Made by a program: the position numbers and the translations under genes
Notes under the pieces: generated by a model
What the model saw: only the letters and a program-made list of their open reading frames with translations
The model's database searches: none
What the model was told of the DNA's origin: nothing
Source: a virus
Virus record (IMG/VR): IMGVR_UViG_3300006201_000015
Coordinates: 5,840-69,839 of that record
Length of the DNA stretch: 64,000 nucleotides
Reading direction: 5' to 3' (one strand)
Part shown: positions 1-64,000 of the stretch, piece after piece
Layout of the letters: every line of letters starts with the position of its first letter
Position numbering within the stretch: the first letter of the stretch is position 1

Positions 1-135
1 GTGCTTGCTATGGTTAAGGCTTCTGCCGATACCATCAAGTACGAAATCGACATGGACGAAATCTCTGCGCTGATTGATAGCCTGTGCGATATGAGCAAGG
101 TGGTCAACAACAGTGCGGAGGTGAAAACAAAATGA
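1..135 (+). CDS. hypothetical protein, C-terminal fragment (5' end lies outside window)
   Basis: Open frame from position 1 to a TGA at 133-135; overlaps next start (ATGA). Confidence 0.3.
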   Translation: MLAMVKASADTIKYEIDMDEISALIDSLCDMSKVVNNSAEVKTK

Positions 136-575
136 CTCTAAAAGACATTTTCCTAAGTGGTAGCGGCGCTCTGGTTGTCATTCTGATGCTGATTCAGATT
201 ACGCCAATTAAGGTTGATCCGTTTGGCGCTCTTGCTCGGTGGATTGGTCGTGCGCTGAATGGTGATGTGCTGAAGAAGCTGGACAAGATGGAGAGTGCTC
301 AGGCAGAAACACGAGAGCGGCTGGATGAGCATATCCGCATTGACAATGAACGCAATGCGGATACCCATAGAGTGCAGATTCTTCGGTTTAATCGGGAGTT
401 GTTGCAGGAGGCTCCGCATACCCAGGAGGATTTTATCGAAGCTCTGTCAGAGATTGACTTTTATGAGCACTATTGTAAGAGCCACCCTGAGTATGAAAAT
501 AACCGAGCGGTGCTGGCGATTGAGAATATCAAGCGTGCCTATATGGAGTGGCTGGAGAAGCACGAGGGAACGTAA
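132..575 (+). CDS. putative small membrane protein (N-terminal TM helix, charged helical tail); possibly holin-like
   Basis: ATG at 132 (ORF track frame 84..575). N-terminal hydrophobic segment SGSGALVVILMLIQITPI followed by a charged coiled region. It is the last gene of a plus-strand operon ahead of a terminator. Confidence 0.3.
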   Translation: MTLKDIFLSGSGALVVILMLIQITPIKVDPFGALARWIGRALNGDVLKKLDKMESAQAETRERLDEHIRIDNERNADTHRVQILRFNRELLQEAPHTQEDFIEALSEIDFYEHYCKSHPEYENNRAVLAIENIKRAYMEWLEKHEGT

Positions 576-760
576 GCAGAGGGTAGCCCGGATTTGAGCT
601 TCAGGCTACCCAAGAAACATGAGATGTAAAGAATAGTATAGTAATACTACAGATTTGGAGCTGATCGAATATCGGTTCTTTTGCCGGGGAGTTGGCTTTT
701 TATGCCAGCTTCCTATTTTTTTGCATTTGTGGTATTTTGAGAAATTCTGGGAATAAGCCG

Positions 761-799
761 GGGCGTAGGTATCAATCACGATACTCACGCCCTTTTTTT
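761..799 (+). terminator. rho-independent terminator
   Basis: Imperfect inverted repeat gggcgtaggtatc..gatactcacgccc followed by a T7 run. Confidence 0.5.
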
Positions 800-1007
800 G
801 TCCCGCAAGAAATTTGAAACCCACATCGAGCTTTTCTTCAAATGGTGTAAACTTGGTGTAAATCTGAAATGGTACTCCCGGCATACCAGAACATTTTACA
901 CAAGATATGGTATGTTTTGACGATTGGCGCACTGTATTTTGCGCTTTTCTGGTGTTGCTGAGAAAATCCTTGTTATATCCACAGGATAAAAATTTTATGG
1001 TGCATAT

Positions 1008-1084
1008 CTTCTCATAAGTTCTTAGAACGGCTCTGTTCAAGCAATTCTTCCGAATTATCTCACGCAATTTCTCATAACTTCTTA
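1008..1084. repeat. two 17-bp direct repeats (ctcataagttcttagaa / ctcataacttcttagaa) ~60 bp apart, adjacent to the integrase stop
   Basis: Seen directly. Their position next to int suggests arm-type or core att repeats. Confidence 0.35.
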
Positions 1085-1123
1085 GAAAAACTGCGTGAGA
1101 TGGTGTAGGTTTTGGTGTACGAC

Positions 1124-2476
1124 TCAGCCAATCTTAATCTTCCCCTCCAGGTTCCCAAAGCTGGCCTTTTTCTTCTCCATCGTGGCTTCATTATAGATAT
1201 CCATGGTGGTAGAAATATTGGCGTGCCCCATGATTTCCTGGATGATTTTCAAGTTGGTTTCGTTCTCACAGAAGCGGGTGCAGAAGGTGTGCCTCAAATT
1301 ATGGACGGAGAAGTGCGGGAGCAAGATCGGCTCCCGCCGCTGCTTTTTAGCGGCAGCAGTTTCCTCAGCATTGCAGTCACGGATGATGTGCTTGATGATC
1401 TGGTTGATAGATGTACTCGTGTAGAGATTACCTTTCTTCGTTTGGAAGATAAAGCCAGTGTAGCCGTCTACTTCATTTCGAGTAAAGCCCTCTGCCATCT
1501 GGCGAAGCCGCTCATTTAGCAGAGCAGATTTGACTTCACGGAGCATGGGAATTACCCTTGTACCAGCTTCGGTCTTGGGTGTAGACACGAGGAACCTCAT
1601 CCTCTCTTCATTCTCAGGCCTACAAAAAGCCATGTTGTGGTTGATCGAGATAAGGTTTTCTTCAAAGTCACAGTCGTCCCAGCGCAGGCCAATAACCTCA
1701 CCCACACGACAGCCAGTACCCAGGAATACAGTAAACAGGTTGAGGAAACCAGCATACTTCGGAGAGCTACGAATGAAATCAACGAACATCTGTTGCTGAA
1801 CTTCGGTCAGAGCGTGACGCTTATCCTGTCCCCAGCCGTTCTGCTTTTTCAACTCGGCATATACCTGATAGGCGGGATTTGCTCGGATGTAACCGTCACG
1901 TACAGCCAATGTGAAGATAGGATGGAGGACGGTATTGACAGCATGAACGGTATTGGGCTTAAATCCTTTCTCATAGAACAGGGAGAGATAGAACTGCTTG
2001 ACATCACTGTACTTGATAGAGCTGATACTTCGACTTCCCAGCTCGTCCTTGATGTAGTTATTGTACACTTGGATATAGCCAGAGCGGGTAGTAGGCTTCA
2101 GCTCTTTCTTCATTGCCATGTACTTCCGAAAGAAGTCGTCCAGAGTTTTCTTACTGGCTACAAAACTTTCAATACCGTCATCGGTATCACGAGTCAACTG
2201 CTTTTCCAGATCGCGTAAAGGCGCACCAGCCTTTTTGCCTACTGGCAACTTATCAGTATCTACCAGCCGCCAGCTGTAAATAGTCCGTCTCACCCCTCCT
2301 GCATCGTTATATCGGTACATATACATCCCATCGGATCGCTGGGATTCACCGACTTTGAGAAGCCGGCCTTTTGAGTCTCTTCTTTTCGAGGCCATTGCAA
2401 ACTCCTTTCTGCCTGAAGAAGAAACTCGATGTGGTACTTGCATTATACCACACCGAGTATCCAATCTCAAGCGCAA
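1124..2476 (-). CDS. int: tyrosine-type site-specific integrase
   Basis: 450 aa. Box II HNLRHTFCTRF (HxLRHT) and the C-terminal LGHANISTTMDIYN Tyr motif. N-terminal SAM-like/arm-binding region. Confidence 0.85.
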   Translation of the reverse strand: MRLRLDTRCGIMQVPHRVSSSGRKEFAMASKRRDSKGRLLKVGESQRSDGMYMYRYNDAGGVRRTIYSWRLVDTDKLPVGKKAGAPLRDLEKQLTRDTDDGIESFVASKKTLDDFFRKYMAMKKELKPTTRSGYIQVYNNYIKDELGSRSISSIKYSDVKQFYLSLFYEKGFKPNTVHAVNTVLHPIFTLAVRDGYIRANPAYQVYAELKKQNGWGQDKRHALTEVQQQMFVDFIRSSPKYAGFLNLFTVFLGTGCRVGEVIGLRWDDCDFEENLISINHNMAFCRPENEERMRFLVSTPKTEAGTRVIPMLREVKSALLNERLRQMAEGFTRNEVDGYTGFIFQTKKGNLYTSTSINQIIKHIIRDCNAEETAAAKKQRREPILLPHFSVHNLRHTFCTRFCENETNLKIIQEIMGHANISTTMDIYNEATMEKKKASFGNLEGKIKIG

Positions 2477-2683
2477 TCAAATCAGACTGATTCGGTCAAT
2501 GTAGCTTTCAAATTTCTTGCGTTTTATCTGTGCTCTGGTATTATTCCAGAGGATGAAGTCAGCGTCGGGATTTTCGCTGATTAACTTCCGCAGCTTGTTT
2601 TCTCCCACTCTGAAATATGCTGCGGCCTCTTCTATGGAGAGCGTGTATCGCTCCCAGAATGGGATTTCAAGAGTCATGGGCAC
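2477..2683 (-). CDS. xis: excisionase-family HTH DNA-binding protein
   Basis: 68 aa. SIEEAAAYFRVGENKLRKLI helix-turn-helix typical of the Xis/HTH_17 family. Immediately upstream of int. Confidence 0.6.
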   Translation of the reverse strand: MPMTLEIPFWERYTLSIEEAAAYFRVGENKLRKLISENPDADFILWNNTRAQIKRKKFESYIDRISLI

Positions 2684-2700
2684 TCACCTCTTGTTTCGTT

Positions 2701-2719
2701 GATTTTGTTCGTTGTTATA
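2701..2719 (-). promoter_or_regulatory. conserved leader motif copy 1 (coding-strand TAAYAACGAAYAAAATCAA + SD)
   Basis: gattttgttcgttgttata on plus, directly upstream of the xis start. Confidence 0.5.
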
Positions 2720-2724
2720 GAAAA

Positions 2725-3087
2725 TTAGCAGAACCGCCTTTTGTTGCGGTAGTCGGAATACTTTTTTGCGAAGCCTAATTCAAACTGTCGGATTGCGCCC
2801 TTGAACCAGAAGCACCTATACCACGGAAGCCCATCGGCCTCGTTATCTGAAAAGTCATAGTCAGCTGTGCCGTCTGACCACATAAAGTGCATCATTTGAA
2901 AGTGCTTGTTCTCTGTGATCCGTGGCTTGCAGAAGTAGATCTTTACCAGTGGATTATGGAACTTGGCTTTCAGCGCTTCTATGAAGCAGTTGGAGTGATA
3001 CCACTCAGTTATGAATCTGTCTTTCATGGGCTGGATTCCTTTATTGTCACTCTGAGTTCCACGGTGCGTCCATCTTTCAGCGTCCAT
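2725..3087 (-). CDS. hypothetical protein
   Basis: 120-aa ORF. No recognisable motif. Confidence 0.3.
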   Translation of the reverse strand: MDAERWTHRGTQSDNKGIQPMKDRFITEWYHSNCFIEALKAKFHNPLVKIYFCKPRITENKHFQMMHFMWSDGTADYDFSDNEADGLPWYRCFWFKGAIRQFELGFAKKYSDYRNKRRFC

Positions 3088-3308
3088 TCATAGCCACTCG
3101 AAGTAGCCTTGTGGCAATCAATGCCACCAAGAAGCTCTTGCACCATATAATCCCTAACAGCGCACAACGCTTCATCTGTACACTCTGTTTTGTTCTGCCA
3201 CAAATTTTTGTTTCTGCTGTTCAGCGTACCTGCATAGATTGCAAATGCACCGCAGCCAACATGATATTCTGCCATAACATCACCACCTATTTTTATCTGC
3301 GATACCAT
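3024..3308 (-). CDS. hypothetical protein
   Basis: 94-aa ORF in the minus-strand gene series. Confidence 0.3.
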   Translation of the reverse strand: MVSQIKIGGDVMAEYHVGCGAFAIYAGTLNSRNKNLWQNKTECTDEALCAVRDYMVQELLGGIDCHKATSSGYEWTLKDGRTVELRVTIKESSP

Positions 3309-3508
3309 TCAAGCTGCTTGTGATCAACCCTGGCTACATTTTCGGCATGGCAAAATAATACTACCGCCCTATCTTCGTCATCTCGGACATAAACGCATCT
3401 TGTTTTATGCCCATCAAGCGGAGAACGATAAAGTAGCAGTGCTCCAAAATACAGCCCTTGCAATATATTCGTCACCACCAAAATTCTATTTGCTATACAC
3501 TGCTTCAT
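3293..3508 (-). CDS. hypothetical protein
   Basis: 71-aa ORF, tightly packed with its neighbours. Confidence 0.25.
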   Translation of the reverse strand: MKQCIANRILVVTNILQGLYFGALLLYRSPLDGHKTRCVYVRDDEDRAVVLFCHAENVARVDHKQLEWYRR

Positions 3509-3894
3509 AATGGAACCCGTATTGGATTGGTTAGTATTGATTCTGCCTCTTCACCTGGCGGAATTAACCTGGCACTTATAATCTTCATCCAGTCACCCAT
3601 TACAGCTTTGAAATTCCGCTTGGCCTCGTTCATTGTTTTAGCCAGCCTGTAATAGGTGCATGGTGGAATTGTTTTTGCATAAGTAGCACAGATTTCAAAG
3701 AGGTAAAAACCATGAGCTGGGATACAACGAGCAATACTCATAATTCCTCTGTCGTCTGTCTTATAAATTACCTCACAATTTCCACAAAACACTTTTGCAG
3801 ATTGCCCCAGAGGTAGCACAGTGGTTTCTGTTGTATTGTCAAGATAGTTTCTAAAATTCTTATAAGATTCAAAACTGAGCATACCTGCCATCAA
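3505..3894 (-). CDS. hypothetical Cys-rich protein
   Basis: 129 aa, several Cys (CGNC..C). Confidence 0.3.
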   Translation of the reverse strand: MMAGMLSFESYKNFRNYLDNTTETTVLPLGQSAKVFCGNCEVIYKTDDRGIMSIARCIPAHGFYLFEICATYAKTIPPCTYYRLAKTMNEAKRNFKAVMGDWMKIISARLIPPGEEAESILTNPIRVPL

Positions 3895-3907
3895 CTCCGC
3901 AAAAACT

Positions 3908-4288
3908 TTATTTTATTCCATGCCCATTGGCAAGAGCTGACTCTGCCATTTCTTTGCTGATAAAGAAGCAGTCTCCGATTGCGTCACCAACAAACTCATC
4001 AAAGTTTCCAGTTTCTTTGAAGTCTACCGAGAAGCTGTCAATGCGGCCATCTTTGAACTGAATGGAAAAGACTTCTCTTTCCTCAATCTCTCCAGATTCA
4101 AAGTCCACATACCATATTGCGTCGCCTTTTCTAATAGCCTTGGAGCAGTTTTCAAGGTTAGCTCTTTCTCTTAGCAGCGTCATAGCCATTTGCAATGCTT
4201 CTGTAATCAGAACTGCATGAGGATACTCATTCTTATAATGAATTTGGATGTGTTCTTCAATCCTGTTTGCTGCTTCTCTATAGGTCAC
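3908..4288 (-). CDS. hypothetical protein
   Basis: 126-aa ORF. Confidence 0.3.
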   Translation of the reverse strand: MTYREAANRIEEHIQIHYKNEYPHAVLITEALQMAMTLLRERANLENCSKAIRKGDAIWYVDFESGEIEEREVFSIQFKDGRIDSFSVDFKETGNFDEFVGDAIGDCFFISKEMAESALANGHGIK

Positions 4289-4303
4289 AAAATCACCACC
4301 AAA

Positions 4304-4891
4304 CTAATCTTTTATGTTACTCTTTCTGGTGCTTTTGAATATGAAAATGTAGAAGATATTATCAATCGCATTTCCAAAAGTCGCAATACACAGTATGACT
4401 CCAAAGTTCAAATTCAACGACATTGCAATAAGAGAGCCAATGATTGTTGCAATGGCAGACGCTGAATTGTTGTTGTTGTCGAAGTGCTCTCTTAATTCCT
4501 CTGTCTTATACCGAATCGCTCGGAGTTTTACACCACCACAACATATATTTCTTGTAACAATCGCAAAAATCAGAGTATCAATTACGTAGTAGGCGGCGAT
4601 ATTTTGTGCGCATATAGCAAAAACCGTACTACAGATACCGAGCAAAGTTTCTAATACACATAACGCAGGATAATACTTGAAGAGCTTGTTTGACCACTTA
4701 TTCCACACGCTCCCAAAGAATACAATGCTAAGGCAGTTGATTATCTGATTTACCGCAATAAGCGAGTCAGAAGCAACCATCATGATTTGCTTGTGAATGT
4801 ACGGATATGTGGCTGAGTAGAACAGGGTTGTCAAAAATGTAGCCGCCAACATACCGTCAATTCTCCTGATTTTCGTTTGTATCACCACCAA
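4304..4891 (-). CDS. multi-pass membrane protein
   Basis: 195 aa with about 5 hydrophobic helices. Confidence 0.4.
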   Translation of the reverse strand: MVVIQTKIRRIDGMLAATFLTTLFYSATYPYIHKQIMMVASDSLIAVNQIINCLSIVFFGSVWNKWSNKLFKYYPALCVLETLLGICSTVFAICAQNIAAYYVIDTLIFAIVTRNICCGGVKLRAIRYKTEELREHFDNNNNSASAIATIIGSLIAMSLNLNFGVILCIATFGNAIDNIFYIFIFKSTRKSNIKD

Positions 4892-4908
4892 ATTATTCTT
4901 TTACAACC

Positions 4909-5127
4909 TCAATCGTAGTCATCGTCAAAAGTGCAACAAACAACCCGCTCCATTCCGCAACGACGACAGCGGGCGATATCCCAGTCTCCGCCATCACAAT
5001 AAATAATGAAGCTGAAATCATGATTGCACTGAGTTGGCTTGTTGGGATATGCTGGCAAAGGAGGATATTTCAAACGCCCTTGCTTCAGTGCGGCTTCATA
5101 CTCCAGCTTGCTATCCATTATCGACAT
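4909..5127 (-). CDS. small Cys-rich (zinc-ribbon-like) protein
   Basis: 72 aa; C..C....C..C pattern (CRRCGMERVVCC). Confidence 0.3.
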   Translation of the reverse strand: MSIMDSKLEYEAALKQGRLKYPPLPAYPNKPTQCNHDFSFIIYCDGGDWDIARCRRCGMERVVCCTFDDDYD

Positions 5128-5147
5128 CTATAAATACCTCCACCAAA

Positions 5148-5567
5148 TTAACCTTTCATATACTCTGATACCATTTTTCGGACAATAACCTCTGCTGTGT
5201 TTTCGTTGTGCTCCGCATCCCGCCATTTCTTACCTTCTATGATAGCCAGAGCTTCTGCCCAACTCAGACCGCCCCTCTTTGCTAACTGGTTAAGAGATTG
5301 CATATGATTTTCCCATGCCTGCCCCTCATGAATCATAAGTAGTCCGCAAGGAATATACTGTTGCGGTCTACTTCCAAGAATGGGATATGGGGCATACCGT
5401 TCATCATCCTTGGTCATGTCAATTTGGTTAATCAAATCCTCCAAATCAACATCGCTGATAGCCGGAGTCCGATTCTTTTGCGGAACATCCCTGACCGCTT
5501 TGAGAAATTCAATAACTTTCATAAAATCAACCTTCCGATGTACTCCAGCAATCGGAGTAGTCCGCAC
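5148..5567 (-). CDS. hypothetical protein
   Basis: 139-aa ORF. Confidence 0.3.
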   Translation of the reverse strand: MRTTPIAGVHRKVDFMKVIEFLKAVRDVPQKNRTPAISDVDLEDLINQIDMTKDDERYAPYPILGSRPQQYIPCGLLMIHEGQAWENHMQSLNQLAKRGGLSWAEALAIIEGKKWRDAEHNENTAEVIVRKMVSEYMKG

Positions 5568-5709
5568 ATTCTTTTATATCTTCGTCAAAGCCATCACAGG
5601 CACCACCAAGAAATAAATTACAATCATAACAGGTTCTCTCCCTCCGCTCAATCGACGGAGGATTCCGCTCCATATGCTTGTTGTTATCATTCATAATGAA
5701 ACCCTCATT

Positions 5710-6102
5710 TCATACAGTCTTTCTTTGAAGTAAAAATTCATAATAGGCGTTGGTGCTTTCCGGCTTCTGATCAGCTTCGATAAACTCAGAGATAATCTTG
5801 TCTTCTATCTCACCATCAAATATATCTGAGTCATGCCATGGAAGTGATTTGTAATAGTCAAGCAGCCATGCCATATCCAGCTTTTCACTGGTCATTTTCA
5901 GAGCTTCCATCCATCCAGTTGTACCACCAATATAGGATATACCATAAACCCCAGACTCGTCTTTGTCGAAAATCATACGTCCAAAAACGCTGCATAGTTC
6001 TCCAGCGAGTGCGCTATAAAAATGCTGTGGTATCTTGCTCTTTATTTCATCGGGGATCTGGTACTCAACATGAACATCATTTCCATTATCAACGATGGAC
6101 AT
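5710..6102 (-). CDS. hypothetical protein
   Basis: 130-aa ORF. Confidence 0.3.
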   Translation of the reverse strand: MSIVDNGNDVHVEYQIPDEIKSKIPQHFYSALAGELCSVFGRMIFDKDESGVYGISYIGGTTGWMEALKMTSEKLDMAWLLDYYKSLPWHDSDIFDGEIEDKIISEFIEADQKPESTNAYYEFLLQRKTV

Positions 6103-6621
6103 TTATACACCTCCGTTCTGTTGCATCAACGTAACATATAATTCCCACTGTGGAGCAAACTTCCCAAATAGGCGCACCTCAGTTTCAAGGCGGGCCAGAA
6201 TTGCGTCATCCCTGTTTTGAAAACGGCCAATAAATATCCGTTTGTGGTCACACATGATTGTTGCTACCCAACGCTCCCGTCTTTTGTCAAAGGTAACACC
6301 AGTCACGCCAGAGGTGTTGGTAGAGTACCGGCCTCGATTCCTATTGTTTTGGGAGCAGTTGCAGCACCGCAGATTTTGCTTTCTGTTGTTTGCCCGATTT
6401 TTGTCTTTGTGGTCTACCCATTGACCAGGCTTGGCGTGAGCAACCACCCTGTGAAACCTGACAATCCGTAGTTGCCCCAGATAGTAGTAGCTGCTTGTAA
6501 GGTATCCGTCTTTATCCGCATACCAGTTGCGACTTTGGATTAGCACAAGGTCTTCCAAATCGAAATAGAAAACCGCTGTGCCTATATGCAAAACGCCGTA
6601 TGTGTCGAACAGCTCTACCAT
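6103..6621 (-). CDS. HNH homing endonuclease with AP2 DNA-binding domain
   Basis: HNH motif H..H...DHKDKNRANNRKQNLR..C..C, followed by an AP2-like segment SGVTGVTFDKRRERWVATI...IGRFQNRDDA. Confidence 0.75.
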   Translation of the reverse strand: MVELFDTYGVLHIGTAVFYFDLEDLVLIQSRNWYADKDGYLTSSYYYLGQLRIVRFHRVVAHAKPGQWVDHKDKNRANNRKQNLRCCNCSQNNRNRGRYSTNTSGVTGVTFDKRRERWVATIMCDHKRIFIGRFQNRDDAILARLETEVRLFGKFAPQWELYVTLMQQNGGV

Positions 6622-6623
6622 CT

Positions 6624-6875
6624 TTATACCCTCTGTTCAGTGTGATCTGGTGGATTGGGGAGAGGCATCCAGTGCGTCACCCGCTTGGTCACTTTCTGTG
6701 TTGAGCGCATGGAAGTGAAGATGTACCACTCTTTGCGCTTTGCTCTGGGATAGCGTTCATTCATCGGATCTTTACGGTAATACCCGATGAAGATGTACCC
6801 GTCTATTGGAGTATAGCCTAAAACGACTTGATTGTCGATGGGTAGACGATCTTTTACGGAAATCCACTCGCTCAT
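6624..6875 (-). CDS. DUF551-family phage protein
   Basis: W..V.DRLP ... THWMPLPNPP signature. Paralogous to 17766..18104. Confidence 0.5.
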   Translation of the reverse strand: MSEWISVKDRLPIDNQVVLGYTPIDGYIFIGYYRKDPMNERYPRAKRKEWYIFTSMRSTQKVTKRVTHWMPLPNPPDHTEQRV

Positions 6876-6881
6876 TGATTG

Positions 6882-7730
6882 TCACCAATCCAATCTTACT
6901 TTCAATCCAGCTGCTGTCACTGCGTTCAATAGGAGCATAGCACGTGTCATTGGGCCGACACCACCAGGAACGGGTGTATATGCGGAGCTTCTTTCGTAAG
7001 CCTCTGGATTACAGTCTCCGCATAATTTTCCGTCTTTGTCACGGTTCATGCCAACATCAATGATGGTTGTGTTTGGCTTTATAAACTCCGGCTTAATGAG
7101 GTTTTTTCTTCCGGTAGCAGATATCAAAATGTCAGCTGATTTACAGATACCGCCAAGGTTTCTTGTATGCGAATGACAGATTGTAGTTGTGGCGTTATTC
7201 CAAAGTGCTATCGTAGCCATAGGTTTGCCAACAATGTCAGAACGACCCACTATAACGCAGTGTCTTCCTACGATTGGAATCTTGTAAAACCTCATCAGTT
7301 CAATAATGCCTCCAGGAGTGCAGGGAACGAATCGGAACTTGCCGTCTAACATTGCCATGGTATTAGCCTTGGTGAATCCATCAACATCCTTTTCTGGTTT
7401 GATTGCGGAGATAACGTGATCCTTGTTGATGTGCTTAGGAAGCGGGAGCTGAACCAAGATACCATGTACGCTGTCGTCATTAGACAACGAGCGGATTAGT
7501 TCAACCAGCTTTTCCTCGCTTGTGTCTTCAGGGAGCACATAGGTCACACTGTCGATACCGCACTGCTCACAGTCTTTTGCTTTGTTTCGGACATAAATTT
7601 TGGACGCTGGATCATGCCCGACCAAAACAACAGCAAGTCGCGGCTGTGTGCCAGACTCAGCAATCGCCTCTCTGACTTTGTGCTTGATAGCGGACGCGGC
7701 ATGGTTGCCGTCTAAAATGAGTGACATCAC
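6882..7730 (-). CDS. folD: bifunctional methylenetetrahydrofolate dehydrogenase/cyclohydrolase
   Basis: VLVGHDPASKIYVRNKAKDCEQCGI and PGGVGPMT motifs. 282 aa. Confidence 0.85.
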   Translation of the reverse strand: MMSLILDGNHAASAIKHKVREAIAESGTQPRLAVVLVGHDPASKIYVRNKAKDCEQCGIDSVTYVLPEDTSEEKLVELIRSLSNDDSVHGILVQLPLPKHINKDHVISAIKPEKDVDGFTKANTMAMLDGKFRFVPCTPGGIIELMRFYKIPIVGRHCVIVGRSDIVGKPMATIALWNNATTTICHSHTRNLGGICKSADILISATGRKNLIKPEFIKPNTTIIDVGMNRDKDGKLCGDCNPEAYERSSAYTPVPGGVGPMTRAMLLLNAVTAAGLKVRLDW

Positions 7731-8303
7731 ATTACCTCCTTGTCAGAAGCCTTTTTACATAGTGGCTTAATATAGTCTATAAAGATTTGAACGATTTTCT
7801 TTGCGTTTGCGGTAAAATCCATACAAATACAACCCCACAAGTCGCCGTCATCGCAATCCTCCATAGGTGTGCCTCTAAACGTATTTCGCAAGGCGAAAAT
7901 TACCTCTGGTGGTATGCTTTCCTCACAACAACTTTTAACCACACTTAGATCAATGGTTGGCTCATCATATTCATTCAGCTCTGAAGGATCGACGCCATAG
8001 TCACTTATGAGTTGCTTAACCGCTTTGAATGTCTCACCAGTGTTTAAGATTTTTTGCGTTGCGATTTTGTCAAGCAAGTACCCACTGTCTATTCGTGCTA
8101 TGAGGTGCATGAAGCTCTCACTATGAGGAGTAGGAACCCATCCATAAGCGTAGTTTCCACAGTCCGAAGTAATAGACAACTCATAACGATCAAGGTCGAA
8201 GTTAAAGATTGCCCAAAGGCAGGAGCCATAGTCTGGATCTCCTTTTTCTTGTTGGAAGTAAAGAGAGACTATGTTGGGCGTTCTGTTCTCTACTTTAGCC
8301 ATC
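7727..8303 (-). CDS. hypothetical protein
   Basis: ORF track gives 7727..8488. Start trimmed to an internal Met (MAKVEN) to avoid a ~190-nt overlap with the next gene. Confidence 0.3.
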
Positions 8304-8594
8304 CTGTGTTCCCTTCTTTGTCTTGGCATATCCAGTACCGTGGCAAACTGGGCAGGTGTTCCAGTCCTTTGGATCGTCGGGGTCGGGACGGTCATCTTCC
8401 GCACAGGCGCGACTGCGAAGGACTTTCCCTGTTCCTTCGCACCGTTCACAAGCGGTGTTGGCCTTTTTGAGAGCGGCCAAGCTGTCATTGTATGGTTTTA
8501 TCTTTTCCTCAAACTCCACTGTGAGCCGGTGGATCTGAGCTTCAACTTCGCGGATCGCGGGCACAAGATTTAGAGTTTCAGGTGCTTTTGCCAT
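8295..8594 (-). CDS. small protein with DnaJ-type CxxCxGxG zinc finger pair
   Basis: CERCEGTGKV ... CPVCHGTGY. Confidence 0.4.
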   Translation of the reverse strand: MAKAPETLNLVPAIREVEAQIHRLTVEFEEKIKPYNDSLAALKKANTACERCEGTGKVLRSRACAEDDRPDPDDPKDWNTCPVCHGTGYAKTKKGTQDG

Positions 8595-8892
8595 CGGTAG
8601 TATCCTCCTGTTCGTGGTGTGTAAAATTTACTGCTGGAATGAGGTGGAAGAACTCAGTATGGCTTCCTACATCGAAAATGGTCTTGCCATCAGAGTTCCA
8701 AACGCGGGTATAGTAGATTTTGAAGTTGCGTTCGGAACAGAAAGCGTTAATGAGTTTCCCAGCTTCGCTCATAATCTCTTGGTCGGTTTTGAGTCGGCCT
8801 GTATCGTGTAGGTCTTTGATAAAGGCAATCTTTTTCTTATTGCCACGGTTGCCTACAAAAATAAGAATGTGATTTTTCTCCACGTGCATCAC
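8578..8892 (-). CDS. hypothetical protein
   Basis: 104-aa ORF. Conserved leader motif immediately upstream. Confidence 0.3.
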   Translation of the reverse strand: MMHVEKNHILIFVGNRGNKKKIAFIKDLHDTGRLKTDQEIMSEAGKLINAFCSERNFKIYYTRVWNSDGKTIFDVGSHTEFFHLIPAVNFTHHEQEDTTDGKST

Positions 8893-8895
8893 CTT

Positions 8896-8914
8896 GATTT
8901 TGTTTGTTATTAAC
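8896..8914 (-). promoter_or_regulatory. conserved leader motif copy 2
   Basis: gattttgtttgttattaac, upstream of the 8578..8892 gene. Confidence 0.5.
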
Positions 8915-9346
8915 GAAAGATAACTACCATGCTGGGGAAAGGTGCGGAATTTTTACCATCTCCAAATTTCAACCGGCCACGGATAAAGCGGATTTCCACA
9001 TTGGGTTTCAAATAGATATAGTCGTGAAAATATGCCGTATCTGTTCTGGCAGGTATCAGCAGCACCACAGTGGTATTAGGCTGCTTGGCTTCCTCGAAGC
9101 ATTTCTTCACCCAGTCTTTGATAGCCTTGCCATACGGCGGGTTGCAGAAGACTGTCTGCCCCCCCACGACTGTTTCAGTCCATCGTCCGTCTCTGTAAAG
9201 TAGTGGGCGCATTTGTGGTTGGACTGATTGGCGCAGGGGTCAAGGGTGAAGTGAAACTCCGAATCCAGCTGGTTAAAGAAATCTTGTGGCGTCGCCCAGT
9301 CCATAGCTTTGGACGAGAACATAACCTCTGTATTCATTTGCTTCAC
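8910..9346 (-). pseudogene. Dam-like N6-adenine DNA methyltransferase, split by a frameshift at a C7 tract (9159-9165)
   Basis: N-terminal frame carries DPCANQSNH, C-terminal frame carries VFCNPPYGKAIKDW (NPPY motif IV). One extra C (8 instead of 7) rejoins the frames as ...KQSWGGQTVFCNPPYG. Confidence 0.6.
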
Positions 9347-9365
9347 CTCTTGTGATTTTTTTGTT

Positions 9366-10280
9366 TTAAGGCTTTTCTTCTAACACAATCTGCTCGACAA
9401 TGAAATCCGTACATTTGGAGATAACCTCGAATACGGGAACTCCGTTTTCAGCAAGATCCAGAGCTTCAAAGTTGTCATCACACCACGATTGCAGAGTATT
9501 GCTGTCCATTTCGTATCCGGCGTATCGAAAGAATTTGTCAGTGAGGGACACAACCTCTTGGCGTGTGAATGGCATTACCCGATAGCTGATGGGGAAGCGA
9601 CGAACAAGGGCGGGATCAAGCCTGTCGTATCTGTTTGTAGTGCCGATAATGATGACATTATTGGGTAGAGAATCCATCTCTTGCATAAGTGCGATGGTTA
9701 CGCGACTCATTTCCGAAACATCGTGCGAGTCTCCTCGTTTTAATCCAATGGCGTCAATCTCATCAAAGCAAAGGAGGCAGGGAGAGATCTTTGCATATGA
9801 GAATACTTTGTTTATGTTGGATTGTGTGCCGCCGAGAAGAGAATTGATCAAGCTGGAAAATCGCACATAAACAAACGGCAGATCAGCTTTGTGTGCGATA
9901 TATCGAGCAAGCTCAGTCTTACCTGTACCGCTTTGCCCATAAAGGATTGCTGCCGGCAGATAGGAAATACCAAGCTCCATAAGACGGTTAGACGCTCTGT
10001 AGGTGGCGAGGATTTTGTCTGCAATAGCCTCCTCGCCACTACGTAGGAGAAACTTTCCCATAGGATAGTCCGTGACATCTTCTGCCACCAATAGATCTTT
10101 GAGATTGTATGGCAGTTCAATGAAACTTGTCTTAGCTTCGAGCTTGCGAAGTAACTCTGCCTTGAAACGCTGATCCCGCTGTGCAGTAATATTATTCAAG
10201 ATAAGTTTGGCATACGCATGGGCTTTTTTAGGATCATTGTCAACTACGGCACGGAGGAGCATTCGTTCGTTGTCATTCAT
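9366..10280 (-). CDS. AAA+ ATPase (SpoVK/CbxX-like)
   Basis: Walker A GQSGTGKTELARYIA, Walker B LLCFDEID, second region of homology ...TTNRYDRLDPALVRRF. Confidence 0.7.
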   Translation of the reverse strand: MNDNERMLLRAVVDNDPKKAHAYAKLILNNITAQRDQRFKAELLRKLEAKTSFIELPYNLKDLLVAEDVTDYPMGKFLLRSGEEAIADKILATYRASNRLMELGISYLPAAILYGQSGTGKTELARYIAHKADLPFVYVRFSSLINSLLGGTQSNINKVFSYAKISPCLLCFDEIDAIGLKRGDSHDVSEMSRVTIALMQEMDSLPNNVIIIGTTNRYDRLDPALVRRFPISYRVMPFTRQEVVSLTDKFFRYAGYEMDSNTLQSWCDDNFEALDLAENGVPVFEVISKCTDFIVEQIVLEEKP

Positions 10281-10296
10281 TTGCTTTCACCCACCC

Positions 10297-11112
10297 CTAT
10301 ACAAAAATGGTTTCGTTTGTGACCTGGTTGTTATCGGTGATTTTCACTGTCATGCTGTCAGTGACCGCCATCCGAAGTTTGGTGAGAGAACCATTGAACG
10401 GAAGAAATGACGAACAATAGCAGTCACATACGATATCATCTCCATCAAAATGGAACAAGTTGCCTTGTAAATCCTTATACTCTGCTTTGCGATTGCAAGT
10501 GGATAGCTTTGCATAGCGTCCAGTCCAGTTAGGTGGCGTGATATTGTAGTCCGGATACATTGTGGTAAACGCCTCAAACAGCTCAGGGCACAACTGAGAG
10601 AGCTGATGCAAAAACATAGGGACTGTTTTCGCCTGATAATCAGTGATTTCTCCACCCATGAGTGCATGAGGTCGATAATCGCAAATACGTTTGATATTCT
10701 CGGGTGTCAATACCTCTTGCGGTACAAAAAGACGGTTGCCACCAAAACCAGGATCATGACACATCAGCCGCTCTCCCTGTAACTCAATATTGATATAAGG
10801 TGGAGTAAGAAATACACCGTTACCAATACGAGTGATATAGGTGTTGGATGGGTAAGATAATTTGTGATAATGCTCATCCGCCTTGGCCTCTCTATAAAGA
10901 CGGTGGTACATTTTTGACTGTTTTGTACCTCCATCAACATGGTTGATACGCCCAAATTCGCATCGTAATCCGAACAAGGTTGTTACACGAAAACATCTCC
11001 CTTCTTTATAGGCCGAGCACTCTTCGGCATGATCACAATAGATGTACTCAGCTCGGAGACGTGCCTTACGGCTACCATCTCCATATAGTCCTACGTTAAT
11101 CAGCTTTTCCAT
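10297..11112 (-). CDS. hypothetical protein
   Basis: 271 aa; co-oriented between the AAA ATPase and the radical SAM gene. Confidence 0.3.
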   Translation of the reverse strand: MEKLINVGLYGDGSRKARLRAEYIYCDHAEECSAYKEGRCFRVTTLFGLRCEFGRINHVDGGTKQSKMYHRLYREAKADEHYHKLSYPSNTYITRIGNGVFLTPPYINIELQGERLMCHDPGFGGNRLFVPQEVLTPENIKRICDYRPHALMGGEITDYQAKTVPMFLHQLSQLCPELFEAFTTMYPDYNITPPNWTGRYAKLSTCNRKAEYKDLQGNLFHFDGDDIVCDCYCSSFLPFNGSLTKLRMAVTDSMTVKITDNNQVTNETIFV

Positions 11113-11115
11113 TAT

Positions 11116-12162
11116 TTACTCCCTCTCAGCGCTTTCGCTAAACGGTTTTGGAGCATAAGAGATGAGGGCGTTGCCACAGGTAATGCGGTCGGAATCCTCC
11201 TCTTTACTGGGAACAAACACAATTACATCCCAGCCCAAATCCAGTAAGGGTTTCTCGAATTGGTCATAGACGCTGTAATTGTCGTAGGTGGTTGTGATAT
11301 TATAACCGTTTTCTGATGCAGCTGTGGTTTGATGGATCGGTGTGATTTTGACGATGAACTTCTGCTTATCAAAAAGCTGGTCGAGTTTTGTGGCATCCAG
11401 AACCGTCTGCTCTGTAACAGCAAAGTTCAGAGTGTATTTCCTACCAACCGGAGTAGGAAGAGCGTTTGCGATAGCTGCAATCTCCTCCAGATTTAGAGAT
11501 TTGCCCGCAAATTGAGCACTCCGCTGTTCGTCGGAGGTACTGTTAATGCTGAGTTGCAGCCCAGCTTCTCCGTGTCGCAAAACGTTCTTGATTTCACACC
11601 ATTTTTGTAAAAATTCCGCCAGCCGCTCGTTGTTTGCCGGCATCATGGTAGATATGACAGGGTGGATTGTGACGGCGTGCAGACCGCATTCTCTGACCAA
11701 GGCGTCAAGCCGATGCTCAGTGAACTCCAAAACCGAGGGATTCCATGTAGGTTCACCCATACGGGCGTAGTGAACATTGAAACGGTTGGTAAACCGTACA
11801 TCCTCATGCTCAATGATATAGCGGATTTGGTATTCCAGATCAAGCATTGAGGCGTTGCCGAAGAAGCCGTACTTATGAACGTCACAGAACGTACACTTCA
11901 TAGGGCACCCTTTCTGGGTACTGATCGTTGCCACCCACTTGTCCTGAATGTTTACATCGTGGTGCTGAACACCATCAATCTTCTTGGTAAGCCCTAAGAA
12001 ATCTGCTTTGATATTGTTTTCCTTGCCATAGTCACCTACGGTTAGGAACTCCAATCCCATCAGCGGATTGAAATAAATCTTCCCAGTATGGGTATGAACA
12101 ACTTTGGTTTCCATTGAGATAGTTCCTCCTCTTTTATTCCGACTGTCCAAAAGCCTGGTCAT
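11116..12162 (-). CDS. radical SAM protein (possibly SplB/COG1533-like)
   Basis: CPMKCTFC (Cx3Cx2C) and a downstream GEP motif (MGEPTWNP). Confidence 0.6.
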   Translation of the reverse strand: MTRLLDSRNKRGGTISMETKVVHTHTGKIYFNPLMGLEFLTVGDYGKENNIKADFLGLTKKIDGVQHHDVNIQDKWVATISTQKGCPMKCTFCDVHKYGFFGNASMLDLEYQIRYIIEHEDVRFTNRFNVHYARMGEPTWNPSVLEFTEHRLDALVRECGLHAVTIHPVISTMMPANNERLAEFLQKWCEIKNVLRHGEAGLQLSINSTSDEQRSAQFAGKSLNLEEIAAIANALPTPVGRKYTLNFAVTEQTVLDATKLDQLFDKQKFIVKITPIHQTTAASENGYNITTTYDNYSVYDQFEKPLLDLGWDVIVFVPSKEEDSDRITCGNALISYAPKPFSESAERE

Positions 12163-12475
12163 AGGAAAGACCGGTGGCTTTTAGAATAGCGGCGATGTTT
12201 TTATGGCTGATTTTTCCGCTACTTAGTGCTTTACGTAGACATTTACCAGTTATTTGCTCCAAATCGGCGACGAAAATGTGGTTCTCACACATCCACTGAC
12301 GCAGACCAGGGAAAACAACCGTTGTAGGTCTGATGTTGATACTGAGAGTGCCATATTCCTTAACACACTGGTGTACGGCTTGCCGACTAACGCCATACTT
12401 TTTGGCGATAGCAGCATAGGTCATGCCTTGCTTTCTCAGCCTCATATAGTTTTCTGATTTAGTCACAGACTTCAC
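12134..12475 (-). CDS. small HTH protein resembling sigma-70 region 4
   Basis: LRKQGMTYAAIAKKYGVSRQAVHQCV helix-turn-helix. Candidate transcription regulator. Confidence 0.45.
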   Translation of the reverse strand: MKSVTKSENYMRLRKQGMTYAAIAKKYGVSRQAVHQCVKEYGTLSINIRPTTVVFPGLRQWMCENHIFVADLEQITGKCLRKALSSGKISHKNIAAILKATGLSYDQAFGQSE

Positions 12476-12486
12476 CTCTGCACATT

Positions 12487-12505
12487 GATTTTGTTCGTTA
12501 CTATT
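12487..12505 (-). promoter_or_regulatory. conserved leader motif copy 3
   Basis: gattttgttcgttactatt, upstream of the HTH gene. Confidence 0.5.
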
Positions 12506-12917
12506 GCAGGCTGATAGGGCAGACTGTCATCCCGCGATCTTTGAAATACTGGATTGCCTGCTCTGCTGTGAGGTGTTTAGTGATCCAGTCGATAGAAACA
12601 CACTCTCGCTCTCGGTAGATTATTTTATAAGAAACGGTGTGTACATCATCGGCAAAATACCGTGAACCTCTCGACCTACAACATCCTACAACTCCGATAT
12701 ACGGACGGTGCAAGATTAAAGTTTCATTAGCGTATATCCCATTGAGGTAATTATTGTAGATTTCTTGGAAAGCCTTGCTGAATGGACACTTATCCAAGAT
12801 AATCCGCTCTTCTTGTACTTCCGAGTCATCTTTACAGGCATACCCAGCATCCCCACAGGCTTCCCACTGCTGTCGATTGATTTGAAAAACCGATCTTACA
12901 TCGTAAATTTTCAGCAC
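12501..12917 (-). CDS. hypothetical protein
   Basis: 138-aa ORF. Confidence 0.3.
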   Translation of the reverse strand: MLKIYDVRSVFQINRQQWEACGDAGYACKDDSEVQEERIILDKCPFSKAFQEIYNNYLNGIYANETLILHRPYIGVVGCCRSRGSRYFADDVHTVSYKIIYRERECVSIDWITKHLTAEQAIQYFKDRGMTVCPISLQ

Positions 12918-12918
12918 A

Positions 12919-13287
12919 TTATCTCCTCCTCGTAGTGTAATGTTTTACACGAATATCCAGCTTGTATTTTTGAGCTGTTTCAATCATGTGTTTTGTACCA
13001 CGACTCTTTCCGTCCCAAAAGGCAACCAAAGCGTCGGCGTTTTTAGCCATCTCCTCATTTCGGATAAACCCTGCCCCGCGTCCTTTCCCGTCCCAATCTG
13101 CCGGGAAGTACCTAATGGAATATCCACGCTCTTTTCCATATTGCTCTCCAAGCCGATCAGCGCCTTGAGCCATACCGCAGACAATGACAATTTCGTCGGT
13201 AACGTTGGCAAGCAGCTGATCCATTGCTTTGGCAAGACCAAGATAGTTGTTGAAGTCTCTTCCGCCGGCAATGATAACACGGAACAT
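12919..13287 (-). CDS. Rossmann-like SLOG/DUF2493-family protein (YpsA/DprA-like fold)
   Basis: MFRVIIAGGRDF...VIVCGMAQGADRLGEQY pattern. Start placed at the internal Met just downstream of the preceding gene's stop. Confidence 0.4.
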   Translation of the reverse strand: MFRVIIAGGRDFNNYLGLAKAMDQLLANVTDEIVIVCGMAQGADRLGEQYGKERGYSIRYFPADWDGKGRGAGFIRNEEMAKNADALVAFWDGKSRGTKHMIETAQKYKLDIRVKHYTTRRR

Positions 13288-13291
13288 AATC

Positions 13292-14731
13292 TCACCTCTC
13301 TGGAAGCTGAGGAAGCCAATTTTCTGGGGTTGGCATTCGGATTGATTTAGGAACACACATTTGATAAAATGCTGATGTTTCTGCAAGTGCCATGTCGATA
13401 AGCCAGAAGTCGTCGCCATTTTGCATGATGTCCAGTGACCACTGACCATGCAGGTGCAGGTCGGGAAGGAGGTTTTCTACCTCGGCAATCAGCTTTTCAA
13501 TGTTGTCTTGGTAGCGCCTCATCAGCGTATCCTCGTGCGCACGATAGATGATATAGTCATGGATCTGGTGTGGAGAGTTGGCGTCATTCCCGTGCCCAAA
13601 ACGCTGCTTCATCGTTTGCGGTTCCCAATACGGTGTGCAACCAATTACCTTACGCTGGTCACAGTCAATAAAGATGCGATACTCGGTGTGTAGCGGCAAC
13701 CCCTTGTAGATACAGGGGTTATTCTCCTTGTCTTCGATCCACTCCCTTACCACCCATTCATTTGTGGTTGAGACGCCATAGATACAGGGGGAGGATAGGT
13801 AGCTTGCCATTTGGAGCGCTTGGAAGTGAATATAAAGCAGATACTCACCCAACTCCCTCACTTCTTTTGCCCCTTTTACATGAGCATTGCGAAAATCAAA
13901 CTTGGAGGAATACGTGCCCGTTTTGATAAAGTATTCCTTATCATCGTTCAGCTGAAAAGCCTTATGCGCCCAAATGTCAACGATGGATAGCGTTGTAGGC
14001 GTAAGCCCGCCATATTCCTGTCGAGTCAGCTGCAGCAAAGTCAGCGGCACTTTCGCAATAGTTGTCGCTGGTATCTTGAAGAAATGCTTGCCTCGGCAGG
14101 CTTCTACGAGCTGTGGGAGCCAATGCCCCATTGAGTTGGGGTTGGTGCCAATAATCTCATAGGTAAGAGCGTCCAGATCGAGGATGTCCAAGCCCTGCCG
14201 AAACATATTGTAGGCAGTACGACCTCTCTCGGAGTTGGGATTGTCCAGATATTCCTTGTATTGGTAGAGCAGCATCGGCCCAGAATCCTCAGAGATATCA
14301 CGCTTCATAAGTGCGCCGGTGAGCTGCGGCTGCATTGCCGGAGGTAGGCTCGTAATTTCTTGGAGGGCGACTGGTTTCGTACCATCTGGAAGTGCCTTAA
14401 AATTCTGTACGGTTCCCAAATTCCCGTCGAAAATGTAAACACTGGTCTGGGAAAGCAATTCGTCTACGATGCGACGCTCAAGCTCTGAGGTATCAGCCGA
14501 AACAGGAGCAGTGTTTACATCTATGGCATGGTTTTGCTCTGCGGCCTGCCGGGAGTTTTGCTGATACAGGTCGTCCGGCTCTTCATTTAAGGTATAGGCT
14601 TGATAGGACTCTTCAAATTTGGCAAGCGTCTCTGGGCTGACTTTCAAAAGTTCAGCAATAGCGTCTTTGGACAAAGAGGGATCTTGCGCACCCAAATTTG
14701 CTAAGAAGATTTTCATTTGTCCTCCTCTCAT
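13292..14731 (-). CDS. hypothetical protein (479 aa); weak ATP-grasp-like features
   Basis: Long ORF. No firm motif; possible nucleotide-binding segments. Confidence 0.3.
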   Translation of the reverse strand: MRGGQMKIFLANLGAQDPSLSKDAIAELLKVSPETLAKFEESYQAYTLNEEPDDLYQQNSRQAAEQNHAIDVNTAPVSADTSELERRIVDELLSQTSVYIFDGNLGTVQNFKALPDGTKPVALQEITSLPPAMQPQLTGALMKRDISEDSGPMLLYQYKEYLDNPNSERGRTAYNMFRQGLDILDLDALTYEIIGTNPNSMGHWLPQLVEACRGKHFFKIPATTIAKVPLTLLQLTRQEYGGLTPTTLSIVDIWAHKAFQLNDDKEYFIKTGTYSSKFDFRNAHVKGAKEVRELGEYLLYIHFQALQMASYLSSPCIYGVSTTNEWVVREWIEDKENNPCIYKGLPLHTEYRIFIDCDQRKVIGCTPYWEPQTMKQRFGHGNDANSPHQIHDYIIYRAHEDTLMRRYQDNIEKLIAEVENLLPDLHLHGQWSLDIMQNGDDFWLIDMALAETSAFYQMCVPKSIRMPTPENWLPQLPER

Positions 14732-15210
14732 GCAAAAGGTATGTTCTCTGCCAGAGGCTTCGGAAGGTGTTTGATACCGGAAAGATAAGGCAGCTTCAGA
14801 ACTTTCGCCACCAAATATGCCGTGTAGCCGTCCATCAGCACATTGTTGTCTGCAACTACCACATTCGTGCTGAATTTGCCGGTATGATAGTATTCCATGA
14901 AACGCTTGGCGATCTTGTCATCACTCGGCCTGCTGCGCTTCATATAGTCCGGAATCACAATGCTGTCCACTGCAACATCGCAGGTTGTACCAACAATCTT
15001 GCGGAGCGGGAAAGTAGCTCCAGAGGCTATCATAAGTTCCCGCACATCTGCATCGTTGACAACAGAGCCGACCACGACACCACATTTTCTGCCTCGCGCG
15101 GTATCGCAGGCGACACGGGCGTTAGGCTTTACCTTATCGGCGAGATGGTCAGGAACTTCAAACCAGTACACTTTCCCACAGTTCCCATGCTTAATCATTG
15201 CGACGTTCAT
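14728..15210 (-). CDS. hypothetical protein
   Basis: ORF 14728..15219. ATG at 15210 has an AACGGAGGTG Shine-Dalgarno site 8 nt upstream. Confidence 0.3.
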   Translation of the reverse strand: MNVAMIKHGNCGKVYWFEVPDHLADKVKPNARVACDTARGRKCGVVVGSVVNDADVRELMIASGATFPLRKIVGTTCDVAVDSIVIPDYMKRSRPSDDKIAKRFMEYYHTGKFSTNVVVADNNVLMDGYTAYLVAKVLKLPYLSGIKHLPKPLAENIPFA

Positions 15211-15233
15211 TATAAGCACCTCCGTTATTCATT

Positions 15234-15251
15234 GATTTTATTCGTCGCTAT
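15234..15251 (-). promoter_or_regulatory. conserved leader motif copy 4
   Basis: gattttattcgtcgctat, upstream of 14728..15210. Confidence 0.5.
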
Positions 15252-15260
15252 ATGTAGTAT

Positions 15261-15298
15261 ATCACGGATTTCCCGTTTGTCAATAGGAAATCCGTGAT
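15261..15298. promoter_or_regulatory. perfect 13-bp inverted repeat (ATCACGGATTTCC-N12-GGAAATCCGTGAT) between two copies of the leader motif
   Basis: Seen directly. Candidate operator or RNA hairpin. Confidence 0.5.
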
Positions 15299-15316
15299 TT
15301 TGTTCGTTATTTTTTT
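15296..15316 (-). promoter_or_regulatory. conserved leader motif copy 5 (no SD; overlaps the 3' arm of the 13-bp inverted repeat)
   Basis: gattttgttcgttattttttt. Confidence 0.4.
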
Positions 15317-15317
15317 A

Positions 15318-15863
15318 TTAGGCAGGCTGGACGCACAAGAGTATAGCCAGAGGACTATCGGTATTTTTCAGTGTTGCCTTATAATGCTCTTTCCACCAGT
15401 GGTACAACAACTCAAAGTTCTTGGTGGGAAGATACTCTTCCAAGAGCAACTGGGGATCGTTTTGCGATGCGTAGTCCAAATACATAAGATGTAACTCATC
15501 TTCTGTGATGGATTGGATAGGCTTTTCCTTACTCACCGAGGAGATAACTGCATGGCGGCGGATAGCATATTCCGGCAGCTGAAATGCGGGACTCCATCTG
15601 GGGGCTTCATCGTACTGACTCGGCTCGTCGCCCACCCACGCGATTTTCTTATCGGTACGATACATGACACCGACAGGCACTTTTCTTTCCCGCGTCTCTC
15701 CGTCCTTTTCAAACTCCTCTGTCACTGTCAATCTCTTGAACGGTTCTTTAATTCCAACCGTTTGACCCACGCTAAGGTCGTCTACCCCCTGCGGGACGGC
15801 AAACGCTTTCAGTTTACCTTGCTCCCACAGTTCGAGGTCACGCTGATTCATATTTAGATCCAT
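15318..15863 (-). CDS. hypothetical protein
   Basis: ORF trimmed to the Met (MDLNMNQ) that follows the stop of the upstream methyltransferase gene. Confidence 0.3.
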   Translation of the reverse strand: MDLNMNQRDLELWEQGKLKAFAVPQGVDDLSVGQTVGIKEPFKRLTVTEEFEKDGETRERKVPVGVMYRTDKKIAWVGDEPSQYDEAPRWSPAFQLPEYAIRRHAVISSVSKEKPIQSITEDELHLMYLDYASQNDPQLLLEEYLPTKNFELLYHWWKEHYKATLKNTDSPLAILLCVQPA

Positions 15864-16641
15864 TGATTTCCTCCAGTCTCCGCTGGGCAACCTCAGCCCA
15901 AGGCACTCCATAATACGGGCTTTTCTTCTTGTCGCACACACCGTTATCAATTCCGATATAATGCCGCCCCTCCAGCTTCGCCGCAATCAGTGTTGAGCCA
16001 GTGCCACAGCAGTTGTCCAGAACTACCTCCCCCTGCAGCGTGTAAGTACGGATAGCATATCGCAGTAGCTCTATGGGTTTTTCGGTAGAGTGGAGCGCAA
16101 CAGAGGGGTGTGGCTTCGGGAACCGCCAAATCGACGCAGGATACTTCATATCGGTGTCCTCTGACTGGACGCAAATATAGTTGCCATAACTCCGATTGGA
16201 ATGAATGTCTTCAACTTGTTTGCCCACAGCCTTACCCTTGCTATGATTCTTTTCGCCTTTCTCCATCTGAGGATTGTATGTCGGTGGAGACTTATAGAAT
16301 ACCATAATATCCTCATGCTCTCGAAGCGGCATTTTCTTAGCGTTCAGAAATCCGCTCTTCAAGACCTTATCCCATATGATGTTGTAACGGTGAAGTTTAG
16401 GATTGGATAGCATCATTGTGGCGGTAAACTTATCCTGTCCGAAGAGAAGAATCGCGCCATTAGGTTTGATAATGCGCTCGTACTGTTGCCAGAGCAGATT
16501 GGGAGAGATCACCACATCCCACTTGTTCTGTGTCGCTCCGTAAGGTAAATCGCAAAGAATCATATCAATGCTTCCGGTATCAATTTGGGACATTATTTCT
16601 AGGCAATCACCGTTGATAACGGTGTCAAGAGAAATGCTCAC
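15838..16641 (-). CDS. DNA methyltransferase, beta-class N4/N6 amino-methyltransferase (pfam01555-like)
   Basis: DLPYG (DPPY-type motif IV) near the N-terminus and CCGTGSTLIAAKLEGRHYIGID (motif I, FxGxG) near the C-terminus. Confidence 0.8.
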   Translation of the reverse strand: MSISLDTVINGDCLEIMSQIDTGSIDMILCDLPYGATQNKWDVVISPNLLWQQYERIIKPNGAILLFGQDKFTATMMLSNPKLHRYNIIWDKVLKSGFLNAKKMPLREHEDIMVFYKSPPTYNPQMEKGEKNHSKGKAVGKQVEDIHSNRSYGNYICVQSEDTDMKYPASIWRFPKPHPSVALHSTEKPIELLRYAIRTYTLQGEVVLDNCCGTGSTLIAAKLEGRHYIGIDNGVCDKKKSPYYGVPWAEVAQRRLEEINGSKYESA

Positions 16642-16662
16642 AGCAAATCACCCTCTCTTTGG

Positions 16663-17457
16663 TTATTCTGCTTGTATCCACTTAAAAGCGGTTTCGGCGT
16701 TGGTGGCGCGTGTAGATTTGCCAGCGCCGCGCTCATAGTAACTGCAAAAATATTTGGCTGCGTCGCCTGGGTCGGCAATAGCGCAAAACTCATCATAGTC
16801 TCCGCCGAAGTAATCCATATTGGTACGAATGTTGCTCATTAAGTAATCAAGCTGGCCGGTGATATCTGCACCGTCAACCGAAGGGTTATAATAAAGGCTC
16901 CACTGGCATAGGCCGTAGTAATAGCTGCCATCATACCCATAAATATCCCACTGCAAATCCAAGGTTTGACCGCCGCACTCGGTCATCATGTTGCCAAGGA
17001 TGCCGGCAATCACAATATCTGACATACCCTGTGTGTTTAGATATTCATAAACCTGACCAGCTACATCATACTCAGATTTCAGTCGTTCAATCTTCTTTGC
17101 AGTGGGGGGGGGATCATCATCTATCGCTTTAAGTACCTCTTCGCCGGTGCGGTTATCTATAAAGAGTTCGGTTTTCTCATACGGCAGGTTTAGCCGATCT
17201 ATCTTGAAATTTCTTTGCTCTTCATAAATCTCCCCAACAAGCATGGCGTACTTACTACCGTCTTTGGCGCACTCTCGCATCTGGCGGTAATAATCCACAC
17301 CATCTTGATAGCCGACAACTTCAATTTGGTCGGTGATCAGTAAAGGAGCAAGAGCTTTTACCCCAACGCCCAAAATTGTGAAGCCGACCAGCGCTACAAG
17401 AAAGAGCACCGTTATCTTTTTCACCGGCACAAGGCCGGATCGTCGTTTGTTATTCAT
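16663..17457 (-). CDS. membrane-anchored lysozyme-like domain protein (phage tail-type lysozyme fold)
   Basis: N-terminal TM helix, then GILGNMMTECGG...GLCQWS motif. Contains an in-frame G9 tract (17104-17112) that encodes PPP. Confidence 0.45.
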   Translation of the reverse strand: MNNKRRSGLVPVKKITVLFLVALVGFTILGVGVKALAPLLITDQIEVVGYQDGVDYYRQMRECAKDGSKYAMLVGEIYEEQRNFKIDRLNLPYEKTELFIDNRTGEEVLKAIDDDPPPTAKKIERLKSEYDVAGQVYEYLNTQGMSDIVIAGILGNMMTECGGQTLDLQWDIYGYDGSYYYGLCQWSLYYNPSVDGADITGQLDYLMSNIRTNMDYFGGDYDEFCAIADPGDAAKYFCSYYERGAGKSTRATNAETAFKWIQAE

Positions 17458-17478
17458 ATTCTTTCCCTCACATTCTTT

Positions 17479-17496
17479 GATTTTATTCGTTATTTA
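17479..17496 (-). promoter_or_regulatory. conserved leader motif copy 6
   Basis: gattttattcgttattta, upstream of the lysozyme-like gene. Confidence 0.5.
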
Positions 17497-17540
17497 CTGA
17501 AAGAAATAAAGCAGTTCGCTTTCTGAATAAAACCAGTCTT

Positions 17541-17756
17541 TCATATGCCCTGAACGCTTATTTCAACATCGTACAATTTGAAGAGTTCAGGTTCGTCACA
17601 TTTTTGGATTTCGGCATTTGCTTCCTCAATCGTTTCAAATAGTTGAGCATCCTCAGCGTCCTCACTGACTTCGCCGCTTTTCATTAAAAACACTGTAGGG
17701 CGCTCTTTTGTTCCGATTGCAAACCTGCGATACTTTATGTCCATTTTTACCTCCAT
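17541..17756 (-). CDS. hypothetical protein
   Basis: 71-aa ORF. Confidence 0.25.
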   Translation of the reverse strand: MEVKMDIKYRRFAIGTKERPTVFLMKSGEVSEDAEDAQLFETIEEANAEIQKCDEPELFKLYDVEISVQGI

Positions 17757-17765
17757 CGTGGAATG

Positions 17766-18104
17766 TTATTGTTTTGTAGTATCTTCTGGTGGCTTCGGCA
17801 GAGGCATCCAATGCGTAACACATCCCTTATTTAATAGCTTAGTTGAGTTAAGAGCCGTTTTGATTCTCCACCGTGGTTCATTCTCATAGCTTATCCTGAA
17901 ACACGCCCCAACGAATATTGCTTTGTTTTTACACAGAATAAGTACCAAATCATCCTCAACTGGCAGTCTTTCATTTACAGCTATCCAGCCATCGTTAGAC
18001 GTGATTTCAATGGTAGGTGCGTCTCGTATCCACTCTTTACAGTAAATATCACGATCAGATGATCCAAGCGCATCCTCTAAAGCGTCTGCATCAATCAATC
18101 TCAT
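17766..18104 (-). CDS. DUF551-family phage protein
   Basis: WIAVNERLP ... VTHWMPLPKPP signature. Confidence 0.5.
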   Translation of the reverse strand: MRLIDADALEDALGSSDRDIYCKEWIRDAPTIEITSNDGWIAVNERLPVEDDLVLILCKNKAIFVGACFRISYENEPRWRIKTALNSTKLLNKGCVTHWMPLPKPPEDTTKQ

Positions 18105-18123
18105 TTCCGCATTTCTCCATGTT

Positions 18124-18456
18124 CTAATAATCGCTGGCTTGTTGTCTTGCCAGATGGTCGTTGATATAATCGCAAATCTCGCAGTAGTTCTTCATAGCGG
18201 ATCTCAACTGCTCCTGCTTTTCTGCTGGAAGTGTAGATGCCGTCTTGCCCAGCAACATGGTCATGTGGTCGAGCGGAACAACGGCTTCACTTTGCAAACT
18301 GGAAAGATTACAAGACGGAAACACATCATAGGGGCGATCCATCCACTCGTGAAACCATGCCTCTTTCTCAGGATTGAGCGGAATCCCCATAAGACCAAGT
18401 AGTGTGGCCTCGAAGAGAGGACGGGGTAGTTTGATAAGATATTCATATACGGTCAT
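18124..18456 (-). CDS. hypothetical protein
   Basis: 110-aa ORF. Confidence 0.3.
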   Translation of the reverse strand: MTVYEYLIKLPRPLFEATLLGLMGIPLNPEKEAWFHEWMDRPYDVFPSCNLSSLQSEAVVPLDHMTMLLGKTASTLPAEKQEQLRSAMKNYCEICDYINDHLARQQASDY

Positions 18457-18460
18457 ATCA

Positions 18461-18805
18461 TCACCTCAATGTAAACCCAAATGTTTGGTATCCAAGGCTA
18501 ACACCTTTCCATTCTGGCTTGAGCTTTGCTTTCAGCTCGCTTGCGACACCTTTGCACATAGCTTTCGTATCGCCAAACACTTCATATTCACATAGGAACG
18601 TCTTATCTTCAGATAATCCAAAGCCTACATAAATGTTTAGTGTGTTCGCCCATGCAATTATGCTGTCGATAGCAGCCTTATGTGTTTTACAGTAAGCATT
18701 ACTGTCAGCAACATTCTTTTCGAGCAACCAGGAACCACGTACAAACTGCTTCTTTGCCATTTGCTTACCTCGTTCCTGTAGAGCCAATACCGCCGCGATC
18801 TTCAT
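18461..18805 (-). CDS. hypothetical protein
   Basis: 114-aa ORF. Confidence 0.3.
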
Positions 18806-19421
18806 TACCCAGCGTTTCTACGGCTTCAAAAGAGATCTGAGGCTGGTGCTCCACAATGCGGAACTGACAAATGCGGTCGCCAACCTTGATTGAGGTATCA
18901 CGCATAGCAATGGCCGGGAAATACCATTGATCGTTGTCTCCACAATAACTTTCATCCACCATCCCCATGTGGTTGGCCTGAATAACACCGAAATTTTTGA
19001 AAGTTGAGCTGCGGGGAATGATGTGCGCCTCATATCCCTTGGGGAGCTGCATCGCCACACCCAGCGAAATCAACTTAAAGTCGCCGGCTTTCAGATCCAC
19101 ATTTTCAGCGGCCCGTAAATCAATCCAATCAGACTTGCTGGCGATATAGTCCAATTTCTCAATTTTATCGCTTAGGTATTTGACCTTGATTGTCTGTCCG
19201 ATAGGCTGTTCGGGTTGTCCAGGCATTTTTGCTCCCTCAGCAATGAGATAGAGAGCGTGAAAGCAGTTATCGCATAGATGGATTTCCTTACGTTCTACAG
19301 TGGGATTCGTAAGAACAGTCCCATAATCATAACTGGTATTCAACGTGAACTCCCGCATTTTTTGATCATGCGGATGCTGAATGACTTTTCCGCAGGCATC
19401 ACATACATGAACCATCGACAT
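18765..19421 (-). CDS. dut: dUTP diphosphatase with N-terminal zinc-ribbon extension
   Basis: dUTPase motifs [21 protein letters not shown] and RGGIGSTG in the C-terminal 150 aa. N-terminal ~60 aa carry CDACGK...CDNC. Confidence 0.8.
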
Positions 19422-19424
19422 ATC

Positions 19425-19970
19425 TTAACCCTCCGTTTTCTTTGAATTGAGCTTACTTAAAATGTCGGTTACTAACACATCGTACCCTTCGATATCACCA
19501 CTATAATGCCGACAGGCGACACCGTGGCCTACAAGAAATTCATGAAGATCACGAGAAAGCGCATCACTCTCTGCTTCAGTCTGGAAACGACCAGCACCGT
19601 TATAAGGTTTAGTGCGATTGATAAAGACATTCATAGAGTCGTATGACTCAGAAACCTTTGTGACCAACCGATCGAACTCCTCACCCAGAACAGGATCGTT
19701 GGCGTAGAACGGAGACAGCAGGATGGGGGAGTCAGTAATAACCACATCCACCTTGTCTTGAACGCGACTGATGCGGAAATATTGCTTACCAAAGATGTAC
19801 GCCTGATTCTGGAAAACAGCTTTACTTTCCTCCCACACCTTATCCTTAGCAAATTCCGTTACCAACTCAGCATTGATTCCACGCATTTTCAGCTGAGAAA
19901 AGACATAAGCTGCTCCGGTGGATTTACCCGCTCCAGGAGCGCCATATAAATTAACGATAAGCATTTTCAT
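19425..19970 (-). CDS. P-loop NTPase / putative (deoxy)nucleotide kinase
   Basis: Walker A GAPGAGKST. Start trimmed to MKMLIV. Confidence 0.45.
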   Translation of the reverse strand: MKMLIVNLYGAPGAGKSTGAAYVFSQLKMRGINAELVTEFAKDKVWEESKAVFQNQAYIFGKQYFRISRVQDKVDVVITDSPILLSPFYANDPVLGEEFDRLVTKVSESYDSMNVFINRTKPYNGAGRFQTEAESDALSRDLHEFLVGHGVACRHYSGDIEGYDVLVTDILSKLNSKKTEG

Positions 19971-20338
19971 CACCCTTTCTGTTTTTGTGCTGGCTCTTTT
20001 AGCCATGCAATAAATTCGTCCACCAGCTCCGCTACTCGGCTTTCATCCCACTCCACAAAGTCGTCAAAGCTCATTGTGCCGATAGCAAATGCTTCTTTTA
20101 CCCTGGTCAAATCGAAGATATAACTGTCACCACAACTCGCCCACTGGCAGAAATACTCAATTAAAGTTTCCCGCAGTTTATCCTCTTCCAGAGTTACAAG
20201 TGTTTCCGCATTGGTTTGGGGGTCGAAATCCACACCTACCCTATCCCGATAAACAGAGCAGCGCGATCCTCGATACATAGTGTCACATTCCTTAACAGGG
20301 CAGACTGCACAACCGGTCAAAGGTCTATCTCTTTGCAT
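19970..20338 (-). CDS. hypothetical protein
   Basis: 122-aa ORF. Confidence 0.3.
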   Translation of the reverse strand: MQRDRPLTGCAVCPVKECDTMYRGSRCSVYRDRVGVDFDPQTNAETLVTLEEDKLRETLIEYFCQWASCGDSYIFDLTRVKEAFAIGTMSFDDFVEWDESRVAELVDEFIAWLKEPAQKQKG

Positions 20339-20347
20339 ATTGCTACC

Positions 20348-20671
20348 TCATTCACACCGAACGAAGTGTACGGTATTAAAACGCTGACCAGGGATTTCTT
20401 TCAGTACAATATGGGAAATCCAGCCACCTACATTGAGGCTTTCTACCTCATAAACTTCTCCCTCAGTCAGAAATTGATGCGCCTGTTTGGAATCTCCACT
20501 CATGCCGGCGTCCAGATCAACAGCCCTGACTTTGCAGCCGCGCTCACAATACAAAACATCAGTTTGATCTGCTGCACATTTACTGCACAACCATTTTTGA
20601 CTGTAATCCAGGGTTGCACCGTTCAGCAGTTTCCCGCACTTAGAACAACGAAACTCCAACTTTCCATTCAT
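20348..20671 (-). CDS. zinc-ribbon protein
   Basis: CSKCGK...CSKC...C..C. Confidence 0.3.
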   Translation of the reverse strand: MNGKLEFRCSKCGKLLNGATLDYSQKWLCSKCAADQTDVLYCERGCKVRAVDLDAGMSGDSKQAHQFLTEGEVYEVESLNVGGWISHIVLKEIPGQRFNTVHFVRCE

Positions 20672-20859
20672 TTCAAATCATCCTCCTTGATGTATAAACC
20701 GCAATGACACATACCACTTTCCATTTCACGAAACTCCTTGCACATACATTTCGTATCTTCACTTTTTAGCAGAGAGCACGGACAATAGCCTGAGTTTTCT
20801 TTGAGTTGTCTTCTAATCTCTTTTACATATTTCTGATCAGGATTCAAACGTATTTTCAT
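20668..20859 (-). CDS. small Cys-rich protein
   Basis: 63 aa with 7 Cys. Confidence 0.25.
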   Translation of the reverse strand: MKIRLNPDQKYVKEIRRQLKENSGYCPCSLLKSEDTKCMCKEFREMESGMCHCGLYIKEDDLK

Positions 20860-21338
20860 TATGAAATCCTTTCTGCATATTGGTTGTCACTTGCCAGTGT
20901 TGTTCCCAGTACAGTGTCATACTTCCTGGATTGATTAGGAATGTAACGTCCAAATTTAATGATAACATTCGGAAAGTTAGCTAATGAATTAAGCCATCCT
21001 TTTTCTGTACATTCATCTCTGGTATATCCTGTGTAGATTACAAAATCGTCGCTGCTTTCATTACGAAACCTACATAATAACTCTAACAAAGAATCAAAGG
21101 TGTCCATAGGTTCCATACCACCACAAACAATAGCTTTGCTGATAGGGTTGGAAATATAGCGTTGGATAATGTCTTCGACCCCCACCTTAATTATAGGAGA
21201 ATGGGCAAGGTTGCTGTTCTGGCAACAGCAAACCTTGGCCTCCTTCTCACATTTGAAAGTGCAGTAGGGAAAGATGATAAACATGGACGGTTTTTTGTAA
21301 TTGACGAAATCTTCGTCCACCAATCCTTTAATCAGCAA
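20859..21338 (-). CDS. nrdG: putative anaerobic RNR activating protein-like (non-canonical Cys spacing)
   Basis: Position immediately downstream of nrdD. Cys cluster CTFKCEKEAKVCCC. Confidence 0.4.
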   Translation of the reverse strand: MLIKGLVDEDFVNYKKPSMFIIFPYCTFKCEKEAKVCCCQNSNLAHSPIIKVGVEDIIQRYISNPISKAIVCGGMEPMDTFDSLLELLCRFRNESSDDFVIYTGYTRDECTEKGWLNSLANFPNVIIKFGRYIPNQSRKYDTVLGTTLASDNQYAERIS

Positions 21339-23241
21339 CTTTTTCCCACTCCCTCATCTGATACTCTGCCTTACGTTCCTTAGAATAGGTTGTGATAGGA
21401 ACATAAAATCCTACAATACGGGTGTATTCTGTTGCAACAGGTTCCCCGCATTCAGGACAAACCTTGCCGAAAAATGCGTGGTTGTTTTTACAAACCTGGA
21501 TTTTTGTGTTAAACGCAAAGTAAGTCACACCTTGATCAGCAATGTAGTTAAGCATATCCCATGCTTGCTCGAAGGTGTTGAACGGAGCTTCAATATTGAC
21601 ATGAAGAATACTGCCGCCGTTGCAGAATCCGTCAAACATGGAAGCGATACGAATACGCTCTTGCATAGTGGTCTTAATCCCAAGAGGAATGAATTGATTG
21701 CCATAGAGGGGCAAATCGGTCACGGTGGCATCGGGATAGAAGAAGAGATCCTTCTTCATCAGTTTGGCAGCTGCAGTTTCACCAGGAATTTGTTCACAGT
21801 TGATTTGATAATCAACTGCCTTTGCGAACTCAGCCTTGGTATTGTGAATCACTTCAAAGATTTTTTTGCCAAATCTCTCTGCATTCTCAGTGTAATACGT
21901 ATTGCCAAGAGTATCCTTGCGGACATAGCCAAAGGTTTTCATCGTTTCGTAGATACCGATAAAACCAATGGTGTTGTAAAGATGCTCAAAATCTACAATA
22001 CCAAGAGAGAAGTTACGGAGCAGCCCTTTATCCACGTTTCGTTTGATGATATTTCGGACGCAATCAAGCACTTTTAGATTTAGTACGACCATTTCTTTAA
22101 GTGCTACCAAATACTCGTCCTCTGTTTTATTCTCCAAAGCCAGACGAGCCAAATTGATGGTACTAACTTTAACGGAGCCAACCTTGAGCGCAGTGCCACC
22201 GATAGAGTTAAAGTAACCTAAGTCCTCAATGTTGTTTTTCAAACGGCAGCAGTTAGATAAACTGGTGACAGAATCGTCGATAAATAGATTGCTGTCGTTC
22301 CACTTTATATTGTGAGCACAAGCATATTTAGCAAAATCTTCGTCCACGAACTTTCCGTCAACGCGAAGTAGAGAAATGGAGTTGACAGGAAATGTCATCA
22401 TGTTCTTGGAACGAATCTTTGCCATGGTTTCAAGAAATACTTTCTGGAACTCCATGATCCCGTCAATTTCGTCAATCATAAAAGAACCGTCAGGAAACTC
22501 TGCTCCGCCGAACAGAGCTTCTAAATAAGGTCTGTCGAAGATACTGGTGTTAGTAAATGCAGACTGGATACCACCACGAAGGAACGGCTGGTTTAATGCG
22601 TAAATCAAGCGCTGAATCTCCTGTTGGGCAGCTCGATTGCAGTCTGTATACAGATTTTCGGCGCAATCCTTCTTCCAGAAGTAGTACATATAGGGAATCA
22701 GGTTGGGCAGGCCAACAGCTCCAGAACTACGGTTACACGTCCAGCTAACAAACTCCTTGACAAAATCCACGAATGTTTCAAGATGCTGGGGCGGCTCGGC
22801 GTTGAAGTTTTCAATAAAATACAGCCCACGTTCTGCCAGACTCTTCAAGTCATATGCAAAGCAGTAATGGACAAATGTGGAGGTATTTGCGTCATGAAGG
22901 TACAAATGACCATCCCATTCACAGCGTAACCACTCATTCGCCACTCTGAATCCATACTTTTTGTTGATCTCGTAGTAAATCTTATTGAATGCCAATAGTT
23001 TCTGATGTGGCTTAGGCATTTCGTTGATCAAAGTGACAATATCTTTTTGACCGACATTGGCGTTGCCGTCTACTGAAGCATCAGCCACAGTGTCCGAATC
23101 AATAAAGTTGTCAATAAAGTCGGTATAGCTTAACTGACCGGTAGAGAAGCCGTTGATTTTTGCCATTTCTTCTCCATAGTCATTCTGCATTCTGTTGTAT
23201 GCGTTAATAAAATTCTTTTTTAGCTCGATGTTGATGTTCAT
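21328..23241 (-). CDS. nrdD: anaerobic ribonucleoside-triphosphate reductase (class III RNR)
   Basis: 637 aa. C-terminal zinc ribbon CKNNHAFFGKVCPECG and glycyl-radical motif TRIVGFY. Confidence 0.9.
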   Translation of the reverse strand: MNINIELKKNFINAYNRMQNDYGEEMAKINGFSTGQLSYTDFIDNFIDSDTVADASVDGNANVGQKDIVTLINEMPKPHQKLLAFNKIYYEINKKYGFRVANEWLRCEWDGHLYLHDANTSTFVHYCFAYDLKSLAERGLYFIENFNAEPPQHLETFVDFVKEFVSWTCNRSSGAVGLPNLIPYMYYFWKKDCAENLYTDCNRAAQQEIQRLIYALNQPFLRGGIQSAFTNTSIFDRPYLEALFGGAEFPDGSFMIDEIDGIMEFQKVFLETMAKIRSKNMMTFPVNSISLLRVDGKFVDEDFAKYACAHNIKWNDSNLFIDDSVTSLSNCCRLKNNIEDLGYFNSIGGTALKVGSVKVSTINLARLALENKTEDEYLVALKEMVVLNLKVLDCVRNIIKRNVDKGLLRNFSLGIVDFEHLYNTIGFIGIYETMKTFGYVRKDTLGNTYYTENAERFGKKIFEVIHNTKAEFAKAVDYQINCEQIPGETAAAKLMKKDLFFYPDATVTDLPLYGNQFIPLGIKTTMQERIRIASMFDGFCNGGSILHVNIEAPFNTFEQAWDMLNYIADQGVTYFAFNTKIQVCKNNHAFFGKVCPECGEPVATEYTRIVGFYVPITTYSKERKAEYQMREWEKVAD

Positions 23242-23447
23242 TCTGCACTCTCCTGTTTATTAACCCAGTCATTTGCATCCGCAAACTCAAGGAGCCTACT
23301 TCCAATTTTTAGAACTGGCACCTGAGTAATCCCAAGTCCCAACATCTCCTCGACAGAGTTATTTTCTTGGTAAACGATTCCTTTTTGCTCCAATTTCTTT
23401 TTCAGAATCGAGCACTTCGGGCATCCTGTTGAAAAAAGAACAATCAT
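23238..23447 (-). CDS. nrdH: NrdH-like glutaredoxin
   Basis: CPKC redox motif at the N-terminus. 69 aa thioredoxin fold. Confidence 0.6.
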   Translation of the reverse strand: MIVLFSTGCPKCSILKKKLEQKGIVYQENNSVEEMLGLGITQVPVLKIGSRLLEFADANDWVNKQESAE

Positions 23448-24541
23448 TCAATCTTCCTTCTTTCTGCATACTGCTGTACTAAGGCGTCAACATCATCCCA
23501 TGTTTCCGCACGATGAATGTCGTATTTCTCCACATCCAGACCACAATTATGCGGACGGTTAAACAGGATTTTGAAGTAGTCGCCGTTGACAAGATTGTGG
23601 ATACCGTCGTCGATCAGAATGTCGCCATGCACCATCTGCTTATTTGAGGCCAAGATGATATGCTCCCAATCGAGGAACGGGAACATCTGCAAAATTCGTT
23701 CTACTTTTACCTTGCAAGTGCGGTAGTCTGAGGCAGTCACCATATAAAGCTGGTGTCCTTGGTCATACCATTTCTGGAGAACACACTGGCTACCAGGCAT
23801 AGGTTCCAGTCTGTGCCACAGTTCATCGTCCAACAAAACGCCAAATACTTGCTGTTTTGTCAGAGTGGGGAATGCTATCGTCATATCCCAATCCTTAACA
23901 TCCTCAAAGGCAACCGATGTGCCATACCGCTCATTCAGCAGATCAACCCAGCAGTTCAGCAAATTTTCCGCCACATCATCGGCGTCAAAAAGGATCGTCA
24001 GAGGTGTAGGCGGTGATTCCAATTCTGTGATAAGAATGGCAACCGTAACACGCAGCTTATCCAAATCCTCATCGTTTTGGATGACGTAATCAAAGTGGTA
24101 GTCATCCAACGCTGTTTCAGATTTGTGAGCTTGCTGCTCCGGTGTCAGCGGGGAGACGAAATTGGGACGTACCACCCTCACCAAAACCGTATCAATGCCA
24201 CTGTATTTGAACAACTCGTATTCATTCGGGAAACGGCAGTCAGGCAAAATCACATAGTCCCATTCGTCTTGGAACATGGAAAAGAAGTTGACAATGAAAT
24301 CGGCCCAGTAGTTAGGGGATTTTGCTCGAATCACATCGGTTCCGACATATTGGAGAATGTGCCGACCACGCTCGTCTTTCTGCCCATCCCAACCGAAATA
24401 GGTCTTGCAGATGTATTTGAGGAGGTCTGCAAAATGAGCAATTATGACGTTCTTGCCATTTTTCTCCAACATCTCTTTCAACATAGTGGCGGTAGTGTCC
24501 TTGCCATGCTGCGCTTTGCCGGAAATGCAAATCACTTTCAT
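23444..24541 (-). CDS. fusion of dNMP kinase (N-terminal) and 5'(3')-deoxyribonucleotidase (HAD-like, C-terminal)
   Basis: P-loop SGKAQHGKDT at the N-terminus. C-terminal ILFDADDV DxD motif and a HAD-like end. Confidence 0.55.
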   Translation of the reverse strand: MKVICISGKAQHGKDTTATMLKEMLEKNGKNVIIAHFADLLKYICKTYFGWDGQKDERGRHILQYVGTDVIRAKSPNYWADFIVNFFSMFQDEWDYVILPDCRFPNEYELFKYSGIDTVLVRVVRPNFVSPLTPEQQAHKSETALDDYHFDYVIQNDEDLDKLRVTVAILITELESPPTPLTILFDADDVAENLLNCWVDLLNERYGTSVAFEDVKDWDMTIAFPTLTKQQVFGVLLDDELWHRLEPMPGSQCVLQKWYDQGHQLYMVTASDYRTCKVKVERILQMFPFLDWEHIILASNKQMVHGDILIDDGIHNLVNGDYFKILFNRPHNCGLDVEKYDIHRAETWDDVDALVQQYAERRKIE

Positions 24542-25167
24542 GCGGCCACCTCAATATCATCAAAGAGCACAGGAATCAACCGCTGGAACTCTTGAAGGAG
24601 AGAAATTGCAACCTCACGCATTTGCGGATGCGCTGCCAGCGAAGTCCGGAGCTTAAAGAAATGCCGCCACTCACGGATATTGGCTGTCATAACTACCTCA
24701 GTTTTGAGACTGTTAGGGAGAACACTACGGGCTTCTTGGGGAGAACAGCCGAGATCCAGCATCCTAAAATAGAAGAACTCTGCGTTTTTCATAGCAGACT
24801 CCCATGCTACCCATTGCGGAGTGTCATGCTCCAAGAAACAAGGCTCAATAACAGTAATCTCGTTTCCAAAACCATCCTTAGAGTAGTTGCAGTAACGGGT
24901 ACTTTCCTGGCAATACGCCGCCAGCCGATTACGTACAATCTCATGGGATACGCCACGATCAACGATGAACTTAACTCGAATGGATTCATGCTCCAGCACC
25001 GCCTCATGACCACGCTTGATAATCCCAGCAACAAATTTCTCGGCGCTGCCGTCTGTGATCTTGTCTTCGGATTTGTAGCAGACTCGTCCGGCCTGCTCAA
25101 TGGATTTCAAAATCTCTGCCCCATTGGCAGGCGAAAGGATATGAAATCCCGCTTTGATAATCTTCAT
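24538..25167 (-). CDS. thyX: FAD-dependent thymidylate synthase
   Basis: RGVSHEIVRNRLAAYCQESTRY (ThyX RHR/SQES region) and the C-terminal REWRHFFKLRTS block. Confidence 0.85.
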   Translation of the reverse strand: MKIIKAGFHILSPANGAEILKSIEQAGRVCYKSEDKITDGSAEKFVAGIIKRGHEAVLEHESIRVKFIVDRGVSHEIVRNRLAAYCQESTRYCNYSKDGFGNEITVIEPCFLEHDTPQWVAWESAMKNAEFFYFRMLDLGCSPQEARSVLPNSLKTEVVMTANIREWRHFFKLRTSLAAHPQMREVAISLLQEFQRLIPVLFDDIEVAA

Positions 25168-25181
25168 ACTCGTTCCTCCTT

Positions 25182-25200
25182 GATTTTATTCGTTGCTTTG
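25182..25200 (-). promoter_or_regulatory. conserved leader motif copy 7
   Basis: gattttattcgttgctttg, upstream of thyX. RBS AAGGAGG is contiguous. Confidence 0.5.
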
Positions 25201-25215
25201 ATATATTGAATACGG

Positions 25216-28200
25216 CTAAATTACATAGTCGTAACCAATCAGATACCAGTATCCAGAGCGCTCTTGCCTTACATCGCTGGCGTAGATTACATCAAGACGC
25301 TTCAATGGCCTCTTTTCAAAGAGTCTGCTACGTACCGTCAGTCTGGAGGTTTTACCACTCCCAATAGATCTTGTTTGGAGCGCATATCCCCAGATTTCTT
25401 TACTTGCCTTGCTCTTCAGTGGAAATACTTCCAAAATGATAAGTTTGCGTCGGTCTTCTTTTTTGTCCGTTGTCAAATCAATATAGCCCAGGTTCTCCAT
25501 CTGGTCTTGCATTTTGCTTTTTAGGTCAAAGTCCGGAATGTGCATATCTCTTACCACACCCTCCAGATGGAGAAGCAACCCTGGCATATCTGTAAAAGTG
25601 TAGCTTTTCGCCTCTGCTCCATTTTTTGAAAGTCCAGTAGCATATTGAGCAACGATAGGTTCCAGATTTGGCGTCAACTTCTCTTTGAGGACTTTTTTCA
25701 TAGTGCCATTTTTGAAGAAAGAAAACAGATCTACCATCCGCAATAATTCTTTGGCGTTGCCATATTCGATAAAGTAGTCGATCTTGATTAAGATGTCCCG
25801 CTGCCGCGTATCCAGATGTGTTTTTTCATTCATCAGTTGTAGTAGCTCCATAAAGGATTTGGGTTTTCCAGTCTCAGCCAAAGCATACAACTCGTTGGCA
25901 ACATCTGCATTCATATATTTCACAGAGCTAATCCCCTTGGCAATGACCTTCTCTTCTTTATTGAGTAAGTATTTGTCCTTGGAGAGTCCAAAGCGCGGTG
26001 GAACAATTTTGATCCCGTATAAAAGCGCCAGCTCATTACCGTTTTTTACATCTTCATCGTTGTTGGCGTTGTTAAGGTAGGCTGTGATGAACTCATACGG
26101 ATGGTAGTAGCGCAGATACGCACAGAGATATCCGATCATGCAGTAGCCAACTGAATGGTTATAACCGAACATATAGCTGGAAGCGTCACTGATAATTTGC
26201 AGAAACTCTTTTGCCTCCTGCTCTGCAACTTCTCTTGGCTGAGGGGATTTACTACAATATCCGTTCAGAATGTTGGGCAGTTCCTTCTCCAAGTCCTCTG
26301 GCACCTTCCGAGCAATCATCCTTCGCGTGTTATCTGCATCAGAGCCAGAATAACCACAAATCTGTTGTAGAAACTTGATAACATCCTCTTGGTAGATTAG
26401 ATAGCCATTGTTGTCCGCCAGAAGTTCATCAATAATTGGGGAGGGGTTTTTGTGTGGCTTATGCTGCATAAGATCGTCACGGTAAGAAGCACCAGAAGGA
26501 CGAAGTGCTGCCGTTACAAGACTCATATCAAAAATGCTATGAGGCGCATACTGCTTGAGCATTTGGAAAGCAAAGTCTCCTTCAAACTGGAAGATACCGA
26601 TAGGGGAACGCAACATATCTTTCCAAACTGCCTCATCATCCCAGTTGATTTCGTGAGACTTAGGATAAGGTTTTCCCAGCAGTTCATAGGCATCCTTGAT
26701 GATCTCGATATTCTTCAGCCCTAAGATATCGTACTTGACCAGGCTGACTTCATGCACGCACTCCATGTCAATCTGCAAGATCTCTTTGCCCTCTGAAATG
26801 AAAGTGCCATAATTATCTCGGAGTGTAATAGGACTTGCCACAATGCCGGCAGGGTGCATGGATTGCGAGATTGCCACATCAAGCAGACCGTCATAGTAGT
26901 AAAAGACATCTGAATACTTTTTACGTACTTCAGCAGTCTCATCTCTCATGATTTGTTTAGCTTCTTCTTTACTCTTGCCCTCTGCTAAACTAAGTGCTCG
27001 CTGTTCTGCCGCGCTATATTCATCTTTGATTGTGGCGTTAATTTTGCCAACCCAAGGATTCTTTGCAAATATCCTTTCGTTTTCCTTTTTCAAGTGATCC
27101 AGCTCTTTGATAAGCTGCTGTGCCAGCTGATCGTTTCCTTGTTCTTTAGCCTCTGCGATCTGCTGCTTGATCTCTTTCAAATTGTGTTGGTGCTCTTTGT
27201 TCCACATAACGCCCAAGGCTCGGCATATCTCGTCAATGCACCCTTTAGATTTGATAGTGCCAATAGCAAGGATGAATGCGGTTCGGTCTTGTCCAAACCG
27301 ATTGATAATATAGTCATACACCTGATCGCGCTGAGACGGAGATACGTCGATATCAATATCGCCAATCTCTTTACGATCCTCGTTACAAAAACGACTGAAC
27401 ACCGTATGCCACTTTTCAGGGTTCAAATCGGTTGTGTTGGTAACATAAGCAACACGGGAGCCACCGCACGAACCACGGTTCGGCCCAATCGGAATACCAT
27501 TCTCCTTGCACCACGTCACCATTTCGCCCATGAACAGCATAAAACCTGACATATCAATCTTTTCAAAGACCCGCAACTCCTCCTCAATAGCTTCTCGGAA
27601 TGGCGCTATCTGCTCTGGGGTAATTGCGCCATCAGCAATCTTTGCTTGAAAATTGCGTTCAATCGTTTCATGTAGCACTTGTTTATCACGATCTCCGTAC
27701 AGCGGGGGATATTTGAAAGAGATATCCAATTCAAAGGGTTCTACGGAATCAGCCATGCGATTGGTGTTTTCGATTGCTTCAAGATAGAGTGTTGCAGGAA
27801 TAGCATCCTGTTTGGCAAACATTGCAACCAGCTCATCATAGCTTTTGTAGGTGAGGTCAAAACTGTCCTCGTCTGCAAACTCGATATGTTTCGCCAGCTG
27901 AAGAATGCTCCGACACTCAGCTTTGTATTTGTCAATACTGTGCGTGTCAGTACCAGCAATCAAAGGGATGTTATAGCGCTGGGACAAATCGGCCAAATGG
28001 CGGTTATAAGCGATTTGCTCTGGATGATCATGCGCCTGGATTTCCAAATAGTCATAGTGCCGCAGTAACCGCTCGTACATAGGGTGGGTAATGCTCATCT
28101 TATTGAGCGGAGAAGCAAGACAAGCACTGATTTTGATAACATTATTGGAGAGGCTAAGAAACTCCTCAAACGTAATTCGAGGCTTATAATAGAAGTGATC

Positions 28201-28794
28201 GCTGTGAGTAGAGCGGCTAATCAACTCATTCATTTCCTGTAGACCGGCATAGTTTCGGGCAATTAGGATGGTGTGGAAGTTATCACGAACCTTGTGCATC
28301 CCAGCCTTGGTCAGCTCATCGGTGCGCCAGCTAATATAATTTGCGGTATCGAAAGGCTCTGGTTCTTTGGCTTCATTTTCATGTAGGGCATCCAAATCGT
28401 CACAAAAGCGGTCATAGTACGCTTTACCCTCTGGGTTTTTTTGCAACATCTCAAGGTATGCCTCTAACTTTTTCGGAGCTTCCCGCAGTTCGTCATATTC
28501 CTTCTCACGCTGCCAAACCTCCTCCATAACCTGGCGGCGCACCTCGCTGGGGTCAGGTGGCACCAAAAGCGCTTCCGTCAAATAAACTTCGCAGCCATGA
28601 AGATATTTCAGCCCAGCTTTCTCGCAGGCCATCTTCTTCTCAACCCACTGATAGATATGACCGTGCTCCGTAAATGCAATAGCGGTCTGCCCCAGTTCTA
28701 CCGCACGAGCAATGTAATCTGAATGCTTGGTGGTGCTATCCAACAAGGATAGCTGAGTATGCAGGTGATATACTGTATAGTTTTTGTTTCCCAT
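25216..28794 (-). CDS. dnaE: DNA polymerase III alpha subunit (DnaE-type)
   Basis: PHP domain HLHTQLSLLDSTTK at the N-terminus. ~1190 aa. Start trimmed to MGNKNY, which has an AGGAG site. Confidence 0.9.
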   Translation of the reverse strand: MGNKNYTVYHLHTQLSLLDSTTKHSDYIARAVELGQTAIAFTEHGHIYQWVEKKMACEKAGLKYLHGCEVYLTEALLVPPDPSEVRRQVMEEVWQREKEYDELREAPKKLEAYLEMLQKNPEGKAYYDRFCDDLDALHENEAKEPEPFDTANYISWRTDELTKAGMHKVRDNFHTILIARNYAGLQEMNELISRSTHSDHFYYKPRITFEEFLSLSNNVIKISACLASPLNKMSITHPMYERLLRHYDYLEIQAHDHPEQIAYNRHLADLSQRYNIPLIAGTDTHSIDKYKAECRSILQLAKHIEFADEDSFDLTYKSYDELVAMFAKQDAIPATLYLEAIENTNRMADSVEPFELDISFKYPPLYGDRDKQVLHETIERNFQAKIADGAITPEQIAPFREAIEEELRVFEKIDMSGFMLFMGEMVTWCKENGIPIGPNRGSCGGSRVAYVTNTTDLNPEKWHTVFSRFCNEDRKEIGDIDIDVSPSQRDQVYDYIINRFGQDRTAFILAIGTIKSKGCIDEICRALGVMWNKEHQHNLKEIKQQIAEAKEQGNDQLAQQLIKELDHLKKENERIFAKNPWVGKINATIKDEYSAAEQRALSLAEGKSKEEAKQIMRDETAEVRKKYSDVFYYYDGLLDVAISQSMHPAGIVASPITLRDNYGTFISEGKEILQIDMECVHEVSLVKYDILGLKNIEIIKDAYELLGKPYPKSHEINWDDEAVWKDMLRSPIGIFQFEGDFAFQMLKQYAPHSIFDMSLVTAALRPSGASYRDDLMQHKPHKNPSPIIDELLADNNGYLIYQEDVIKFLQQICGYSGSDADNTRRMIARKVPEDLEKELPNILNGYCSKSPQPREVAEQEAKEFLQIISDASSYMFGYNHSVGYCMIGYLCAYLRYYHPYEFITAYLNNANNDEDVKNGNELALLYGIKIVPPRFGLSKDKYLLNKEEKVIAKGISSVKYMNADVANELYALAETGKPKSFMELLQLMNEKTHLDTRQRDILIKIDYFIEYGNAKELLRMVDLFSFFKNGTMKKVLKEKLTPNLEPIVAQYATGLSKNGAEAKSYTFTDMPGLLLHLEGVVRDMHIPDFDLKSKMQDQMENLGYIDLTTDKKEDRRKLIILEVFPLKSKASKEIWGYALQTRSIGSGKTSRLTVRSRLFEKRPLKRLDVIYASDVRQERSGYWYLIGYDYVI

Positions 28795-28895
28795 TTTGAT
28801 TACTCCTATTTCACGAGCCACAAGCGTATCGTCAACGGGAATCATCATACAATAGATTGGCGATCCCGTTTTTTCGGTACGTGGCTTCGTGCTGA

Positions 28896-30869
28896 TTATT
28901 GGTTACTCACTCTGCCAAACACCTCGTCTTCGCTATCATCCTCTACCAGTTGCTGGGGTGGGAACGGAAGTGGCGTAGTATATTTCCGTTTATCCCATGC
29001 GTATTGGTAGTCAAGCTCTGCCTCGGTTGTGAAGAACCGCTTAGACGGACGATCGTAAAAGGTTTCGATACTACGACTTTCATAGCCCGTTAGTCGGTCT
29101 TTCAGAATATCAAAAATGACATCCGCTTTAATGGGTTTTACCTTCCATCCGCTCCCATTCATTTTGGGAACGCCTTGACGATCTGACTCCTGTACACGGT
29201 AAAGGCTAATGATACGATGAGCAAGGTCAATAATAGCTGAAATACCTTGCACATCCATTTTGCTTAACCGCCGCATCATGTCGATTTTATGTGGATGGAC
29301 AACCAGGATTACAACGACATTGAACTTTACAGCAAACGCAATCAAATCCATAATGAAATCCGCCTGCTTATCGTACTTGTTGTTGTCATTGCTTTCCAAA
29401 TTGATAGCTGTCAGATTATCGAGAATCAACAGTTTTGTGCCGTATTTCCTCACCGAATCCTCCATGGATTTTAAGAGATCTGCTGATTTGTTGGATTCAC
29501 CGTCTTGCCGAATATAGAGCCGACCACGGTAAAATTCGCTGATTGCTCTTTTTGCTTCTGGTGTCACTTTATAGAAGACAGAATCATTATATTGACATTC
29601 CTTCACGTTCCGTTGGCCTGCGAAAATAAAGTTGAGCCAGTTCTTTGCCTGGAAGTTAGGCAATTCACCGGAAAAGAGGTATGCGTTTTCGCCTCGATCT
29701 AAGCATTGGCATATCACTTGATTTAAGAAGGATGATTTACCGCTGCCGTTAATGCCGGTTACAATGTTCAGCGTTCCATAGAATAGTTTCATCAGGTATC
29801 GGTCAAGATTGGGAAGTCCGGTCGGGATGCCGTCAAGAGCATCAAGGTCAATGTCTTCAATATCAGCGAAATCAACTACGCCCGGAACAGGGGAGTCTTT
29901 GGCGTCCAATATGATCTCCATAACTTTCTCTTTACCGAAGTAGTAAAGCACTTCATTGAGATCATTAACGGAATATCGCTGATTTGTCGTTTCGTCAACA
30001 TAGAGTTGAGGAACTTCTACAACTTTTGTCCGCCAGCTTCCCAGCCGATAGATACATTCCTTTTGCATTTTGAGGCCAGCTTCGTCATTATCAGAACAAA
30101 TTACGATAGAACTGAATTGTTCAAGAAAATCCCAGTTCTCTTCAATCCAGTGGAAGTTGGTGCTGCCAAGCGGAACAGAAACTGCATTTGTGAAACCTGC
30201 TTCGATTGCTGAAAGGCAATCTGGCTCTCCCTCGCAAATCAACAATGGGACTGTAGTGTTGATCCGATTCATGTTGAAAAGAAGTGGTGTGGTGTCTGCT
30301 CCTTTTTGGCACCAACATTTGTTTTCACCCTTTTTGACTTTTCTGGACGGACGATATTTCACCATTGTCAACACATCGTTGGTGTCGTAGTAGTTAAAAA
30401 CGGCATTCCCCTCACCGTCCTGTCTTACATCAGCATAATCTATCGTATGAGGGCTAATTTTGCGTTTTTTGAAGTATTCGTAAACCTGAGTCTTATCATC
30501 ACACACGACCTCTTTTGGGTACTGGTATTGCCGTCGTGTTTTTACTCCCAACTCTCCGAATGAGTAGGATATGCCAGCCAATTCAAAGAGCTTACGACAC
30601 GCTTGAGCATAGGTCATCCCTTTGTACATCAGCACATCCAAAATGTCATAGCTACGTGAACACGCACCAAAGCACCGAAAATTGAACGCCTTTTTATTAT
30701 AGATAAACGAAGCGTGATCTTCTTGGTGGAACGGGCAACAGCATTTCATATCCCGCACATCATAATCGGTTATGCCAAGCTCCTCCACGATGATTCGGGC
30801 ATTATCGTCACCGAGCTTTTCTTTTGCCTGCATAATTGCGTCGCGGTCAATCTGCACAGATAAAATCAC
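28896..30869 (-). CDS. primase-helicase (DnaG-like zinc finger and TOPRIM, plus DnaB-like helicase)
   Basis: CHC2 zinc finger CCCPFHQEDHASF...C.GAC. Walker A GINGSGKSSF in the C-terminal half. Confidence 0.85.
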   Translation of the reverse strand: MILSVQIDRDAIMQAKEKLGDDNARIIVEELGITDYDVRDMKCCCPFHQEDHASFIYNKKAFNFRCFGACSRSYDILDVLMYKGMTYAQACRKLFELAGISYSFGELGVKTRRQYQYPKEVVCDDKTQVYEYFKKRKISPHTIDYADVRQDGEGNAVFNYYDTNDVLTMVKYRPSRKVKKGENKCWCQKGADTTPLLFNMNRINTTVPLLICEGEPDCLSAIEAGFTNAVSVPLGSTNFHWIEENWDFLEQFSSIVICSDNDEAGLKMQKECIYRLGSWRTKVVEVPQLYVDETTNQRYSVNDLNEVLYYFGKEKVMEIILDAKDSPVPGVVDFADIEDIDLDALDGIPTGLPNLDRYLMKLFYGTLNIVTGINGSGKSSFLNQVICQCLDRGENAYLFSGELPNFQAKNWLNFIFAGQRNVKECQYNDSVFYKVTPEAKRAISEFYRGRLYIRQDGESNKSADLLKSMEDSVRKYGTKLLILDNLTAINLESNDNNKYDKQADFIMDLIAFAVKFNVVVILVVHPHKIDMMRRLSKMDVQGISAIIDLAHRIISLYRVQESDRQGVPKMNGSGWKVKPIKADVIFDILKDRLTGYESRSIETFYDRPSKRFFTTEAELDYQYAWDKRKYTTPLPFPPQQLVEDDSEDEVFGRVSNQ

Positions 30870-30926
30870 CTCGATTCGTTCGGCAAGTCAGCCCACTTTC
30901 GTGGGCTTGACTTTACCGATCGGAGA

Positions 30927-31778
30927 TTAGAAGCTAAAGCCGGGGCGCACACCCGCCGACCAGGAAGCAATGCTGTAGTCGATGGCGCCGGTGCCGTTCA
31001 CATAACAGAAAGAGCCGGTGTAGTTGTAATAGGGGGAACGCAACCCGCTGGAGCAGGGGTCGCCATCTTCATCAAGAGCGAAGTAAGGCACATCCTCCAA
31101 GCGGTAATATTCGTACCAGCTACCCTCGCCCGGAACAGAGTAGGCTACACGACCGTAAACCTCTTTCTCGCTGAGAATGAAGATACGATCAACGCTTTTG
31201 ACAATCTCCTTGCTACGCCCACCAGCAGAGGTAAGTTTGACCACGGGGCGAATAACAGCCTGTAGTTCATCGGAGCAAAGTGCCAAGAACTCCGAATTAA
31301 GCCACTGCCGAAGCTCACTTTTGTCCCAGCCGCCCTCGTTAGTGCATTCACTATTCCAAGGACGCCGCTCCTTATAAATCCGAACGGCCTCCCAAGAGAA
31401 TGGAGCTTTGCCGGAACCATCCGCCAGATCGTCGTGGTCGAAACCGATGATGCGATACTCTGCGGCGAAGCCGTTCTTCATGTGATCGGTCTTTACTGCA
31501 CCAACCGCGATTTGCTGTCGCGCTTTCTTACTCCGCCCAATAGCATCCAGCTCACCCCATGTCAGGTGGTTCAAATCTGTCAAAAGCCCAGCGGCAGGCT
31601 GTTGGACAAGGGTAGGTGTAACAATCTCCTGCGGGCAGCTGGAAATGAGCAGGCCGCTCTCATCCAGATCCACACTGAAGTTGATGTGCTTACGCTGGGC
31701 AAGCTCTTCTGCCGAAATGTAAAAATTCATATTGCAATCCTCGCTTTCTGTTTGTGAATGAAACTTAACTTTCATCAT
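30927..31778 (-). CDS. hypothetical protein
   Basis: 283-aa ORF. Confidence 0.3.
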   Translation of the reverse strand: MMKVKFHSQTESEDCNMNFYISAEELAQRKHINFSVDLDESGLLISSCPQEIVTPTLVQQPAAGLLTDLNHLTWGELDAIGRSKKARQQIAVGAVKTDHMKNGFAAEYRIIGFDHDDLADGSGKAPFSWEAVRIYKERRPWNSECTNEGGWDKSELRQWLNSEFLALCSDELQAVIRPVVKLTSAGGRSKEIVKSVDRIFILSEKEVYGRVAYSVPGEGSWYEYYRLEDVPYFALDEDGDPCSSGLRSPYYNYTGSFCYVNGTGAIDYSIASWSAGVRPGFSF

Positions 31779-32545
31779 AGAAATTCTTCGTACTCACACT
31801 CCACAGCTACATCACAGAGGTGTTTACAAAACCAAAAATCCAAGTTAGCATACCAGTCGTCAGTCGCTGTGATTTTGGCAATCAGCTTTGCTGCCCACAT
31901 TTCCACCTCGTCTAACCGCTCTTTTCTAAATGGTTCACAAATCCATGTGCCAGTCCGAAAACAGTTAAATTCGAGATAGTCGGGATATCGGCCATATAAC
32001 TGATAGACCGCACTGGCGTAGATATAGAGCTGCCGTAGGTACTTATCCAATTCAACATCTCCGAGGGTGGGCTTCGCCCTGTTGGAGCGAGGCTTCAATG
32101 CTCTGGATTTGTGATCGGTAATGTACAGCTTACCGCTCTCATCCTCAGACAACAGATCCAGAAAGCCTATAAACGAATGCCCGGCAAATTGGAATTGCAT
32201 CTTGTCCTCTACCTTTATTACTTTTCGGGCAGGGAACGACAGCGTTTTAAGGTACTGCCGTCCCTGCTCCAGATAACCCATATGAATCTTGTGTAATGGA
32301 GCTTTATCTGTGATGTCAGTTGTAAAATGGGAAAGGTAGTAAGGTGTAAGCTCTTCCTTATGCAGCATACCAGTCAGATATTGCTGAAGAATAGAGTGCA
32401 TCAGGCTTCCATATTGAGCGAAGAACTTCGACTGACCTGGTATTTCGTAGATGTACCGTTGGAGCCATAGATAAGGGCAGTCCTCAAAGGCGGACAGCCT
32501 CGAATAGCTCCACTCCATCGCCTCAATCGTTAGGTCATATCGCAT
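31775..32545 (-). CDS. PD-(D/E)XK nuclease of Cas4/RecB family with Fe-S cysteine cluster
   Basis: N-terminal CPYLW, ITDHKS nuclease motif, C-terminal CKHLCDVAVEC. Confidence 0.65.
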   Translation of the reverse strand: MRYDLTIEAMEWSYSRLSAFEDCPYLWLQRYIYEIPGQSKFFAQYGSLMHSILQQYLTGMLHKEELTPYYLSHFTTDITDKAPLHKIHMGYLEQGRQYLKTLSFPARKVIKVEDKMQFQFAGHSFIGFLDLLSEDESGKLYITDHKSRALKPRSNRAKPTLGDVELDKYLRQLYIYASAVYQLYGRYPDYLEFNCFRTGTWICEPFRKERLDEVEMWAAKLIAKITATDDWYANLDFWFCKHLCDVAVECEYEEFL

Positions 32546-32556
32546 TTAGTTCCTCC

Positions 32557-32991
32557 TTAGAACGGAAGCTCACCGTCATCCTCAGTCTCACCGGATTCTA
32601 CCTCACTCTCGGCGGTGGGAGGAGGTGCTTTCTTTGTAGATTTACCCTTGGTGGCGGGCGCAGAGGCATTTTCCTCACCTTGCCCCTTGCTACCACAGAA
32701 CTCTACACGGTCGGCCTTAATCTCCCATGCAATGCGGTTGTTGCCCTCTTTGTCCTCGTATTTGCGGCTCTGCATCTCACCTTGCACCAAGATTTCCTGC
32801 CCTTTGGAAAAATACTTGGACACAAACTCGGCAGTCTGCCGCCAGAACACAACAGTAAAGAAATCCGTCTCCTTATCTTTAGAATAGGGGCGATCTACGG
32901 CAACATTCACCGTACACACAGCGGTGTCACTCTGGGTGTAGCGCAGTTCAGGATCTTTGGTCAGTCGGCCTTTAATGATGATACTATTCAT
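32557..32991 (-). CDS. ssb: single-stranded DNA-binding protein
   Basis: OB-fold pattern IKGRLTKDPELRYTQSDTAVCTVNVAV...DFFTVVFWR and an acidic DDGELPF tail. Confidence 0.8.
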   Translation of the reverse strand: MNSIIIKGRLTKDPELRYTQSDTAVCTVNVAVDRPYSKDKETDFFTVVFWRQTAEFVSKYFSKGQEILVQGEMQSRKYEDKEGNNRIAWEIKADRVEFCGSKGQGEENASAPATKGKSTKKAPPPTAESEVESGETEDDGELPF

Positions 32992-33734
32992 GCTCCATTG
33001 CCTCCTACAAATTTCTTAACCGCTTCCAAGACATCAGTGGCGGTCTTCATGTTGGTAACAATCCGGTAGTTGCCGGACGGCTTGCCCTTTTCGTCCTTGA
33101 CGTGTTTCTTCACCACGGCAGTTAGCTTAGTGCGGGCGTCTTTCAGTTTCTCCTCGTCCTGGAAGCTGTTGAGGTAGTTGGAAATAAGCTCGTCGATTTC
33201 GTCAATCATGGCGGAAACGACTGCCCGCTCCTCTTCCTCAGCGGCCTGTAGCTTCTTACTCCGCCAGTTGTCGGGGTCGTCGTCAGGTGTAGCGATCTGG
33301 AAAAACTTCAGCAGGAAGTAGCGGTGGAGATAGCTAAGACCGCTGCCGACCGCTTGGCTGGCGTCGCTCTGCTGACCGACAATTACCCACGGCACCACCA
33401 GTGTGTCTTCCGGATTGTCCAAGTTGATCCATGTAAAGGTCATGTCGGCCTTAACCAGCACCTCGTTGACGCTCTCTTCGATCTTCTTGCCATCTTTGGC
33501 ATTCTTGATCTTGGTGTAGTTGTACGGGCTTACCTCCGCCGTCTGCGGGACAATGCCGGGATACAACAGAACATGGTATTTATCCATGCCGGCTGTCACA
33601 CGGGCCAGAATCTCATCCTCGGACACATACTTGTAGTTGTAGCCCGATTTGTTCTTACGGATAACCTCAACCATCTTGCGGATACCCGCCAACTTCTGGA
33701 CAAGGTTTAGGTCTTTGATTTCTTCATTTGCCAT
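32988..33734 (-). CDS. ERF-family single-strand annealing protein
   Basis: N-terminal LVQKLAGIRKMVEVIRKNKSGYNYKYVSEDEILARV pattern typical of Erf. Confidence 0.6.
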   Translation of the reverse strand: MANEEIKDLNLVQKLAGIRKMVEVIRKNKSGYNYKYVSEDEILARVTAGMDKYHVLLYPGIVPQTAEVSPYNYTKIKNAKDGKKIEESVNEVLVKADMTFTWINLDNPEDTLVVPWVIVGQQSDASQAVGSGLSYLHRYFLLKFFQIATPDDDPDNWRSKKLQAAEEEERAVVSAMIDEIDELISNYLNSFQDEEKLKDARTKLTAVVKKHVKDEKGKPSGNYRIVTNMKTATDVLEAVKKFVGGNGA

Positions 33735-33746
33735 ACTATCCTCCTT

Positions 33747-33766
33747 GATTTTGTTTGTTGTTAACC
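33747..33766 (-). promoter_or_regulatory. conserved leader motif copy 8
   Basis: gattttgtttgttgttaacc, upstream of erf. Confidence 0.5.
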
Positions 33767-33773
33767 GAGATTT

Positions 33774-34031
33774 TTAATCGTCACCAAACGATTTGAGCAT
33801 AAAGCATGAGTCGCAATAGCACTCACCGCTTGATTCGATTCGTACATATTCGCCGGTAATTGCTTCGCCACAGCCGTCGCACACGATTGTTGACGCATAT
33901 GCCCCATCGCAGACTGGGCAACCGCTGAATTGCTCATATGGTGGCGTGTCCAATCCGTGACGTTCTTCCCATCTCTTGGGTTCATCGAAAGTCGCCCCAC
34001 AGTCCAAACAGGTGTATTCTCCCAACATCAA
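33774..34031 (-). CDS. zinc-ribbon protein
   Basis: CLDCGA...CPVCDG...CDGCGE...C..C. Confidence 0.3.
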   Translation of the reverse strand: MMLGEYTCLDCGATFDEPKRWEERHGLDTPPYEQFSGCPVCDGAYASTIVCDGCGEAITGEYVRIESSGECYCDSCFMLKSFGDD

Positions 34032-34321
34032 TGCTTAACCACTTTCCAAACGGCAGTATTGCGAGTGGTGATCTGACTCCGGCGTTTGCCGACCACCTCT
34101 ACTACACCATCCTCTTTCAACTCTGTCAAACGAGGACGAGTAAAGTTAGGGTCAATGTGAGAAATCTTTCCGTCGTGAAGAAGCTGCTGGGCAATCTCTT
34201 CCGCCGTCATACCCCCAGGATCGCCATTCTTTAGCACCTCCAGGATCATATCCTTACGGCTTTCCCGTTTCGGTTTAATCTCATTGTAGGCTTCACGACG
34301 ATTCATAATTACGATGCTCAA
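34028..34321 (-). CDS. winged-helix DNA-binding protein
   Basis: ILEVLKNGDPGGMTAEEIAQQL...LKEDGVVEVV pattern. Confidence 0.4.
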   Translation of the reverse strand: MSIVIMNRREAYNEIKPKRESRKDMILEVLKNGDPGGMTAEEIAQQLLHDGKISHIDPNFTRPRLTELKEDGVVEVVGKRRSQITTRNTAVWKVVKH

Positions 34322-34339
34322 AGGATCTCATCCTTTCTA

Positions 34340-35191
34340 TTAGGAAGCTGATACCAGCCCGTTTTTGCACCCCCCCCCACCAGCTTCGGCTTTCAGGGCA
34401 CGGGCCACGGTACTTCCATCGTAAATGCGGTTAGCATCTCCGTTGTAGTCGTTGATATATCCAAGCTGGTGGAGATCGTCACTTTCGATAGCCCGATTTT
34501 GTTCGTCGCTATTAGGCGATTTATCAAAACTGGCAAGCGCCTTTTCAAAAGCGCCAATACCAGAGAAAAAAGATCCTACCACCATATCTTCAAAAAGATA
34601 CGGCATAGCTTCACACAGTTCTCCCATAATGGCACAAAGCACATCCACCACAATGGAATTTCCGGCCTGCTTGTAAAGCTGAGAGCCGCTACGGTCATTG
34701 CCACTGTATAGGTTCTGATTCATTGCGGTTTGTGCCTTAGCGAAGTCTTCGTCTGTGAAGCCCATAAGCCGCCAACACTCTCGCTGGGTGAGCTTTCTCA
34801 CCCGAAACCCTGGACGGATCGCGATAGGCGTTTGTCCGCCACCCATCCGTGCCGCACTGTTTACACACGGGCAAATCCCGTCCGACCGGGGAGATTGGTG
34901 TTTCTGAAGACCACCAATCATTGTAATATCGTTCTCAATCACTCTCTTGTCCCCCCCCCCGTCAATGGTGCGAATCGTGCCGCAGACATCATCTCGGAAA
35001 AACCGAATGCCCTCGTCACATCGCTGCTCACATACAATCTTCATATCTTCTTCATCCTCCATGGTAATTTCCATAACCAGTTGTCTTCGTTTCTTTTTAA
35101 GATACTGTTGGATGGTGGTGCCCTTATAGTAATTTGCATCAATGCAATATGCCACTGGTGGTGCAAGCAACACCTTTACCAAGTCATTCAT
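34340..35191 (-). CDS. DNA cytosine-5 methyltransferase, C-terminal segment (TRD, motifs IX and X, then a motif-I-like FFSGIGAF); possibly a separate beta subunit
   Basis: NYYKG TRD motif, RKLTQRECWRLMGF (IX), QAGNSIVVDV (X), then VVGSFFSGIGAFEKAL (motif I-like). Own SD (AGGAG) and ATG that overlap the upstream frame's stop. Contains in-frame C10 (34951-34960) and C9 (34370-34378) tracts. Confidence 0.65.
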   Translation of the reverse strand: MNDLVKVLLAPPVAYCIDANYYKGTTIQQYLKKKRRQLVMEITMEDEEDMKIVCEQRCDEGIRFFRDDVCGTIRTIDGGGDKRVIENDITMIGGLQKHQSPRSDGICPCVNSAARMGGGQTPIAIRPGFRVRKLTQRECWRLMGFTDEDFAKAQTAMNQNLYSGNDRSGSQLYKQAGNSIVVDVLCAIMGELCEAMPYLFEDMVVGSFFSGIGAFEKALASFDKSPNSDEQNRAIESDDLHQLGYINDYNGDANRIYDGSTVARALKAEAGGGGCKNGLVSAS

Positions 35192-35391
35192 TCTTCTCCA
35201 TCACTCCTGTCATTTGCTGGTTCCCAAAGCCTTTGTAATCGCGGGCCAGCAGTGCCAAGGCTGTATCGCAGTACCCTTCAAACTTGCTTCCTTTCTTACT
35301 CAGTTTCACGCCGGAAAGAGAGCAAATCCCATGAGTGCCTGTCTGTGGAGCCTCGACCTCCGGCTCTGACGGTGTTACTGATTGGTTTGAG
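35184..35391 (-). CDS. C5-methyltransferase segment in a third frame (second TRD-like block), reached from segment B by a shift at the G8 tract
   Basis: Translation ...GICSLSGVKLSKKGSKFEGYCDTALALLARDYKGFGNQ contains a TL.A..YKG-type TRD motif. Open frame from the tract (35393-35400) to a stop that overlaps the next ATG. Confidence 0.4.
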
Positions 35392-35836
35392 CGGGGGGGG
35401 TAATCATGGCAGCTACTTTATCGTCAGATAGGTAATAGCGCTCGTCAACATGGTCGTCAAGCATATCGACCAGCGCCTTTTTCAGCGGAATCGGCGTGGG
35501 AAACTTGAATTTTCCGTTGTCCAGATCCTTGCGGACGATGACACAATACACACGCTCTCGGTTTTGAGGAATACCATAGTGTTTTGCGTTCAGCACCTGC
35601 CAATAGACATTGTAGCCGTAGTCTTCCAACTCTTTTACAAAGAGGTCGAAAGTGGTGCGGAAGCGGGAACCAGTAATGTTTTTGACATTTTCATAGATGG
35701 CAAAGCGGGGCTTCTTTTCTCTCAGGAAGCGCAACCATTCGACGAGCAAAGAAGAACGAGTCTTCTCAATCTCGGTTGAACCACACTTAGGGCAATGGTC
35801 ACGCTGATCGTAGTGAGCTTCCAGAGGGTTGTACAC
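35375..35836 (-). CDS. C5-methyltransferase segment B (motifs V-VIII and TRD start)
   Basis: TRSSLL (V), FAIYENVKNI (VI), QNRERVY (VIII), YYLSDDK. Ends ...ITPPAQTNQ, read across the G8 tract. Confidence 0.65.
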   Translation of the reverse strand: MYNPLEAHYDQRDHCPKCGSTEIEKTRSSLLVEWLRFLREKKPRFAIYENVKNITGSRFRTTFDLFVKELEDYGYNVYWQVLNAKHYGIPQNRERVYCVIVRKDLDNGKFKFPTPIPLKKALVDMLDDHVDERYYLSDDKVAAMITPPAQTNQ

Positions 35837-35849
35837 ATGACCGCAGTGT

Positions 35850-36062
35850 TTACAAGTCCATGCAGCCCCCCCCCTGTTTGCCCGCTATGCTGAAGTCCTG
35901 GCACGGGCTTCCACCAAACATGGTGTTAAAATCTGGAACAGCTTTCTCGTCGGCCTGTGTGATATCACCGATGTTGGCTGTCGAATCGACACCGTGAATG
36001 GCGCAATAGCTTTCTGCGGCGTACTTATCGAACTCGCAGAAAAGGGCGGTTTTGAAATCCAA
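35850..36062 (-). CDS. C5-methyltransferase segment A (post-motif-I region, motif IV PCQ); TTG start behind a consensus sigma-70 promoter
   Basis: EFDKYAAESYCAIHG, then GGSPCQDFSIAGKQ. Terminates after the C9 tract (35866-35874). Motif I is absent from this N-terminus. Confidence 0.65.
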   Translation of the reverse strand: MDFKTALFCEFDKYAAESYCAIHGVDSTANIGDITQADEKAVPDFNTMFGGSPCQDFSIAGKQGGGCMDL

Positions 36063-36068
36063 GGTTCT

Positions 36069-36097
36069 TACCTCCTATATTATAGCGTATTTCGGGC
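36069..36097 (-). promoter_or_regulatory. consensus sigma-70/sigma-A promoter (TTGACA-17-TATAAT) driving the C5-methyltransferase locus
   Basis: Minus strand reads TTGACAagaagcccgaaatacgcTATAATataGGAGGtaagaaccTTG. Confidence 0.55.
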
Positions 36098-36098
36098 T

Positions 36099-36118
36099 TC
36101 TTGTCAACGATTTTGTTC
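36099..36118 (-). promoter_or_regulatory. conserved leader motif copy 9 (here followed by the consensus sigma-70 promoter rather than an SD)
   Basis: gattttgttcgttgttaatg. Confidence 0.5.
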
Positions 36119-36135
36119 GTTGTTAATGAAGTTTT

Positions 36136-36662
36136 TTATGCGCTTTTGTCGATCTCCTCAAAGATGATTTGCTTCGGGAGTATGCTGTAGCACACATACA
36201 CGCTACTGAACGGCGGGTTAAGCGACGGTTTTTGATCCGTATAACTCTTGAAGTAAGAGACACGGCGGTTCAGATACATAATCTCGAAATCGTGATCTCG
36301 GAACATACTGAACCGCCGCTGGCTCTCAAAGAGTCCCACCACACCGACCAGCATGGCAAAGGGGATTTTGAGCTGGAACAGCCGCTCAAACACTTCACCT
36401 TTCAGAGAGTAGGGCGGGTTGCTGATAATATAGTCGCACTGTGGCGGTTCCAACTCAAAGAAATCCTGCCCGTTGCAAATGTGCGTAGCAATTACGGTAT
36501 ACCCGCGCTGGCGGAACAGCTTTACGAATAGGCTATCCTCCGTGTCAAAGGGGCACCATATCACTGCGGGGGGGGTGCTAAATACTTGTACAGCGGAGCA
36601 ATCGCATACTCCGGCGTGTAGAACTCGTCGTTGCCGCTACCGGCAACTTTATCCATCTTCAT
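36136..36662 (-). pseudogene. N6-adenine DNA methyltransferase split by a frameshift at a G8 tract (36568-36575)
   Basis: Upstream frame: MKMDKVAGSGNDEFYTPEYAIAPLYKYLAPP. Downstream frame: AVIWCPFD...ISNPPYSLKG (NPPY). One extra G fuses the two frames. Confidence 0.6.
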
Positions 36663-36707
36663 AAAAGATTCCTCCTTGGTCATAAAAGTCTGCTTTCATC
36701 CTACTGA

Positions 36708-37295
36708 CTACTTTTTGTTCCCCATCATCGAATCAAGGCCAATCACGTCGGCAAGTTTTTCCCCGATTTGCCTTTTCACCTCTTCCGTAATCTTTTTCTT
36801 GATGTTGTCCGTAACTTCGGTAGTAGCCCTCTTAATTGCATATTCCATATCGTGGTTTACGGCCTTATCAAGAATGTATTCCAGGCGCGTTTTACAGGAG
36901 CCATATCCGGAGGCGGGCTTTCCAGAGCTGTCTACTTTTTGATCCAGGTATTGAGCGCAGGACTCCTTCAACTGCTCCCGAACGGTTATACCACGCTTTA
37001 CAACATCTCCCCACCTATCGGTGATGTCTTTAGGCGTGTCAAAAAACTCCTGCATCATAGCATTAAGTTTTTCGCTGATTTCGTTTTCGAGGGATGCCAT
37101 TTTTGCGTCTAAGAGTTTTCTCGCTTCGCTTTCCAAAGAGTTTGTGATGTTTGTTCCAACCTTTGCGACAATGCCCGAAAGAATTTCGTCCCTCAGCCGC
37201 CCGTCAAGGTTCTCTTCCTCGTCCAACCAGTCCAAGTTGACTGTTACATTAAATGTTGCCATTGCAAAAACCTCCATAGTTTTTAGAATGAGCAC
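36708..37295 (-). CDS. hypothetical protein
   Basis: 195 aa, predicted helical. Confidence 0.3.
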   Translation of the reverse strand: MLILKTMEVFAMATFNVTVNLDWLDEEENLDGRLRDEILSGIVAKVGTNITNSLESEARKLLDAKMASLENEISEKLNAMMQEFFDTPKDITDRWGDVVKRGITVREQLKESCAQYLDQKVDSSGKPASGYGSCKTRLEYILDKAVNHDMEYAIKRATTEVTDNIKKKITEEVKRQIGEKLADVIGLDSMMGNKK

Positions 37296-38113
37296 TCACA
37301 AGGCAAGTTGCCATCATCTTGGACAAGTTTCCTTGCTGCCGCCCAGAACTTTTGCGGCTTAGTCTTCTCAGATGGTGGTAATGCTTTTTCTTTGAGCCTG
37401 GCAAATTCCATCTCAAAATCTGAAAGATAGCCCTGTTTGAGAATGCTGTATCCGATAGCCGCCTCAGCCTGTTTTGCTTTCTCCCAGATCTCGGGATAAA
37501 GACAATAGACAATAAACCAGTGCTGTTTACCAGCTTTGAGGCAACCGGTGCAATTTGCATGATTGAAAATGCTGTAGGTCTTCGGACGTTCGATCCCAAC
37601 CTCTTCAATATTATGAACAGTACGTATCTCCCAGGTCAGCGGGTATTCCGTGTGATATCCCATAGCAGCCATGATACCAACCCTACGCTGAATACGATGC
37701 TGCTCATTAGTATCAAAGCCGTAGACCAGAGAAATATCGTCCCTTATCTGGGGAGGATTTGTGGGATAGTGCTCGGATAACCACTTATGAAACGGTTCGG
37801 TCTTTAGCCTGTTTGTGCAGAAAGCGGTTGACTGAGCGCCAGACTTGAACGCTTTAATTTCCATACACACATCAAACTGGTCTTTGACTTCCCATCCAGG
37901 CATATTGGCATAAGTGATAGGAACGCCCAAATAATCCGAAACCTCATTCTTAAAACGTTTGATATCTTCGTCTTCGGTACGGGGACATAGGTCATGATTG
38001 AGCAAAATCGTGTTCTCTGCCCCGTACCTTCTGACTACCTCCACGGCGGCGATTGCTGAAGAATGACCGCCAGAAAAACATACGATGTGTTTCATACCGA
38101 CCACAACCATCAC
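37283..38113 (-). CDS. PP-loop ATP pyrophosphatase (PAPS reductase/QueC-like superfamily)
   Basis: HIVCFSGGHSSAIAA (SGGxxS PP-loop). C-terminal CTGC. Confidence 0.6.
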   Translation of the reverse strand: MMVVVGMKHIVCFSGGHSSAIAAVEVVRRYGAENTILLNHDLCPRTEDEDIKRFKNEVSDYLGVPITYANMPGWEVKDQFDVCMEIKAFKSGAQSTAFCTNRLKTEPFHKWLSEHYPTNPPQIRDDISLVYGFDTNEQHRIQRRVGIMAAMGYHTEYPLTWEIRTVHNIEEVGIERPKTYSIFNHANCTGCLKAGKQHWFIVYCLYPEIWEKAKQAEAAIGYSILKQGYLSDFEMEFARLKEKALPPSEKTKPQKFWAAARKLVQDDGNLPCECSF

Positions 38114-38252
38114 TGGCTGAGGTCAACTGCCTAATCCTCCTAAGCTACTTTCCACAAACCTAAAGTCCGTGTTTGAATAATTTCACGCTGTAACAGGCAG
38201 CTTTACCATGTACTTATCAATCTTACATGAACCTGGTTTACCAGGATTGGTA

Positions 38253-38528
38253 TTAACTCCTTCCGTTGTTATTGTTCGTTTGTGAACTCTTGAAGTATTT
38301 TCCGATTGTAGCCAGTGTTGCACAGGCCAATGGAATGAAATCCGGGGTAAATCGGGTTGTGTTGAACATTAGGTTCATGCCACCAGCGATGGCATTGCCA
38401 ACACATACTTTTAGTATCCAGCCACCGATCCATGCACACCCAAATGTGAGAACCGGACTGAAAACCAGCAATCCGATAAATCCTAAAATGGTCGTTACAA
38501 TGCCGATACCCTCAAATGTCCTTTTCAA
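38253..38528 (-). CDS. small membrane protein
   Basis: 91 aa, 2-3 hydrophobic helices. Confidence 0.3.
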   Translation of the reverse strand: MKRTFEGIGIVTTILGFIGLLVFSPVLTFGCAWIGGWILKVCVGNAIAGGMNLMFNTTRFTPDFIPLACATLATIGKYFKSSQTNNNNGRS

Positions 38529-38545
38529 AACTTACACTCCTTTAC

Positions 38546-39552
38546 TTATTCAATAGGCACACCGATATACTCAAGCACTCTCTGCATACCAAGACCATGT
38601 TCTTCCCACGGCTTCATGCAGTAGCTCCAGAGTTTTGGGTGGGTTGTTTTCAGACGTTGGAAACGGTTCGGTGCCTTTTCCAGATGAGCGCCAAAGGCAC
38701 AAAAGACACAGCCAGTACGCTTTTCTCCTGTTGTTGTCCACCCCCCCCGTCAGTCTTAATGATCTCGCCATAGACAGGTGCATAGGGGATTTGGTAAGTG
38801 TAAAGATATTCGAGTACGTCTTCCTCTGTCCAAAACGACATAGGCTGAGAACTGGGTTTCTTGCCAGAAAAGGCGTTGCACCCCATACGCAACCATGTAG
38901 CGCGGCGGGATCGGCTCTCATTCGCCATTGTTGCGATGATAGGCACTCTTCCAGTTTCCTTAGCGTATTTCTTCATGGGGCGCTTTTTCATAACAGCACA
39001 GCATCGGGAAGATACCTTAAAGGGCGCATCCAGCAGATAACACCATTTCTCACAATTAAACTCTGAGGGTGTCCCATTGCTCCGCATAATCTCGCCGTGT
39101 AGTTCCTTCCACCGGAAGGAGCCAGGCTTATGCCCGTACTCTACTGTGTCAGCTACACGCTTGGAAACCACAGGATATCCGTATACCTCAATAACTTTTC
39201 GGAAATTCATCTCAGGTTTTACCACTACCACATTGTCTCGGCTCATGGCAAATTGGCGAACCTCTGGAAACTCTAACCCAGTATCCGAGAACACAGCCGG
39301 CACATCAGGATAGATACGCCGCACAATATCAAGGAGTACGGTCGAGTCCTTGCCGCCAGAAAAGGCCACATAGACCTTGCCATTGTAATGCTGATACCAT
39401 TCGATGATCCGAGCTGTGGTAATCTGGATTTTGCGGGGAAGAGGCAGACGCTGCATTTCTTCCAGTTGTTCCTTGCTATGCAAAACGTCCACCTCCTTGC
39501 CCGCCACCGCCTCCTCCATCAAACAGATAGAGGAGAAGCAGTAGCAAAGCAC
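38546..39552 (-). pseudogene. phage PAPS-reductase-like PP-loop protein with a frameshift at a C8 tract (38741-38748)
   Basis: VAFSGGKDSTVLLD PP-loop. With one extra C the reading continues ...DGGGWTTTGEKRTGCVFCAFGAHLEKAPNRFQRLKTTHPKLWSYC... and ends at 38546. Confidence 0.6.
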
Positions 39553-39585
39553 AACCTATGAAGATATAAACCTCATTTGACATAA

Positions 39586-40044
39586 TTAACTCCCATGGTC
39601 TTCGGTAGCCTTCGGCAGAGCAGGCTGATGAGTAGTAGCCAACCAGTAATTGATGACTTTGTTGTAGCTGTTGTCATTGCCCATGAAACGCTTGAGCATA
39701 GCGGCCATCAAACCAGTCTCTGCGCTGAAGGTGTCTCCCTGCTGACACTTCACCACAGTCTTCGTACCGTCACTCCAATAGACAATGGTAGCGGGATCGT
39801 TAAAGATCAAACGCTCAATCTCAGGAAGAAGTGTGTCGGAATGCTGCCGCATATGCCGCAGTGCAGCGTTCCAGCCATTGTGAAATCCCTCGTGATCCAT
39901 TGCCGTCTCAACCCCTTTGGATTCAGCAGGCAAAGACAGAAGCCGACGCAAATCACCATTTACTGGTACAGCCACAAAATTTGCGAGGGGGGGGTGAACC
40001 TGAACAGCCCTCAGCGGATACAAACTCATTTCATTGTTACGCAT
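39586..40044 (-). CDS. hypothetical protein
   Basis: 152 aa. An in-frame G8 tract (39987-39994) encodes HPPL near the N-terminus. Confidence 0.3.
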   Translation of the reverse strand: MRNNEMSLYPLRAVQVHPPLANFVAVPVNGDLRRLLSLPAESKGVETAMDHEGFHNGWNAALRHMRQHSDTLLPEIERLIFNDPATIVYWSDGTKTVVKCQQGDTFSAETGLMAAMLKRFMGNDNSYNKVINYWLATTHQPALPKATEDHGS

Positions 40045-40067
40045 TGCATTTTCCTCCTATAATTTGG

Positions 40068-40988
40068 TTAATGTGCATGACGGTCACAGTCATTCAAGAC
40101 CATAACCTGATTCCAGATATCCTCACCGAGCAAGCCTTTGAACTTTCTCTCCGTCTTGTTCGGGTTATCTGACTTTTCTACTGCGAAAGGTGCCATATGC
40201 CAGCGAATCAAAAGTGCTACTTTCAACCTTTCGTGCAGAGTCAAATCGGTAGTGTGGGCAAAGCTCTCATAAGCACCGACACGCTCATGTTGATAAAAAT
40301 GAGCAATATCTGTAGGTTCACCTTTGGCATTACAGAAAACTTTCGTATACTCCTTGCCAATATCGTGAATCGCTACCGCCCGGCCCAAAGAGATATCATT
40401 CACCCACTGGGGATACTGTTTGTCGAAATACTCATAGGCCGTTAGCATATGTTGCCCTACAGTAAACTCATGATGGGGATTATCGTGCTCCAGAGCTGCA
40501 AGGCGGGAGAGCAGAAGGCTGATACCGCCGATAAACGGTTCCACACCCTCAACCCAGATTTCGTCCCAGCCTTCAGCTTCCATAGGGATATCAAAACCCC
40601 GGTACATTCGGTCGATCACATTCTCTGGAACACTACGTTCACGGTTGGCGTTGCGCTCTACACAGAGGATATACGGCGTCGCCATGAAAACGCACACTTT
40701 CTTGATCTGGGGATTAACAGCGGTGACACGATGCAGAAATCCCATTCGGCGCTTGTAACTGACATTCGTGGCGTCGTAGACCACATCTTTACCAGCACGC
40801 AAATCGGAGAGCACACGGTCATGGAGCGTCTGGAATACCAGCTCCTGGTGGTTTTGGTCGGAGATGTCACTCAGTAGCTCTTCACGAATGGTATCACTGG
40901 AATGGATCACGGCGTCAGGCAACTTGTTCTCGGCATACCAAGACTTTCCACTTCCAGGAAGACCAACCATCATATAGAAGCACTGCAT
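40068..40988 (-). CDS. polynucleotide kinase (P-loop) fused to an HD-domain phosphohydrolase; putative RNA end-healing enzyme
   Basis: Walker A GLPGSGKS at the N-terminus. C-terminal HD region (HDIGK ... H..D). Confidence 0.6.
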   Translation of the reverse strand: MQCFYMMVGLPGSGKSWYAENKLPDAVIHSSDTIREELLSDISDQNHQELVFQTLHDRVLSDLRAGKDVVYDATNVSYKRRMGFLHRVTAVNPQIKKVCVFMATPYILCVERNANRERSVPENVIDRMYRGFDIPMEAEGWDEIWVEGVEPFIGGISLLLSRLAALEHDNPHHEFTVGQHMLTAYEYFDKQYPQWVNDISLGRAVAIHDIGKEYTKVFCNAKGEPTDIAHFYQHERVGAYESFAHTTDLTLHERLKVALLIRWHMAPFAVEKSDNPNKTERKFKGLLGEDIWNQVMVLNDCDRHAH

Positions 40989-40989
40989 T

Positions 40990-41793
40990 TTACTTACCCT
41001 CCTGTAATTCCATCAGAAACCGCCGCTTCAAAATCTCCACCGTCGCTGTCTGTAGCACCTGATCGGCGTGCTGATTGATTGCGAGAGGCACTGTATCCAT
41101 ATATTGCTTTTTATCGGCGATCATGGAATCAACTGCCTCCTGCATAAGCTGCCGCGCCTCCTCTAAGGTGTGACACCCTCTTTTTACCTCTACAAGGTAA
41201 TCCGACTGTTTGCTAACCAGACAATCAAAATAATTTTCGCCGGCCATATAGCGGGTCATAAATTCCCGCATCCGCAAGGCATGATGAAGCTGCTTAGGGT
41301 CGTACCCAAATTGCTCAATCTTGGCAAGAGCGGCGGGATAAGGATGCTCCATAGCGTGTTGCTTTTCCAACGCCATACCCAGCAGACAACTCATACCAGC
41401 ATAGTTGTTATAGCGGGCAATATCTTCTCTGGCGTCCAACACCGATTGAAACAGATCGGTGTAGAGCGGGTTGATAATGCAGTAGGGCGTGAACAGAATC
41501 TCAATGAAATTGACGTTTTGTTTGCGAATACACTCAAACATGAGCCGAATATCCTTAAAGTCCACGTGCTCATCGTTTTCCATAACATGGGTGGTGCTGA
41601 CGGGCTTGTGGGTAAGAACGAAATCTGAGAAGCTGGGGAGTACGATTGCCTTGGTATCAATATCGCTACTCTCATAATCCAGTTTGTAATTTTGTGAACC
41701 TTGCAGGAACAGGCCAACCCACGCATCTCCGAAGTGTTCTTGAACGGTAGCCAAATGCTCTTGCATCCGAGCCATAATGCGCTCCTTATTCAT
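40990..41793 (-). CDS. Pol-beta-superfamily nucleotidyltransferase
   Basis: GLFLQGSQNYKLDYESSDIDTKAIV (GS...DxD nucleotidyltransferase signature). Confidence 0.5.
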   Translation of the reverse strand: MNKERIMARMQEHLATVQEHFGDAWVGLFLQGSQNYKLDYESSDIDTKAIVLPSFSDFVLTHKPVSTTHVMENDEHVDFKDIRLMFECIRKQNVNFIEILFTPYCIINPLYTDLFQSVLDAREDIARYNNYAGMSCLLGMALEKQHAMEHPYPAALAKIEQFGYDPKQLHHALRMREFMTRYMAGENYFDCLVSKQSDYLVEVKRGCHTLEEARQLMQEAVDSMIADKKQYMDTVPLAINQHADQVLQTATVEILKRRFLMELQEGK

Positions 41794-42097
41794 CGCTACA
41801 CTCCTTCTTTCTCACACAGTCTCGTAAAATCCGCTGATAGAGGGAGGGGTCATACCCCTCCATATCAGCCCAGAACATCAAATACTCTGTGGTGTACTGA
41901 TCGGTCACATCACCGGAGACATCGTAAAGCCGGCCACCGATTTCCTGAACGAAGTGGTTAATCACTGGCTCATACATCATGTTTCCGCCAAATCTCTCTT
42001 GAAGAATAAAGGCAAACCAGTAACAGCAGCCATTTAGAAAAACCTCCTCAGAGCCTTTGAAGTTCTGGATAAAGTTGAGGATTGTAGACTTATTCAT
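41786..42097 (-). CDS. hypothetical protein
   Basis: 103-aa ORF. Confidence 0.3.
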   Translation of the reverse strand: MNKSTILNFIQNFKGSEEVFLNGCCYWFAFILQERFGGNMMYEPVINHFVQEIGGRLYDVSGDVTDQYTTEYLMFWADMEGYDPSLYQRILRDCVRKKECSDE

Positions 42098-43533
42098 CCC
42101 TCTTCTTCCATAACCTCCACCTCCTGGGCTTCCTCCATATCCGGCGCAGCGGCGGTATCTTTAATAAGCCCCTCCAGTGCCTTGAAGTAGAAGTTCTTAT
42201 GCTTGTAGGCCGCAAACTTGGGACGATTGACAATCCGACACACAACGCCCTCTCGAATATGGGTTTTGCCAACAGGGTCGGGGCCGTCATAATACCTCTC
42301 TGCGATAGCTTTGATGTATTCGCCAGCGTCCACAGCTTGGGGAGAACCCACAGCGTCGGGAAGCTGAACCATATCCGGGATAAAGCAACGCCAGAACAGC
42401 GGCACACACTTGACACCCATCTGTTCACAGCGATAACGCATGAAGTCGGGCGGGTACTCCACCACATCACCATCCTCGTTGGTCATGGTCATCCGGTAGA
42501 CATAGATGTCGGATTTGGGAACAGGCTCGGCAGATACTCCAGAACCGTCTGCTGTCGTTTTCTTGCCGGTAGGATCGCAGCCATAGCTAAAGAAAGTGGT
42601 TTTGCCGTACTGTTTGGAAAACTCCTTGTCACCAATCTTGGCGTTATTGCTAGGAGACATGATGGGCGTGCCATCATCCGTGAAACCCACCACCTCATAG
42701 TAGACCTCCTCGCCTTTGTGGAGCTTCCCTTCAAAAATCTTGGCGTGCTGTTCACGGAAAGCATTGCTACCATAGAAACCTCCGTCAAAGCTATCCAACA
42801 CTACACGGCGGGTTCCGGTAACATAACCCCAATCATAGATGGGCGTCCGCTCAATCATAGAGCGTAGCCAGTTCGGAGTTTTATCGCTCTCAAACAGCCG
42901 CTTTTGCAAACCGTTCTTATACTTGTAGCCTTGAAGCACAGGAAGATAGCCAGTACGCTGACTGGTGCCGTGCATTTTCAGCGTGATCTCTACCAGGTCG
43001 CCGGCACGGAAAGCAGACAGATTGTAGGCAAGCTGCTCTGTATCGGCGTGTTCCATGAAGAGCGGAGAAATCGGATCGGACTTCTTGCGGACACGACTTC
43101 CGCCGCCAGGACTTCCACCACTACGGTTGCGCTTAGGAATGTACTTCTCACAGATGGTGATACCGTTCACGACAGAAATTGTGTCTCCATCTTTCAGCAA
43201 AGAGGTATCAATAAATCCCTCCATGCAGGAGATGGGCAGAAACAAGCCATCACTTTTTTCTCCTCGGAGCTTCAGCGCCTTAATGTTGCGCTTCTCTGGA
43301 TCGAGGTAGCCGCCGGCGGGGTTGCCGTTCTCATCTTTTCGCCGCAGAAGGTCGTTCTTCTGAGCGAACTCTACACCGAGCTTGCCGTCTACGGGGAAGT
43401 AGACCCCCAGCTGGTCAGGTTCGGTTCCAAGATCCACAATTACCGTGTTCCCAAAGCACTCGCCACAGAGCAGACGATCAGCGTTAGTGTGCTTACGCAG
43501 ATTACGGATTTTGGTGACATACGCACAGTACAT
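42094..43533 (-). CDS. ATP-dependent RNA ligase (Rnl2/Rnl5-like nucleotidyltransferase with N-terminal OB-like domain)
   Basis: Lysine-adenylate motif EITLKMHGTS (KxHGT[NS]) about 180 aa from the start. Start trimmed to the ATG that follows the conserved leader/SD. Confidence 0.6.
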   Translation of the reverse strand: MYCAYVTKIRNLRKHTNADRLLCGECFGNTVIVDLGTEPDQLGVYFPVDGKLGVEFAQKNDLLRRKDENGNPAGGYLDPEKRNIKALKLRGEKSDGLFLPISCMEGFIDTSLLKDGDTISVVNGITICEKYIPKRNRSGGSPGGGSRVRKKSDPISPLFMEHADTEQLAYNLSAFRAGDLVEITLKMHGTSQRTGYLPVLQGYKYKNGLQKRLFESDKTPNWLRSMIERTPIYDWGYVTGTRRVVLDSFDGGFYGSNAFREQHAKIFEGKLHKGEEVYYEVVGFTDDGTPIMSPSNNAKIGDKEFSKQYGKTTFFSYGCDPTGKKTTADGSGVSAEPVPKSDIYVYRMTMTNEDGDVVEYPPDFMRYRCEQMGVKCVPLFWRCFIPDMVQLPDAVGSPQAVDAGEYIKAIAERYYDGPDPVGKTHIREGVVCRIVNRPKFAAYKHKNFYFKALEGLIKDTAAAPDMEEAQEVEVMEEEG

Positions 43534-43548
43534 TTGCATCTCTCCTTT

Positions 43549-43569
43549 GATTTTATTCGTTGTTAATAG
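43549..43569 (-). promoter_or_regulatory. conserved leader motif copy 10
   Basis: gattttattcgttgttaatag, upstream of the RNA ligase gene. Confidence 0.5.
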
Positions 43570-43598
43570 AAAAAACAAAAAAGAATAAATATAGGGGG

Positions 43599-44753
43599 TT
43601 AGGAATACATAGCTTTCAGCCTATGCGCCACACTCGCAACACCCTGAGCAGCTTGACGCATTTCATCTTCCGTAGTATCAAACCCCATTGAAATACGGAC
43701 GGTACAGGCAGCGCTTTCCTCAGATAATCCAATTCCACGCAGAACGTGTGAAGTTGTGGCGTCGGATGCGCTGCAAGCGGAACCAGCAGAAAGGTAGATG
43801 TCTTGCTGATCCAGCAACAGAAGTAAAGATTCGCTGTTGACTCCCGGCAGTGTCAAGCTGATGATAGCGGAGGAACGCCGGTCGGTATCGCCGTTGATAT
43901 GAAACTCTCCATCCATTTCGACATTAAGCTCATTCAAAAACACATCCCGCAAATGTGCCCACTGTGCCATCTGCCTTGGCAGGCGCTTGGTCGCTATCTC
44001 TGCCGCTTTGCCAATCCCCACGATTCCTGGTACATTCTCGGTGCCGCCTCGCAATCCACGCTCCTGACCTCCACCATAAACCCACGGTTCCTTTCTGATT
44101 CGATTGGAGATATACAGCACTCCAATTCCCTGGGGTGCTCCGAACTTATGACCGGAGAGAGATAGGAAGTCCACATTATAGGCGTGAACGTCGATTGGAA
44201 CGTGACCCGCCGCCGCTACTGCGTCTGTATGGAAAGGAACGTCATACTTTTTACAAAGTGTTCCGATTTCTTTGATAGGATTCACCGTTCCAAGTTCGTT
44301 GTTGACCCACATGACAGAAACGGCACCCAGCTCTTTCTTGTTCTCAATGATAAGCCGCTCCAAATCATCCAGGTCTACCGAGCCGTCCGACCAAACCCTT
44401 GCGTATTTCATAACAACGGGGAGCGGGCATACACACGCATTTTTCAACGGTTCAGAAATCGAATGATGCTCAATCTCGTCCGTAAGGACAACGTGTTTGG
44501 TCAGACATCGGAACCAGGCGTTGTTCGCCTCAGTTCCGCCGGAGGTAAAAAATATCTCCGAAGGGTCTGCACCGATCATTAGCGCTACCTGTTCTCGTGC
44601 CTTTTCGATAGCGTGGCGGGCGTTGATACCCTGGGAATGGATACTGCTGGGGTTTCCAACATGACACGTCTGAAACCATGGAAGCATGGTATCCAAGACT
44701 TCGGGAAAAGGTGCGGTCGATGCCGCATGGTCGAGATAGACCAATGATATCAC
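43599..44753 (-). CDS. cysteine desulfurase (class V aminotransferase, IscS/NifS-like)
   Basis: PLP-lysine motif SLSGHKFGAPQGIGVLY and active-site SAGSACSAS. Confidence 0.85.
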   Translation of the reverse strand: MISLVYLDHAASTAPFPEVLDTMLPWFQTCHVGNPSSIHSQGINARHAIEKAREQVALMIGADPSEIFFTSGGTEANNAWFRCLTKHVVLTDEIEHHSISEPLKNACVCPLPVVMKYARVWSDGSVDLDDLERLIIENKKELGAVSVMWVNNELGTVNPIKEIGTLCKKYDVPFHTDAVAAAGHVPIDVHAYNVDFLSLSGHKFGAPQGIGVLYISNRIRKEPWVYGGGQERGLRGGTENVPGIVGIGKAAEIATKRLPRQMAQWAHLRDVFLNELNVEMDGEFHINGDTDRRSSAIISLTLPGVNSESLLLLLDQQDIYLSAGSACSASDATTSHVLRGIGLSEESAACTVRISMGFDTTEDEMRQAAQGVASVAHRLKAMYS

Positions 44754-44822
44754 TCCTTCGTATAAGAAGAGGCTCAGACCGTAGACAGCCGGCGTGCTAC
44801 TCTATCGTTCTGAGCCTCCTTT

Positions 44823-44842
44823 GATTTTATTCGTTATTAGTC
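44823..44842 (-). promoter_or_regulatory. conserved leader motif copy 11 (overlaps the 3' end of the vWA gene; about 60 nt upstream of the cysteine desulfurase start, with an intervening hairpin)
   Basis: gattttattcgttattagtc. Confidence 0.45.
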
Positions 44843-46396
44843 GTTGACAACAGGACGCAGTGCGTCCTCGATAGGCTGGTAGCGCTCAGTGTTCAGCGTT
44901 TCCAACAGACACTCATAGGGATCGAGCTTGCCACTCATCACCATCTGAGCGATGTTGACGGAGAAACCGCTGACCAGCGCCACGCCCATGTCGTTCTCCC
45001 TAACGGGAATCGTCCCAGAGCGGCTGGCAACATTCCAGAACACCAATCTGGGCATTTTGTAACCTGCCTGCTGATACCGCCTATTGATCTCGTCAAAAAG
45101 GCGGGCGTTTGGCCTCTGCGTGTTGTAGCTCCACCGATCTCTCGAAGGAGCACCGCAGCTGGCACAAGCATCAAACTCCATATCGGAAATGATGAGAATG
45201 TTGGCAGGCAAGTCATTCTGATTCATATGCTTAGAAACCGCTGTTTCCAGGATGAGATCAAAGACTGCCTCCACGTTGGTATTGGCTCCAGCATGGCAAG
45301 CATGGACAATTTGAAGCCGCTCATAGAGGTTCTTGCCACTGGAGATGTCGAGGAGCTGCGGTCTGTCGGAGAAGGACATATACTGATCCTTGAATTGACC
45401 AGAAGATCGCTCGGCAAAATAGATCGCCAAGGCGTTTGCCACCTCCAACGGACGAGCGGAACTCCCAGGGAGCATCACCCACTCCATACTTCCGCTATCG
45501 TCCATAACCACCATCGTGTTTCCACAACCCTGTACCGTGTCAGGCAAATTCTGCCACAATGCCTCCAGTGTGGCGTCCACGCCGTGGCTCTGACGATACT
45601 TGTTGACAATATCGTGCGGGAACAGCGTACCAGCGTTGATCTTGGCCTCGCCGTTCTCCACCCGACTAAGGAACTCACGGCGGCGCTCCTCATCGTGGCG
45701 GAGGAAAGCCTTGTTGTAAATCAGGTTGGCACGGGAGGGGACTCGCTGGTAATCAATCCCGTCCCAATCGTTCTTGGACATCTGCTGCTCCACAACAACC
45801 AGGTAACGGGACAGGCCAGAAAGAGTATGCCGATAGGTACGCTCGGTCATATTCAACCCTTCGCACAGAATACGGGCGTAATGACGAGACTCCTTAGAAG
45901 AGGACTTGCGGCGCGGCATCCACTTTGCCAGCAGAGAGATCGGCTTCTGCTCGACGTTGTTATGCAGATCGTCATGCAGCTGCCTTGCCACCAGCTCAAT
46001 CACCTTATCGCCCACCGGCGTATCCAGCAGACACCAGAGATCGTCCCAACGCCCATACTCAGGCACCAACGACAGCACCGGTGTAACGTACTCCGGAAAC
46101 TTCTTTGCCATCGGCACCATAGCCGCACGAAACAGTCGGCGCTCACCCAGCCCGCCACGCACATCGCGGGCAAAGAACAGCCACTTCATCGCTGTCACCT
46201 TATCCTCGAAAAACGCCTGGGTGAAGCGATCCGCGATCTCCTTAACGCTGGCGTTACGGAGAGACGCCACGGCAAAGTTGAGATCCAGCAAAGATCGACC
46301 AGTGGTGCGATAGCCGACCGCCCCATTCTCGGTAACAGAGATATTGTTTGCGCCGTCCAGCATCGTGTCCTTGACACTTTCCATAAAGTTGCTCAT
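44837..46396 (-). CDS. vWA-domain protein of the DUF2828/UCP015417 type; N-terminal helical domain possibly TROVE (Ro60)-like
   Basis: MIDAS motifs VVMDDSGSM and ISDMEFD in the C-terminal half. Large helical N-terminal domain. Confidence 0.5.
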   Translation of the reverse strand: MSNFMESVKDTMLDGANNISVTENGAVGYRTTGRSLLDLNFAVASLRNASVKEIADRFTQAFFEDKVTAMKWLFFARDVRGGLGERRLFRAAMVPMAKKFPEYVTPVLSLVPEYGRWDDLWCLLDTPVGDKVIELVARQLHDDLHNNVEQKPISLLAKWMPRRKSSSKESRHYARILCEGLNMTERTYRHTLSGLSRYLVVVEQQMSKNDWDGIDYQRVPSRANLIYNKAFLRHDEERRREFLSRVENGEAKINAGTLFPHDIVNKYRQSHGVDATLEALWQNLPDTVQGCGNTMVVMDDSGSMEWVMLPGSSARPLEVANALAIYFAERSSGQFKDQYMSFSDRPQLLDISSGKNLYERLQIVHACHAGANTNVEAVFDLILETAVSKHMNQNDLPANILIISDMEFDACASCGAPSRDRWSYNTQRPNARLFDEINRRYQQAGYKMPRLVFWNVASRSGTIPVRENDMGVALVSGFSVNIAQMVMSGKLDPYECLLETLNTERYQPIEDALRPVVND

Positions 46397-46474
46397 ATTC
46401 TCTTACCTCCTATAATTTTGAGATACCTCGGAACACAGTTGTCATCTTGCTATTGCTGTATGTGTTCAGAGAAT

Positions 46475-46598
46475 TGGAGCGGCAGGTAGGAATCGAACCT
46501 ACGAATGGCAGCTTGGCTTCCTTTTTACCTTGCTGTTAGTGAAACTTCCGCTTCACATTTTTTATAGGGCTGCTGTGTTACCACTTCACCACTGCCGC
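46475..46598 (-). tRNA. tRNA-like gene with a ~50-nt insertion replacing the anticodon loop
   Basis: 7-bp acceptor GCGGCAG/CTGCCGC, encoded CCA, D-arm, T-arm GTAGG-TTCGATT-CCTAC, anticodon stem GCAGC/GCTGC. The stem encloses a 57-nt loop that contains a hairpin and CACTAACAGCAAGG. Confidence 0.5.
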
Positions 46599-46811
46599 AT
46601 AGTTGCTTGTCTTTCCAAGCTGCCACAGCCCAGTTCAAGATATTTGGGCTGATTATCTGGCGCTTATTTTCAGAGCAGACGTAAGCGATCCCAAAGCCCT
46701 GCCCTTATCCATTCATTAGCGAGAATGGATTTCGCTTGCGTTTTATCATCCGCAACTACGCCGGTTTTTTTCTTGACGACTCGAAAGAACACCGGAAAAC
46801 AAAGGAGTCTT

Positions 46812-46926
46812 GTGCCAGGGGTGGGAATCGAACCCACGACCACGGGATTAAAATTCCTTCAATCATTGCTGTGAGCGTTTCATACGATACGCATTGATAC
46901 GCGCTCTATCCACTGAGCTACCCTGG
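46812..46926 (-). tRNA. tRNA-like gene, anticodon region atypical (contains CTCACAGCAATG)
   Basis: Acceptor GCCAGGG/CCCTGGC, D-arm GCTC-AGTGGAT-AGAGC, T-arm GTGGG-TTCGATT-CCCAC. No canonical anticodon stem found. Confidence 0.4.
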
Positions 46927-47128
46927 CTTGAGGTGATAGGGTATGGGCCACTCTCCCATACAAACAGTGTTCTCCACGGTTGCGCACCCGTTTCAATAAA
47001 CATGACGTTTACAATCTTTTCGTCTATGCTACACCGTTTTACATAAGGGTTCATCCGTCGTTTTTGTACATCGGGCAGCTACTCCCAATGCGCATGGTCA
47101 GCTATTCCATGACGCCCTTCTTTTTAGT

Positions 47129-47204
47129 CACAGCGAATGGGACTCGAACCCAATCCTTCCGGCCCCACATGGGCCAGCGTGCTATCCAGCTACACCACAT
47201 CTGC
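47129..47204 (-). tRNA. standard-length tRNA-like element with weak acceptor pairing and non-canonical anticodon loop (possible pseudo-tRNA)
   Basis: T-loop TTCGAGT, D-arm GTGT-AGCTGGATA-GCAC, anticodon arm TGGCC-CATGTGG-GGCCG (A at position 33). Confidence 0.3.
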
Positions 47205-47432
47205 TAAGGCACGAGGATTTGCCTTATGAGCTTTCTCTTTGCTCACCTATCTCTTGCTGTCCTGGCTCTCACAGGTGGGAGTGGTACAACTCCCAGACGT
47301 TCCGATTTGCACGGTCACTACACTTGTTTTACGTCCGTTGCTGATCACCTTTAGACGGCGTTCTCTGTACCAGAGCAATCGCATTCTGCATCCGAACCGC
47401 AAAGAAAGGATTTGCGTACAAAAGTACGCTTG

Positions 47433-47548
47433 TGCAGAGGGTAGGACTCGAACCTACGACACATAGTTCCCCATTATACATTGCTGTTAGTGAGGCTGTG
47501 CGCTCCACATTTTCTATACTATTGCTCTACCGACTGAGCTACCTCTGC
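47433..47548 (-). tRNA. tRNA-like gene with a ~43-nt insertion replacing the anticodon loop
   Basis: Acceptor GCAGAGG/CCTCTGC, D-arm GCTC-AGTCGGT-AGAGC, T-arm GTAGG-TTCGAGT-CCTAC, anticodon stem ATAGT/ACTAT around a 50-nt loop with hairpin and TCACTAACAGCAATG. Confidence 0.5.
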
Positions 47549-47664
47549 ATATTGGGAGGTTTTCATTGCTGCCTGTGTTTTTTCATTACACATATGAATG
47601 CGGGAACCTCCCAGGAACCGCCGTATTCATGATATTAGCGGACGCATTTTTTCCAAAATTTTAG

Positions 47665-47686
47665 AATGAATTGCTGTTAGCGTCCC
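47665..47686. repeat. left copy of a ~20-bp direct repeat (gaattgctgttagcgtccca) that carries the ACAGCAAT motif
   Basis: Identical sequence recurs at 48333-48355. Confidence 0.5.
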
Positions 47687-47966
47687 AGTTGATAACTTTT
47701 TCAATGTTGTGCCGGAAGCGGTAAGTATGATGTTATTGACATCACTTAGGGCTTGTCTCGTGCTTTGTTCATGCAGAGCCTCCTTAACTGCATCCCAATC
47801 TTCCGCACTTTTGTGGGCGGTTCACATTTTGAAACCTGTTGGGGCACCGCCCCATACGTTTCAGCAGCCGATTACATTACATTTTCCAAAGATAACTCAG
47901 ATGGTCTGGTCACGTGCTCTACTCATGGCACGAATCTCCTTTCTAAGAATTATCATAGCGGCTTTT

Positions 47967-47991
47967 AGGGGAGCCTACGGACTCGAACCGT
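47967..47991 (-). ncRNA. tRNA-like 3' half (T-arm TACGG-TTCGAGT-CCGTA plus acceptor 3' strand); 5' half not resolved
   Basis: Canonical T-arm. Upstream RNA contains CACGCACAGCAATTTAC, a variant of the insert motif. Confidence 0.3.
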
Positions 47992-48170
47992 AGAGGAAAA
48001 GATTTGCAGTCTTCTTGTATAGTAAATTGCTGTGCGTGTCCGCCGCCCGTTACACGGTATGGCCTGCCACCCGACGCTCCCATATTGCTCGTCTTTCCGA
48101 GCTGTCAGCGGTCTTTCCCGCCGTCAAGAAAGGGGGCTTACAATGTACGCTATGCCGCTCACCACACGGC

Positions 48171-48261
48171 TGGCGGAGAGGGTGGGACTTGAACCCACAC
48201 GCCCTTGCGGGTTACTGGCACCTTAGCAGGATGCTTCCTTACCAATTAGGATTACCCCTCC
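48171..48261 (-). tRNA. tRNA-Ser (anticodon GCU), class II with long variable arm, CCA encoded
   Basis: Acceptor GGAGGGG/CCTCTCC, anticodon arm GCATC-CTGCTAA-GGTGC, long variable arm, T-arm GTGGG-TTCAAGT-CCCAC. Confidence 0.8.
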
Positions 48262-48332
48262 ATATGTGGCGATTTCCGCCACCACGGGACGCATTTTCAA
48301 CTGGATGAATTAAATGTTCATTGTTTTGAAAT

Positions 48333-48355
48333 TGCTGTTAGCGTCCCAAAACAAA
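48333..48355. repeat. right copy of the ~20-bp direct repeat (aaattgctgttagcgtccca)
   Basis: Matches 47665-47686. Confidence 0.5.
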
Positions 48356-48364
48356 ATGCTCGTT

Positions 48365-48691
48365 TTATTCAGTAGTTTCGCCGTCGCCGGCACCAGTAGT
48401 CTCCTCAGCATAATGCGGATTGAGGAGCTTAGAGAAATTGCTGATGATAGCCGCGTTGTTCTGACGCTGTGTGGACATGGTTTCCCGTGTCTTTACAAGG
48501 TCGGCCATATAGGTGTCGATCTCGGTCATGCCGTCGTCGATCTGCTGGTTGATGAGTTCCAGTCGAGAGATAGTGCGGGTTACGATTTCAACCGCATCGT
48601 CCGCCTGCCGTTCCAGTCGGTTAATTTCCTGCTGCTTTTCCCTCAGAATGTCATGTGAACTGGAAGAGGTAGTCTTCTTTCCAAAAGCCAT
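48365..48691 (-). CDS. hypothetical coiled-coil protein
   Basis: 108 aa, heptad-like charged sequence. Confidence 0.3.
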   Translation of the reverse strand: MAFGKKTTSSSSHDILREKQQEINRLERQADDAVEIVTRTISRLELINQQIDDGMTEIDTYMADLVKTRETMSTQRQNNAAIISNFSKLLNPHYAEETTGAGDGETTE

Positions 48692-48704
48692 ATTGCTCTC
48701 CTCC

Positions 48705-49637
48705 TTAATTCATGCCGGGGATGGATACGATAGCGTTAGAACCAGACACCGTAGGCATCTTACCATCCCACTGTTCGTATTTGATCTTCTCAATCAGCTC
48801 AGGAGTGAGAGAGGAAGCAATTTCACGGTTAGCCTGAGCCTCTGCCTCTGCCGCAATCCGAACAACTTCCGCCTCGGCATTCGCTTTAACGATAGCAGTC
48901 TCTGCTTGAATCTCAGCGGCCTCCTTATCCTTCTGTGCCTGAATCATAGCGACTTCCTTGTCTTTGTTAGCCTGGATTTTGGCGGTCTGAGCCTCAATAT
49001 TTGCCAGTTCCAGTTCCTGCTGGGCAGTTACTTTCTTCTGAATAGCCGCTGCCGTTTCAGAATCCACGGAGATGTCAGTAAAGTTCACCGTATCAATGAT
49101 AATGCCGTACTTGTCAAACTTCTCCTTGAGGTACAGATCCAATTCCGCATTGATGGCTGTGCGTTTATCGCCAAAGATGTCTGTAACGGGATAGTTGGCA
49201 CTGACTTCCTGTGTCCATGCGATAATCTTGGGCTTAATAAAGGTATCCTTGATTTCCTCGCCAGACTTGCCCTTAAAGGTAACAAATGTGCTTGCTACAC
49301 GCGCCTCATCGAAGCGGTAGGAGAACTCCAGATTAACTCGGACTGTCTTACCATCCGATGTGGGAATACTGAAACTCTCGTCGTTCTTGCTGTCTCCCTT
49401 ATCGTCGGATGTCAGGTAGCTTTGCTCAATGCCGATGGAATAGGTAGTGACCTTTTTGGTGGGCGCTACCAAATTCCAGCCCTGGGATAGAACCTCACCG
49501 TCTACACCACCGTTCATGTTGTAAACCACTCCGACGTAACCTGCGGGCACACGGCTGGTACACAGCAGAGCCAGGATAATACCGCCAAAAATTAGGACAG
49601 CCAGAACGATCGCTCCAATGAAACCTTTCTTTCTCAT
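48705..49637 (-). CDS. SPFH/band-7 (prohibitin/stomatin-like) membrane protein
   Basis: N-terminal TM helix, SPFH core, long Ala/Glu-rich coiled-coil tail. Confidence 0.8.
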   Translation of the reverse strand: MRKKGFIGAIVLAVLIFGGIILALLCTSRVPAGYVGVVYNMNGGVDGEVLSQGWNLVAPTKKVTTYSIGIEQSYLTSDDKGDSKNDESFSIPTSDGKTVRVNLEFSYRFDEARVASTFVTFKGKSGEEIKDTFIKPKIIAWTQEVSANYPVTDIFGDKRTAINAELDLYLKEKFDKYGIIIDTVNFTDISVDSETAAAIQKKVTAQQELELANIEAQTAKIQANKDKEVAMIQAQKDKEAAEIQAETAIVKANAEAEVVRIAAEAEAQANREIASSLTPELIEKIKYEQWDGKMPTVSGSNAIVSIPGMN

Positions 49638-49656
49638 AGTGTTCTTTTACCTCCGT

Positions 49657-49823
49657 CAGTTTTTATTTGCTGTGTCGTCTTCGCTGGGATCTTCCTCGTC
49701 CATTGCGTCTTTTGCATCCTTCCAAACTCGTCCGACAAAACGACCGAGCGGCCTAAATACGAATGATAGCAGCACCCACAGCACAGCCGCTAACACAAAG
49801 ACCAGGAAAATGAATACCGGCAT
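49657..49823 (-). CDS. small membrane protein co-transcribed with the SPFH gene (NfeD-like partner?)
   Basis: 55-aa ORF MPVFIFLVFVLAAVLWVLLSFVF..., not in the track (<60 aa). The usual SD is replaced by a G9 tract. Confidence 0.35.
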
Positions 49824-49850
49824 CTCTACCCCCCCCCATAAGCATACATT

Positions 49851-49870
49851 GATTTTGTTCGTTATTATGC
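49851..49870 (-). promoter_or_regulatory. conserved leader motif copy 12 (followed by a G9 tract instead of an SD)
   Basis: gattttgttcgttattatgc. Confidence 0.45.
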
Positions 49871-49895
49871 TAATCCTAAAACGGCTTTCGCCGCT

Positions 49896-50849
49896 TTAGG
49901 AGAATAGCTGTTTGTACAGCGTATAGTCCCGTATCCGTTCACGAAGACGCTTGCCAGGATCTGCCTTGTTTTGCTTCTGAGTAAAATCCTCACAGAATAC
50001 ATTGGCTGCAAACTCAGGATCGCTCAAATCAAAATTGTTGTTTTCACATTCCAGCATATACGCTCGATAGAATATACCAGACTGACGAGCAGTATCGAAC
50101 CGCAAAGAGTAGGTGTGATCCATCACCTTATCCATTCGACTGAGACTGGCCCGCATTTGAAAGACGCTTACTTGGTGGCTATCCTCAGTCCGAATCAGAT
50201 AATCCGAATACATATACTTTCGGAAAATAATCCCTCTACCTTTTGTGTTGAACCCCTCAGCGTCCCGCAGACGAACCAACAAGTCTGTCAAGAAATAGGG
50301 CATCTCAATTTTCTGACCATTCAGTATAATTCCGTCTTCCAGAACAGCTGTTTTGGGAAGCGTCAGAACCTGTTCCTCAGTCAATCCATACCAGGCCAAA
50401 TAGAGAACGGCACTGGGTACATCGTACATCGTCTCGTCCACTCGATCCGCAGCTTTGACCGTATCCTCGATCGCTTCGCGCAGATGATTGAGATTTTTGA
50501 AGTAACGGATACGGTCTGTCCCGCCCTTGATGCTCAAATCATCCGCTGTAATACCAGCTAAAATAGTTTCGTGTTCAGCTGGTAACGCTCCGCGTGCAAT
50601 CAGATATCGGATATAGAATACAACAACCTTTTTGTCATTGTAAAAAGTGCTGGAACAGCGGGCTAACGCAAAGTTAAACAGTGCGATATATTCCTCTCTG
50701 GTGTATCCATCGTCAAGAGTTTTACCGATGCTCTCCTCAAACGCTCTAACTTTGTTCCAAGTCTTGGTGAAGTGCTTCGGGTGAGAGAAAGAGGTATAAC
50801 CTCCATCGGCATCCTCAAAAAATTGTGTTCGGTTCATGGTGCCCTCCAT
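49896..50849 (-). CDS. hypothetical protein (317 aa)
   Basis: Long ORF. Weak resemblance to recombinase/SAM-like regions only. Confidence 0.3.
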   Translation of the reverse strand: MEGTMNRTQFFEDADGGYTSFSHPKHFTKTWNKVRAFEESIGKTLDDGYTREEYIALFNFALARCSSTFYNDKKVVVFYIRYLIARGALPAEHETILAGITADDLSIKGGTDRIRYFKNLNHLREAIEDTVKAADRVDETMYDVPSAVLYLAWYGLTEEQVLTLPKTAVLEDGIILNGQKIEMPYFLTDLLVRLRDAEGFNTKGRGIIFRKYMYSDYLIRTEDSHQVSVFQMRASLSRMDKVMDHTYSLRFDTARQSGIFYRAYMLECENNNFDLSDPEFAANVFCEDFTQKQNKADPGKRLRERIRDYTLYKQLFS

Positions 50850-50957
50850 TTCCCTCTAACGATCTCTCATGCCATTATACTACCACAAGTTTCTGCCGTT
50901 GTCAATAGCAAATAACAAAATCATTGAAAATTTTTTGGGGGAGGAGCGCCAGCCTGC

Positions 50958-51413
50958 TTATTCCAGCAATCGACGGGAAAGATATGCCCTTTCCTGAATA
51001 GGCAACGCCATCAGCGGTTTCAGCAGTCGGCGATAATCGGCGGCGACTTGCCTCCATCCCATATAGTTGGCCTGCTCGAAGCCCAGCCAATAGGTATCAA
51101 GCCCTGTATCCTGTTGGTTGAAAAACTGATCCAGTAGGGTCATAATTTCTTGATTGGTTGCCTCCATAGGCCGGCGGAACTGCTTGCCATTTCTCTCAAC
51201 TACCAGAGCCAACATAGCGCCCTGGATAGGCTGAACATTTACCTGGAGGAAAGCGCTGGATACCGAGGACATTTGCTCCGGAAGAGTGCCACTGTACGGG
51301 AGCATGATATCCTGTGAATTTGCACTATGCAGTTTGATTGCACCGGTATCCAGCTCAAAACCACCGAAATCTTCCACCAGGCTATTGACGATTCTCATAT
51401 TGCACTCCTCCAA
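50958..51413 (-). CDS. hypothetical protein
   Basis: 151-aa ORF. Confidence 0.3.
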   Translation of the reverse strand: MEECNMRIVNSLVEDFGGFELDTGAIKLHSANSQDIMLPYSGTLPEQMSSVSSAFLQVNVQPIQGAMLALVVERNGKQFRRPMEATNQEIMTLLDQFFNQQDTGLDTYWLGFEQANYMGWRQVAADYRRLLKPLMALPIQERAYLSRRLLE

Positions 51414-51581
51414 TTTTTATAGTTTTGGGTTGACATACCCGAAAATATGTGATATACTATCCTCGATATCACGAATAGTTTCGTGTCTGGTGATTACTAT
51501 ACCAGCATTTTCTCGTGATGTCAAGTGGTTTTCACGATTTTTTTCGTGACTTTGCAGATTTTTCTGTTTGGGGGTTGTGTT

Positions 51582-51947
51582 ATGGACTCTATCATTTTTA
51601 CGAGAATTAAAGATTTGTGCGCTGAAAACGATATCACAGTCAACAAACTGGAAACCGAACTTGGTATGAGCCAGTATTCTATTGGCAGGTGGAAAAACGC
51701 TACCAGCCCGACAATCGAAAAAATTTCCAAGATTGCAAAATATTTTGATGTTTCTATTGACTATCTCGTGGGCGCTACCGACATCCGCACACCTATTGAT
51801 ACTGTTATGTGCGATCAAGACTTTGTTTCCCTGCAACGCGCCAGAGAACGGATGACAGATCGGGACAAGAGCCGCATGATGGCAATGCTGAAGGTTGGTT
51901 TTGACTACGCATTTTCTGATGAAAAGTCCGATAAATCGGACACCTGA
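51582..51947 (+). CDS. XRE-family HTH transcriptional regulator
   Basis: IKDLCAENDITVNKLETELGMSQYSIGRWKN helix-turn-helix. Confidence 0.7.
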   Translation: MDSIIFTRIKDLCAENDITVNKLETELGMSQYSIGRWKNATSPTIEKISKIAKYFDVSIDYLVGATDIRTPIDTVMCDQDFVSLQRARERMTDRDKSRMMAMLKVGFDYAFSDEKSDKSDT

Positions 51948-52011
51948 TATGTTATACTGAGTTCTCCAACATGGAGAGTCTGTCATTTTCCAGTTAGGAG
52001 GGGAGGTCTAA

Positions 52012-52611
52012 ATGGTCAGAACGGCATTTATACAGCGCAAGGTGTTGGAATTATATCAGCTTATGGATACCATTTCCTATCCTATTCAACCGCAAAAGAT
52101 TATCCCTTGTATCCCCAAAAGCTGCCGTATCCTTACCTATCAAACAATGGCCGAACTGAATCGCTGTTCTATCCGTGATATTGCTATCATGTGTAAAAGC
52201 AACTCCGGTGCGACCCATCATGATGTGGAACAGAACAGATATTTGATTCTCTATAACGCATCCATGAATCAGGGTAGGATTTTGTGGACACTCTGCCATG
52301 AAGTTGGTCATATCTGTATTGGCCATCTTGAAACGATTGAGGAGGCTGAAATTGCCTATACGGATTGGCGGGAGCCATACGATCAGTTTGAAAGCGAGGC
52401 TGATTACTTCGCATGGAATATGATTGCTCCACTACCGATTATGCGCGAAATGGGCATCCGTACCGTTACGGAGATTCAAACTGTGTTTGGCCTATCATCC
52501 CAAGCTGCGGCACTTCAATATGACCGATACACAAAATGGTGCCGAAGCCACATAAAAACTGCGTGGGAAAACAATATGTTACGAGAGTTCCGCACTAAGC
52601 ACAAATGTTGA
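52012..52611 (+). CDS. ImmA/IrrE-family zinc metallopeptidase
   Basis: HEVGH (HExxH) within LWTLCHEVGHICIGHLE. Paired with the XRE gene. Confidence 0.7.
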   Translation: MVRTAFIQRKVLELYQLMDTISYPIQPQKIIPCIPKSCRILTYQTMAELNRCSIRDIAIMCKSNSGATHHDVEQNRYLILYNASMNQGRILWTLCHEVGHICIGHLETIEEAEIAYTDWREPYDQFESEADYFAWNMIAPLPIMREMGIRTVTEIQTVFGLSSQAAALQYDRYTKWCRSHIKTAWENNMLREFRTKHKC

Positions 52612-52641
52612 CCACAGGAGCCGCCCTCTTTCGAGGGCGGC
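52611..52641 (+). terminator. rho-independent terminator
   Basis: GCCGCCCTC-tttc-GAGGGCGGC followed by TTTTTCTTC. Confidence 0.6.
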
Positions 52642-52648
52642 TTTTTCT

Positions 52649-53029
52649 TCACGCCCGAAACACAATAGACTCCTTTTGAGGTGCCATTTGATGATACACC
52701 TCCTGTATAGCCTCCCACAACTGATCTTCCGTACAATATTTCATATATTCCTGATGTGCGTACTCAGCACGCTCCTCATGATTCAACTTCCGATATTCGT
52801 ACAGATCTCTTACTTGAGCCGCTATGCTGATAGGCTTTCGCTTTCGGAACGGCGTGATATAGATGTCCTCAATCCTATATGTGCAGTTTCCGTGATAATC
52901 CAACATTGTTCTAACAACGATTTCAACACGTTCCTTTTTCTCGTTTATAAATGTCATATTGACACCTCCATTATTCAATCTTTTGTTCACCCCAAGCGAT
53001 GTAGGACTTTCCATCCTCATCCACCTCAC
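52649..53029 (-). CDS. hypothetical protein
   Basis: 126-aa ORF. Confidence 0.3.
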   Translation of the reverse strand: MRWMRMESPTSLGVNKRLNNGGVNMTFINEKKERVEIVVRTMLDYHGNCTYRIEDIYITPFRKRKPISIAAQVRDLYEYRKLNHEERAEYAHQEYMKYCTEDQLWEAIQEVYHQMAPQKESIVFRA

Positions 53030-56024
53030 GAGACATGAGGAGGCTCATCAAATCGTAGTCCACGCCGAATCTGTCATAAATCTCGTCCAAATCGACATCC
53101 TGCCCTTTCATGAAGAGGTTCAGCTTTTCTTTGGAAAGAACCATCTGCATCTGATTTGACTCAATGCTTCCAGCGTGTGTAATGAAATAGATATCCTTCC
53201 AGTCCGTTGAAGTAAAGCGGACAAACCGCATATAAAACTGGCTCATCCGAGCGTTGTTGTAGTGCAACTCTGGAATCAATATCTTATTCACGAACTCAAA
53301 GTTGACGGAGGAGGGGAGGCACTGCTGCGTGCAAAGCAGAATGCCATTCCCACTGTCCTTGAGCGTCTGTTTCAGCTTTCGGCGTCCGGCCAGTGTAGTC
53401 GTGCTGCCAGTAACTACAAACAATGGACGGTCTGGGAAACATCGGCGAATCTCATCTGCATATGCGGCCACAACATTCTTGTGACGAACACCAATCACCA
53501 CGATCTCATTTTTCCACCCATCCAGCATGGAGCAGACTTTTTCTATCTTGGTTGGTGTCTTGTCGCTGTTATACTCTTCCACAGTGTTGGGCGCAGCAGA
53601 AATTCTGAGTAGTAAAGTAATCTGCTGAATCAACGCCATCATGCTGTCCTTACGGCTGTTACCAGTAAGAGCAAAGTAGTGCTGCCGCATGAAATAAAAC
53701 TCCTCCACCGCTTTCTTATAAACCGCTTGTTCCGCAAGGGAAAAAGAAACCTGCACCTGATGAATACGACGGATCTCTTTTCCGGTGATTTCCGCAAACG
53801 TCCGAGTAATGACGGAATAGGACAGAATTTTGTTTAGTGCCTCAGCGTTGAAAATATCCTGGTTTTTCTTACCCACTCCAAAAACTGTAATTTTCTCCGG
53901 CAGATGGGACTCAGCAAAGAGTGTGTAACCTGGTTTATAGGCGGGGATGGGTTTTCCATAGAAGGGGTTGTTTGAAATGCTCAAATAGTCCTTGCCATCG
54001 CTACCCTTCTCGTAATAATAGAGCGAATCCGCCCAGGATATCATGTTGTAAGAGTTGTTGTAGAGCAGTTCCAACTGAGGAGCACTCTCCGAAATATTGT
54101 TGCGGGTAACGGTGCCGGTCATTGCCAGCTTAAAACGCACTTTCCGAAAGCAATCCAGCACAGCCTTAGTACGCTTGCTGTTAGGGTTAGTCATCTCGTC
54201 CGATTCATCAAAGACCAGGCAAACATTTCTGTTCCTAATTTTGATGTGGCGTTTAACTTGTTTCCGATACTTGGAAAGCATATTCAAAGTGATAATGACG
54301 AACTCTCCATCCTGCACTGTGTTCAAATCAGCAAGGTTACGGATCATTCGATAGTTGGTCATGCCATAATTCTTGAATACCAAATCCCAGTTATTCTTGA
54401 TGGAGATAGCTGTTGATACTACCCAGACATTCCTTGCCCCTTGGTGTTCCATCCGATACCGGCCAGTAGAGATACCAGCCAGCGTCTTACCGCCACCCTG
54501 TTCCCACTGCAGCAGGTGATAGTGCTTTTGAAGTACAAGGTTCAAATCGTGGCGTTGGATTTCATTGAGGTATATCCATTCTTCGTTTTCCTGATCGTAA
54601 ACGGTAAACTCCGACAGAAAACGGGCAATCTCAGCGTTCTCCTCCATATCCGCAAAAGGCTTTGTTTCCCGTTCATAATTTCTCTGCTTACGCCGAATGA
54701 GGCGGGCAAAAGGCTCCAATCCCGTATTTTCTACCTGTCCCGAAGCGAGAGCGTAAAAAGGGATAGGCTCTTTCATATCTGGGGTCATGGTCTGCCGAGC
54801 TTTTTTACTGTATCCTTTGTGGATCAGTCCGCTGTCCTGCTTGACCAGCCGCACGATATCACGGTCGGGCTTTCTGTTCTGAGAGCGGATAACTCGACGA
54901 AGGTAGGCCAAAACCTTGGGCTGGGTAATGCGGATTTTTGCCCACTCTTCATACTTCATTCCGTCTGGCTGTTTCTGATTTTCAAAACGGTAAAGATATT
55001 CCTGGCATTTCGCATATTTGTCTACCAGTTTGGGATTGTTCTTAATGTGGTACAACATTTTCTGTACCTGATAATGAAAATCATCTTCGTTTTCACCACG
55101 AGATACCAGCTTAACACGGGTGCGCTCTGAAGACATCCGCTCCTTTGCTTGTTTGATAATTGCCTCCTGAACCACATCGAGCAGGTCGCTGGCGTGCTCC
55201 ATACTGGAAATGTTGAACCAATTAGCGGTATTCAGCTCATATTGGTTTCCAGTCTCCTCATCGGTCAGCTTGCGCTGCCAAAAGAGAATTTTAGTGGCAT
55301 AGTCCTCTACACCCAAGGACTTAAAAGCGTCTTTCTGGACTGAAACCTGCCCTAAGAAGCTGAACAACTTCTCCAGTTCATTCCGCTTGGCGCTGTCCAA
55401 ATAATCATCAGCCAGAAAAGAGGCAGGAACGACGATAGCCATAATCCCCAAGGGCTTTAACAGCTGGGCGGCTTTCAGGCAGTAGTACATCTGAGAAATG
55501 ATTTCCCCCTGTGGTGTGTCCCATTTCAGATTAAACGGCGGATTTCCCACGATGTAGTCAAAACGCATATCTGGCTCGTAGAAACGGATATCCTTGTGTT
55601 CCAGATTTGCGGTAGGGTAGAGGTAATGCGCTACCTTGTGAGATTTGATATCCAGCTCGCACCCATAGAAGTTTGCCTCTACTGGCATATAGTTACAAAA
55701 GTTAGCAATTCCAGAAGTGAGATCAGCCACAGTCTCTCCCATTCCAACGCCCAGCACATTCATGATGAACTGGCACAGAACTGGAGGGGTAAAAAATTGG
55801 CCGTTTTCGATTTCTTTCTTAGCCTCAGAGAACTCGTAATAGTTGGCGAAATCAGAACGCTTCAGGCCATGCAGCCCACCGTCCCCAGTGTAGGCGTTGA
55901 AAATATCCTCACGGGTAATTCCCTCACGCTCCGCCAGATCCTGATCGACAAGGTAGAGAATCTTTTCATTCAGTTCCTGACGGGCCTCCTGTGGGATTCT
56001 CTCATTGTGAAACGTGTATTTCAT
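52971..56024 (-). CDS. fusion of N6-adenine DNA methyltransferase and SNF2-family helicase
   Basis: NPPF motif (IVGNPPFNLKW) and FxGxG-like segment in the N-terminal third. Walker A GGGKTLAG and DESDEM box in the C-terminal helicase part. Start set at MKYTFHN, behind the leader motif. Confidence 0.7.
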   Translation of the reverse strand: MKYTFHNERIPQEARQELNEKILYLVDQDLAEREGITREDIFNAYTGDGGLHGLKRSDFANYYEFSEAKKEIENGQFFTPPVLCQFIMNVLGVGMGETVADLTSGIANFCNYMPVEANFYGCELDIKSHKVAHYLYPTANLEHKDIRFYEPDMRFDYIVGNPPFNLKWDTPQGEIISQMYYCLKAAQLLKPLGIMAIVVPASFLADDYLDSAKRNELEKLFSFLGQVSVQKDAFKSLGVEDYATKILFWQRKLTDEETGNQYELNTANWFNISSMEHASDLLDVVQEAIIKQAKERMSSERTRVKLVSRGENEDDFHYQVQKMLYHIKNNPKLVDKYAKCQEYLYRFENQKQPDGMKYEEWAKIRITQPKVLAYLRRVIRSQNRKPDRDIVRLVKQDSGLIHKGYSKKARQTMTPDMKEPIPFYALASGQVENTGLEPFARLIRRKQRNYERETKPFADMEENAEIARFLSEFTVYDQENEEWIYLNEIQRHDLNLVLQKHYHLLQWEQGGGKTLAGISTGRYRMEHQGARNVWVVSTAISIKNNWDLVFKNYGMTNYRMIRNLADLNTVQDGEFVIITLNMLSKYRKQVKRHIKIRNRNVCLVFDESDEMTNPNSKRTKAVLDCFRKVRFKLAMTGTVTRNNISESAPQLELLYNNSYNMISWADSLYYYEKGSDGKDYLSISNNPFYGKPIPAYKPGYTLFAESHLPEKITVFGVGKKNQDIFNAEALNKILSYSVITRTFAEITGKEIRRIHQVQVSFSLAEQAVYKKAVEEFYFMRQHYFALTGNSRKDSMMALIQQITLLLRISAAPNTVEEYNSDKTPTKIEKVCSMLDGWKNEIVVIGVRHKNVVAAYADEIRRCFPDRPLFVVTGSTTTLAGRRKLKQTLKDSGNGILLCTQQCLPSSVNFEFVNKILIPELHYNNARMSQFYMRFVRFTSTDWKDIYFITHAGSIESNQMQMVLSKEKLNLFMKGQDVDLDEIYDRFGVDYDLMSLLMSREVDEDGKSYIAWGEQKIE

Positions 56025-56038
56025 ACAGTCACCACCTT

Positions 56039-56058
56039 GATTTTGTTCGTTATTATAA
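56039..56058 (-). promoter_or_regulatory. conserved leader motif copy 13
   Basis: gattttgttcgttattataa, upstream of the methyltransferase-helicase gene. Confidence 0.5.
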
Positions 56059-56136
56059 AAAGTTGTGGATGGAGGCTTTTGAGTAGAGTCCTCCAAGAAC
56101 CACGCCCCTATTCTTATTACAGAGGCAATTCAAATC

Positions 56137-56145
56137 TTGCTAACC
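56137..56145 (-). promoter_or_regulatory. GGTTAGCAAA-type promoter-like motif (coding strand), copy 1
   Basis: ttgctaacc on plus. A TGTAAT-like -10 element lies about 17 nt downstream on the coding strand. Confidence 0.4.
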
Positions 56146-56159
56146 ATGAAAGAGTAATT

Positions 56160-56435
56160 TTATTCGTCCTGATACATTCCGCGTTCTTTATATAACTTGT
56201 TGCACTCACGGAAGTGGATGATATAGAGAATACTAATTTTATCCCCGACTTCAAGCTCAGGGAAGAATTTGGAGTCCAACTCGCATGAGGTTTTAACATT
56301 CATCATCCTAACGTGAGGAACACTTATCCTGCCTCCACATTTATCAACTGCATATTTTTCAATACAGTCAAAACCAAGTGTATTGGCAGCTTCCGCTGCC
56401 TTGACAGACTTTTCAGAAAACTCTTTAAGTTTCAC
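56160..56435 (-). CDS. hypothetical protein
   Basis: 91-aa ORF with its own upstream GGTTAGCAAA promoter-like motif. Confidence 0.3.
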   Translation of the reverse strand: MKLKEFSEKSVKAAEAANTLGFDCIEKYAVDKCGGRISVPHVRMMNVKTSCELDSKFFPELEVGDKISILYIIHFRECNKLYKERGMYQDE

Positions 56436-56473
56436 GCTAACACCTCCATAAAAGGACTGTTTTGTCTGTCTTT

Positions 56474-56749
56474 TCAGGCATCATCTCGGCATAATTTCCA
56501 ATATGCCTCAAAATCGTCACCCTCCTCGTTCTCCCAAGAATCTCCTACCTGCCCATTGCGATATTGGCACACATCGAACATATTGTAATCCACATCGTCG
56601 TTAAGTAAATCACTGTCTGCGATAGCGTCCGCAAGACGCACGGCCTGGTCAATATCCTTAACAGGGAAAATAGTCTCATGCCCGTTCCGGATATAGATAA
56701 GAGTAAGCTGAACATTCATATCAATACCTCCATTTTTAATACAAAGCAA
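56474..56749 (-). CDS. hypothetical acidic protein
   Basis: 91-aa ORF. Confidence 0.3.
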   Translation of the reverse strand: MLCIKNGGIDMNVQLTLIYIRNGHETIFPVKDIDQAVRLADAIADSDLLNDDVDYNMFDVCQYRNGQVGDSWENEEGDDFEAYWKLCRDDA

Positions 56750-56757
56750 AGCGGAAC

Positions 56758-56767
56758 TTTGCTAACC
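56758..56767 (-). promoter_or_regulatory. GGTTAGCAAA-type motif, copy 2
   Basis: tttgctaacc; GTTAGCAAAG..N18..TATTAA, then ATG. Confidence 0.4.
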
Positions 56768-57634
56768 AATCTCACTGGTATATTTTTGAGTGACCTTTGC
56801 AACTGCCTCTAAAAAGCGCTCCCACTCCAGATTATACTCTTCAGTGGCCCAATGGTGATACTGCCGAATCATAGGCCAGACCGTAGTAGCAACTTGGGTG
56901 CTGTTCAGATGCTTTACCAACTGAACAAAATTAGTGATCTGCAACCACGCTCTATTCCTTATTACAATAGCACCCCAAGAATCCGCATAGATGAACTTTT
57001 CCGGTCTTAGAACGCCAAAATATTTCTTCATGTAGTACGACGTTGGCTTCCCAATATCATCCGCTGGTGGCCTCCACATCTGACTGAAATAGTCACTGTG
57101 GTTAATGTAAAGATCGTCACCACTTAAAAACAGTTGACACTGGCTTTTCCCATCGAAAGGAACAGATGCAAATTTCCGTATCCCTTTCAGTTCCTGCGGC
57201 TTTTGTACCTTCTTGCCAGAGCAAAGCACTGTATACTCCGATGTTGGGAAAATGAACTCTTTACAGAAGTTATCGGGAGTGGTCAATGTGAATGTGACCG
57301 GCACAACAAGCGCCCCGTTTTTCCATAGTTGGTACTTACAGAAGTCGTACCATACACCATCGCTGGCGTCCTGATGCAGCGTAGCAATGCACGTTCCAAC
57401 CGATGTATTGAACCGTAGCACATGGACGATGGAACCTTTACGTTCCATCGTCTTGTGCTCATCCGCGCTGGCAAGCATTTTGTTGATGTACTCTATATGG
57501 GATTGATCGTGACACTCGGAGATTTTGGCGTTCGGATAATGCTCCTGAGCCACCTCCATAGTGGGGTAATATAGCTTCAGAAACGTACCGTCTTCCGCCA
57601 TAATTGTGAACCGTTTCAAAATAAACACCTCCAA
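56762..57634 (-). CDS. hypothetical protein
   Basis: 290-aa ORF. Confidence 0.3.
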   Translation of the reverse strand: MEVFILKRFTIMAEDGTFLKLYYPTMEVAQEHYPNAKISECHDQSHIEYINKMLASADEHKTMERKGSIVHVLRFNTSVGTCIATLHQDASDGVWYDFCKYQLWKNGALVVPVTFTLTTPDNFCKEFIFPTSEYTVLCSGKKVQKPQELKGIRKFASVPFDGKSQCQLFLSGDDLYINHSDYFSQMWRPPADDIGKPTSYYMKKYFGVLRPEKFIYADSWGAIVIRNRAWLQITNFVQLVKHLNSTQVATTVWPMIRQYHHWATEEYNLEWERFLEAVAKVTQKYTSEIG

Positions 57635-57667
57635 TTCTTATTCCTATTTACAGGCAGAAAACGGAGT

Positions 57668-57677
57668 TTGCTAACCT
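57668..57677 (-). promoter_or_regulatory. GGTTAGCAAA-type motif, copy 3
   Basis: tttgctaacc; N18 TAAATA, then a GGAGG-containing leader. Confidence 0.4.
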
Positions 57678-58029
57678 ATTTCCAGATAGAAAGTTCCTCG
57701 TCCAGAAAAATCCCAAGCGTTCCCTCCGTAATCCCATAGGTCTGATCTTTCATGCCTACCTCCGCATGGGTATGAGCAATCCGCAATCTGGTAGGCGGAC
57801 GGTCGAATCCGAGGGAAGAATGGTATATCCCGTTAAGTCGGGCCAGTGCCTGAAGAAAATCTCCCATCCCAGCGACATTTTTCAAGCTGTCCAGAATTTC
57901 CTCCCAGGTGTTTTCACAGTAGTCGCTTGATCCCATCCGTTCCAACTCGGTCTTGTCACCATTGATTTCCTCAGAGACATAATATTTGCCACTTTGCGGG
58001 GAGTAAAAGTAAATCTGCCGTCGTGTCAT
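57676..58029 (-). CDS. hypothetical protein
   Basis: Start trimmed to MTRRQIYF, which has a GGAGG site 8 nt upstream. Confidence 0.3.
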   Translation of the reverse strand: MTRRQIYFYSPQSGKYYVSEEINGDKTELERMGSSDYCENTWEEILDSLKNVAGMGDFLQALARLNGIYHSSLGFDRPPTRLRIAHTHAEVGMKDQTYGITEGTLGIFLDEELSIWK

Positions 58030-58042
58030 GATAAAACCTCCA

Positions 58043-58594
58043 TTATTGCCGAATCGAAAGTAGGAACCCAATCCTATCTGGGTTATGCTCCATCCAGTCC
58101 TTTGGGTACACGAACAGAGAGGGAAACTTGCTAAACTGAACGCTATACCCAATGTAAACCAAGGCGTTCGTGCCCACAGCCTCCACGACATTTACCAGAT
58201 ACCAAGGATTGTAGTATCCAGTCACGGCACGTCCATCCTCCATACGGGCGGTGATCTCCACCGGCGTTGCGCCGGTCTTGCTGTCCTTGCCCTGTTTCCA
58301 CGGCTTTACCAGAGCTTTCCATTCTTTGATTTTTTCCACAGTAGCGGTACAGGCCAGCACAGAATCTCCACGCTTGACCTCCCGCTCCACCATCTCATAA
58401 ATCTTCCGCATCTCCTCGCCCTCCGGCAACCCATCCGGCTTTTCGGCAAGCAGCACTGCCGAGATCCCATCGGTAACGATCCACTTATCCCATGCGGCAT
58501 GAATGCCGGGTTTTACTGCCGACTTTCGCTCCTCAAGGCGTGCATTTTCATTGGCAATAATATTGCTCAGTGCCGCAATTTGCTTCTTTGTCAT
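58043..58594 (-). CDS. hypothetical protein
   Basis: Start at MTKKQIAAL with a GAGGAGG site. Confidence 0.3.
   Translation of the reverse strand: MTKKQIAALSNIIANENARLEERKSAVKPGIHAAWDKWIVTDGISAVLLAEKPDGLPEGEEMRKIYEMVEREVKRGDSVLACTATVEKIKEWKALVKPWKQGKDSKTGATPVEITARMEDGRAVTGYYNPWYLVNVVEAVGTNALVYIGYSVQFSKFPSLFVYPKDWMEHNPDRIGFLLSIRQ
58127..58136 (-). promoter_or_regulatory. GTTTAGCAAG variant motif, copy 4
   Basis: cttgctaaac. Confidence 0.3.
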
Positions 58595-59544
58595 ACAGAT
58601 CTCCTCCTCATGCACTGCTCCACAAACTCCTGGACATAGGCGGCGCTTCTGAATTTGATATCTACACGACCATTTTTGAACAGTTTGATAAATTTGACCT
58701 TGCTCATATTACAAGTGTCGAACTCATTTACCTTGGTCGTGTATTTGCACAACTCAGGAAACCACAGCGCGGCTTCACCCATGCGTCCACACTGATACCA
58801 CGCCAACGCATCCAGTAAGGTATGAAGATTCTCGTTCGGCTTCCACTCCGGCCCCCAGCTCCACTGGTCATCACAGTAACACCAACCACTGGTCAGCCGA
58901 AGCGTGTCGTTCTTGATTTCAAACTTTTCTTTCCCGTCCCAGTTCTGGTGACAGCAATTCCATGTGCGCTCCAGGAACTCGTTCATAGCCTGCTCCTGGA
59001 AAGAGAAACCTCCCAGCTGGACGAAAATCTCATCCACGATCTGTTCATAACGAAGGGGGAGCGTTCTCATAGCCTCGCTATACTTGCTTTCTTCCTGATG
59101 GTAGATCTCCATCTGTTCCTTAAACTGGTCGATTTGCTCATCACTCATCTCACGATATCCACCCCAAGGCAGCTGCGGTTCTTTTGGTGGGGTAGGGATA
59201 AGATGTTCCAGAATTATTGAGCTATCCAGCTCCACGGTATATTTCCGGCTAAAGTAGTCCACGATTGCCTTAATAAATCGCTTATTTCGTTTTTGCATCA
59301 TCTCGTAGATGTGCTCATCATCACACTTAAAGCTGTTACAAGTGATGTATGTTCCATAACTATCGTTCCCAAGGATCTGCCGCTGCTCATATCTCGTGTC
59401 GGATATGACATTCGCAATTTTTTGGAGTGCCGGCCCAGATTTGTCAAACGCATCCTGGTGTCGCAGACAAAACGCCTTGTCCTCCTCAGAAATTCTGTTA
59501 TCCGCCTTGATCTCCACGGACGCGAACTTATTAAGCAGACTCAT
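58591..59544 (-). CDS. hypothetical protein (317 aa)
   Basis: Long ORF; start overlaps the upstream stop by 4 nt. Confidence 0.3.
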   Translation of the reverse strand: MSLLNKFASVEIKADNRISEEDKAFCLRHQDAFDKSGPALQKIANVISDTRYEQRQILGNDSYGTYITCNSFKCDDEHIYEMMQKRNKRFIKAIVDYFSRKYTVELDSSIILEHLIPTPPKEPQLPWGGYREMSDEQIDQFKEQMEIYHQEESKYSEAMRTLPLRYEQIVDEIFVQLGGFSFQEQAMNEFLERTWNCCHQNWDGKEKFEIKNDTLRLTSGWCYCDDQWSWGPEWKPNENLHTLLDALAWYQCGRMGEAALWFPELCKYTTKVNEFDTCNMSKVKFIKLFKNGRVDIKFRSAAYVQEFVEQCMRRRSV

Positions 59545-60241
59545 CTAAATTCTCCTCACTTTCAATGTTTTGTACTCCACTTAACACCTTGTCCAGATTA
59601 GCGGAGGTAATGGTGTTAAAAAGCTCCTCCAGAATGCGCGGCGTATATGTCCGTGTTTCCAAATGCTCATGGTATTTTGTCATCTCATTCTGCAGGTTCA
59701 TCAAACTGGATACCGTGCCAGAACGATGAATAGTTCCAAGCATATCGCAGACATCCTTGCACTGACGGCGGCGCTGACGAATTTCCTGCAATGCCTTGTA
59801 GAGTTTGAACCCGTCCACTACATTGGCGTTAGTGAACTCGATCTTGTGAAGCATATCCTCCTGCGCTTTGTCCGCTACACGGACTTGATCTGAATAGTAG
59901 GAGAGAAGTACCCGCATAATGCGTCCTGTTTCGTACATCTGTCCGATCATATCGGGTAGCGTATCCAGATACACATTGGCCTGTTCCTCGGTAATTTCAG
60001 CCCTAAGAGTACCTGAACTATCGAAAGGCATATGTGCTGTATCACAAGGAAGAATCTCCACCTCCGACTTTCTGATCTGCCCCTTGACCGCATTATTGAA
60101 ATTCATACGCATGAAGTTATCCACTTTCTGTCGGTCGCTAAAACGATGAGCTTTATCCAGATCAACCCACACAGCCTCATTCCGTAGCTTTACAAGACTG
60201 AGATATTTCCCAGACTCGCAGTGTCGAATTACATATTCCAA
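59531..60241 (-). CDS. hypothetical protein
   Basis: 236 aa. TTG start behind an AAGGAGG site. Confidence 0.3.
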   Translation of the reverse strand: MEYVIRHCESGKYLSLVKLRNEAVWVDLDKAHRFSDRQKVDNFMRMNFNNAVKGQIRKSEVEILPCDTAHMPFDSSGTLRAEITEEQANVYLDTLPDMIGQMYETGRIMRVLLSYYSDQVRVADKAQEDMLHKIEFTNANVVDGFKLYKALQEIRQRRRQCKDVCDMLGTIHRSGTVSSLMNLQNEMTKYHEHLETRTYTPRILEELFNTITSANLDKVLSGVQNIESEENLDESA

Positions 60242-60246
60242 TAGAA

Positions 60247-60363
60247 CTCACTCCTCCTTGTAGCGTCGCACCACCATATCGGCGTACCTGTTAGCCTCTT
60301 TTTCTTGGAAAGCCTCGCAAATCAGTTTGACTGCCGTGATAATCACGCCTATCAGAATCTCCA
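60247..60363 (-). CDS. small hydrophobic protein (38 aa)
   Basis: MEILIGVIITAVKLICEAF... directly behind a leader-motif copy. Not in the ORF track. Confidence 0.3.
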
Positions 60364-60377
60364 TATCGCCGCCTCCT

Positions 60378-60396
60378 TGATTTTGTTTGTCGCTAT
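60378..60396 (-). promoter_or_regulatory. conserved leader motif copy 14
   Basis: gattttgtttgtcgctatg, upstream of the 38-aa ORF. Confidence 0.45.
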
Positions 60397-60460
60397 GATA
60401 AGGCTTGTTAGGTGCTTCGTGCTTACGGCACCCATTCTATATAACTGAATGAAACCATTG

Positions 60461-60470
60461 TTTGCTAACC
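60461..60470 (-). promoter_or_regulatory. GGTTAGCAAA-type motif, copy 5
   Basis: tttgctaacc; N19 TATATA. Confidence 0.4.
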
Positions 60471-60474
60471 TTTG

Positions 60475-60714
60475 CTACTTTACGGTTTGTACATCTGGCA
60501 TTTCCATCAGACCAATTACAACACTGTGCAAAAAGTTTTTAATTTTCGGTTCTTCCGATAAAGGAAGCAAGAAACTCTTTTCCCGTGCCGGTGGCCTGGA
60601 AAGTGACGCGCCAGGATGGTAATACTCAATGTGGAGATAGATGTTCTTCCCGTCAATCCAGTCAAATGCACGGACTTTGTATCCTCCCGCCATCCAAGTA
60701 TTGATTTCTGTCAT
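60475..60714 (-). CDS. hypothetical protein
   Basis: Start trimmed to MTEINTW, which has a GGAGG site. Confidence 0.3.
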   Translation of the reverse strand: MTEINTWMAGGYKVRAFDWIDGKNIYLHIEYYHPGASLSRPPAREKSFLLPLSEEPKIKNFLHSVVIGLMEMPDVQTVK

Positions 60715-60756
60715 ATGACCACTCCTCCCATTACTATTACAGAAAAAGGGGAGAGG

Positions 60757-60766
60757 TCTGCTAACC
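60757..60766 (-). promoter_or_regulatory. GGTTAGCAGA variant motif, copy 6, embedded in inverted repeat GAGAGGT..ACCTCTC
   Basis: tctgctaacc. Confidence 0.35.
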
Positions 60767-60784
60767 TCTCCCCAAAACTTTTTG

Positions 60785-61048
60785 TTAGTCGTACTTGAAG
60801 TTCTCACGTCCGATATACTCACCATTCGCATAGTCCTCATCGACATAGCCGGAGTACCAGACCAGCTCACCGTGCTGCTCCGTCAGCTCGCCCAGCTTTT
60901 CCATGCAGTCGCTCTCATCGTTACTGCCGACTGTTACCTCGAAGTCATCCACGAACCGCCCACACATTCTGAACGGCTCCAGGATTGCGCTCTTGATGTC
61001 GGAAATGGTGTTATAATAAATCATCAGTTGTATCCTCCTAAATTTCAC
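60785..61048 (-). CDS. hypothetical protein
   Basis: 87-aa ORF. Confidence 0.3.
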   Translation of the reverse strand: MKFRRIQLMIYYNTISDIKSAILEPFRMCGRFVDDFEVTVGSNDESDCMEKLGELTEQHGELVWYSGYVDEDYANGEYIGRENFKYD

Positions 61049-61331
61049 TTCTGTAAACAGTGAAGTCGTAGCTGTTGTCCGTCACCTCCTCCACCCACAA
61101 CTGGCAGGTGGCGTCGTTGCCGTACTTATCCCAGGCGGTGTGCTCCGCTTCCTCCTGGCTGTCGGCCAACACCACACCGCAACGTTTCCCGATATGCTCA
61201 TCGGTACGGCGGTGGCACACAGTCATACAGAAGAAGAAAATCTTTTTGCCGTCCATGTTGTATCCTTCCTCCCCGTATAGCCGATGGGACAGCTTTATTG
61301 TATCAAACATCCAGCTCATTTGCAAGGGCAT
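61038..61331 (-). CDS. hypothetical protein
   Basis: 97-aa ORF. Confidence 0.3.
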   Translation of the reverse strand: MPLQMSWMFDTIKLSHRLYGEEGYNMDGKKIFFFCMTVCHRRTDEHIGKRCGVVLADSQEEAEHTAWDKYGNDATCQLWVEEVTDNSYDFTVYRSEI

Positions 61332-61365
61332 AGGCTCCTATTACATTTACAAACCGTTCTAAAAT

Positions 61366-61375
61366 ATTGCTAACT
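61366..61375 (-). promoter_or_regulatory. AGTTAGCAAT variant motif, copy 7
   Basis: attgctaact. Confidence 0.35.
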
Positions 61376-61383
61376 AAAAATTA

Positions 61384-61419
61384 CAGGCGAGGCAGATTTC
61401 TCCACCTCGCCTGTTTTAT
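61384..61419 (-). terminator. hairpin terminator (CAGGCGAGG..CCTCGCCTG followed by a T-run), potentially bidirectional
   Basis: Perfect 9-bp stem flanked by T/A runs, immediately downstream of the DUF932 gene's stop. Confidence 0.55.
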
Positions 61420-61420
61420 T

Positions 61421-62362
61421 TTACTTTGCGCCCACCCCGGCCAGCAGGGAGGCCATCTTGTCCATCATGGCGTGTCCGTCCATGATACGGCCCCAGTTGT
61501 TCTCCCAGTAGTTGGCCGTCTGACGGCGGGGAGCGTTGTGGCCTACCATATCGCTCATGGCGTTCAAAGCGCCCCAGGCGGTGCCCTTGAACTTGGCGAT
61601 GTCCGGGGCGAAGTAGCAGACCATGTACTCCGTGCGGGCTTTCTTCGCGTTCTGCTTCTCACGGTCGGTGCTATCCTCAGCGATGGGGAACATCTCATCC
61701 AGAATCTTGGCGATCTCCTCATCCTTGATGGTCTTGTTCGCCAGGTTGTCAGCGTACACGGCCAGCTTGTCCATGTACTTGTTTGCCATATCCAGACACA
61801 TCCGCGCCTCGTGGAGCTTGGCCTGAATGTCTCCAGTATGCCGCACAGACCATGCCCGCTTTGCGCCGTTCAGGGCGATGTTCAGGGTGTTGTTGCAAAC
61901 CACACGCACCGGCGTCATGCAGACACGGATAGCGCCACTCCCGTCGTGGGTGTTGGAGAAGCACAGATACGGCTCCGTCTTGTCGCCGACGATCTCCGTG
62001 TCGGGCAGCTTTGCCAACAGCCAAATCTTCCGGCCACCCCGAAGGGAACCCGCCGTGTCATACCGCACGGGAACGTCACCACCGATCAGGGCGTCGGTAA
62101 AAGCAAAGGCGTCCACGTTCTGAACGATCTTGTACTGGTCAGACACAACCCCCAGCACAGACCCGTCACTGCTCCGCACGTTGGCCTTGTAGTTGGGAAT
62201 GACTGCGCCAGTGGGCAGGTGAACATCGTGCCGATCCACCGTCCAGTTCAGCCCAGCCAGCCGCAGCGCGTCGGCGCTGGTAGGCGCTTCCTCCACCCGT
62301 GTGCCCAGACCGTGCCAGGGCTTCTCACGAACATACATCATAGTCTCCACATTAGCAGCCAT
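61421..62362 (-). CDS. DUF932-family protein (phage/conjugative-element associated)
   Basis: MAANVETMMYVREKPWHGLGTRV...ADALRLAGLNWTV N-terminus, typical of DUF932. Start trimmed from the track's 62593 to the Met that follows the RBS. Confidence 0.6.
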   Translation of the reverse strand: MAANVETMMYVREKPWHGLGTRVEEAPTSADALRLAGLNWTVDRHDVHLPTGAVIPNYKANVRSSDGSVLGVVSDQYKIVQNVDAFAFTDALIGGDVPVRYDTAGSLRGGRKIWLLAKLPDTEIVGDKTEPYLCFSNTHDGSGAIRVCMTPVRVVCNNTLNIALNGAKRAWSVRHTGDIQAKLHEARMCLDMANKYMDKLAVYADNLANKTIKDEEIAKILDEMFPIAEDSTDREKQNAKKARTEYMVCYFAPDIAKFKGTAWGALNAMSDMVGHNAPRRQTANYWENNWGRIMDGHAMMDKMASLLAGVGAK

Positions 62363-62448
62363 TTTTCTGTTCCTCCTCAAATTTGTTTGTGATTGGTGGG
62401 GGGGGGAGGAATGTCCCCTCCCCATTGTACTTACAAGATGCAATAGGG

Positions 62449-62458
62449 TTTTGCTAAC
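62449..62458 (-). promoter_or_regulatory. GGTTAGCAAA-type motif, copy 8 (upstream of the DUF932 gene)
   Basis: tttgctaacc; TGTAAGTACAAT, then a G/C hairpin and RBS. Confidence 0.4.
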
Positions 62459-62837
62459 CGTTGTTATAAACTTTTTCCACAACGGGCAGGCAATCATGCC
62501 GCCAGGTATAGAAGTCCTCCACAGCGGCGATGGCGTCCTCCTTGGGCATATCGTCGGGGAAGTTGGAAAAGAAGTGCTCCAACCTCTCCACATCAGGACT
62601 GAACTCCTCCTCGTCGCACAGTGTCAGCACCTCGCCCAGCGTCAGATCGTTTTCCTTGCAGGCACGCCAGTCATCCTCCGTGAAGTCCAGCACGGAACCC
62701 ATGGAGCCATGGTAGTCTTGGAGCGTCCAGGCCAGTGTCTCGCTCCAATATTCATCCCGTCCACCCTTTTCGTGGAACTCCGCCTTTGCCTCGGCGATCT
62801 TGTTTCTCAGCGTAAACTCTTTCGGCATAATTGACAC
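62454..62837 (-). CDS. hypothetical protein
   Basis: 127-aa ORF. Confidence 0.3.
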   Translation of the reverse strand: MSIMPKEFTLRNKIAEAKAEFHEKGGRDEYWSETLAWTLQDYHGSMGSVLDFTEDDWRACKENDLTLGEVLTLCDEEEFSPDVERLEHFFSNFPDDMPKEDAIAAVEDFYTWRHDCLPVVEKVYNNG

Positions 62838-62867
62838 CTCCTATTTCATATACAGGGATAAAAGCTG

Positions 62868-62877
62868 TTTTGCTAAC
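62868..62877 (-). promoter_or_regulatory. GTTAGCAAAA-type motif, copy 9
   Basis: ttttgctaac; N~18 TGTATAT. Confidence 0.4.
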
Positions 62878-63237
62878 TTACTCTATCCAGACTTTTTCTA
62901 TCCCGAAGGAAATGCGGATGCCCCGGTCGCCGCCGCTCATCATGATGCGGTCAGCCTTGCCCATGATCGTGGTCAGCTTGTCCGTCTCCGCCTTATCAAA
63001 GATAGAGATCGACTTGATGTCCAGGAAAATCACCGCGTTCGGCTCATACTGGTTGGGCTTGCATTCGGATAGCTTCACCACATCATCACAGCCCTGCAGA
63101 AAGTCCACCAGATTGGCCTTAATCTCCTGATAAAGCGCCAGCTTGGAAAAGTCGGCGCGTTTACCATCGAAGTTTTCATTGTGGTCTACCATTTCCCCGA
63201 ACTCCTCTGGGGTGATCTTGTCATAATTGTTGCTCAT
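62878..63237 (-). CDS. hypothetical protein
   Basis: 119-aa ORF. Confidence 0.3.
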   Translation of the reverse strand: MSNNYDKITPEEFGEMVDHNENFDGKRADFSKLALYQEIKANLVDFLQGCDDVVKLSECKPNQYEPNAVIFLDIKSISIFDKAETDKLTTIMGKADRIMMSGGDRGIRISFGIEKVWIE

Positions 63238-63397
63238 CCCTGCTTCCTCCTAATGTCCATGTAATCCCTGTAGCTCATGCCGCAAAGGTCAGCGGCGTAG
63301 TGCAAAGCGGCTTTCTTATCCATCAGCGGGCCAGCGGGCGTCTTGGCTGCCCTTCTGCTTGGACACGTCATAGGCCATGGTCATATCTTTTCCTCCC

Positions 63398-63586
63398 TCA
63401 TAAAGTCCAGGCGATCTTTGCCGCCTGTGATTTTAATTCCTCATCGGAACCGCTCTCGAAGTCCTCCACGAATATCATAGGCAGGCGTCCGTATTTCTTG
63501 CGGAACAGAATGTCGAACACGGTGTTGACCACCGTGTTCATTGACATCCCTATTTCCTTGAACGCCTTGGCGTCGCTAAAATCCAC
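63398..63586 (-). CDS. hypothetical small protein
   Basis: 62-aa ORF. Confidence 0.2.
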   Translation of the reverse strand: MDFSDAKAFKEIGMSMNTVVNTVFDILFRKKYGRLPMIFVEDFESGSDEELKSQAAKIAWTL

Positions 63587-63598
63587 CTCAACGCCTCC

Positions 63599-64000
63599 TC
63601 ACCATACGTTCCGCCAGCCAGGGGCCTTGACCCGCTCGTTCAGCTCGGCCTCTTTTTTGTCGGCCTCATCCTGTTCACCCTCATCGGGGAAGTCGGACAC
63701 GTCCAAATCGTACACATCGGCGCTCACATCGGTGTTGGCGTAGATGTTCTGAACCATCCCACCTTTGACCTCCACGGCCAGCTCCACAGCCAGATCGTAC
63801 TCATCAATGCGCCAGTGCATAGAGTCCATACCGTCACGGATAACGGCGCTGTCCTCCTCGCAGTAGCACTCGTCCTCATCCTTGTGCTCCTTGGCGTTGT
63901 ACTCCCATCCTTCAACGGACTCTTGCCAACCAGTCCGCATAGCGGCCTGGGCGTCCTCCTTATGGAGAAAAGGGGATGCTTCTGCGCTGCACACACAATC
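63599..64000 (-). CDS. hypothetical acidic protein, N-terminus outside window
   Basis: Open frame runs to the window edge. Confidence 0.3.
   Translation of the reverse strand, partial: DCVCSAEASPFLHKEDAQAAMRTGWQESVEGWEYNAKEHKDEDECYCEEDSAVIRDGMDSMHWRIDEYDLAVELAVEVKGGMVQNIYANTDVSADVYDLDVSDFPDEGEQDEADKKEAELNERVKAPGWRNVW

Follow-up and report, generated by a model that had tools for sequence, protein, structure and literature searches.

A repeated asymmetric box in a temperate phage of gut Clostridia as the probable operator of an integrase-fold repressor

In SPbeta, the MrpR protein binds a repeated element, SPBRE, in ten promoter regions (PMC10516654), and in phi3T the SroF protein acts as a monomer, reading 24 of the 26 bp of a long, asymmetric, A/T-rich box that has many sites in the genome (bioRxiv 10.1101/2025.11.27.690993). 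The DNA analyzed here, a 64-kb stretch which we call the window, comes from a temperate phage of gut Clostridia with a genome of roughly 136.6 kb. The architecture of this phage is SPbeta-like in its size, its temperate character and its DnaE-type polymerase, and its late genes include a second XerD-like recombinase. Scanning phi3T with the known SroF box, we found 39 core matches, nearly all sense to local transcription, with two classes among them: box-5 nt-TTGACn-17-TAnnnT, or box-about 4 nt-GGAGG-start codon. The window contains a repeated box with both of these geometries, directly next to a -35 element or fused in the sense orientation to an SD, and one copy lies just past a repressor-like gene, as a phi3T box lies about 25 nt past yopR/sroF. 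The motif is most likely this phage's equivalent of the SPBRE and SroF boxes.

Copies, extent and placement of the box

A search of the window for TAAYAACGAAYAAAATCAA with up to three mismatches gave 14 near-identical matches, all on the minus strand, compared with a mean of 0.08 in shuffled sequence, where no shuffle yielded 14; this agrees with the 14 minus-strand copies reported in an earlier note on this DNA. A G two bases past the 19-mer is present in 14/14 copies, which extends the motif to about 21 nt (19-21 bases). The resulting consensus of ∼21 bp, tARyrACrAAyAAAATCAAnG, is asymmetric, with the information distributed across all positions of the weight matrix, and it has no dyad symmetry, as originally noted. 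Its sense strand is A-rich and G-poor, and the flanks 5' of the box are not conserved among copies. A weight-matrix scan, in which the best shuffle scored 15.4 bits, added three sites (the last three boxes in Table 1).

Table 1. Boxes, promoters and repressor-like gene in the window. L numbers denote related lineages.
Feature	Positions	Strand	Sequence or context
Box copy 1	2697..2717 (19-mer 2699-2717)	-	TAACAACGAACAAAATCAAcG; 7 nt past upstream stop codon, 20 nt before start of Tn916-Xis-like gene (2477-2677); also in L128-L131 and L095
Box copy 2	8892..8912 (19-mer 8894-8912)	-	TAA is stop codon of Dam-like ORF; fused to GGTGA, then GTG start of 104-aa ORF; conserved in L128, L130
Box copy 3	12483..12503 (19-mer 12485-12503)	-	TAG is upstream stop codon; upstream of 113-aa HTH gene (12134-12475); in L128 retained with two transitions, flanks diverged on both sides
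Box copy 4	15230..15250 (19-mer 15232-15250)	-	Upstream of 160-aa gene; begins 5 nt past P15283 -10, spanning about -1 to +18
Box copy 5	15292..15312 (19-mer 15294-15312)	-	Upstream of P15283, about -60 to -42; 3' end overlaps left arm of inverted repeat
Box copy 6	17475..17495 (19-mer 17477-17495)	-	Upstream of lysozyme-like membrane protein gene (16663-17457); in L025 core retained, flanks altered
Box copy 7	25178..25198 (19-mer 25180-25198)	-	Between DnaE stop codon and thyX SD, GGAGG-fused; own variant at same position in L028
Box copy 8	33743..33763 (19-mer 33745-33763)	-	TAA is upstream stop codon; fused to erf SD; own variants in L028 and L051
Box copy 9	36105..36125 (19-mer 36107-36125)	-	3' end overlaps P36107 -35 by 1 nt
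Box copy 10	43545..43565 (19-mer 43547-43565)	-	NifS/RNA-ligase junction, SD-fused; lineage-specific variants in L134, L136, L137, L138
Box copy 11	44819..44839 (19-mer 44821-44839)	-	TAA is stop codon of Ro60-like gene; followed by hairpin GGAGGCTCAGA...TCTGAGCCTC and T-rich tail, with no start codon there
Box copy 12	49847..49867 (19-mer 49849-49867)	-	Behind small terminator, 28 nt past stop codon of repressor-like gene; TTAGCA on 5' side, TGTATG and G9 run on 3' side; site occupied in all relatives
Box copy 13	56035..56055 (19-mer 56037-56055)	-	5'UTR, fused to SD of methyltransferase-helicase gene; about 50-70 nt downstream of M2-type promoter-like site (56144)
Box copy 14	60375..60395 (19-mer 60377-60395)	-	5'UTR, fused to SD of 38-aa ORF; about 40-60 nt downstream of M2-type promoter-like site (60469)
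Inverted box	50906..50926	+	TAGCAAATAACAAAATCATTG on + strand; 19.5 bits; abuts -35 of P50905
Putative degenerate box	34491..34511	-	TAGCGACGAACAAAATCGGGC; 18.6 bits; within cytosine-methylase ORF
Weak candidate box	1764-1784	+	16.3 bits
Sigma-A-type promoter P36107	36079..36107	-	TTGACA-17-TATAAT, 12/12
Sigma-A-type promoter P15283	15256..15283	-	TTGACA-16-TATACT with TG; between box copies 4 and 5, embedded in inverted repeat spanning 15261-15298
Perfect 13-bp inverted repeat	15286-15298 and 15261-15273 (arms)		
Repressor-like gene promoter P50905, sigma-A-type	50877..50905	-	TTGACA-17-TAGTAT with TG
313-aa integrase-fold YopR/MrpR/SroF-like protein gene	49896..50837	-	Proposed cognate repressor

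For 10 to 12 of the 14 copies, a start codon follows at a distance of 10-25 nt. As first described, fusion to an SD is the common arrangement: in seven to nine copies the motif runs directly into GGAGG/GGTG, with the start codon 7-9 nt on, and in three or four others the SD lies 6-12 nt further downstream. The three exceptions listed at the outset were also recovered, namely the copy abutting a perfect TTGACA-17-TATAAT promoter, the pair around a perfect inverted repeat, and the copy with a G9 run on its 3' side. The pair also flanks a TTGACA-16-TATACT promoter. Direct box copies abut or flank the two strongest sigma-A promoters of the window, and one of these copies lies across the +1 of P15283. 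The view that the motif marks 14 transcription-unit starts did not hold, since many copies occupy tight junctions between genes of one operon, where neither a promoter nor a terminator is close by; in four copies the upstream ORF ends on the leading TAA/TAG of the box itself.

Concerted evolution of the boxes among relatives

Syntenic relatives carry their own sequence variants at the same junctions (after the repressor gene, Ro/NifS, NifS/RNA ligase, thyX and erf), and within each related genome the paralogous copies evolve in concert. The inverted copy at the repressor promoter co-varies with each lineage's box in L132, L134, L136, L137 and L138, reading ...AACAAAATCA in the window and L134, ...TCAGAAAATTA in L136, and ...AAGAAAATTAT in L137 and L138. 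The box variants track the repressor tree, with a split between {window, P0008, P0018} and {P0027, P0036, P0063}. At degenerate positions, transitions vary independently from copy to copy, indicating selection on the pattern and not homogenization.

These data bear on a reading with no regulatory function, in which the repeats are short linkers that help modules to be exchanged through homologous recombination, or owe their uniformity to gene conversion. When the window is compared with the QXXE01000004 relative, one mosaic breakpoint falls exactly at box 14 (60378), with an extra gene inserted immediately past that box, and the promoter cassette at 15256-15291 lies between two direct copies. 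However, the breakpoints 42080/43087, 3921/5145, 14772, 57326/51096 and 49334/3682 are hundreds of bases from boxes, boxes are retained where both flanks diverge, and the independent transitions speak for selection on the pattern. We find this reading hardly credible.

The earlier note had likened the motif to T7-type promoters, which would mean a ∼20-bp promoter for a phage RNA polymerase or sigma factor with transcripts starting at or just past the motif. The contiguous, asymmetric ∼21 bp and the invariant G at position 21, which could be +1, fit such a promoter, and the lineage-specific variants recall the T7/T3/SP6 pattern; a few copies have weak terminator-like hairpins immediately on their upstream side (49867, 17495), and other promoter-like classes in this phage likewise have their predicted start at the SD. 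Nevertheless, we found no RNA polymerase or sigma factor in the 64-kb window plus about 20 kb of flanks of the roughly 136.6-kb genome, the inverted co-varying copy, which sits at a -35, would fire away from any gene, and copy 11 would fire into its hairpin and T-rich tail. This hairpin is terminator-like, is conserved in five of five syntenic lineages and covaries in L138. Furthermore, the four copies that overlap an upstream stop codon do so within tightly packed operons, two copies lie within 5'UTRs 40-70 nt below other promoter-like sites, a sigma-type -10 inside the motif would put the transcript start inside the SD, and in phi3T the element that shares the geometry of these copies is a demonstrated repressor box. 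A promoter of this kind is therefore very unlikely.

A second possibility is that the motif acts in the mRNA, either as an unstructured A/C-rich translation-enhancing leader adjoining the SD or as the site of a RegA-like regulator or processing nuclease. Every one of the 14 strong copies is sense-oriented, most of them close before a start codon and seven in a fixed GGAGG/GGTG register; two lie in 5'UTRs below promoter-like sites, and one starts at about +1 of P15283. This placement and orientation bias is similar to that of the start-associated sequences (SAS) of Cluster K mycobacteriophages, for which a role in translation has been proposed (PMC3203893). On the other hand, the oppositely oriented co-varying copy lies upstream of a promoter and is unable to serve as a leader, copies 36105-36125 and 15292-15312 are likewise upstream of promoters and distant from an SD, and copy 11 precedes a conserved hairpin, with no start codon, in five lineages. 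Concerted change by lineage speaks against a generic effect of ribosome or host, and we found no complementary trans RNA, the best non-self duplex (-13 kcal/mol) equaling that of shuffles. Although we consider an exclusively mRNA-level function unlikely, the exact SD register in 7/14 copies is more than a DNA operator would require, and it hints at an extra role at the RNA level.

The 313-aa protein as candidate reader

The box appears to be a DNA operator, and the candidate we favor for its reader is the 313-aa repressor-like protein. Its AlphaFold model (pLDDT 90.4, pTM 0.83) found YopR/MrpR as best PDB matches (8bj6, 8a0a, 8bpz; E 2e-8 to 1e-7), followed by SroF, including the DNA complex 9rd5 (E 2e-6, TM 0.5), while lambda Int and Cre were weaker (E about 3e-4 or above). 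The structural alignments to YopR/SroF have 14-16% identity and a TM of only 0.43-0.50, and at the level of sequence no resemblance to YopR or SroF was found. T or S occupies the canonical box-I Arg position (GL-R) in 34/34 homologues; as modeled, the protein is a tyrosine-recombinase (integrase) fold without the first catalytic arginine. From fold similarity, position and co-variation, we infer that this protein reads the boxes. All proteins of the phage diverge along one tree.

The boxes could instead be operators of another phage protein, candidates being the 113-aa HTH protein, a winged-helix protein (34028-34321) and an ImmR-like repressor, and box co-variation alone cannot identify which co-evolving protein reads them. 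The HTH protein, which the earlier note had named as a sigma-region-4-like candidate cognate factor, has box copy 3 immediately upstream of its gene, scores above the thresholds of HTH_23 and HTH_28 and has PHROG matches annotated 'transcriptional regulator'; its Sigma70_r4 score (20.9 bits) is below the cut-off of 24.1, and it is better described as a generic HTH. A single short HTH typically reads ∼6 bp, and an asymmetric site of 19-21 bp with information throughout is a poor fit; moreover, the inverted co-varying copy is at the promoter of the 313-aa gene and not at the HTH gene. For the ImmR-like protein there is a separate palindromic candidate operator, CACGAAAAAAATCGTG, near 51532-51552, and integrase-fold repressors provide the known precedent for the site geometry of the boxes. 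We therefore regard a different operator-binding protein as improbable, and the 313-aa protein as the better candidate. What stands of the initial interpretation is that the element is cis-regulatory and non-palindromic and has a cognate factor specific to the phage; the promoter, the transcription-unit starts and the HTH factor are not supported.

Proposed repression circuit

Taken together, we put at roughly 0.7 the probability that the 313-aa protein is a master repressor encoded by the phage itself and that the motif serves as its operator box. An ImmR/ImmA-type repressor module is adjacent to its gene, meaning that the phage may have another repressor besides the 313-aa protein, or a different master repressor. 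By analogy with SroF, one 313-aa monomer would clamp one asymmetric ∼21-bp box, and binding would repress either initiation or elongation. At boxes abutting or flanking P36107, P15283 and P50905, initiation would be blocked, with the box at the repressor's own P50905 providing autoregulation. The roughly ten intra-operon boxes before ribosome-binding sites, co-directional with transcription, could be polar roadblocks acting like mycobacteriophage stoperators, which would silence xis and the replication, recombination and nucleotide-metabolism genes in the lysogen; the finding of only ten peaks by ChAP-seq in SPbeta/phi3T (PMC10516654) counts against such an intra-operon role. After derepression, the A-rich, G-poor sense strand of the box may have a secondary role as an unstructured translation leader. 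The best reading of these data is that the phage adds a further member, from gut Clostridia, to the known SPBRE-type repressor networks.

Copies, extent and position of the box

The motif that the earlier note had called a leader or promoter fused to AAGGAGG at 14 transcription-unit starts is a true repeat: at no more than 3 mismatches, the 19-mer TAAYAACGAAYAAAATCAA had 14 matches in the 64-kb window, all on the minus strand, against a mean of 0.08 in shuffled sequence. Because a G stands two positions past the 19-mer in 14 of 14 copies, we take the element to be ∼21 nt long (tARyrACrAAyAAAATCAAnG). A weight matrix distributed the information across nearly all ∼21 positions and confirmed the absence of dyad symmetry; the variable positions are transitions exclusively, and flank comparison of the 14 copies found unrelated sequence 5′ of them. 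With this matrix, for which the shuffle maximum in the window was 15.4 bits, 14 strong and 2 to 3 weaker copies were found spread over 58 kb (see the table). Rfam gave no family match at the boxes.

As the earlier note had reported, most copies run into a ribosome-binding site. Seven to nine abut GGAGG/GGTG directly, with the start codon 7 to 9 nt on, and another three to four have the Shine-Dalgarno sequence (SD) 6 to 12 nt further downstream; four copies begin with a TAA/TAG that terminates the preceding ORF. The SD lies outside and downstream of the box, and several copies adjoin no start codon. Among these is copy 11 (copies are numbered by rising position), which is followed in all lineages compared by a hairpin with a T-rich tail. 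The three exceptions listed earlier were also seen: one copy abuts a 12/12 TTGACA-17-TATAAT promoter (P36107), two copies flank TTGACA-16-TATACT (P15283) together with a perfect 13-bp inverted repeat, and one is followed by a run of nine G. A further, inverted copy lies at a third sigma-A-type promoter, P50905.

The claim that the copies mark transcription-unit starts mostly failed. The window has few strong minus-strand sigma-A-type promoters, and minus-strand terminators are scarce from 36 kb to 3 kb; the boxes before erf, thyX, the lysozyme-like gene, the HTH gene, a 104-aa ORF and xis are therefore inside long operons. We found a second repeat family, unrelated to the box, with the form GGTTAGCAA-N14/15-TGTAAnTnnAAT(A/G)GG and 24 copies in ∼17.5 kb. 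One copy lies 5′ of almost every small early gene, often fused to GGAGG, and it is this family that looks like the real phage-specific early-promoter class. Two box copies lie in 5′UTRs, 40 to 70 nt downstream of such sites.

Several observations touch on individual sites. Through its TAGCAA, the GGTTAGCAA family overlaps with the box family at the 5′ end of the latter; in some copies of the GGTTAGCAA family (L126 2501, L124 6858, L051 1638 and L137 10947), the spacer is occupied by box-like sequence, and one copy of that family lies next to the gene of a second XerD-like recombinase, in the late region (L128 15853). The −35 of P15283 is enclosed by the 13-bp inverted repeat, ATCACGGATTTCC/GGAAATCCGTGAT, a presumed operator for some dimeric regulator other than the box reader. 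A run of 7 to 9 G occupies the SD position of a small membrane-protein gene 3′ of the proposed repressor gene and is kept in two relatives (L134 and L136). A cytosine-5 DNA methylase gene is apparently split into several ORFs, the last of which contains the degenerate box. The hairpin next to copy 11 lies between a Ro60-like gene and NifS, at a junction conserved in L071, L134, L136, L137 and L138; its 5′ arm begins GGAGG, and in L138 both arms are changed, GGAGACTTGGA pairing with TCCAAGTCTCC. Possible roles of this hairpin are termination, attenuation or stabilisation of a 5′ end.

Coordinates of the boxes and associated features (window positions unless stated)
Feature	Position	Strand	Remarks
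Inverted box	50906-50926	+	weight matrix, 19.5 bits
Degenerate box within ORF	34491-34511	-	weight matrix, 18.6 bits
Weak candidate box	1764-1784	+	weight matrix, 16.3 bits
Box abutting P36107	36107-36125	-	
Box followed by G9 run	49849-49867	-	
Run of 7-9 G	49829-49837		
Copy 11	44819-44839	-	
Hairpin with T-rich tail	44750-44820		
Boxes in 5′UTRs	56055, 60395	-	
Strong sigma-A-type promoters	51524, 50905, 36107, 15283, 2470	-	
13-bp inverted repeat	15261-15298		
Second repeat family	56144-62877; L124 1-9200 (to ∼9 kb past window end)	-	
Second repeat family, 5′ ends in window	62877, 62458, 61374, 60765, 60469, 57675, 56766, 56144	-	
Gene of 313-aa protein	49896-50837	-	
ImmR/ImmA genes	51525-52611	+	
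Divergent promoters, ImmR/ImmA module	51430; 51524	+; -	near-consensus sigma-A
Region with palindrome	51430-51552		
Cytosine-5 DNA methylase	34318-36062		ORFs 35850-36062, 35375-35836, 34318-34941
tRNA-model matches	46478-46598, 46813-46927, 47433-47548	-	Rfam, 115-121 nt
Weaker tRNA-model match	47129-47204		
Ro60-like gene	44837-46396		DUF2828/TROVE + vWA
RNA-ligase segment missing from relative	42081-43086		∼1 kb
474-aa ORF	13292-14716		

The phage, its relatives and a candidate reader

Nearly all genes of the window are on the minus strand. They include a tyrosine integrase and a Tn916-type Xis; a DnaE-type polymerase, a primase-helicase, Erf and SSB; NrdD, ThyX and dUTPase; several DNA methylases; and an RNA-repair cluster of Ro60-like protein, NifS, RNA ligase and PNK. 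The genome appears to be circular at ∼136.6 kb, because contigs of 136,586, 136,595 and 137,831 bp break at different points. More than 2000 collection blocks index precisely these ThyX and integrase proteins, and the phage is very widespread in gut; by DnaE, its nearest annotated phages are large Clostridioides and Bacillus phages at ∼41 to 42% identity. Episomal and integrated forms were both seen. In two sequences, L129 (a deletion remnant) and L130, the same int-xis end joins bacterial genes, which identifies them as integrated forms; in the episomal form, int faces late, lysis and DGR genes that converge on it. Beyond window position 1 (L128/L131 11300-21272), these converging genes include those for an endolysin, the second XerD-like recombinase (compare yomM of SPbeta/phi3T), an RVT_1 reverse transcriptase, which is probably part of a diversity-generating retroelement, and DUF6273 proteins.

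The RNA-repair genes have features of their own. Just upstream of the Ro60-like gene are Rfam tRNA-model matches with a ∼49-nt insertion in the anticodon arm that ARAGORN did not call; possible identities are Y-RNA-like (YrlA-type) mimics of tRNA, or interrupted tRNAs that serve the repair cluster next to them. The relative in Clostridiaceae strain 9 (QXXE01000004, L071) lacks ∼1 kb from within the RNA-ligase gene; this segment could have been gained by the window as an insertion, intein or intron, or lost by the relative through a deletion. A 97%-identical relative (L025 20333-20508, MAG GCA_910575575.1) has, in place of a 474-aa ORF of the window, a Thg1-like gene, which is a further RNA-repair or tRNA-editing accessory gene of the phage group.

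We looked for the box in relatives, as the earlier note had proposed: close relatives keep the boxes, and more distant ones carry their own variants at the same junctions. INPHARED megablast of 20 kb found no close DNA relative, and exact-pattern scans gave single chance matches only in IMG/VR and, in GTDB genomes, one true relative (QXXE01000004), one small identical contig and ∼70 chance matches. The near-identical genomes L021-L027, L128, L130 and QXXE01000004 retain the box copies, and where flanks have diverged (L025 and L128), the core is retained with changes that are transitions at degenerate positions only. Homologues of a 313-aa protein encoded in the window led us to four syntenic relatives. 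Their repressor-like proteins share 66% (L134), 57% (L136), 51% (L137) and 48% (L138) identity with that of the window. We compared three homologous junctions (3′ of the 313-aa gene, Ro-stop/hairpin/NifS, and NifS/RNA ligase) and found that each genome has its own variant at each of them: TAGCAACGAAYAAAATCAA in the window, TAGnGACGAAYNAAATCAA in L134, TAGCAACTCATWAAATYA in L136, TAGCAACAAAGWAAAYTA in L137 (the L137-type box is also written TAGCAACAAAGAAAATTAT) and AGCAACAAAKnAtAcTA in L138. Searches with the window sequence and exact k-mers had suggested that the motif is absent from relatives with 42 to 76% DnaE identity, and this was rejected, since L028 and L051 carry diverged variants at thyX and/or erf junctions (ACAAAAATACATAGT and AACGCATTAAATTA, respectively).

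Box copies that are alike within a genome and unlike between genomes are the signature of a co-evolving phage-encoded reader. The split of the repressor tree into {window, P0008, P0018} and {P0027, P0036, P0063}, where P-numbers are repressor-like homologues, parallels the box variants. In the window, L132, L134, L136, L137 and L138, the promoter that serves the 313-aa gene has, directly against its TTGACA −35, an inverted copy of the genome's own variant. Because the box thus also occurs reversed, ahead of a promoter, and this reversed copy changes along with the direct ones, we read it as an element recognized as double-stranded DNA.

The product of this gene is our candidate reader. It had only a weak integrase PHROG match, and phmmer against all PDB chains (E up to 10) found no match, YopR/SroF homology included. 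Its AlphaFold (AF2) model, built with 34 homologues, has a pLDDT of 90.4 and predicts a tyrosine-recombinase fold with core-binding and catalytic domains. The top Foldseek PDB matches to this model were YopR (8bj6/8bpz), MrpR (8a0a) and SroF (9rgl/9rd5), with E from 2e-8 to 2e-6; they include the SroF-DNA complex, and the true recombinases lambda Int and Cre rank lower. The box-I Arg position is T or S in 34/34 homologues, in a motif, LAWYGL(T/S)EE, that we take to stand in the place of the canonical recombinase TGLRxxE; Y305 is invariant among the homologues. Co-variation and position support the prediction that this 313-aa protein binds the boxes.

An ImmR-like HTH_3 repressor gene and an ImmA-like M78 peptidase gene adjoin the 313-aa gene, with divergent near-consensus sigma-A promoters and a palindrome, CACGAAAAAAATCGTG, located shortly 5′ of the −35 at 51524. 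The pair forms a second immunity module, of classical type, beside the integrase-fold repressor gene, and may share or dominate lysogeny control.

Comparison with known systems and alternative readings

The closest precedent is the SPbeta repeated element (SPBRE) and its phi3T counterpart. PMC10516654 reports that MrpR (YopR) binds SPBRE in ten promoter regions, and bioRxiv 10.1101/2025.11.27.690993 describes SroF as a monomer that reads 24/26 bp of an asymmetric box at many distant sites. We scanned the phi3T genome (KY030782) with the 15-nt SroF-box core GAATAAAAATAAAAT at ≤2 mismatches and obtained 39 matches, nearly all sense to local transcription. They occur in two geometries: box-5 nt-TTGACn-17-TAnnnT (e.g., 58072, 76034, 90126, 107651 and 120958) and box-∼4 nt-GGAGG-start codon (e.g., 54054, 59981, 82238, 87237, 105187, 110266 and 125072). 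Both are the geometries of the window, so that the sense SD fusion, odd for a DNA operator, is common to a demonstrated repressor-site system. The portions of the two sources available to us contain no discussion of these intra-operon SD-fused boxes.

The systems share the integrase fold of the repressor (the Bacillus repressors rank first among structures that resemble the 313-aa candidate), a long asymmetric A/T-rich box in many dispersed copies that abuts a −35 or is fused to an SD, and a temperate genome of ∼130 kb with a DnaE-type polymerase. In both, one box lies just 3′ of the repressor gene (∼25 nt 3′ of yopR/sroF in phi3T; copy 12 in the window). They differ in that the repressors lack detectable sequence similarity (structural-alignment identity, 14 to 16%), the box has another sequence and is 19 to 21 bp long here versus 24 to 26 bp in phi3T, an ImmR/ImmA module adjoins the repressor gene here, and the host here is gut Clostridia (homologues bear the names Flavonifractor and Oscillospiraceae, and one scaffold is labelled Clostridiaceae bacterium). 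In place of a promoter or leader at unit starts, we now read the motif as a set of SPBRE-type operators for a repressor of integrase fold, and put the probability of this reading at roughly 0.7.

The T7-type promoter, a parallel drawn in the earlier note, has a contiguous, asymmetric ∼20 bp, a G-rich sequence directly after it and lineage-specific variants in its favor. It differs from the box in that an inverted, co-varying copy lies here at a sigma-A promoter, copies occupy tight operon junctions and copy 11 would fire into a conserved hairpin; moreover, no single-subunit RNAP was found in Pfam/PHROG scans of window ORFs or among Pfam matches of ∼20 kb of flanks, and the promoter reading is not supported. 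The inverted copy, together with copy 11, also rules out that all copies drive a downstream gene. We also rejected a sigma-type promoter in which YAAAAT serves as the −10 or the motif replaces a −35, since transcripts would then begin within the SD or the gene. The restriction of variable positions to transitions raised the idea of a trans-acting antisense RNA, which was discarded when a duplex scan of window and flanks gave nothing better than shuffles except the copies' own antisense strands. Finally, the idea that the boxes are recombination linkers was rejected, as just 1 of ∼10 mosaic breakpoints falls on a box.

Two mycobacteriophage systems resemble the boxes in proposed mechanism or in placement. 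Cluster A stoperators (L5 gp71, TipsytheTRex) are asymmetric sites for a monomeric repressor, >20 of them at promoters and in short intergenic spaces; their orientation correlates strikingly with transcription direction, and they act on initiation and elongation, monomers bound at intergenic sites stopping elongation in an orientation-dependent manner (PMC9283540). A stoperator is a 13-mer that an HTH recognizes together with a "stoperator domain", whereas the box is 19 to 21 bp with an integrase-fold candidate; hosts and phages are unrelated, and the likeness is in mechanism only, not membership. The start-associated sequences (SAS) of Cluster K are asymmetric repeats that occur only in the non-structural half of the genome, where nearly all point the same way and a single copy is reversed; they lie a few nt 5′ of start codons, sometimes include the stop codon of the gene before, and have a proposed role in translation (PMC3203893). 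SAS are 13 bp long, sit at the RBS position 3 to 7 bp from the start codon with the SD inside, and are without a known binding factor, whereas here the SD is outside the motif, copies occur at promoters too, and the candidate protein has structural precedent.

Proposed action of the boxes and its implications

We propose that one repressor monomer would occupy each box. Boxes close to promoters, at P36107, on both sides of P15283 and at P50905, would block initiation, the last of these as autoregulation, and those inside operons may act, by analogy with stoperators, as oriented roadblocks to elongation. The A-rich leader could have a secondary role in translation, as was proposed for SAS (PMC3203893). 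That the ∼60 kb are silenced mainly by at least 10 polar roadblocks in fixed register before RBSs, and not at promoters, with the box doubling as a translation leader after induction, is a tentative reading that we consider rather doubtful.

If this roadblock and leader reading is true, the box would be a dual DNA/RNA element and a convergent, SPbeta-type counterpart of mycobacteriophage stoperators, and the SD-fused boxes of phi3T would be functional roadblocks under-reported by ChAP-seq. Those phi3T boxes make a stoperator-like elongation block testable in tractable Bacillus. The boxes and GGTTAGCAA-type promoters are also markers of regulatory architecture for annotating this phage group. 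The at least five co-varying box/repressor pairs (window/L134, L136, L137/L138, L028 and L051) offer a natural specificity series for how an integrase fold reads at least 20 bp. If the operator reading is true, monomeric integrase-fold master repressors of the SroF/MrpR kind, with their multi-copy operators, would extend beyond Bacillus SPbeta-like phages to a common temperate phage of gut Clostridia.

What the first reader, a model, noticed from the sequence alone, without database searches (positions are those of the whole stretch)
34340..36118. C5-cytosine methyltransferase with motif I at the C-terminus (apparent circular permutation), multiple TRD-like blocks and a possible alpha/beta split
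- Motifs run in this order along the minus strand:
  - promoter, TTG start, EFDKYAAESY (the region that normally follows motif I)
  - PCQ (IV), a zinc-ribbon-like insertion (CKHC...CPKC), TRSSLL (V), ENV (VI), QNRERVY (VIII)
  - a TRD block with YYLSDDK
  - a second TRD block (TALALLARDYKG, third frame)
  - stop overlapping an SD+ATG
  - a third TRD block (NYYKG), RKLTQRECWRLMGF (IX), GNSIVVDV (X)
  - finally VVGSFFSGIGAFEKALASFDK, a textbook motif I (FxGxGG)
- The N-terminus lacks motif I. An in-frame stop lies 5 codons upstream of the TTG start.
- The C-terminal '...FEKALASFDK' resembles the N-terminal 'DFKTALFCEFDK'. This is the signature of a permutation by tandem duplication and truncation.
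- Repeated TL.A..Y.KG-type TRD motifs recall the multispecific Bacillus-phage methyltransferases (SPR, phi3T).
- The gene is also broken at two homopolymer tracts.
Basis: seen in the sequence. Interest (0 to 1): 0.6.

Follow-up and report, generated by a model that had tools for sequence, protein, structure and literature searches.

The report
Rearranged, switchable phage cytosine methyltransferase
A prophage of gut Clostridia carries a two-gene DNA cytosine methyltransferase whose cofactor-binding segment has moved from the front of the protein to the back, and whose DNA-recognition modules appear to be switched on, off or swapped by slippage-prone runs of G or C; this combination has not been described for this enzyme class.

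Summary
On the minus strand, 36062-34340 reads motif II, IV (PCQ), a Zn-ribbon insert, V, VI, VIII, several recognition modules (TRDs), IX, X and then motif I (SFFSGIGAFEKAL). There is no motif I upstream.

It is not a one-off. Over 100 protein clusters (50% identity) share X→I. Intact 510-730 aa relatives in Lachnospiraceae prophages end about 20 aa after motif I. The breakpoint lies between motifs I and II. A 2018 REBASE survey found natural permutants only in the variable region, though engineered I/II permutants were active.

Three further points:
- An HhaI-like TRD follows motif I and is the only TRD in some intact relatives.
- The α/β split is a conserved two-gene arrangement.
- Four G/C runs of 8-10 nt sit at conserved sites, and their lengths vary between otherwise identical genomes.

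One run is an ON/OFF switch. One selects between two TRDs in different frames, or a stop. One toggles the C-terminal TRD.

In this window α is OFF (G9, not G8), α carries no TRD (C8) and the C-terminal TRD is truncated (G9). Three other DNA-modification genes here carry similar tracts.

Not shown: activity, specificities, and switching within a clone. Sequencing error in this window's tract lengths cannot be excluded.

The parts
36079..36107 (-). Sigma-70-type promoter TTGACA-17 nt-TATAAT, followed by GGAGG and the TTG start at 36062
   Evidence: 12 of 12 consensus match; sequence read
35850..36062 (-). Alpha subunit, first part. It starts at motif II (ALFCEFDKYAAESY, 36006-36047) and runs through motif IV (GGSPCQDFS, 35889-35915). 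There is no motif I. As sequenced it stops at 35850 because tract 1 is out of frame.
   Evidence: Pfam PF00145 matches profile positions 22-82. Homologue N-termini all start M(D/N)(Y/F)(K/R)TALFCEFDKYA.
35866..35874 (-). Tract 1: G9 on the coding strand, between motif IV and the Zn ribbon. G8 is the in-frame length (KQGGAAW). Proposed master ON/OFF switch of alpha; OFF in this window.
   Evidence: At the orthologous site other loci carry G8 (33), G9 (25) or G7 (7). It is G8 in the near-identical isolate genome L081.
35375..35865 (-). Alpha subunit, second part: Zn-ribbon insert CKHC..CPKC (35780-35854), motif V (35735-35761), VI (35678-35704), VIII (35546-35572) and the hinge YYLSDDKVAAMITPP (35393-35437). 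With C8 it ends PPAQTNQ*.
   Evidence: Pfam PF00145 E=5.6e-33 over profile 81-213. Several sub-threshold Zn-ribbon family hits.
35393..35400 (-). Tract 2: C8 on the coding strand, right after the hinge. Proposed three-way selector. C7 or C10 reads the SNT module, C9 reads the ARDYKG module, and C8 or C11 reads an immediate stop (the state here).
   Evidence: C9 in L081.
35296..35403 (-). Alternative-frame recognition module 'SNT' (LPPPLKPISNTVRAGGRGSTDRHSWDLLSFRRETE*). It is read only when tract 2 is C7 or C10.
   Evidence: Substitutions at codon positions 1/2/3 of this frame are 26/12/37, a coding-like pattern. The same module is in frame in canonical relatives P0231 and P0378.
35184..35399 (-). 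Alternative-frame linker plus recognition module 'ARDYKG' (..KLSKKGSKFEGYCDTALALLARDYKGFGNQQMTGVMEKNE*). It is read when tract 2 is C9. Its stop overlaps the beta ATG.
   Evidence: In the ARDYKG-only part, substitutions by codon position are 14/6/49. It forms the alpha C-terminus in P0126, P0129, P0135 and P0142.
34340..35191 (-). Beta subunit ORF (283 aa). It holds recognition modules CIDANY (35075-35155), IRTID (34934-35041) and GGLQ (34817-34927). These are followed by motif IX (34757-34807), motif X (34637-34681), the linker AMPYLFEDM (34583-34609), motif I VVGSFFSGIGAFEKALASF (34526-34582) and a C-terminal recognition module (34340-34474).
   Evidence: PHROG families 17284 and 16427 match residues 119-216, through motif I.
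34951..34960 (-). Tract 3: G10 on the coding strand, inside the IRTID module (TIDGGGDK). In frame in this window.
   Evidence: G9-G10 at the orthologous site in other loci.
34370..34378 (-). Tract 4: G9 on the coding strand, inside the C-terminal module. G8 would read AEAGGGGAKTGWYQLPNRKDEIL*. As sequenced the module is cut short (..GGGGCKNGLVSAS*).
   Evidence: The orthologous site reads in frame in 40 loci and out of frame in 29.
34318..34377 (-). Alternative-frame end of the C-terminal recognition module (GGGAKTGWYQLPNRKDEIL*). This is its complete, HhaI-like form.
   Evidence: A profile of this module matches only M.HhaI residues 233-267 in the whole PDB, E=0.0056.

Best explanation
The locus encodes an orphan, phage-borne, multispecific-type C5-cytosine DNA methyltransferase made from two translationally coupled genes.

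Composition
- Alpha carries motifs II-VIII, including the catalytic PCQ cysteine, ENV and QxRxR, plus a Zn-ribbon insert.
- Beta carries motifs IX and X and then the AdoMet-binding motif I. Motif I has been relocated behind motif X, so the permutation breakpoint lies in the loop between motifs I and II.
- Alpha and beta are inferred to assemble into one HhaI-like fold. The C-terminal strand and helix of beta would fill the position of the first strand of the Rossmann-like sheet.
- Recognition modules (TRDs) hang on three chain ends: the alpha C-terminus, the beta N-terminus and the beta C-terminus after motif I.

Switching
- G/C runs of 7-11 nt sit at conserved sites and change length by slipped-strand mispairing.
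- Tract 1 turns alpha ON or OFF.
- Tract 2 selects one of two TRDs encoded in different frames, or neither.
- Tracts inside beta TRDs, and in the C-terminal TRD, switch individual modules.
- The C-terminal tract can also open a further TRD in another frame in some relatives.
- The expected result is a phage population that is mixed for which cytosine motifs are methylated. I infer this to be bet-hedging between restriction enzymes blocked by methylation and those that need it.

State of this window
- Alpha is OFF (G9), there is no alpha TRD (C8), and the C-terminal TRD is truncated (G9). Only beta is intact.

Shown: the anatomy, homology, conservation, tract variability and selection on both alternative frames.
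Inferred: alpha/beta assembly, catalytic activity, TRD specificities, reversibility of switching within a lineage, and the selective benefit.
For: Permutation
- Motif order and coordinates.
- Motif I is homologous to the N-terminus of canonical relatives, and a de-permuted construct gains 11 bits in Pfam.
- No motif I lies upstream, and this holds in different genomic contexts.
- The X then I arrangement is widespread: 58 of 80 IMG/VR loci plus tract-free intact outgroup ORFs. It is also found in NCBI proteins of Coprococcus and Mediterraneibacter gnavus and in most of the top 150 clusters at 50% identity.
- AlphaFold2 gives pLDDT 80-97 for the C-terminal strand and helix. The best structural match is M.HhaI.
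- Engineered M.MpeI and M.SssI permutants opened at residues 35 and 33 gave full or near-full protection in vivo (PMC5944983). That these residues lie between motifs I and II is my own placement.

C-terminal recognition module
- It matches M.HhaI residues 233-267.
- It is the only recognition module in intact P0216, whose gene has no tracts, its own ribosome-binding site and a stop just upstream. The same holds for P0420.

Tracts
- They sit at conserved sites with lengths of 7-11.
- Against the isolate genome L081 (97.8% identity over 7.7 kb), the unpaired 1-nt indels fall at five tracts. The remaining gaps are paired and lie in divergent stretches near 34512-34520 and 34382.
- Pairs of loci with zero SNPs over about 2 kb differ at up to 5 tracts.
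- No other frameshifts occur in the alpha core of any ingroup locus, where motif spacings are constant.
- All three frames after tract 2 keep their roles in all 12 tract-bearing loci inspected, and both TRD frames show coding-type substitution patterns.
- After the C-terminal tract of P0179, the +1 frame encodes another recognition module.
Against: - No biochemical or methylome data exist for any family member.
- AlphaFold2 does not place any recognition module with confidence: pLDDT is below 55 for the C-terminal module. Model coordinates could not be inspected. Docking of motif I therefore rests on confidence values and on the strand assignment, not on observed contacts.
- G/C homopolymers of 8-10 nt are error-prone in sequencing. 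The OFF states in this single window could be artefacts, and variation between assemblies is not the same as switching within a clone.
- A recognition module attached after motif I sits at an unusual point of the fold. Only two examples with it as the sole module were found.
- Frameshifts in the N-terminal modules of beta would need internal re-initiation to keep beta expressed. This was not shown.
Confidence: 0.68

Rival explanations
1. Sequencing or assembly artefact. The source genome has in-frame tracts (G8, C9 or C7, G10, G8), and the apparent breaks in this window are homopolymer miscalls. The gene would then be a permuted multi-TRD methyltransferase that is simply ON.
For: - All differences from the near-identical isolate genome L081 in the alpha region are plus or minus 1 nt in G/C runs.
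- Long G/C runs are known weak spots of sequencing chemistries (general knowledge).
- Several tracts in the window are out of frame at once.
Against: - About half of roughly 70 independent assemblies, including isolate genomes, are out of frame at each tract. Changes go in both directions, over lengths of 7-11.
- One tract (39987) is in frame in the window and out of frame in L081.
- No unpaired 1-nt indels are seen outside the tracts across the 7.7 kb shared with L081 at 97.8% identity. The window's longest A/T runs are only 6-7 nt.
- The alternative frames are kept by selection, which only makes sense if they are read.
Confidence: 0.2
2. Slippage at the level of expression. The tracts act mainly at the RNA or ribosome level, through transcriptional slippage or ribosomal frameshifting on G/C runs. 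Any genotype would then make a mixture of alpha and beta isoforms with different recognition modules at the same time, and heritable ON/OFF states would matter little.
For: - Alternative-frame recognition modules are conserved directly downstream of tracts. This design would also serve expression-level recoding.
- Many genomes sit in 'OFF' lengths, which would be tolerable if slippage rescues expression.
Against: - DNA-level length differences between otherwise identical genomes are abundant.
- No stimulatory RNA structure or classical slippery heptamer was looked for or found.
- Slippage on G/C runs is generally less efficient than on A/U runs (general knowledge).
- The two mechanisms do not exclude each other.
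Confidence: 0.1
3. Decaying prophage gene. The methyltransferase is a pseudogene. The C-terminal motif I and trailing recognition module are debris of a second, largely deleted tandem methyltransferase, and the frameshifts reflect relaxed selection.
For: - The window copy cannot make full-length alpha.
- Tandem C5 methyltransferase genes exist in some phages: Xoo-sp15 and Bacillus phage CM1 matched in two pieces.
- L113 shows IX-X-I-II..VIII continuous in one ORF.
Against: - No stops or indels outside the tracts occur in any of about 64 ingroup loci.
- Substitution patterns indicate purifying selection.
- Intact, tract-free members exist with exactly this order.
- Motif I is never found at the N-terminus in the family.
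- The X to I linker AMPYLFE(D/N) is strongly conserved.
Confidence: 0.04

Closest known systems
Multispecific C5 methyltransferases of Bacillus phages (SPR, phi3T, rho11s, SPbeta; here the SPbetaL3 enzyme, OQ921343.1 130006-131538)
   Same: - Phage-borne and orphan.
- Several short recognition modules in tandem in the variable region.
- One module is shared (VSCCLDANYTKGT against VAYCIDANYYKGT), and the motif IX/X block is 35% identical.
- Motif I sequences are near-identical in type (LFSGIGAFE).
   Different: - The Bacillus enzymes are single chains in the canonical order I to X.
- They have no Zn-ribbon insert and no recognition module after motif I.
- They have no reported homopolymer switching (general knowledge).
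- Specificities here are unknown.
Natural circularly permuted C5 methyltransferases of the M.BssHII type (M.BssHII, M.Alw26I, M2.Eco31I, M.Esp3I, M2.BsaI)
   Same: Motif X precedes motif I in the sequence. This relies on the closeness of the N- and C-termini in the fold (PMC5944983).
   Different: - Those enzymes are opened in the variable region (IX, X, I-VIII). This family is opened between motifs I and II (II-VIII, TRDs, IX, X, I).
- The 2018 REBASE survey found no natural permutant outside the variable region.
Engineered permutants cp35M.MpeI and cp33M.SssI (PMC5944983)
   Same: The new N-terminus is at residue 35 or 33. I place this between motifs I and II from my own knowledge of these enzymes. 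Both variants gave full or near-full protection in vivo, so this topology appears compatible with activity.
   Different: They are laboratory constructs of single-specificity CG enzymes. They are single chains, with no recognition module after motif I.
M.AquI alpha/beta split C5 methyltransferase
   Same: Two adjacent genes split within the variable region. The fragments are thought to assemble into one enzyme (cited in PMC5944983).
   Different: M.AquI alpha holds motifs I-VIII and beta holds IX-X (general knowledge). Here motif I is on beta, and both subunits carry recognition modules.
Phase variation by simple sequence repeats in methyltransferases and other genes (type III mod 'phasevarions'; poly-G contingency genes of Campylobacter, Helicobacter and Neisseria; C-terminal sequence switching in H. 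canadensis, PMC2823697)
   Same: Homopolymeric G/C tracts inside ORFs. Length changes switch expression or the C-terminal sequence.
   Different: - Those cases are chromosomal genes of Proteobacteria and Campylobacterota, usually with one tract per gene.
- Here a Clostridia prophage C5 enzyme carries 3-6 tracts.
- One tract chooses between two recognition modules encoded in overlapping frames.
M.HhaI (PDB 1MHT, 10MH and others)
   Same: Best structural match of the AlphaFold2 model. The C-terminal recognition module aligns to the HhaI recognition loops, residues 233-267 (RIYSTRGIAITLSAYGGGIFAKTGGY).
   Different: In M.HhaI this segment lies directly before motif IX. Here it follows motif I at the chain end, on a variable linker of about 25 residues.

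Membership tests
C5-cytosine DNA methyltransferase (Pfam PF00145) | Conserved motifs I (FxGxG), IV (PC), VI (ENV), VIII (QxRxR), IX and X | tested here: met
   All are present, spread over the fragments. PF00145 E-values are 6.6e-15, 5.6e-33 and 1.5e-8. Motif I is shown by alignment to SPbeta-type and P0231 N-termini and by the 11-bit gain of the de-permuted construct.
C5-cytosine DNA methyltransferase (Pfam PF00145) | HhaI-like two-domain fold | tested here: met
   AlphaFold2 models of the intact relatives P0179 and P0216 have pTM 0.71 and 0.80. Foldseek's top hits are M.HhaI, E=5e-15.
C5-cytosine DNA methyltransferase (Pfam PF00145) | Transfers methyl to cytosine C5 in DNA | not testable with these tools
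As sequenced, alpha is interrupted.
M.BssHII-type (Type H) circularly permuted C5 methyltransferases | New N-terminus in the variable region; order IX, X, I-VIII | tested here: not met
   The order here is II-VIII, TRDs, IX, X, I. The breakpoint is in the loop between motifs I and II.
Multispecific Bacillus-phage C5 methyltransferases (SPR / phi3T / SPbeta) | Several tandem recognition modules in one enzyme | tested here: met
   This locus has at least six module-like blocks. Homologues carry different subsets.
Multispecific Bacillus-phage C5 methyltransferases (SPR / phi3T / SPbeta) | Sequence relationship to the Bacillus-phage enzymes | tested here: met
   BLASTP E=5e-19 over module plus IX/X. 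Motif I is 12 of 17 identical.
Multispecific Bacillus-phage C5 methyltransferases (SPR / phi3T / SPbeta) | Single polypeptide with canonical motif order I-X | tested here: not met
   Two ORFs, and motif I lies after X.
Multispecific Bacillus-phage C5 methyltransferases (SPR / phi3T / SPbeta) | Each module confers an independent target specificity | not testable with these tools
   Needs methylation assays.
M.AquI-type alpha/beta split C5 methyltransferase | Two adjacent genes split in the variable region | tested here: met
   The alpha stop overlaps the beta ATG. The frames differ by a constant offset in all loci without any tract, including L081 where all four C5 tracts read in frame.
M.AquI-type alpha/beta split C5 methyltransferase | Alpha carries motifs I-VIII | tested here: not met
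   Alpha starts at motif II. Motif I is on beta.
Phase-variable genes driven by simple sequence repeats (contingency loci) | Homopolymer tract inside the ORF at a conserved site, longer than composition predicts | tested here: met
Phase-variable genes driven by simple sequence repeats (contingency loci) | Tract length varies between otherwise (near-)identical genomes and changes the reading frame | tested here: met
Phase-variable genes driven by simple sequence repeats (contingency loci) | Reversible, high-frequency switching within a clonal lineage, with a phenotypic consequence | not testable with these tools
   Needs read-level or experimental data.

The most novel reading that the evidence does not exclude
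The permuted, split architecture is an adaptation that puts recognition modules at free chain ends: the alpha C-terminus, the beta N-terminus and the beta C-terminus after motif I. Independent homopolymer frameshifts can then add, remove or exchange modules without ever breaking the catalytic core. Some of these modules are encoded in overlapping reading frames. The phage would thus carry a combinatorial 'specificity library' addressed by frameshifts, and would produce epigenetically diverse progeny. It would also show that a C5 methyltransferase recognition module can work when tethered outside its canonical VIII-IX position.
Probability: 0.4. Interest if true: 0.85.

Novelty: new variant of a known kind. 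Interest (0 to 1): 0.7.

Why it matters
- It would be the first natural C5 methyltransferase family opened between motifs I and II. The one systematic survey found this topology active when engineered but absent from nature (PMC5944983).
- An HhaI-type recognition module works, or at least persists as the sole module, at the chain end after motif I. This would mean these modules are more portable than assumed, which is useful for engineering targeted methylation tools.
- It points to phage-borne, multi-tract phase variation of DNA modification in abundant gut Clostridia (Oscillospiraceae and relatives). One tract forms a three-state selector between recognition modules in overlapping frames.
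- That would be a new way for temperate phages to diversify their epigenetic coat against both methylation-sensitive and methylation-dependent host defences.
- It would also help explain why gene callers fragment these genes in metagenomes.

Tried and rejected
- DNA similarity of 34000-36700 to 50,697 phage records found no match.
- An IMG/VR scan with P0216 for more enzymes carrying only the C-terminal module found nothing.
- A missed upstream motif I is rejected. An in-frame stop lies 5 codons upstream, and the consensus promoter sits directly before the TTG. Homologues with different upstream genes (P0127, P0128, L114, L115) and the outgroup ORFs also show none.
- The C-terminal motif I as the start of a truncated second gene is rejected. 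It is in frame and joined by a conserved linker. It lies at the extreme C-terminus of intact outgroup proteins, and the family never has an N-terminal copy.
- The ARDYKG module as an independent small gene (GTG ORF 35184-35309) is rejected. No ribosome-binding site is evident upstream in the sequence read, and in homologues the module is the C-terminus of alpha.
Contacts of motif I with the AdoMet pocket were therefore not inspected.
- Seven literature searches found no description of this topology or of tract-switched phage C5 enzymes. The RIMS-seq2 microbiome paper does not mention them.


Full report
**1. The observation**

- A perfect sigma-70 consensus promoter lies at 36107-36079 (12 of 12). 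It is followed by GGAGG and a TTG start at 36062, with an in-frame stop five codons upstream.
- The protein begins at motif II (ALFCEFDKYAAESY). Pfam PF00145 aligns only from profile position 22.
- The order then runs: motif IV (PCQ), a CKHC..CPKC Zn-ribbon insert, V, VI (ENV), VIII (QNRERVY) and a conserved hinge (YYLSDDKVAAMITPP).
- After a frame change comes the ARDYKG recognition module. Its stop overlaps the ATG of a 283-aa ORF (35191-34340).
- That ORF holds three more recognition modules, motif IX, motif X, the linker AMPYLFEDM and then VVGSFFSGIGAFEKALASF.

The gene contains four G/C tracts (35866-74, 35393-400, 34951-60, 34370-78).

**2. Is the C-terminal element really motif I?**

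- It aligns 12 of 17 to the N-terminal motif I of a canonical SPbeta-type phage methyltransferase.
- It closely matches the N-terminus of P0231, a canonical relative that shares the Zn ribbon.
- Prepending it to alpha raises the Pfam score by 11 bits.
- AlphaFold2 models of two intact family members give a strand plus helix for this element, with pLDDT 80-93 (P0179) and 91-97 (P0216). This is as confident as the core. The overall fold matches M.HhaI best.
- I could not inspect coordinates. Docking into the AdoMet site is therefore inferred from confidence values and from the strand assignment, not seen directly.

**3. It is a family trait**

- Both halves retrieve thousands of homologues. All close ones lack an N-terminal motif I and carry X, linker, then I.
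- Of 80 IMG/VR loci, 58 share the full arrangement.
- A more distant, AT-rich group consists of intact single ORFs of 510-733 aa. They have many recognition modules and no homopolymer tracts, and motif I lies about 20 residues from the stop.
- These include NCBI proteins annotated only as 'DNA (cytosine-5-)-methyltransferase' from Coprococcus sp. HPP0074, Mediterraneibacter gnavus and others. Some carry inteins.
- A search of 1.84 billion representatives with the IX-X-I segment gave 694 hits below 1e-10. Most of the best 150 clusters (50% identity) align through motif I.
- Upstream genes differ between members, and none supplies motif I.

**4. Comparison with known permutants**

- A 2018 survey of 20,677 REBASE entries found 27 natural permuted C5 enzymes. 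All were opened in the variable region, as in M.BssHII (PMC5944983).
- The same paper engineered M.MpeI and M.SssI variants opened at residues 35 and 33, which I place between motifs I and II. They were active in vivo.
- The family here is the natural counterpart of that engineered topology.
- I found no later paper describing it.

**5. The tail after motif I**

- A profile of this segment matches only M.HhaI in the whole PDB (E=0.0056). The aligned part is residues 233-267, the recognition loops.
- In P0216 and P0420 there is no recognition module between motifs VIII and IX (67 residues). The C-terminal one is the only candidate.
- The P0216 gene is intact and tract-free. It has its own ribosome-binding site and a stop just upstream.
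- The module therefore very probably works while tethered by a variable linker of about 25 residues to the end of the motif I helix. That is an unusual attachment point. AlphaFold2 gives no confident placement for it.

**6. The alpha/beta split**

- The ARDYKG-frame stop overlaps the beta start.
- The frame offset between the two ORFs is constant in all loci and does not involve a tract.
- It persists in the isolate genome L081, where all four C5 tracts read in frame.
- Single-chain members also exist: P0179, P0215, P0216, P0166 and P0168. This argues that alpha and beta form one enzyme.

**7. The homopolymer tracts**

*They are real and non-random.*
- The window has 10 G/C runs of 8 or more, against 0.48 expected. 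No runs of 6 exist, and there is a second mode at 8-10. GGG is a minor Gly codon.
- In the methyltransferase the tracts sit at orthologous sites in all close loci and in isolate genomes. Lengths range from 7 to 11.

*Their lengths change much faster than the surrounding sequence.*
- Against L081 (97.8% identity over 7.7 kb), the unpaired single-base indels fall at five tracts. The few other gaps are paired and lie in divergent stretches near 34512-34520 and 34382.
- Pairs of loci with zero SNPs in about 2 kb differ at up to five tracts.
- No ingroup locus has any other frameshift in the alpha core.

*Each tract has a defined consequence.*

| Tract | Position | States seen across loci | State in window |
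|---|---|---|---|
| 1 | between motif IV and the Zn ribbon | G8 in frame (33), G9 (25), G7 (7) | G9, OFF |
| 2 | just after the hinge | C7/C10 read the SNT module; C9 reads the ARDYKG module; C8/C11 stop within 7 codons | C8, stop |
| 3 | inside the IRTID module | G9-G10 | G10, in frame |
| 4 | inside the C-terminal module | in frame 40, out of frame 29 | G9, truncated |

- All three frames after tract 2 keep their roles in all 12 tract-bearing loci inspected, and all three states occur in nature.
- Substitution patterns show coding-type constraint on the SNT frame in the overlap (26/12/37). They show the same on the ARDYKG frame beyond it (14/6/49).
- In P0179 and several others, the shifted frame after tract 4 runs into a different recognition module.

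**8. State of this window**

- Tract 1 is G9, so alpha is truncated after motif IV.
- Tract 2 is C8, giving a stop and no alpha recognition module.
- Tract 3 is G10, in frame.
- Tract 4 is G9, so the C-terminal module is truncated.
- As sequenced, only beta is intact and the enzyme should be OFF. Homopolymer miscalls cannot be excluded for this single sequence.

**9. Context**

- The window is phage-like: Erf-like annealing protein, exonuclease, SSB, tail lysozyme and others.
- Close relatives are prophages in Oscillospiraceae and other Clostridia isolates and MAGs.
- No restriction endonuclease was identified among the flanking genes scanned (34028-34321 and 36136-41793), so the enzyme appears to be an orphan.
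- Seven of the eleven G/C runs of 7 or more in the window lie in four DNA-modification genes. These are this C5 enzyme, an N6 enzyme just upstream, a Dam-like enzyme at about 9 kb and a PAPS-reductase-like gene at about 38.7 kb.

**10. Interpretation and limits**

The best reading is a permuted, two-subunit, multi-module phage C5 methyltransferase. Its activity and module content would be set by slippage at several conserved tracts.

- Shown: anatomy, homology, conservation, tract hypervariability between genomes, and selection on alternative frames.
- Inferred: assembly of alpha with beta, catalytic competence, module specificities, reversibility within a lineage, re-initiation within beta after N-terminal frameshifts, and the bet-hedging benefit.

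Rivals are sequencing artefact for this window's lengths, expression-level slippage, and gene decay. They are weighed in the rival section.

**11. Origin of the permutation**

- One low-coverage contig (L113) carries IX-X-linker-I-II..VIII in one ORF, flanked by recognition-module ORFs with G tracts.
- This shows that the same X-to-I junction exists in a ring opened in the variable region.
- That is compatible with a tandem-fusion intermediate but does not prove one.

Noticed in passing
window 8910-9337 (- strand), tract 9159-9165: A Dam-like N6-adenine methyltransferase (Pfam PF05869, E=1.4e-28 after repair) is split by a G7 run on its coding strand, at ..KQSWGG|QTVFCNPPYGK.
   Followed up: partly
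window 36136-36683 (- strand), tract 36568-36575: A second DNA methyltransferase lies directly upstream of the C5 gene (NPPY motif; phrog_799, E=8e-30 after repair). It is split by a C8 run on its coding strand. The run is C9 and in frame in the isolate genome L081.
   Followed up: partly
window 38546-39552 (- strand), tract 38741-38748: A PAPS-reductase-domain gene (PF01507) is split by a G8 run (..IIKTDGGG|WTTTGEKRTGCVFCAFG). The run is G9 and in frame in L081. A second PAPS-reductase-like gene (phrog_424) lies at 37283-38113.
   Followed up: partly
window 39586-40044 (- strand), tract 39987-39994: A small ORF of unknown function has an in-frame C8 run near its N-terminus. The run is C9 (out of frame) in L081, so here the window is ON and the isolate is OFF.
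   Followed up: partly
window 49829-49837 and 62398-62406: Two 9-nt G/C runs lie outside coding sequence. The first is 5 nt upstream of the ATG of a 55-aa membrane-like ORF (49656-49823). The second is about 35 nt upstream of a phrog_1221 gene (61421-62362). They could tune translation or transcription.
   Followed up: no
window 17104-17112 (ORF 16663-17457, - strand): An in-frame C9 run (DDDPPPTAKK) lies inside a Phage_lysozyme2 (tail lysozyme) gene.
   Followed up: no
whole window: There are no A or T runs of 8 or more (1.15 expected), while G/C runs of 8 or more are about 20-fold over-represented. Most large ORFs (41 of 50) lie on the minus strand.
   Followed up: partly
proteins P0250, P0270, P0307-P0309, P0441 (relatives, not in the window): Some family members are 800-990 aa because they carry intein-like insertions (Pfam Hint_2 and Intein_splicing). 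In P0441 the insertion interrupts motif IV.
   Followed up: no
L113 1-2100 (ENA ERZ842375 NODE_23350): A related contig has the core as one ORF in the order IX-X-linker-I-II..VIII. A recognition-module ORF lies upstream, and several more lie downstream in different frames with G7-G9 runs. This is a ring opened in the variable region with the same X-to-I junction.
   Followed up: partly
L043 around +290 relative to ENVKN: One locus has lost tract 2 and the SNT module by deletion. The hinge is fused in frame to the ARDYKG module, which amounts to a 'locked' variant of the three-way switch.
   Followed up: no

What the first reader, a model, noticed from the sequence alone, without database searches (positions are those of the whole stretch)
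40068..46396. Phage-encoded RNA end-healing and sealing cassette beside the tRNA array
- Four consecutive genes: a polynucleotide kinase fused to an HD phosphohydrolase (40068-40988), a Pol-beta-type nucleotidyltransferase (40990-41793), a small unknown (41786-42097) and an ATP-dependent RNA ligase with KMHGTS lysine motif and OB-like N-domain (42094-43533).
- They are followed by a cysteine desulfurase, the vWA/DUF2828 protein and then the tRNA-like array.
- A kinase plus 2',3'-phosphoesterase plus ligase is the logic of T4 Pnkp/Rnl1 repair of anticodon-nuclease-cleaved tRNA, and of fungal Trl1 tRNA splicing.
- Together with the insert-bearing tRNAs this could be a self-contained tRNA processing or repair system, or a counter-defence against host anticodon nucleases.
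- The kinase-HD fusion, rather than kinase-HAD or calcineurin-like phosphatase, is an unusual architecture.
Basis: partly seen in the sequence, partly recalled or inferred. Interest (0 to 1): 0.8.

Follow-up and report, generated by a model that had tools for sequence, protein, structure and literature searches.

The report
Phage RNA repair genes plus Ro-like RNAs
A gut phage carries an ordinary-in-kind three-enzyme RNA break-repair set (end-fixing kinase/phosphatase, nucleotide adder, RNA ligase), and next to it a Ro-like protein gene that, across many unrelated phages, always sits beside small RNAs sharing an ACAGCAA motif, three of which here are built into tRNA bodies.

Summary
The six genes are at the stated coordinates, all on the minus strand, with overlapping or abutting ends.

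**The cassette.**
- 40068-40988 is a Pnkp-type 5'-kinase fused to an HD phosphohydrolase.
- 40990-41793 is a Pol-beta-fold nucleotidyltransferase, and its best family match is RlaP.
- 41786-42097 is YunG-like.
- 42094-43533 is an Rnl5-like ATP-dependent RNA ligase. Its best structural match is the Naegleria RNA ligase.
- Ligase, nucleotidyltransferase and kinase-HD travel together in about 75 of 80 related phage loci.

This matches the published heal, fill and seal syntax of RNA repair. It is a new variant of a known kind.

The kinase-HD fusion is not unusual. It has 890 cluster representatives at 50% identity. Full-length homologs in cultured Bacillus phages abut RNA ligase genes.

**The new part.** The insert-bearing tRNAs track DUF2828, the Ro-like vWA protein, and not the ligase.
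- Their inserts hold a module: a helix followed by ACAGCAA.
- The module also occurs free-standing beside DUF2828 in 8 of 8 cultured phages examined.
- It is 14-fold enriched upstream of DUF2828.
- No Rfam family matches it.

**Function.** The most likely role is tRNA repair against host anticodon nucleases, with DUF2828 and its RNAs as an accessory RNP. A tRNA-splicing role is not excluded.

The parts
40068..40988 (-). Pnk-HD: an N-terminal P-loop polynucleotide 5'-kinase fused to a C-terminal HD phosphohydrolase (end healing).
   Evidence: AAA_33 2.5e-19. bacter_Pnkp 1.5e-15. PDB 4gp7 3.3e-10. Conserved GxxGxGKS, D32, R35, D72, R116 and R118, and H180, H208-D209, H234, H264 and D302. phrog_6931 matches the kinase part (residues 2-146) at profile positions 185-338 of 343, i.e. 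at the C-terminal end of that profile.
40990..41793 (-). Pol-beta-fold nucleotidyltransferase, a divergent RlaP-like enzyme (3'-end fill-in).
   Evidence: phrog_388 4.2e-15. PF10127 RlaP is the best Pfam family: window protein 0.018, 8 of 29 relatives match, best 9.7e-6. The model has pLDDT 93. Foldseek finds KNTase and HalB at 5e-6. G32-S33, D44 and D46 are invariant.
41786..42097 (-). Small YunG-like protein of unknown role, translationally coupled to both neighbours.
   Evidence: PF24591 1.6e-9. phrog_4814. Present in only part of the related loci.
42094..43533 (-). ATP-dependent RNA ligase, Rnl5-like: an N-terminal OB domain followed by a nucleotidyltransferase domain. It is 479 aa, against about 340 aa for NgrRnl.
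   Evidence: phrog_968 3.8e-63. TIGR02306 3.3e-10, below its cutoff. Foldseek top match is NgrRnl at 1.4e-14, then Rnl2, REL1 and Rnl3. The N-domain also matches Trbp111/EMAPII-type tRNA-binding OB folds. The profile hits T4 Rnl2 at 0.003. K186-M-H-G-T-S, E428-G-V-V and K444/K446 are invariant.
43599..44753 (-). NifS/IscS-like cysteine desulfurase. It is adjacent to the ligase only in the closer relatives.
   Evidence: Aminotran_5 1.7e-72. NifS 1.7e-109. Synteny.
44837..46396 (-). DUF2828/DUF7788 protein: a helical N-terminal part plus a vWA domain with an intact MIDAS motif (D299-x-S-x-S, T373, D405). It is annotated 'Ro-like RNA-binding protein' in phage records.
   Evidence: PF25043 2.6e-42 and PF11443 1.4e-35. 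phrog_850 1.8e-138. 710 phage records hold a homolog. Invariant MIDAS residues. The link to true Ro60 is only marginal, E about 1.
46431..46467 (-). Free-standing ACAGCAA module 3, just upstream of the DUF2828 start. The GAACACA/UGUGUUC stem closes a loop that begins UACAGCAAU.
46478..46598 (-). tRNA-module chimera, class C. It is Gly-like: G1-C2-G3, U73, an encoded CCA, and GCCAA directly before the 3' anticodon-stem strand.
   Evidence: Rfam tRNA 51.1 bits with a 52-nt insert. Orthologs and covariation. Fold z-score -3.7.
46813..46927 (-). tRNA-module chimera, class B. The insert lies between anticodon-stem positions 28 and 29. A complete 3-bp stem and 7-nt loop (AUUUUAA here, CUGUUAA in most orthologs) lies 3' of the insert.
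   Evidence: Rfam tRNA 48.5 bits. Alignments.
47433..47548 (-). tRNA-module chimera, class A. GGGGA or UGGGA precedes the 3' anticodon-stem strand, which is Pro-like.
   Evidence: Rfam tRNA 56.5 bits..
47640..47685 (-). Free-standing ACAGCAA module 2: GGACGC-UAACAGCAAU...GCGUCC.
   Evidence: z-score -2.4.
48174..48261 (-). Ordinary tRNA-Ser(GCU) with an encoded CCA.
48286..48347 (-). Free-standing ACAGCAA module 1: GGGACGC-UAACAGCAAU...GCGUCCC.
   Evidence: z-score -3.4.
48705..49637 (-). SPFH/Band-7 protein upstream of the RNA array. It is a variable accessory.
   Evidence: PF01145 7e-26. Present in only some related loci. Loci that have it but lack DUF2828 also lack the modules.
39586..40044 (-). 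Conserved 152-aa protein with no family match, directly downstream of Pnk-HD in the close relatives.

Best explanation
The block 40068-43533 is a phage RNA heal, fill and seal repair cassette.

Proposed steps:
1. Pnk-HD phosphorylates 5'-OH ends through its P-loop kinase.
2. Its HD domain removes 2',3'-cyclic or 3'-phosphate ends.
3. The RlaP-like nucleotidyltransferase can add back one or two nucleotides lost from the 3' end.
4. The Rnl5-like ATP-dependent ligase joins 3'-OH to 5'-phosphate. Its N-terminal OB domain resembles tRNA-binding OB folds.

The most likely substrates are tRNAs cut in the anticodon arm by host ribotoxins or anticodon nucleases during infection.

The neighbouring DUF2828 protein is a separate and far more widespread unit. 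It is always encoded beside several small RNAs that carry a helix followed by the ACAGCAA module. I infer that it binds them, by analogy with Ro60 and Y RNAs. Here three of those RNAs use a tRNA body as scaffold.

In this phage clade the two units are placed side by side, as rsr-yrlA and rtcBA are in Salmonella.

What is shown and what is inferred:
- Shown: domain identities, conserved catalytic residues, conserved gene linkage, and the RNA-protein gene linkage.
- Inferred: enzymatic activities, substrates, RNA binding by DUF2828, and the counter-defence role.
For: The triad is conserved:
- 258 IMG/VR loci encode ligase relatives.
- The nucleotidyltransferase and Pnk-HD accompany the ligase in about 75 of 80 loci, while other neighbours vary.

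The same logic appears elsewhere:
- In Bacillus Tsamsa-like phages, Pnk-HD overlaps an Rnl1-like ligase gene.
- Listeria phage P100 has DUF2828, an HD hydrolase and RtcB together.
- Mycobacteriophage LeBron has the Ro-like gp53, a polynucleotide kinase and an RNA ligase (PMC13148394).

Published framework:
- The repair syntax and RlaP in phages are described in PMC7824862, section 3.4.9.
- RlaP biochemistry is in PMC12776372.

Link between DUF2828 and the module:
- The tRNA chimeras move with DUF2828 when it moves.
- 8 of 8 cultured phages have the module beside the gene.
- Module density is 1.69 per kb upstream of DUF2828 against 0.12 per kb elsewhere, Poisson 7e-80.
- 20 of 20 loci with a full upstream region hold at least 3 modules.
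- In the reciprocal search from the RNA pattern, 38 of 120 hits have DUF2828 nearby, all 38 on the same strand, at a median distance of 454 nt.

Structure of the insert hairpin: 18 of 28 chimeras have a hairpin scoring at least 6 that ends 1-3 nt before the motif, against 8% of background sites. Many different stem sequences are used.
Against: - No activity has been measured.
- The window ligase, nucleotidyltransferase and HD domain all score below the curated thresholds of their named families.
- Characterised Rnl5 enzymes seal nicks in duplex RNA, not open anticodon loops (own knowledge of NgrRnl and DraRnl).
- No anticodon nuclease or host is known for this phage.
- DUF2828 loci found through the RNA motif do not carry the cassette within the few kb held. 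The functional coupling of the two units therefore rests on adjacency in one clade and on looser co-occurrence elsewhere.
- Homology of DUF2828 to Ro60 is not significant by sequence.
Confidence: 0.6

Rival explanations
1. The cassette is a tRNA splicing system. The insert-bearing genes are pre-tRNAs. The module is cut out, possibly to become a DUF2828-bound small RNA as archaeal tRNA introns encode C/D RNAs, and the exons are healed and joined by Pnk-HD, RlaP and the ligase.
For: - Removing the class B insert exactly restores a 5-bp anticodon stem and a canonical 7-nt loop with U33. The remnant stem covaries, GGA/UCC against GGU/ACC.
- That junction would be a nick inside a duplex, which is the substrate type of Rnl5 ligases (inference).
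- Class C keeps Gly-like identity features and xCCAA next to the stem.
- More distant phages with the same cassette carry tRNAs whose anticodon loop holds a nested tRNA(CUA) or a minihelix ending in CCA.
- Such enigmatic phage tRNA introns are published for Lak phages (PMC6784885).
Against: - Classes A and C cannot regenerate a loop with U33 by any simple deletion (inspection).
- The class B anticodon differs among orthologs: GUU, UUU and GCU.
- The module is free-standing in the window and in eight cultured phages. It is therefore functional without being an intron.
- No endonuclease candidate was found in the window.
- No ribozyme family matches.
- No intron-less counterpart was found.
Confidence: 0.2
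2. The enzymes act on nucleic-acid ends in replication or recombination. They would work on DNA nicks, RNA-primed junctions or damaged DNA, not on tRNA.
For: - The cassette lies inside a replication and nucleotide-metabolism region with DNA polymerase, primase-helicase, Erf, an exonuclease and NrdD.
- Runella HD-Pnk is described as a DNA/RNA end-healing enzyme (PMC6097658).
- Rnl5 enzymes act on duplex nicks.
Against: - All ligase matches are RNA ligases.
- RlaP does not use DNA substrates (PMC12776372).
- Linkage to tRNA genes and to the Ro-like protein recurs in unrelated phages.
Confidence: 0.08
3. The cassette matures or modifies the DUF2828-associated RNAs themselves, for example by end trimming, nucleotide addition or circularisation of the ACAGCAA RNAs. 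It would not repair damaged host tRNA.
For: - The cassette and the RNA array are immediately adjacent in this clade.
- A nucleotidyltransferase together with a ligase could remodel RNA ends.
Against: - DUF2828 and its modules occur widely without the cassette nearby.
- The cassette occurs in loci with no DUF2828 within 10 kb.
Confidence: 0.07

Closest known systems
T4 Pnkp plus Rnl1 tRNA repair
   Same: A phage-encoded 5'-kinase, a 3'-phosphoesterase and an ATP-dependent RNA ligase, with tRNA genes nearby. The presumed role is the reversal of anticodon-nuclease damage.
   Different: The phosphoesterase here is an HD domain, not the DxDxT (HAD) type. The ligase is Rnl5-like with an N-terminal OB domain, not Rnl1. 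An RlaP-like nucleotidyltransferase sits inside the operon.
Runella slithyformis HD-Pnk with adjacent ligase (Munir and Shuman 2017, cited in PMC6097658)
   Same: The same two healing domains, HD and P-loop Pnk, in one polypeptide, encoded next to an ATP-dependent ligase.
   Different: The domain order is reversed, Pnk-HD here. The protein is phage-borne. There is no Tpt1 or methyltransferase-HIT partner.
Pnk-HD plus Rnl1-like ligase of Bacillus Tsamsa-like phages (Skywalker gp121/gp122)
   Same: A full-length collinear Pnk-HD homolog (32-35% identity) whose gene overlaps an RNA ligase gene. The same genomes also encode DUF2828 next to their tRNA array.
   Different: The ligase family differs (Rnl1-like). 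There is no adjacent RlaP-like gene. DUF2828 lies far from the cassette.
RlaP nucleotidyltransferases (PF10127; T4 NrdC.11, Pseudomonas RlaP)
   Same: A Pol-beta nucleotidyltransferase encoded beside an RNA ligase. The Pfam RlaP profile is the best match over residues 10-150.
   Different: It scores below the gathering score. The profile comparison with T4 NrdC.11 is weak, 18% probability.
Naegleria gruberi and Deinococcus radiodurans Rnl5 ligases
   Same: An N-terminal OB domain plus a nucleotidyltransferase domain. It is the best structural match, 1.4e-14 over the full length.
   Different: The window protein is about 140 residues longer, with low-confidence inserts at 135-170 and 242-253. 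It is far below the TIGR02306 cutoff.
Ro60 (Rsr) with Y RNA/YrlA, and the rsr-yrlBA-rtcBA operon of Salmonella (PMC4201824, PMC7790460)
   Same: A protein of about 500 aa with a C-terminal vWA/MIDAS domain, encoded beside several small RNAs, some with tRNA-like parts, and adjacent to RNA repair enzymes.
   Different: No significant TROVE match. The RNA motif is ACAGCAA, not GNCGAA. In YrlA the tRNA-like domain has a closed acceptor end, whereas here the tRNA has normal ends and the module sits in the anticodon arm.

Membership tests
T4-type Pnkp | A P-loop 5'-OH polynucleotide kinase with a catalytic Asp and phosphate-binding Arg residues. | tested here: met
   GLPGSGKS, D32, R35, D72, R116 and R118 are invariant. 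The protein aligns to the CthPnkp kinase domain at 3.3e-10.
T4-type Pnkp | A DxDxT (HAD) 3'-phosphatase domain. | tested here: not met
   The C-terminal half is an HD domain. No HAD match was found.
HD-Pnk (Runella type) | An HD phosphoesterase and a Pnk kinase in one polypeptide. | tested here: met
   Both domains are present, with conserved metal-binding and catalytic residues.
HD-Pnk (Runella type) | The order N-terminal HD, C-terminal Pnk. | tested here: not met
   The order here is Pnk then HD. phrog_6931 matches the kinase part at profile positions 185-338 of 343, which suggests that family has the reverse order. The Runella sequence itself was not available for comparison.
HD-Pnk (Runella type) | 2',3'-cyclic, 3'- and 2'-phosphoesterase activity, and 5'-kinase activity. 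| not testable with these tools
   This needs biochemistry.
Bacterial Pnkp/Hen1 | A kinase, a calcineurin-type phosphatase and a ligase-like domain in one protein, with a Hen1 methyltransferase partner. | tested here: not met
   Only the kinase part of TIGR04075 matches, residues 3-131. No metallophosphoesterase or Hen1 is present in the operon.
RlaP (PF10127) | A Pfam match at or above the gathering score. | tested here: inconclusive
   The window protein scores 15.2 bits against a cutoff of 23. 8 of 29 close relatives match, best 9.7e-6, and one homolog carries PF10127 precomputed.
RlaP (PF10127) | A Pol-beta fold with the G[GS] motif and DxD carboxylates, encoded next to an RNA ligase. | tested here: met
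   Adjacency is conserved across the related loci.
Rnl5 RNA ligases | An N-terminal OB domain followed by a nucleotidyltransferase domain with the motif I lysine. | tested here: met
   Foldseek matches NgrRnl over the full length at 1.4e-14. K186 lies in KMHGTS, and motifs IV and V are invariant. PF21189 scores 0.0066.
Rnl5 RNA ligases | The curated equivalog score of TIGR02306. | tested here: not met
   39.4 bits against a cutoff of 151. The protein is a divergent, longer relative.
Fungal/plant Trl1 | Ligase, kinase and a 2H cyclic phosphodiesterase fused in one protein, leaving a 2'-phosphate that Tpt1 removes. | tested here: not met
   The genes are separate, the phosphoesterase is HD and not 2H, and no Tpt1 was seen.
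Ro60/TROVE with Y RNA | A TROVE (HEAT-repeat ring) domain. | tested here: inconclusive
   No TROVE Pfam hit in 10 diverse members. The profile hits phage Ro60 (9l5y, 9kop) only at E about 1, and over the vWA start.
Ro60/TROVE with Y RNA | A C-terminal vWA domain with MIDAS. | tested here: met
   VWA_2 in 9 of 10 members, vWA_Ro60 in 3 of 10. D299-x-S301-x-S303, T373 and D405 are invariant.
Ro60/TROVE with Y RNA | Adjacent small RNAs with the GNCGAA Ro-binding motif (YrlA model). | tested here: not met
   The adjacent RNAs carry ACAGCAA instead. No Rfam Y RNA or YrlA match at E<=1. The motif definition is from PMC4201824.

The most novel reading that the evidence does not exclude
The three insert-bearing genes are true pre-tRNAs. 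Their intervening sequence is a small RNA that binds DUF2828. The phage supplies its own protein-only splicing finish, with Pnk-HD healing, RlaP fill-in and nick sealing by the Rnl5-like ligase inside the anticodon stem.

This would be the first enzymatic, non-ribozyme tRNA splicing pathway of a bacterial virus. It would be tied to a previously undescribed Ro/Y-like RNP, DUF2828 with ACAGCAA RNAs, that is spread across phages of at least four bacterial phyla.
Probability: 0.15. Interest if true: 0.9.

Novelty: new variant of a known kind. Interest (0 to 1): 0.55.

Why it matters
**The cassette.** It adds one more combination to the known modular RNA-repair syntax: an Rnl5-like ligase, an RlaP-like nucleotidyltransferase and a permuted Pnk-HD. 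It also shows that the Pnk-HD architecture is a large phage family that, as far as I could find, has not been characterised biochemically.

**The RNA-protein pairing.**
- DUF2828 homologs are found in 710 phage records, and their function is unknown.
- A conserved partner RNA motif gives this protein a concrete hypothesis that can be tested directly: binding, RNP structure, and a role in tRNA quality control or counter-defence.
- The motif is sometimes grafted into a tRNA body.
- It may also explain recurring unannotated gaps in phage tRNA arrays.

Tried and rejected
- **Near-identical phage.** A megablast of the region against 50,697 phage records found nothing.
- **Small ribozyme in the inserts.** A permissive Rfam scan of 46300-48500 found only tRNA hits and noise.
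- **ARAGORN intron placement.** It gives implausible A34 anticodons (AUA, AGA). I did not use it to define boundaries.
- **Intron-less class B counterpart.** A pattern search in IMG/VR gave 0 hits.
- **Sequence link of the nucleotidyltransferase to solved structures.** None was found, with the single sequence or with the profile.
- **Comparison with T4 NrdC.11.** hhalign gave only a weak C-terminal alignment.
- **DUF2828 against the PDB by sequence.** There was no significant Ro60 match.
- **Promoter and terminator scan.** Counts were at shuffle level, so it was uninformative.
- **SPFH/Band-7 as the partner of the tRNA-like RNAs.** I rejected this for the ACAGCAA module, because loci with SPFH but without DUF2828 lack the modules.
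- **Burroughs and Aravind 2016.** The paper could not be read. Statements about it rest on its citations in PMC7824862 and PMC12776372 and on my memory of its abstract.
- **Endonuclease candidate.** None was found among the ORFs scanned.

Full report
**Observation.** Their ends abut or overlap: a 1-nt gap at 40988/40990, an 8-nt overlap at 41786-41793 and a 4-nt overlap at 42094-42097. This is typical of a co-translated operon. The window is otherwise a replication and nucleotide-metabolism region of a phage of about 100-140 kb, with DNA polymerase, primase-helicase, Erf, an exonuclease, NrdD, methyltransferases and an integrase. No near-identical cultured phage exists in the phage collection.

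**Kinase-HD (40068-40988).**
- The N-terminal 145 residues match AAA_33 at 2.5e-19 and KTI12.
- They also match the kinase part of bacterial Pnkp (TIGR04075, 1.5e-15), the tRNA kinase PSTK and the solved kinase domain of C. thermocellum Pnkp (3.3e-10).
- In an alignment of 30 relatives down to 43% identity, the P-loop, D32, R35, D72, R116 and R118 are invariant. So is a complete HD signature: H180, H208-D209, H234, H264 and D302.
- The HD Pfam score of the window protein is sub-threshold at 0.0049. Many relatives carry PF01966, and the Bacillus phage homolog scores 2.2e-9.
- The nearest named relatives of the HD part are the HD domains of CCA- and A-adding enzymes.

The architecture is common. 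There are 1225 clusters at 90% identity. There are 890 representatives at 50% identity with E<=1e-30, nearly all about 300 aa and collinear. Full-length homologs at 32-35% identity occur in cultured Bacillus phages (Tsamsa, Skywalker, FADO), where the gene overlaps or adjoins an Rnl1-like 'tRNA ligase'. The reverse-order HD-Pnk of Runella is a characterised 2',3'-phosphoesterase and 5'-kinase encoded next to a ligase (PMC6097658). The claim that the fusion is unusual therefore fails.

**Nucleotidyltransferase (40990-41793).**
- No Pfam family passes threshold.
- RlaP (PF10127) is the best match for the window protein (0.018) and for 8 of 29 relatives, best 9.7e-6. One 61%-identical homolog has PF10127 precomputed.
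- The AlphaFold model is confident, with pLDDT 93. It is a Pol-beta fold with a helical C-terminal domain, closest to kanamycin nucleotidyltransferase and Hailong HalB.
- G32-S33 and D44-x-D46 are invariant.
- A profile comparison with T4 NrdC.11, which is itself a clear RlaP at 4.6e-12, was weak.
- RlaP enzymes add one or two nucleotides to RNA 3'-OH ends and do not act on DNA. They are proposed to restore nucleotides removed by nucleases such as RloC before ligation (PMC12776372, PMC7824862).

I file this protein as RlaP-like, with family membership unproven.

**Ligase (42094-43533).**
- Homologs start at MYxAYVT, so the ATG at 43533 is the start.
- phrog_968 (RNA ligase) matches at 3.8e-63.
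- TIGR02306 (Deinococcus DraRnl) matches at 3.3e-10, far below its cutoff.
- The profile hits T4 Rnl2 at 0.003 and the N-terminal domain of Naegleria RNA ligase at 0.03.
- The model has pLDDT 74. It matches Naegleria RNA ligase over its full length at 1.4e-14, followed by T4 Rnl2, trypanosome REL1, archaeal Rnl3 and Trl1.
- The N-terminal domain alone also matches Trbp111/EMAPII-type tRNA-binding OB folds.
- K186 in KMHGTS, E428-G-V-V and K444/K446 are invariant.
- No DNA ligase or capping-enzyme family outranks these matches.

**Conservation of the cassette.** The ligase has relatives in 258 IMG/VR loci. In the 80 loci retrieved, the nucleotidyltransferase and Pnk-HD accompany it in about 75. 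The YunG-like gene, the cysteine desulfurase, SPFH and the position of DUF2828 all vary. The conserved core is therefore ligase, nucleotidyltransferase and Pnk-HD. This is the kinase, phosphoesterase, nucleotidyltransferase and ligase syntax described for RNA repair systems, including those of jumbo phages (PMC7824862, section 3.4.9).

**The tRNA-like genes belong with DUF2828.**
- Rfam finds three tRNA-like genes of 115-121 nt, each with an insert of about 50 nt in the anticodon arm. It also finds a normal tRNA-Ser(GCU).
- In related loci the same three classes (A, B, C) lie directly upstream of the DUF2828 gene. They follow that gene when it sits 7 kb upstream or 5 kb downstream of the ligase, as in L041, L027 and L074.
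- The inserts share three elements in order: an A-rich stretch, a hairpin and an invariant CAGCA core within (Y)UAACAGCAA.
- 18 of 28 chimeras have an uninterrupted hairpin scoring at least 6 that ends 1-3 nt before the motif, against 8% of background sites. At least 14 different stem sequences are used.

**The module outside tRNAs.**
- The window also holds free-standing copies: a stem, then UAACAGCAAU, then a loop, then the closing stem. They lie at 48286-48347, 47640-47685 and 46431-46467.
- The same free-standing module flanks DUF2828 in Listeria phage P100 and mycobacteriophage LeBron.
- It also does so in a Felixounavirus, a Staphylococcus phage, a T4-like Vibrio phage, a Campylobacter phage, Bacillus phage MrDarsey and an Enterococcus phage, making 8 of 8 examined. 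In some of these it is fused to a T-arm.
- In most of these phages DUF2828 also borders the tRNA array.

**Statistics of the association.**
- Over 77 loci the module density is 1.69 per kb in the 2.5 kb upstream of DUF2828, against 0.12 per kb elsewhere (Poisson 7e-80).
- 20 of 20 loci with a full upstream region have at least 3 copies.
- In the reverse test I searched IMG/VR with a 16-nt RNA pattern. Of 120 hits, 38 have a DUF2828 gene in the stretch held, all 38 on the same strand, at a median of 454 nt.
- Loci that keep SPFH but lack DUF2828 also lack the module.
- No Rfam 15 family matches the module at E<=1.
- The known Ro60-binding motif of Y RNAs is GNCGAA (PMC4201824), which is different.

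**What DUF2828 is.** It has homologs in 710 phage records and is often annotated 'Ro-like RNA-binding protein'. It has a vWA domain with an invariant MIDAS motif at the same position as in Ro60. I could not show TROVE homology by sequence. I therefore say it works like Ro60 with Y RNAs. I do not file it as Ro60.

**Are the chimeras spliced?**

Evidence for splicing:
- In class B, deleting the insert between positions 28 and 29 restores a perfect anticodon stem and a canonical 7-nt loop. The remnant stem covaries.
- That junction would be a duplex nick, which suits an Rnl5-type ligase.
- Class C looks Gly-like, with G1-C2-G3, U73 and xCCAA next to the stem.
- More distant phages with the same cassette carry tRNAs that hold a nested tRNA(CUA) or a CCA-ended minihelix in the anticodon loop. 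This phenomenon is already noted as enigmatic in Lak phages (PMC6784885).

Evidence against splicing:
- Classes A and C cannot regain U33 by a simple deletion.
- The class B anticodon changes among orthologs (GUU, UUU, GCU).
- The module is plainly functional when free-standing.
- No endonuclease or ribozyme was found.
- No intron-less counterpart turned up.
- DUF2828 loci found through the motif do not carry the cassette nearby.

I give the splicing role about 0.2.

**Verdict.** The cassette is an RNA heal, fill and seal system of a known kind in a new combination. The kinase-HD fusion is common. The neighbouring tRNA-like genes are best read as tRNA-scaffolded members of a conserved, apparently undescribed RNA family linked to DUF2828. 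Activities, substrates and RNA binding remain inferred.

Noticed in passing
Window 46431-46467, 47640-47685 and 48286-48347 (minus strand); also L086 3150-3440, L085 4950-5230, L087 4200-5000, L088 4020-4260, L090 2340-2520, L091 700-2400 and L092 1870-2330: A conserved RNA module, a stem followed 1-3 nt later by ACAGCAA(U) at the start of a large closed loop, lies next to DUF2828 genes in phages of Firmicutes, Actinobacteria, Proteobacteria and Campylobacterota. No Rfam family matches it.
   Followed up: yes
L051 413-566, L054 2480-2631, L050 2714-2836, L074 18331-18463: In more distant phages with the same ligase cassette, some tRNA genes carry a complete tRNA(CUA) nested in the anticodon loop. 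Others carry an insert of about 47 nt ending in GCACCA. RNase P/Z-type excision would leave ends that a ligase could join directly. Similar enigmatic introns are reported for Lak phages (PMC6784885).
   Followed up: partly
Window 47972-48160 (minus strand); similar sequence in L044 8113-8256: A conserved non-coding stretch (UUGACGGCGGGAAAGACCGCU...ACAGC...) ends in a T-arm and an acceptor-like 3' strand and contains CACAGCAAU. It is not recognised by Rfam or ARAGORN, and its single-sequence fold is no better than shuffles (z +1.05).
   Followed up: partly
Window 47129-47204 (minus strand): A weak tRNA-like element (25.6 bits, below the gathering score) with a mismatched acceptor stem and an enlarged anticodon loop.
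   Followed up: no
Window 43599-44753, 38650-39552 and 37283-38113: A NifS-like cysteine desulfurase and two PP-loop/PAPS-reductase-like proteins (phrog_424, 77-89% identical across relatives) bracket the cassette. This suggests sulfur transfer to a nucleic acid, either tRNA thiolation or DNA modification.
   Followed up: no
Window 39586-40044: A 152-aa protein with no Pfam, PHROG or NCBIfam match. It is conserved directly downstream of Pnk-HD in close relatives and lies a few kb away in others.
   Followed up: no
Window 48365-48691 and 48705-49637: An SPFH/Band-7 protein and a small helical protein lie upstream of the RNA array. They are present in only a subset of related loci, and their presence does not predict the ACAGCAA modules.
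   Followed up: partly
L086 1968-2519 (Listeria phage P100): A ROOL RNA match (RF03087, 86 bits, E 4e-16, below the gathering score of 99.1) lies between the tRNA genes and the DUF2828 locus. Rfam also places the tRNAs of this stretch on the same strand as DUF2828, opposite to the record's annotation.
   Followed up: no
PMC13148394 (mycobacteriophage LeBron): LeBron encodes the Ro-like gp53 (DUF2828), a 306-aa polynucleotide kinase (gp74) and an RNA ligase (gp85). All three were reported toxic on overexpression. This is a genome-level co-occurrence of the same functions in an actinophage.
   Followed up: no
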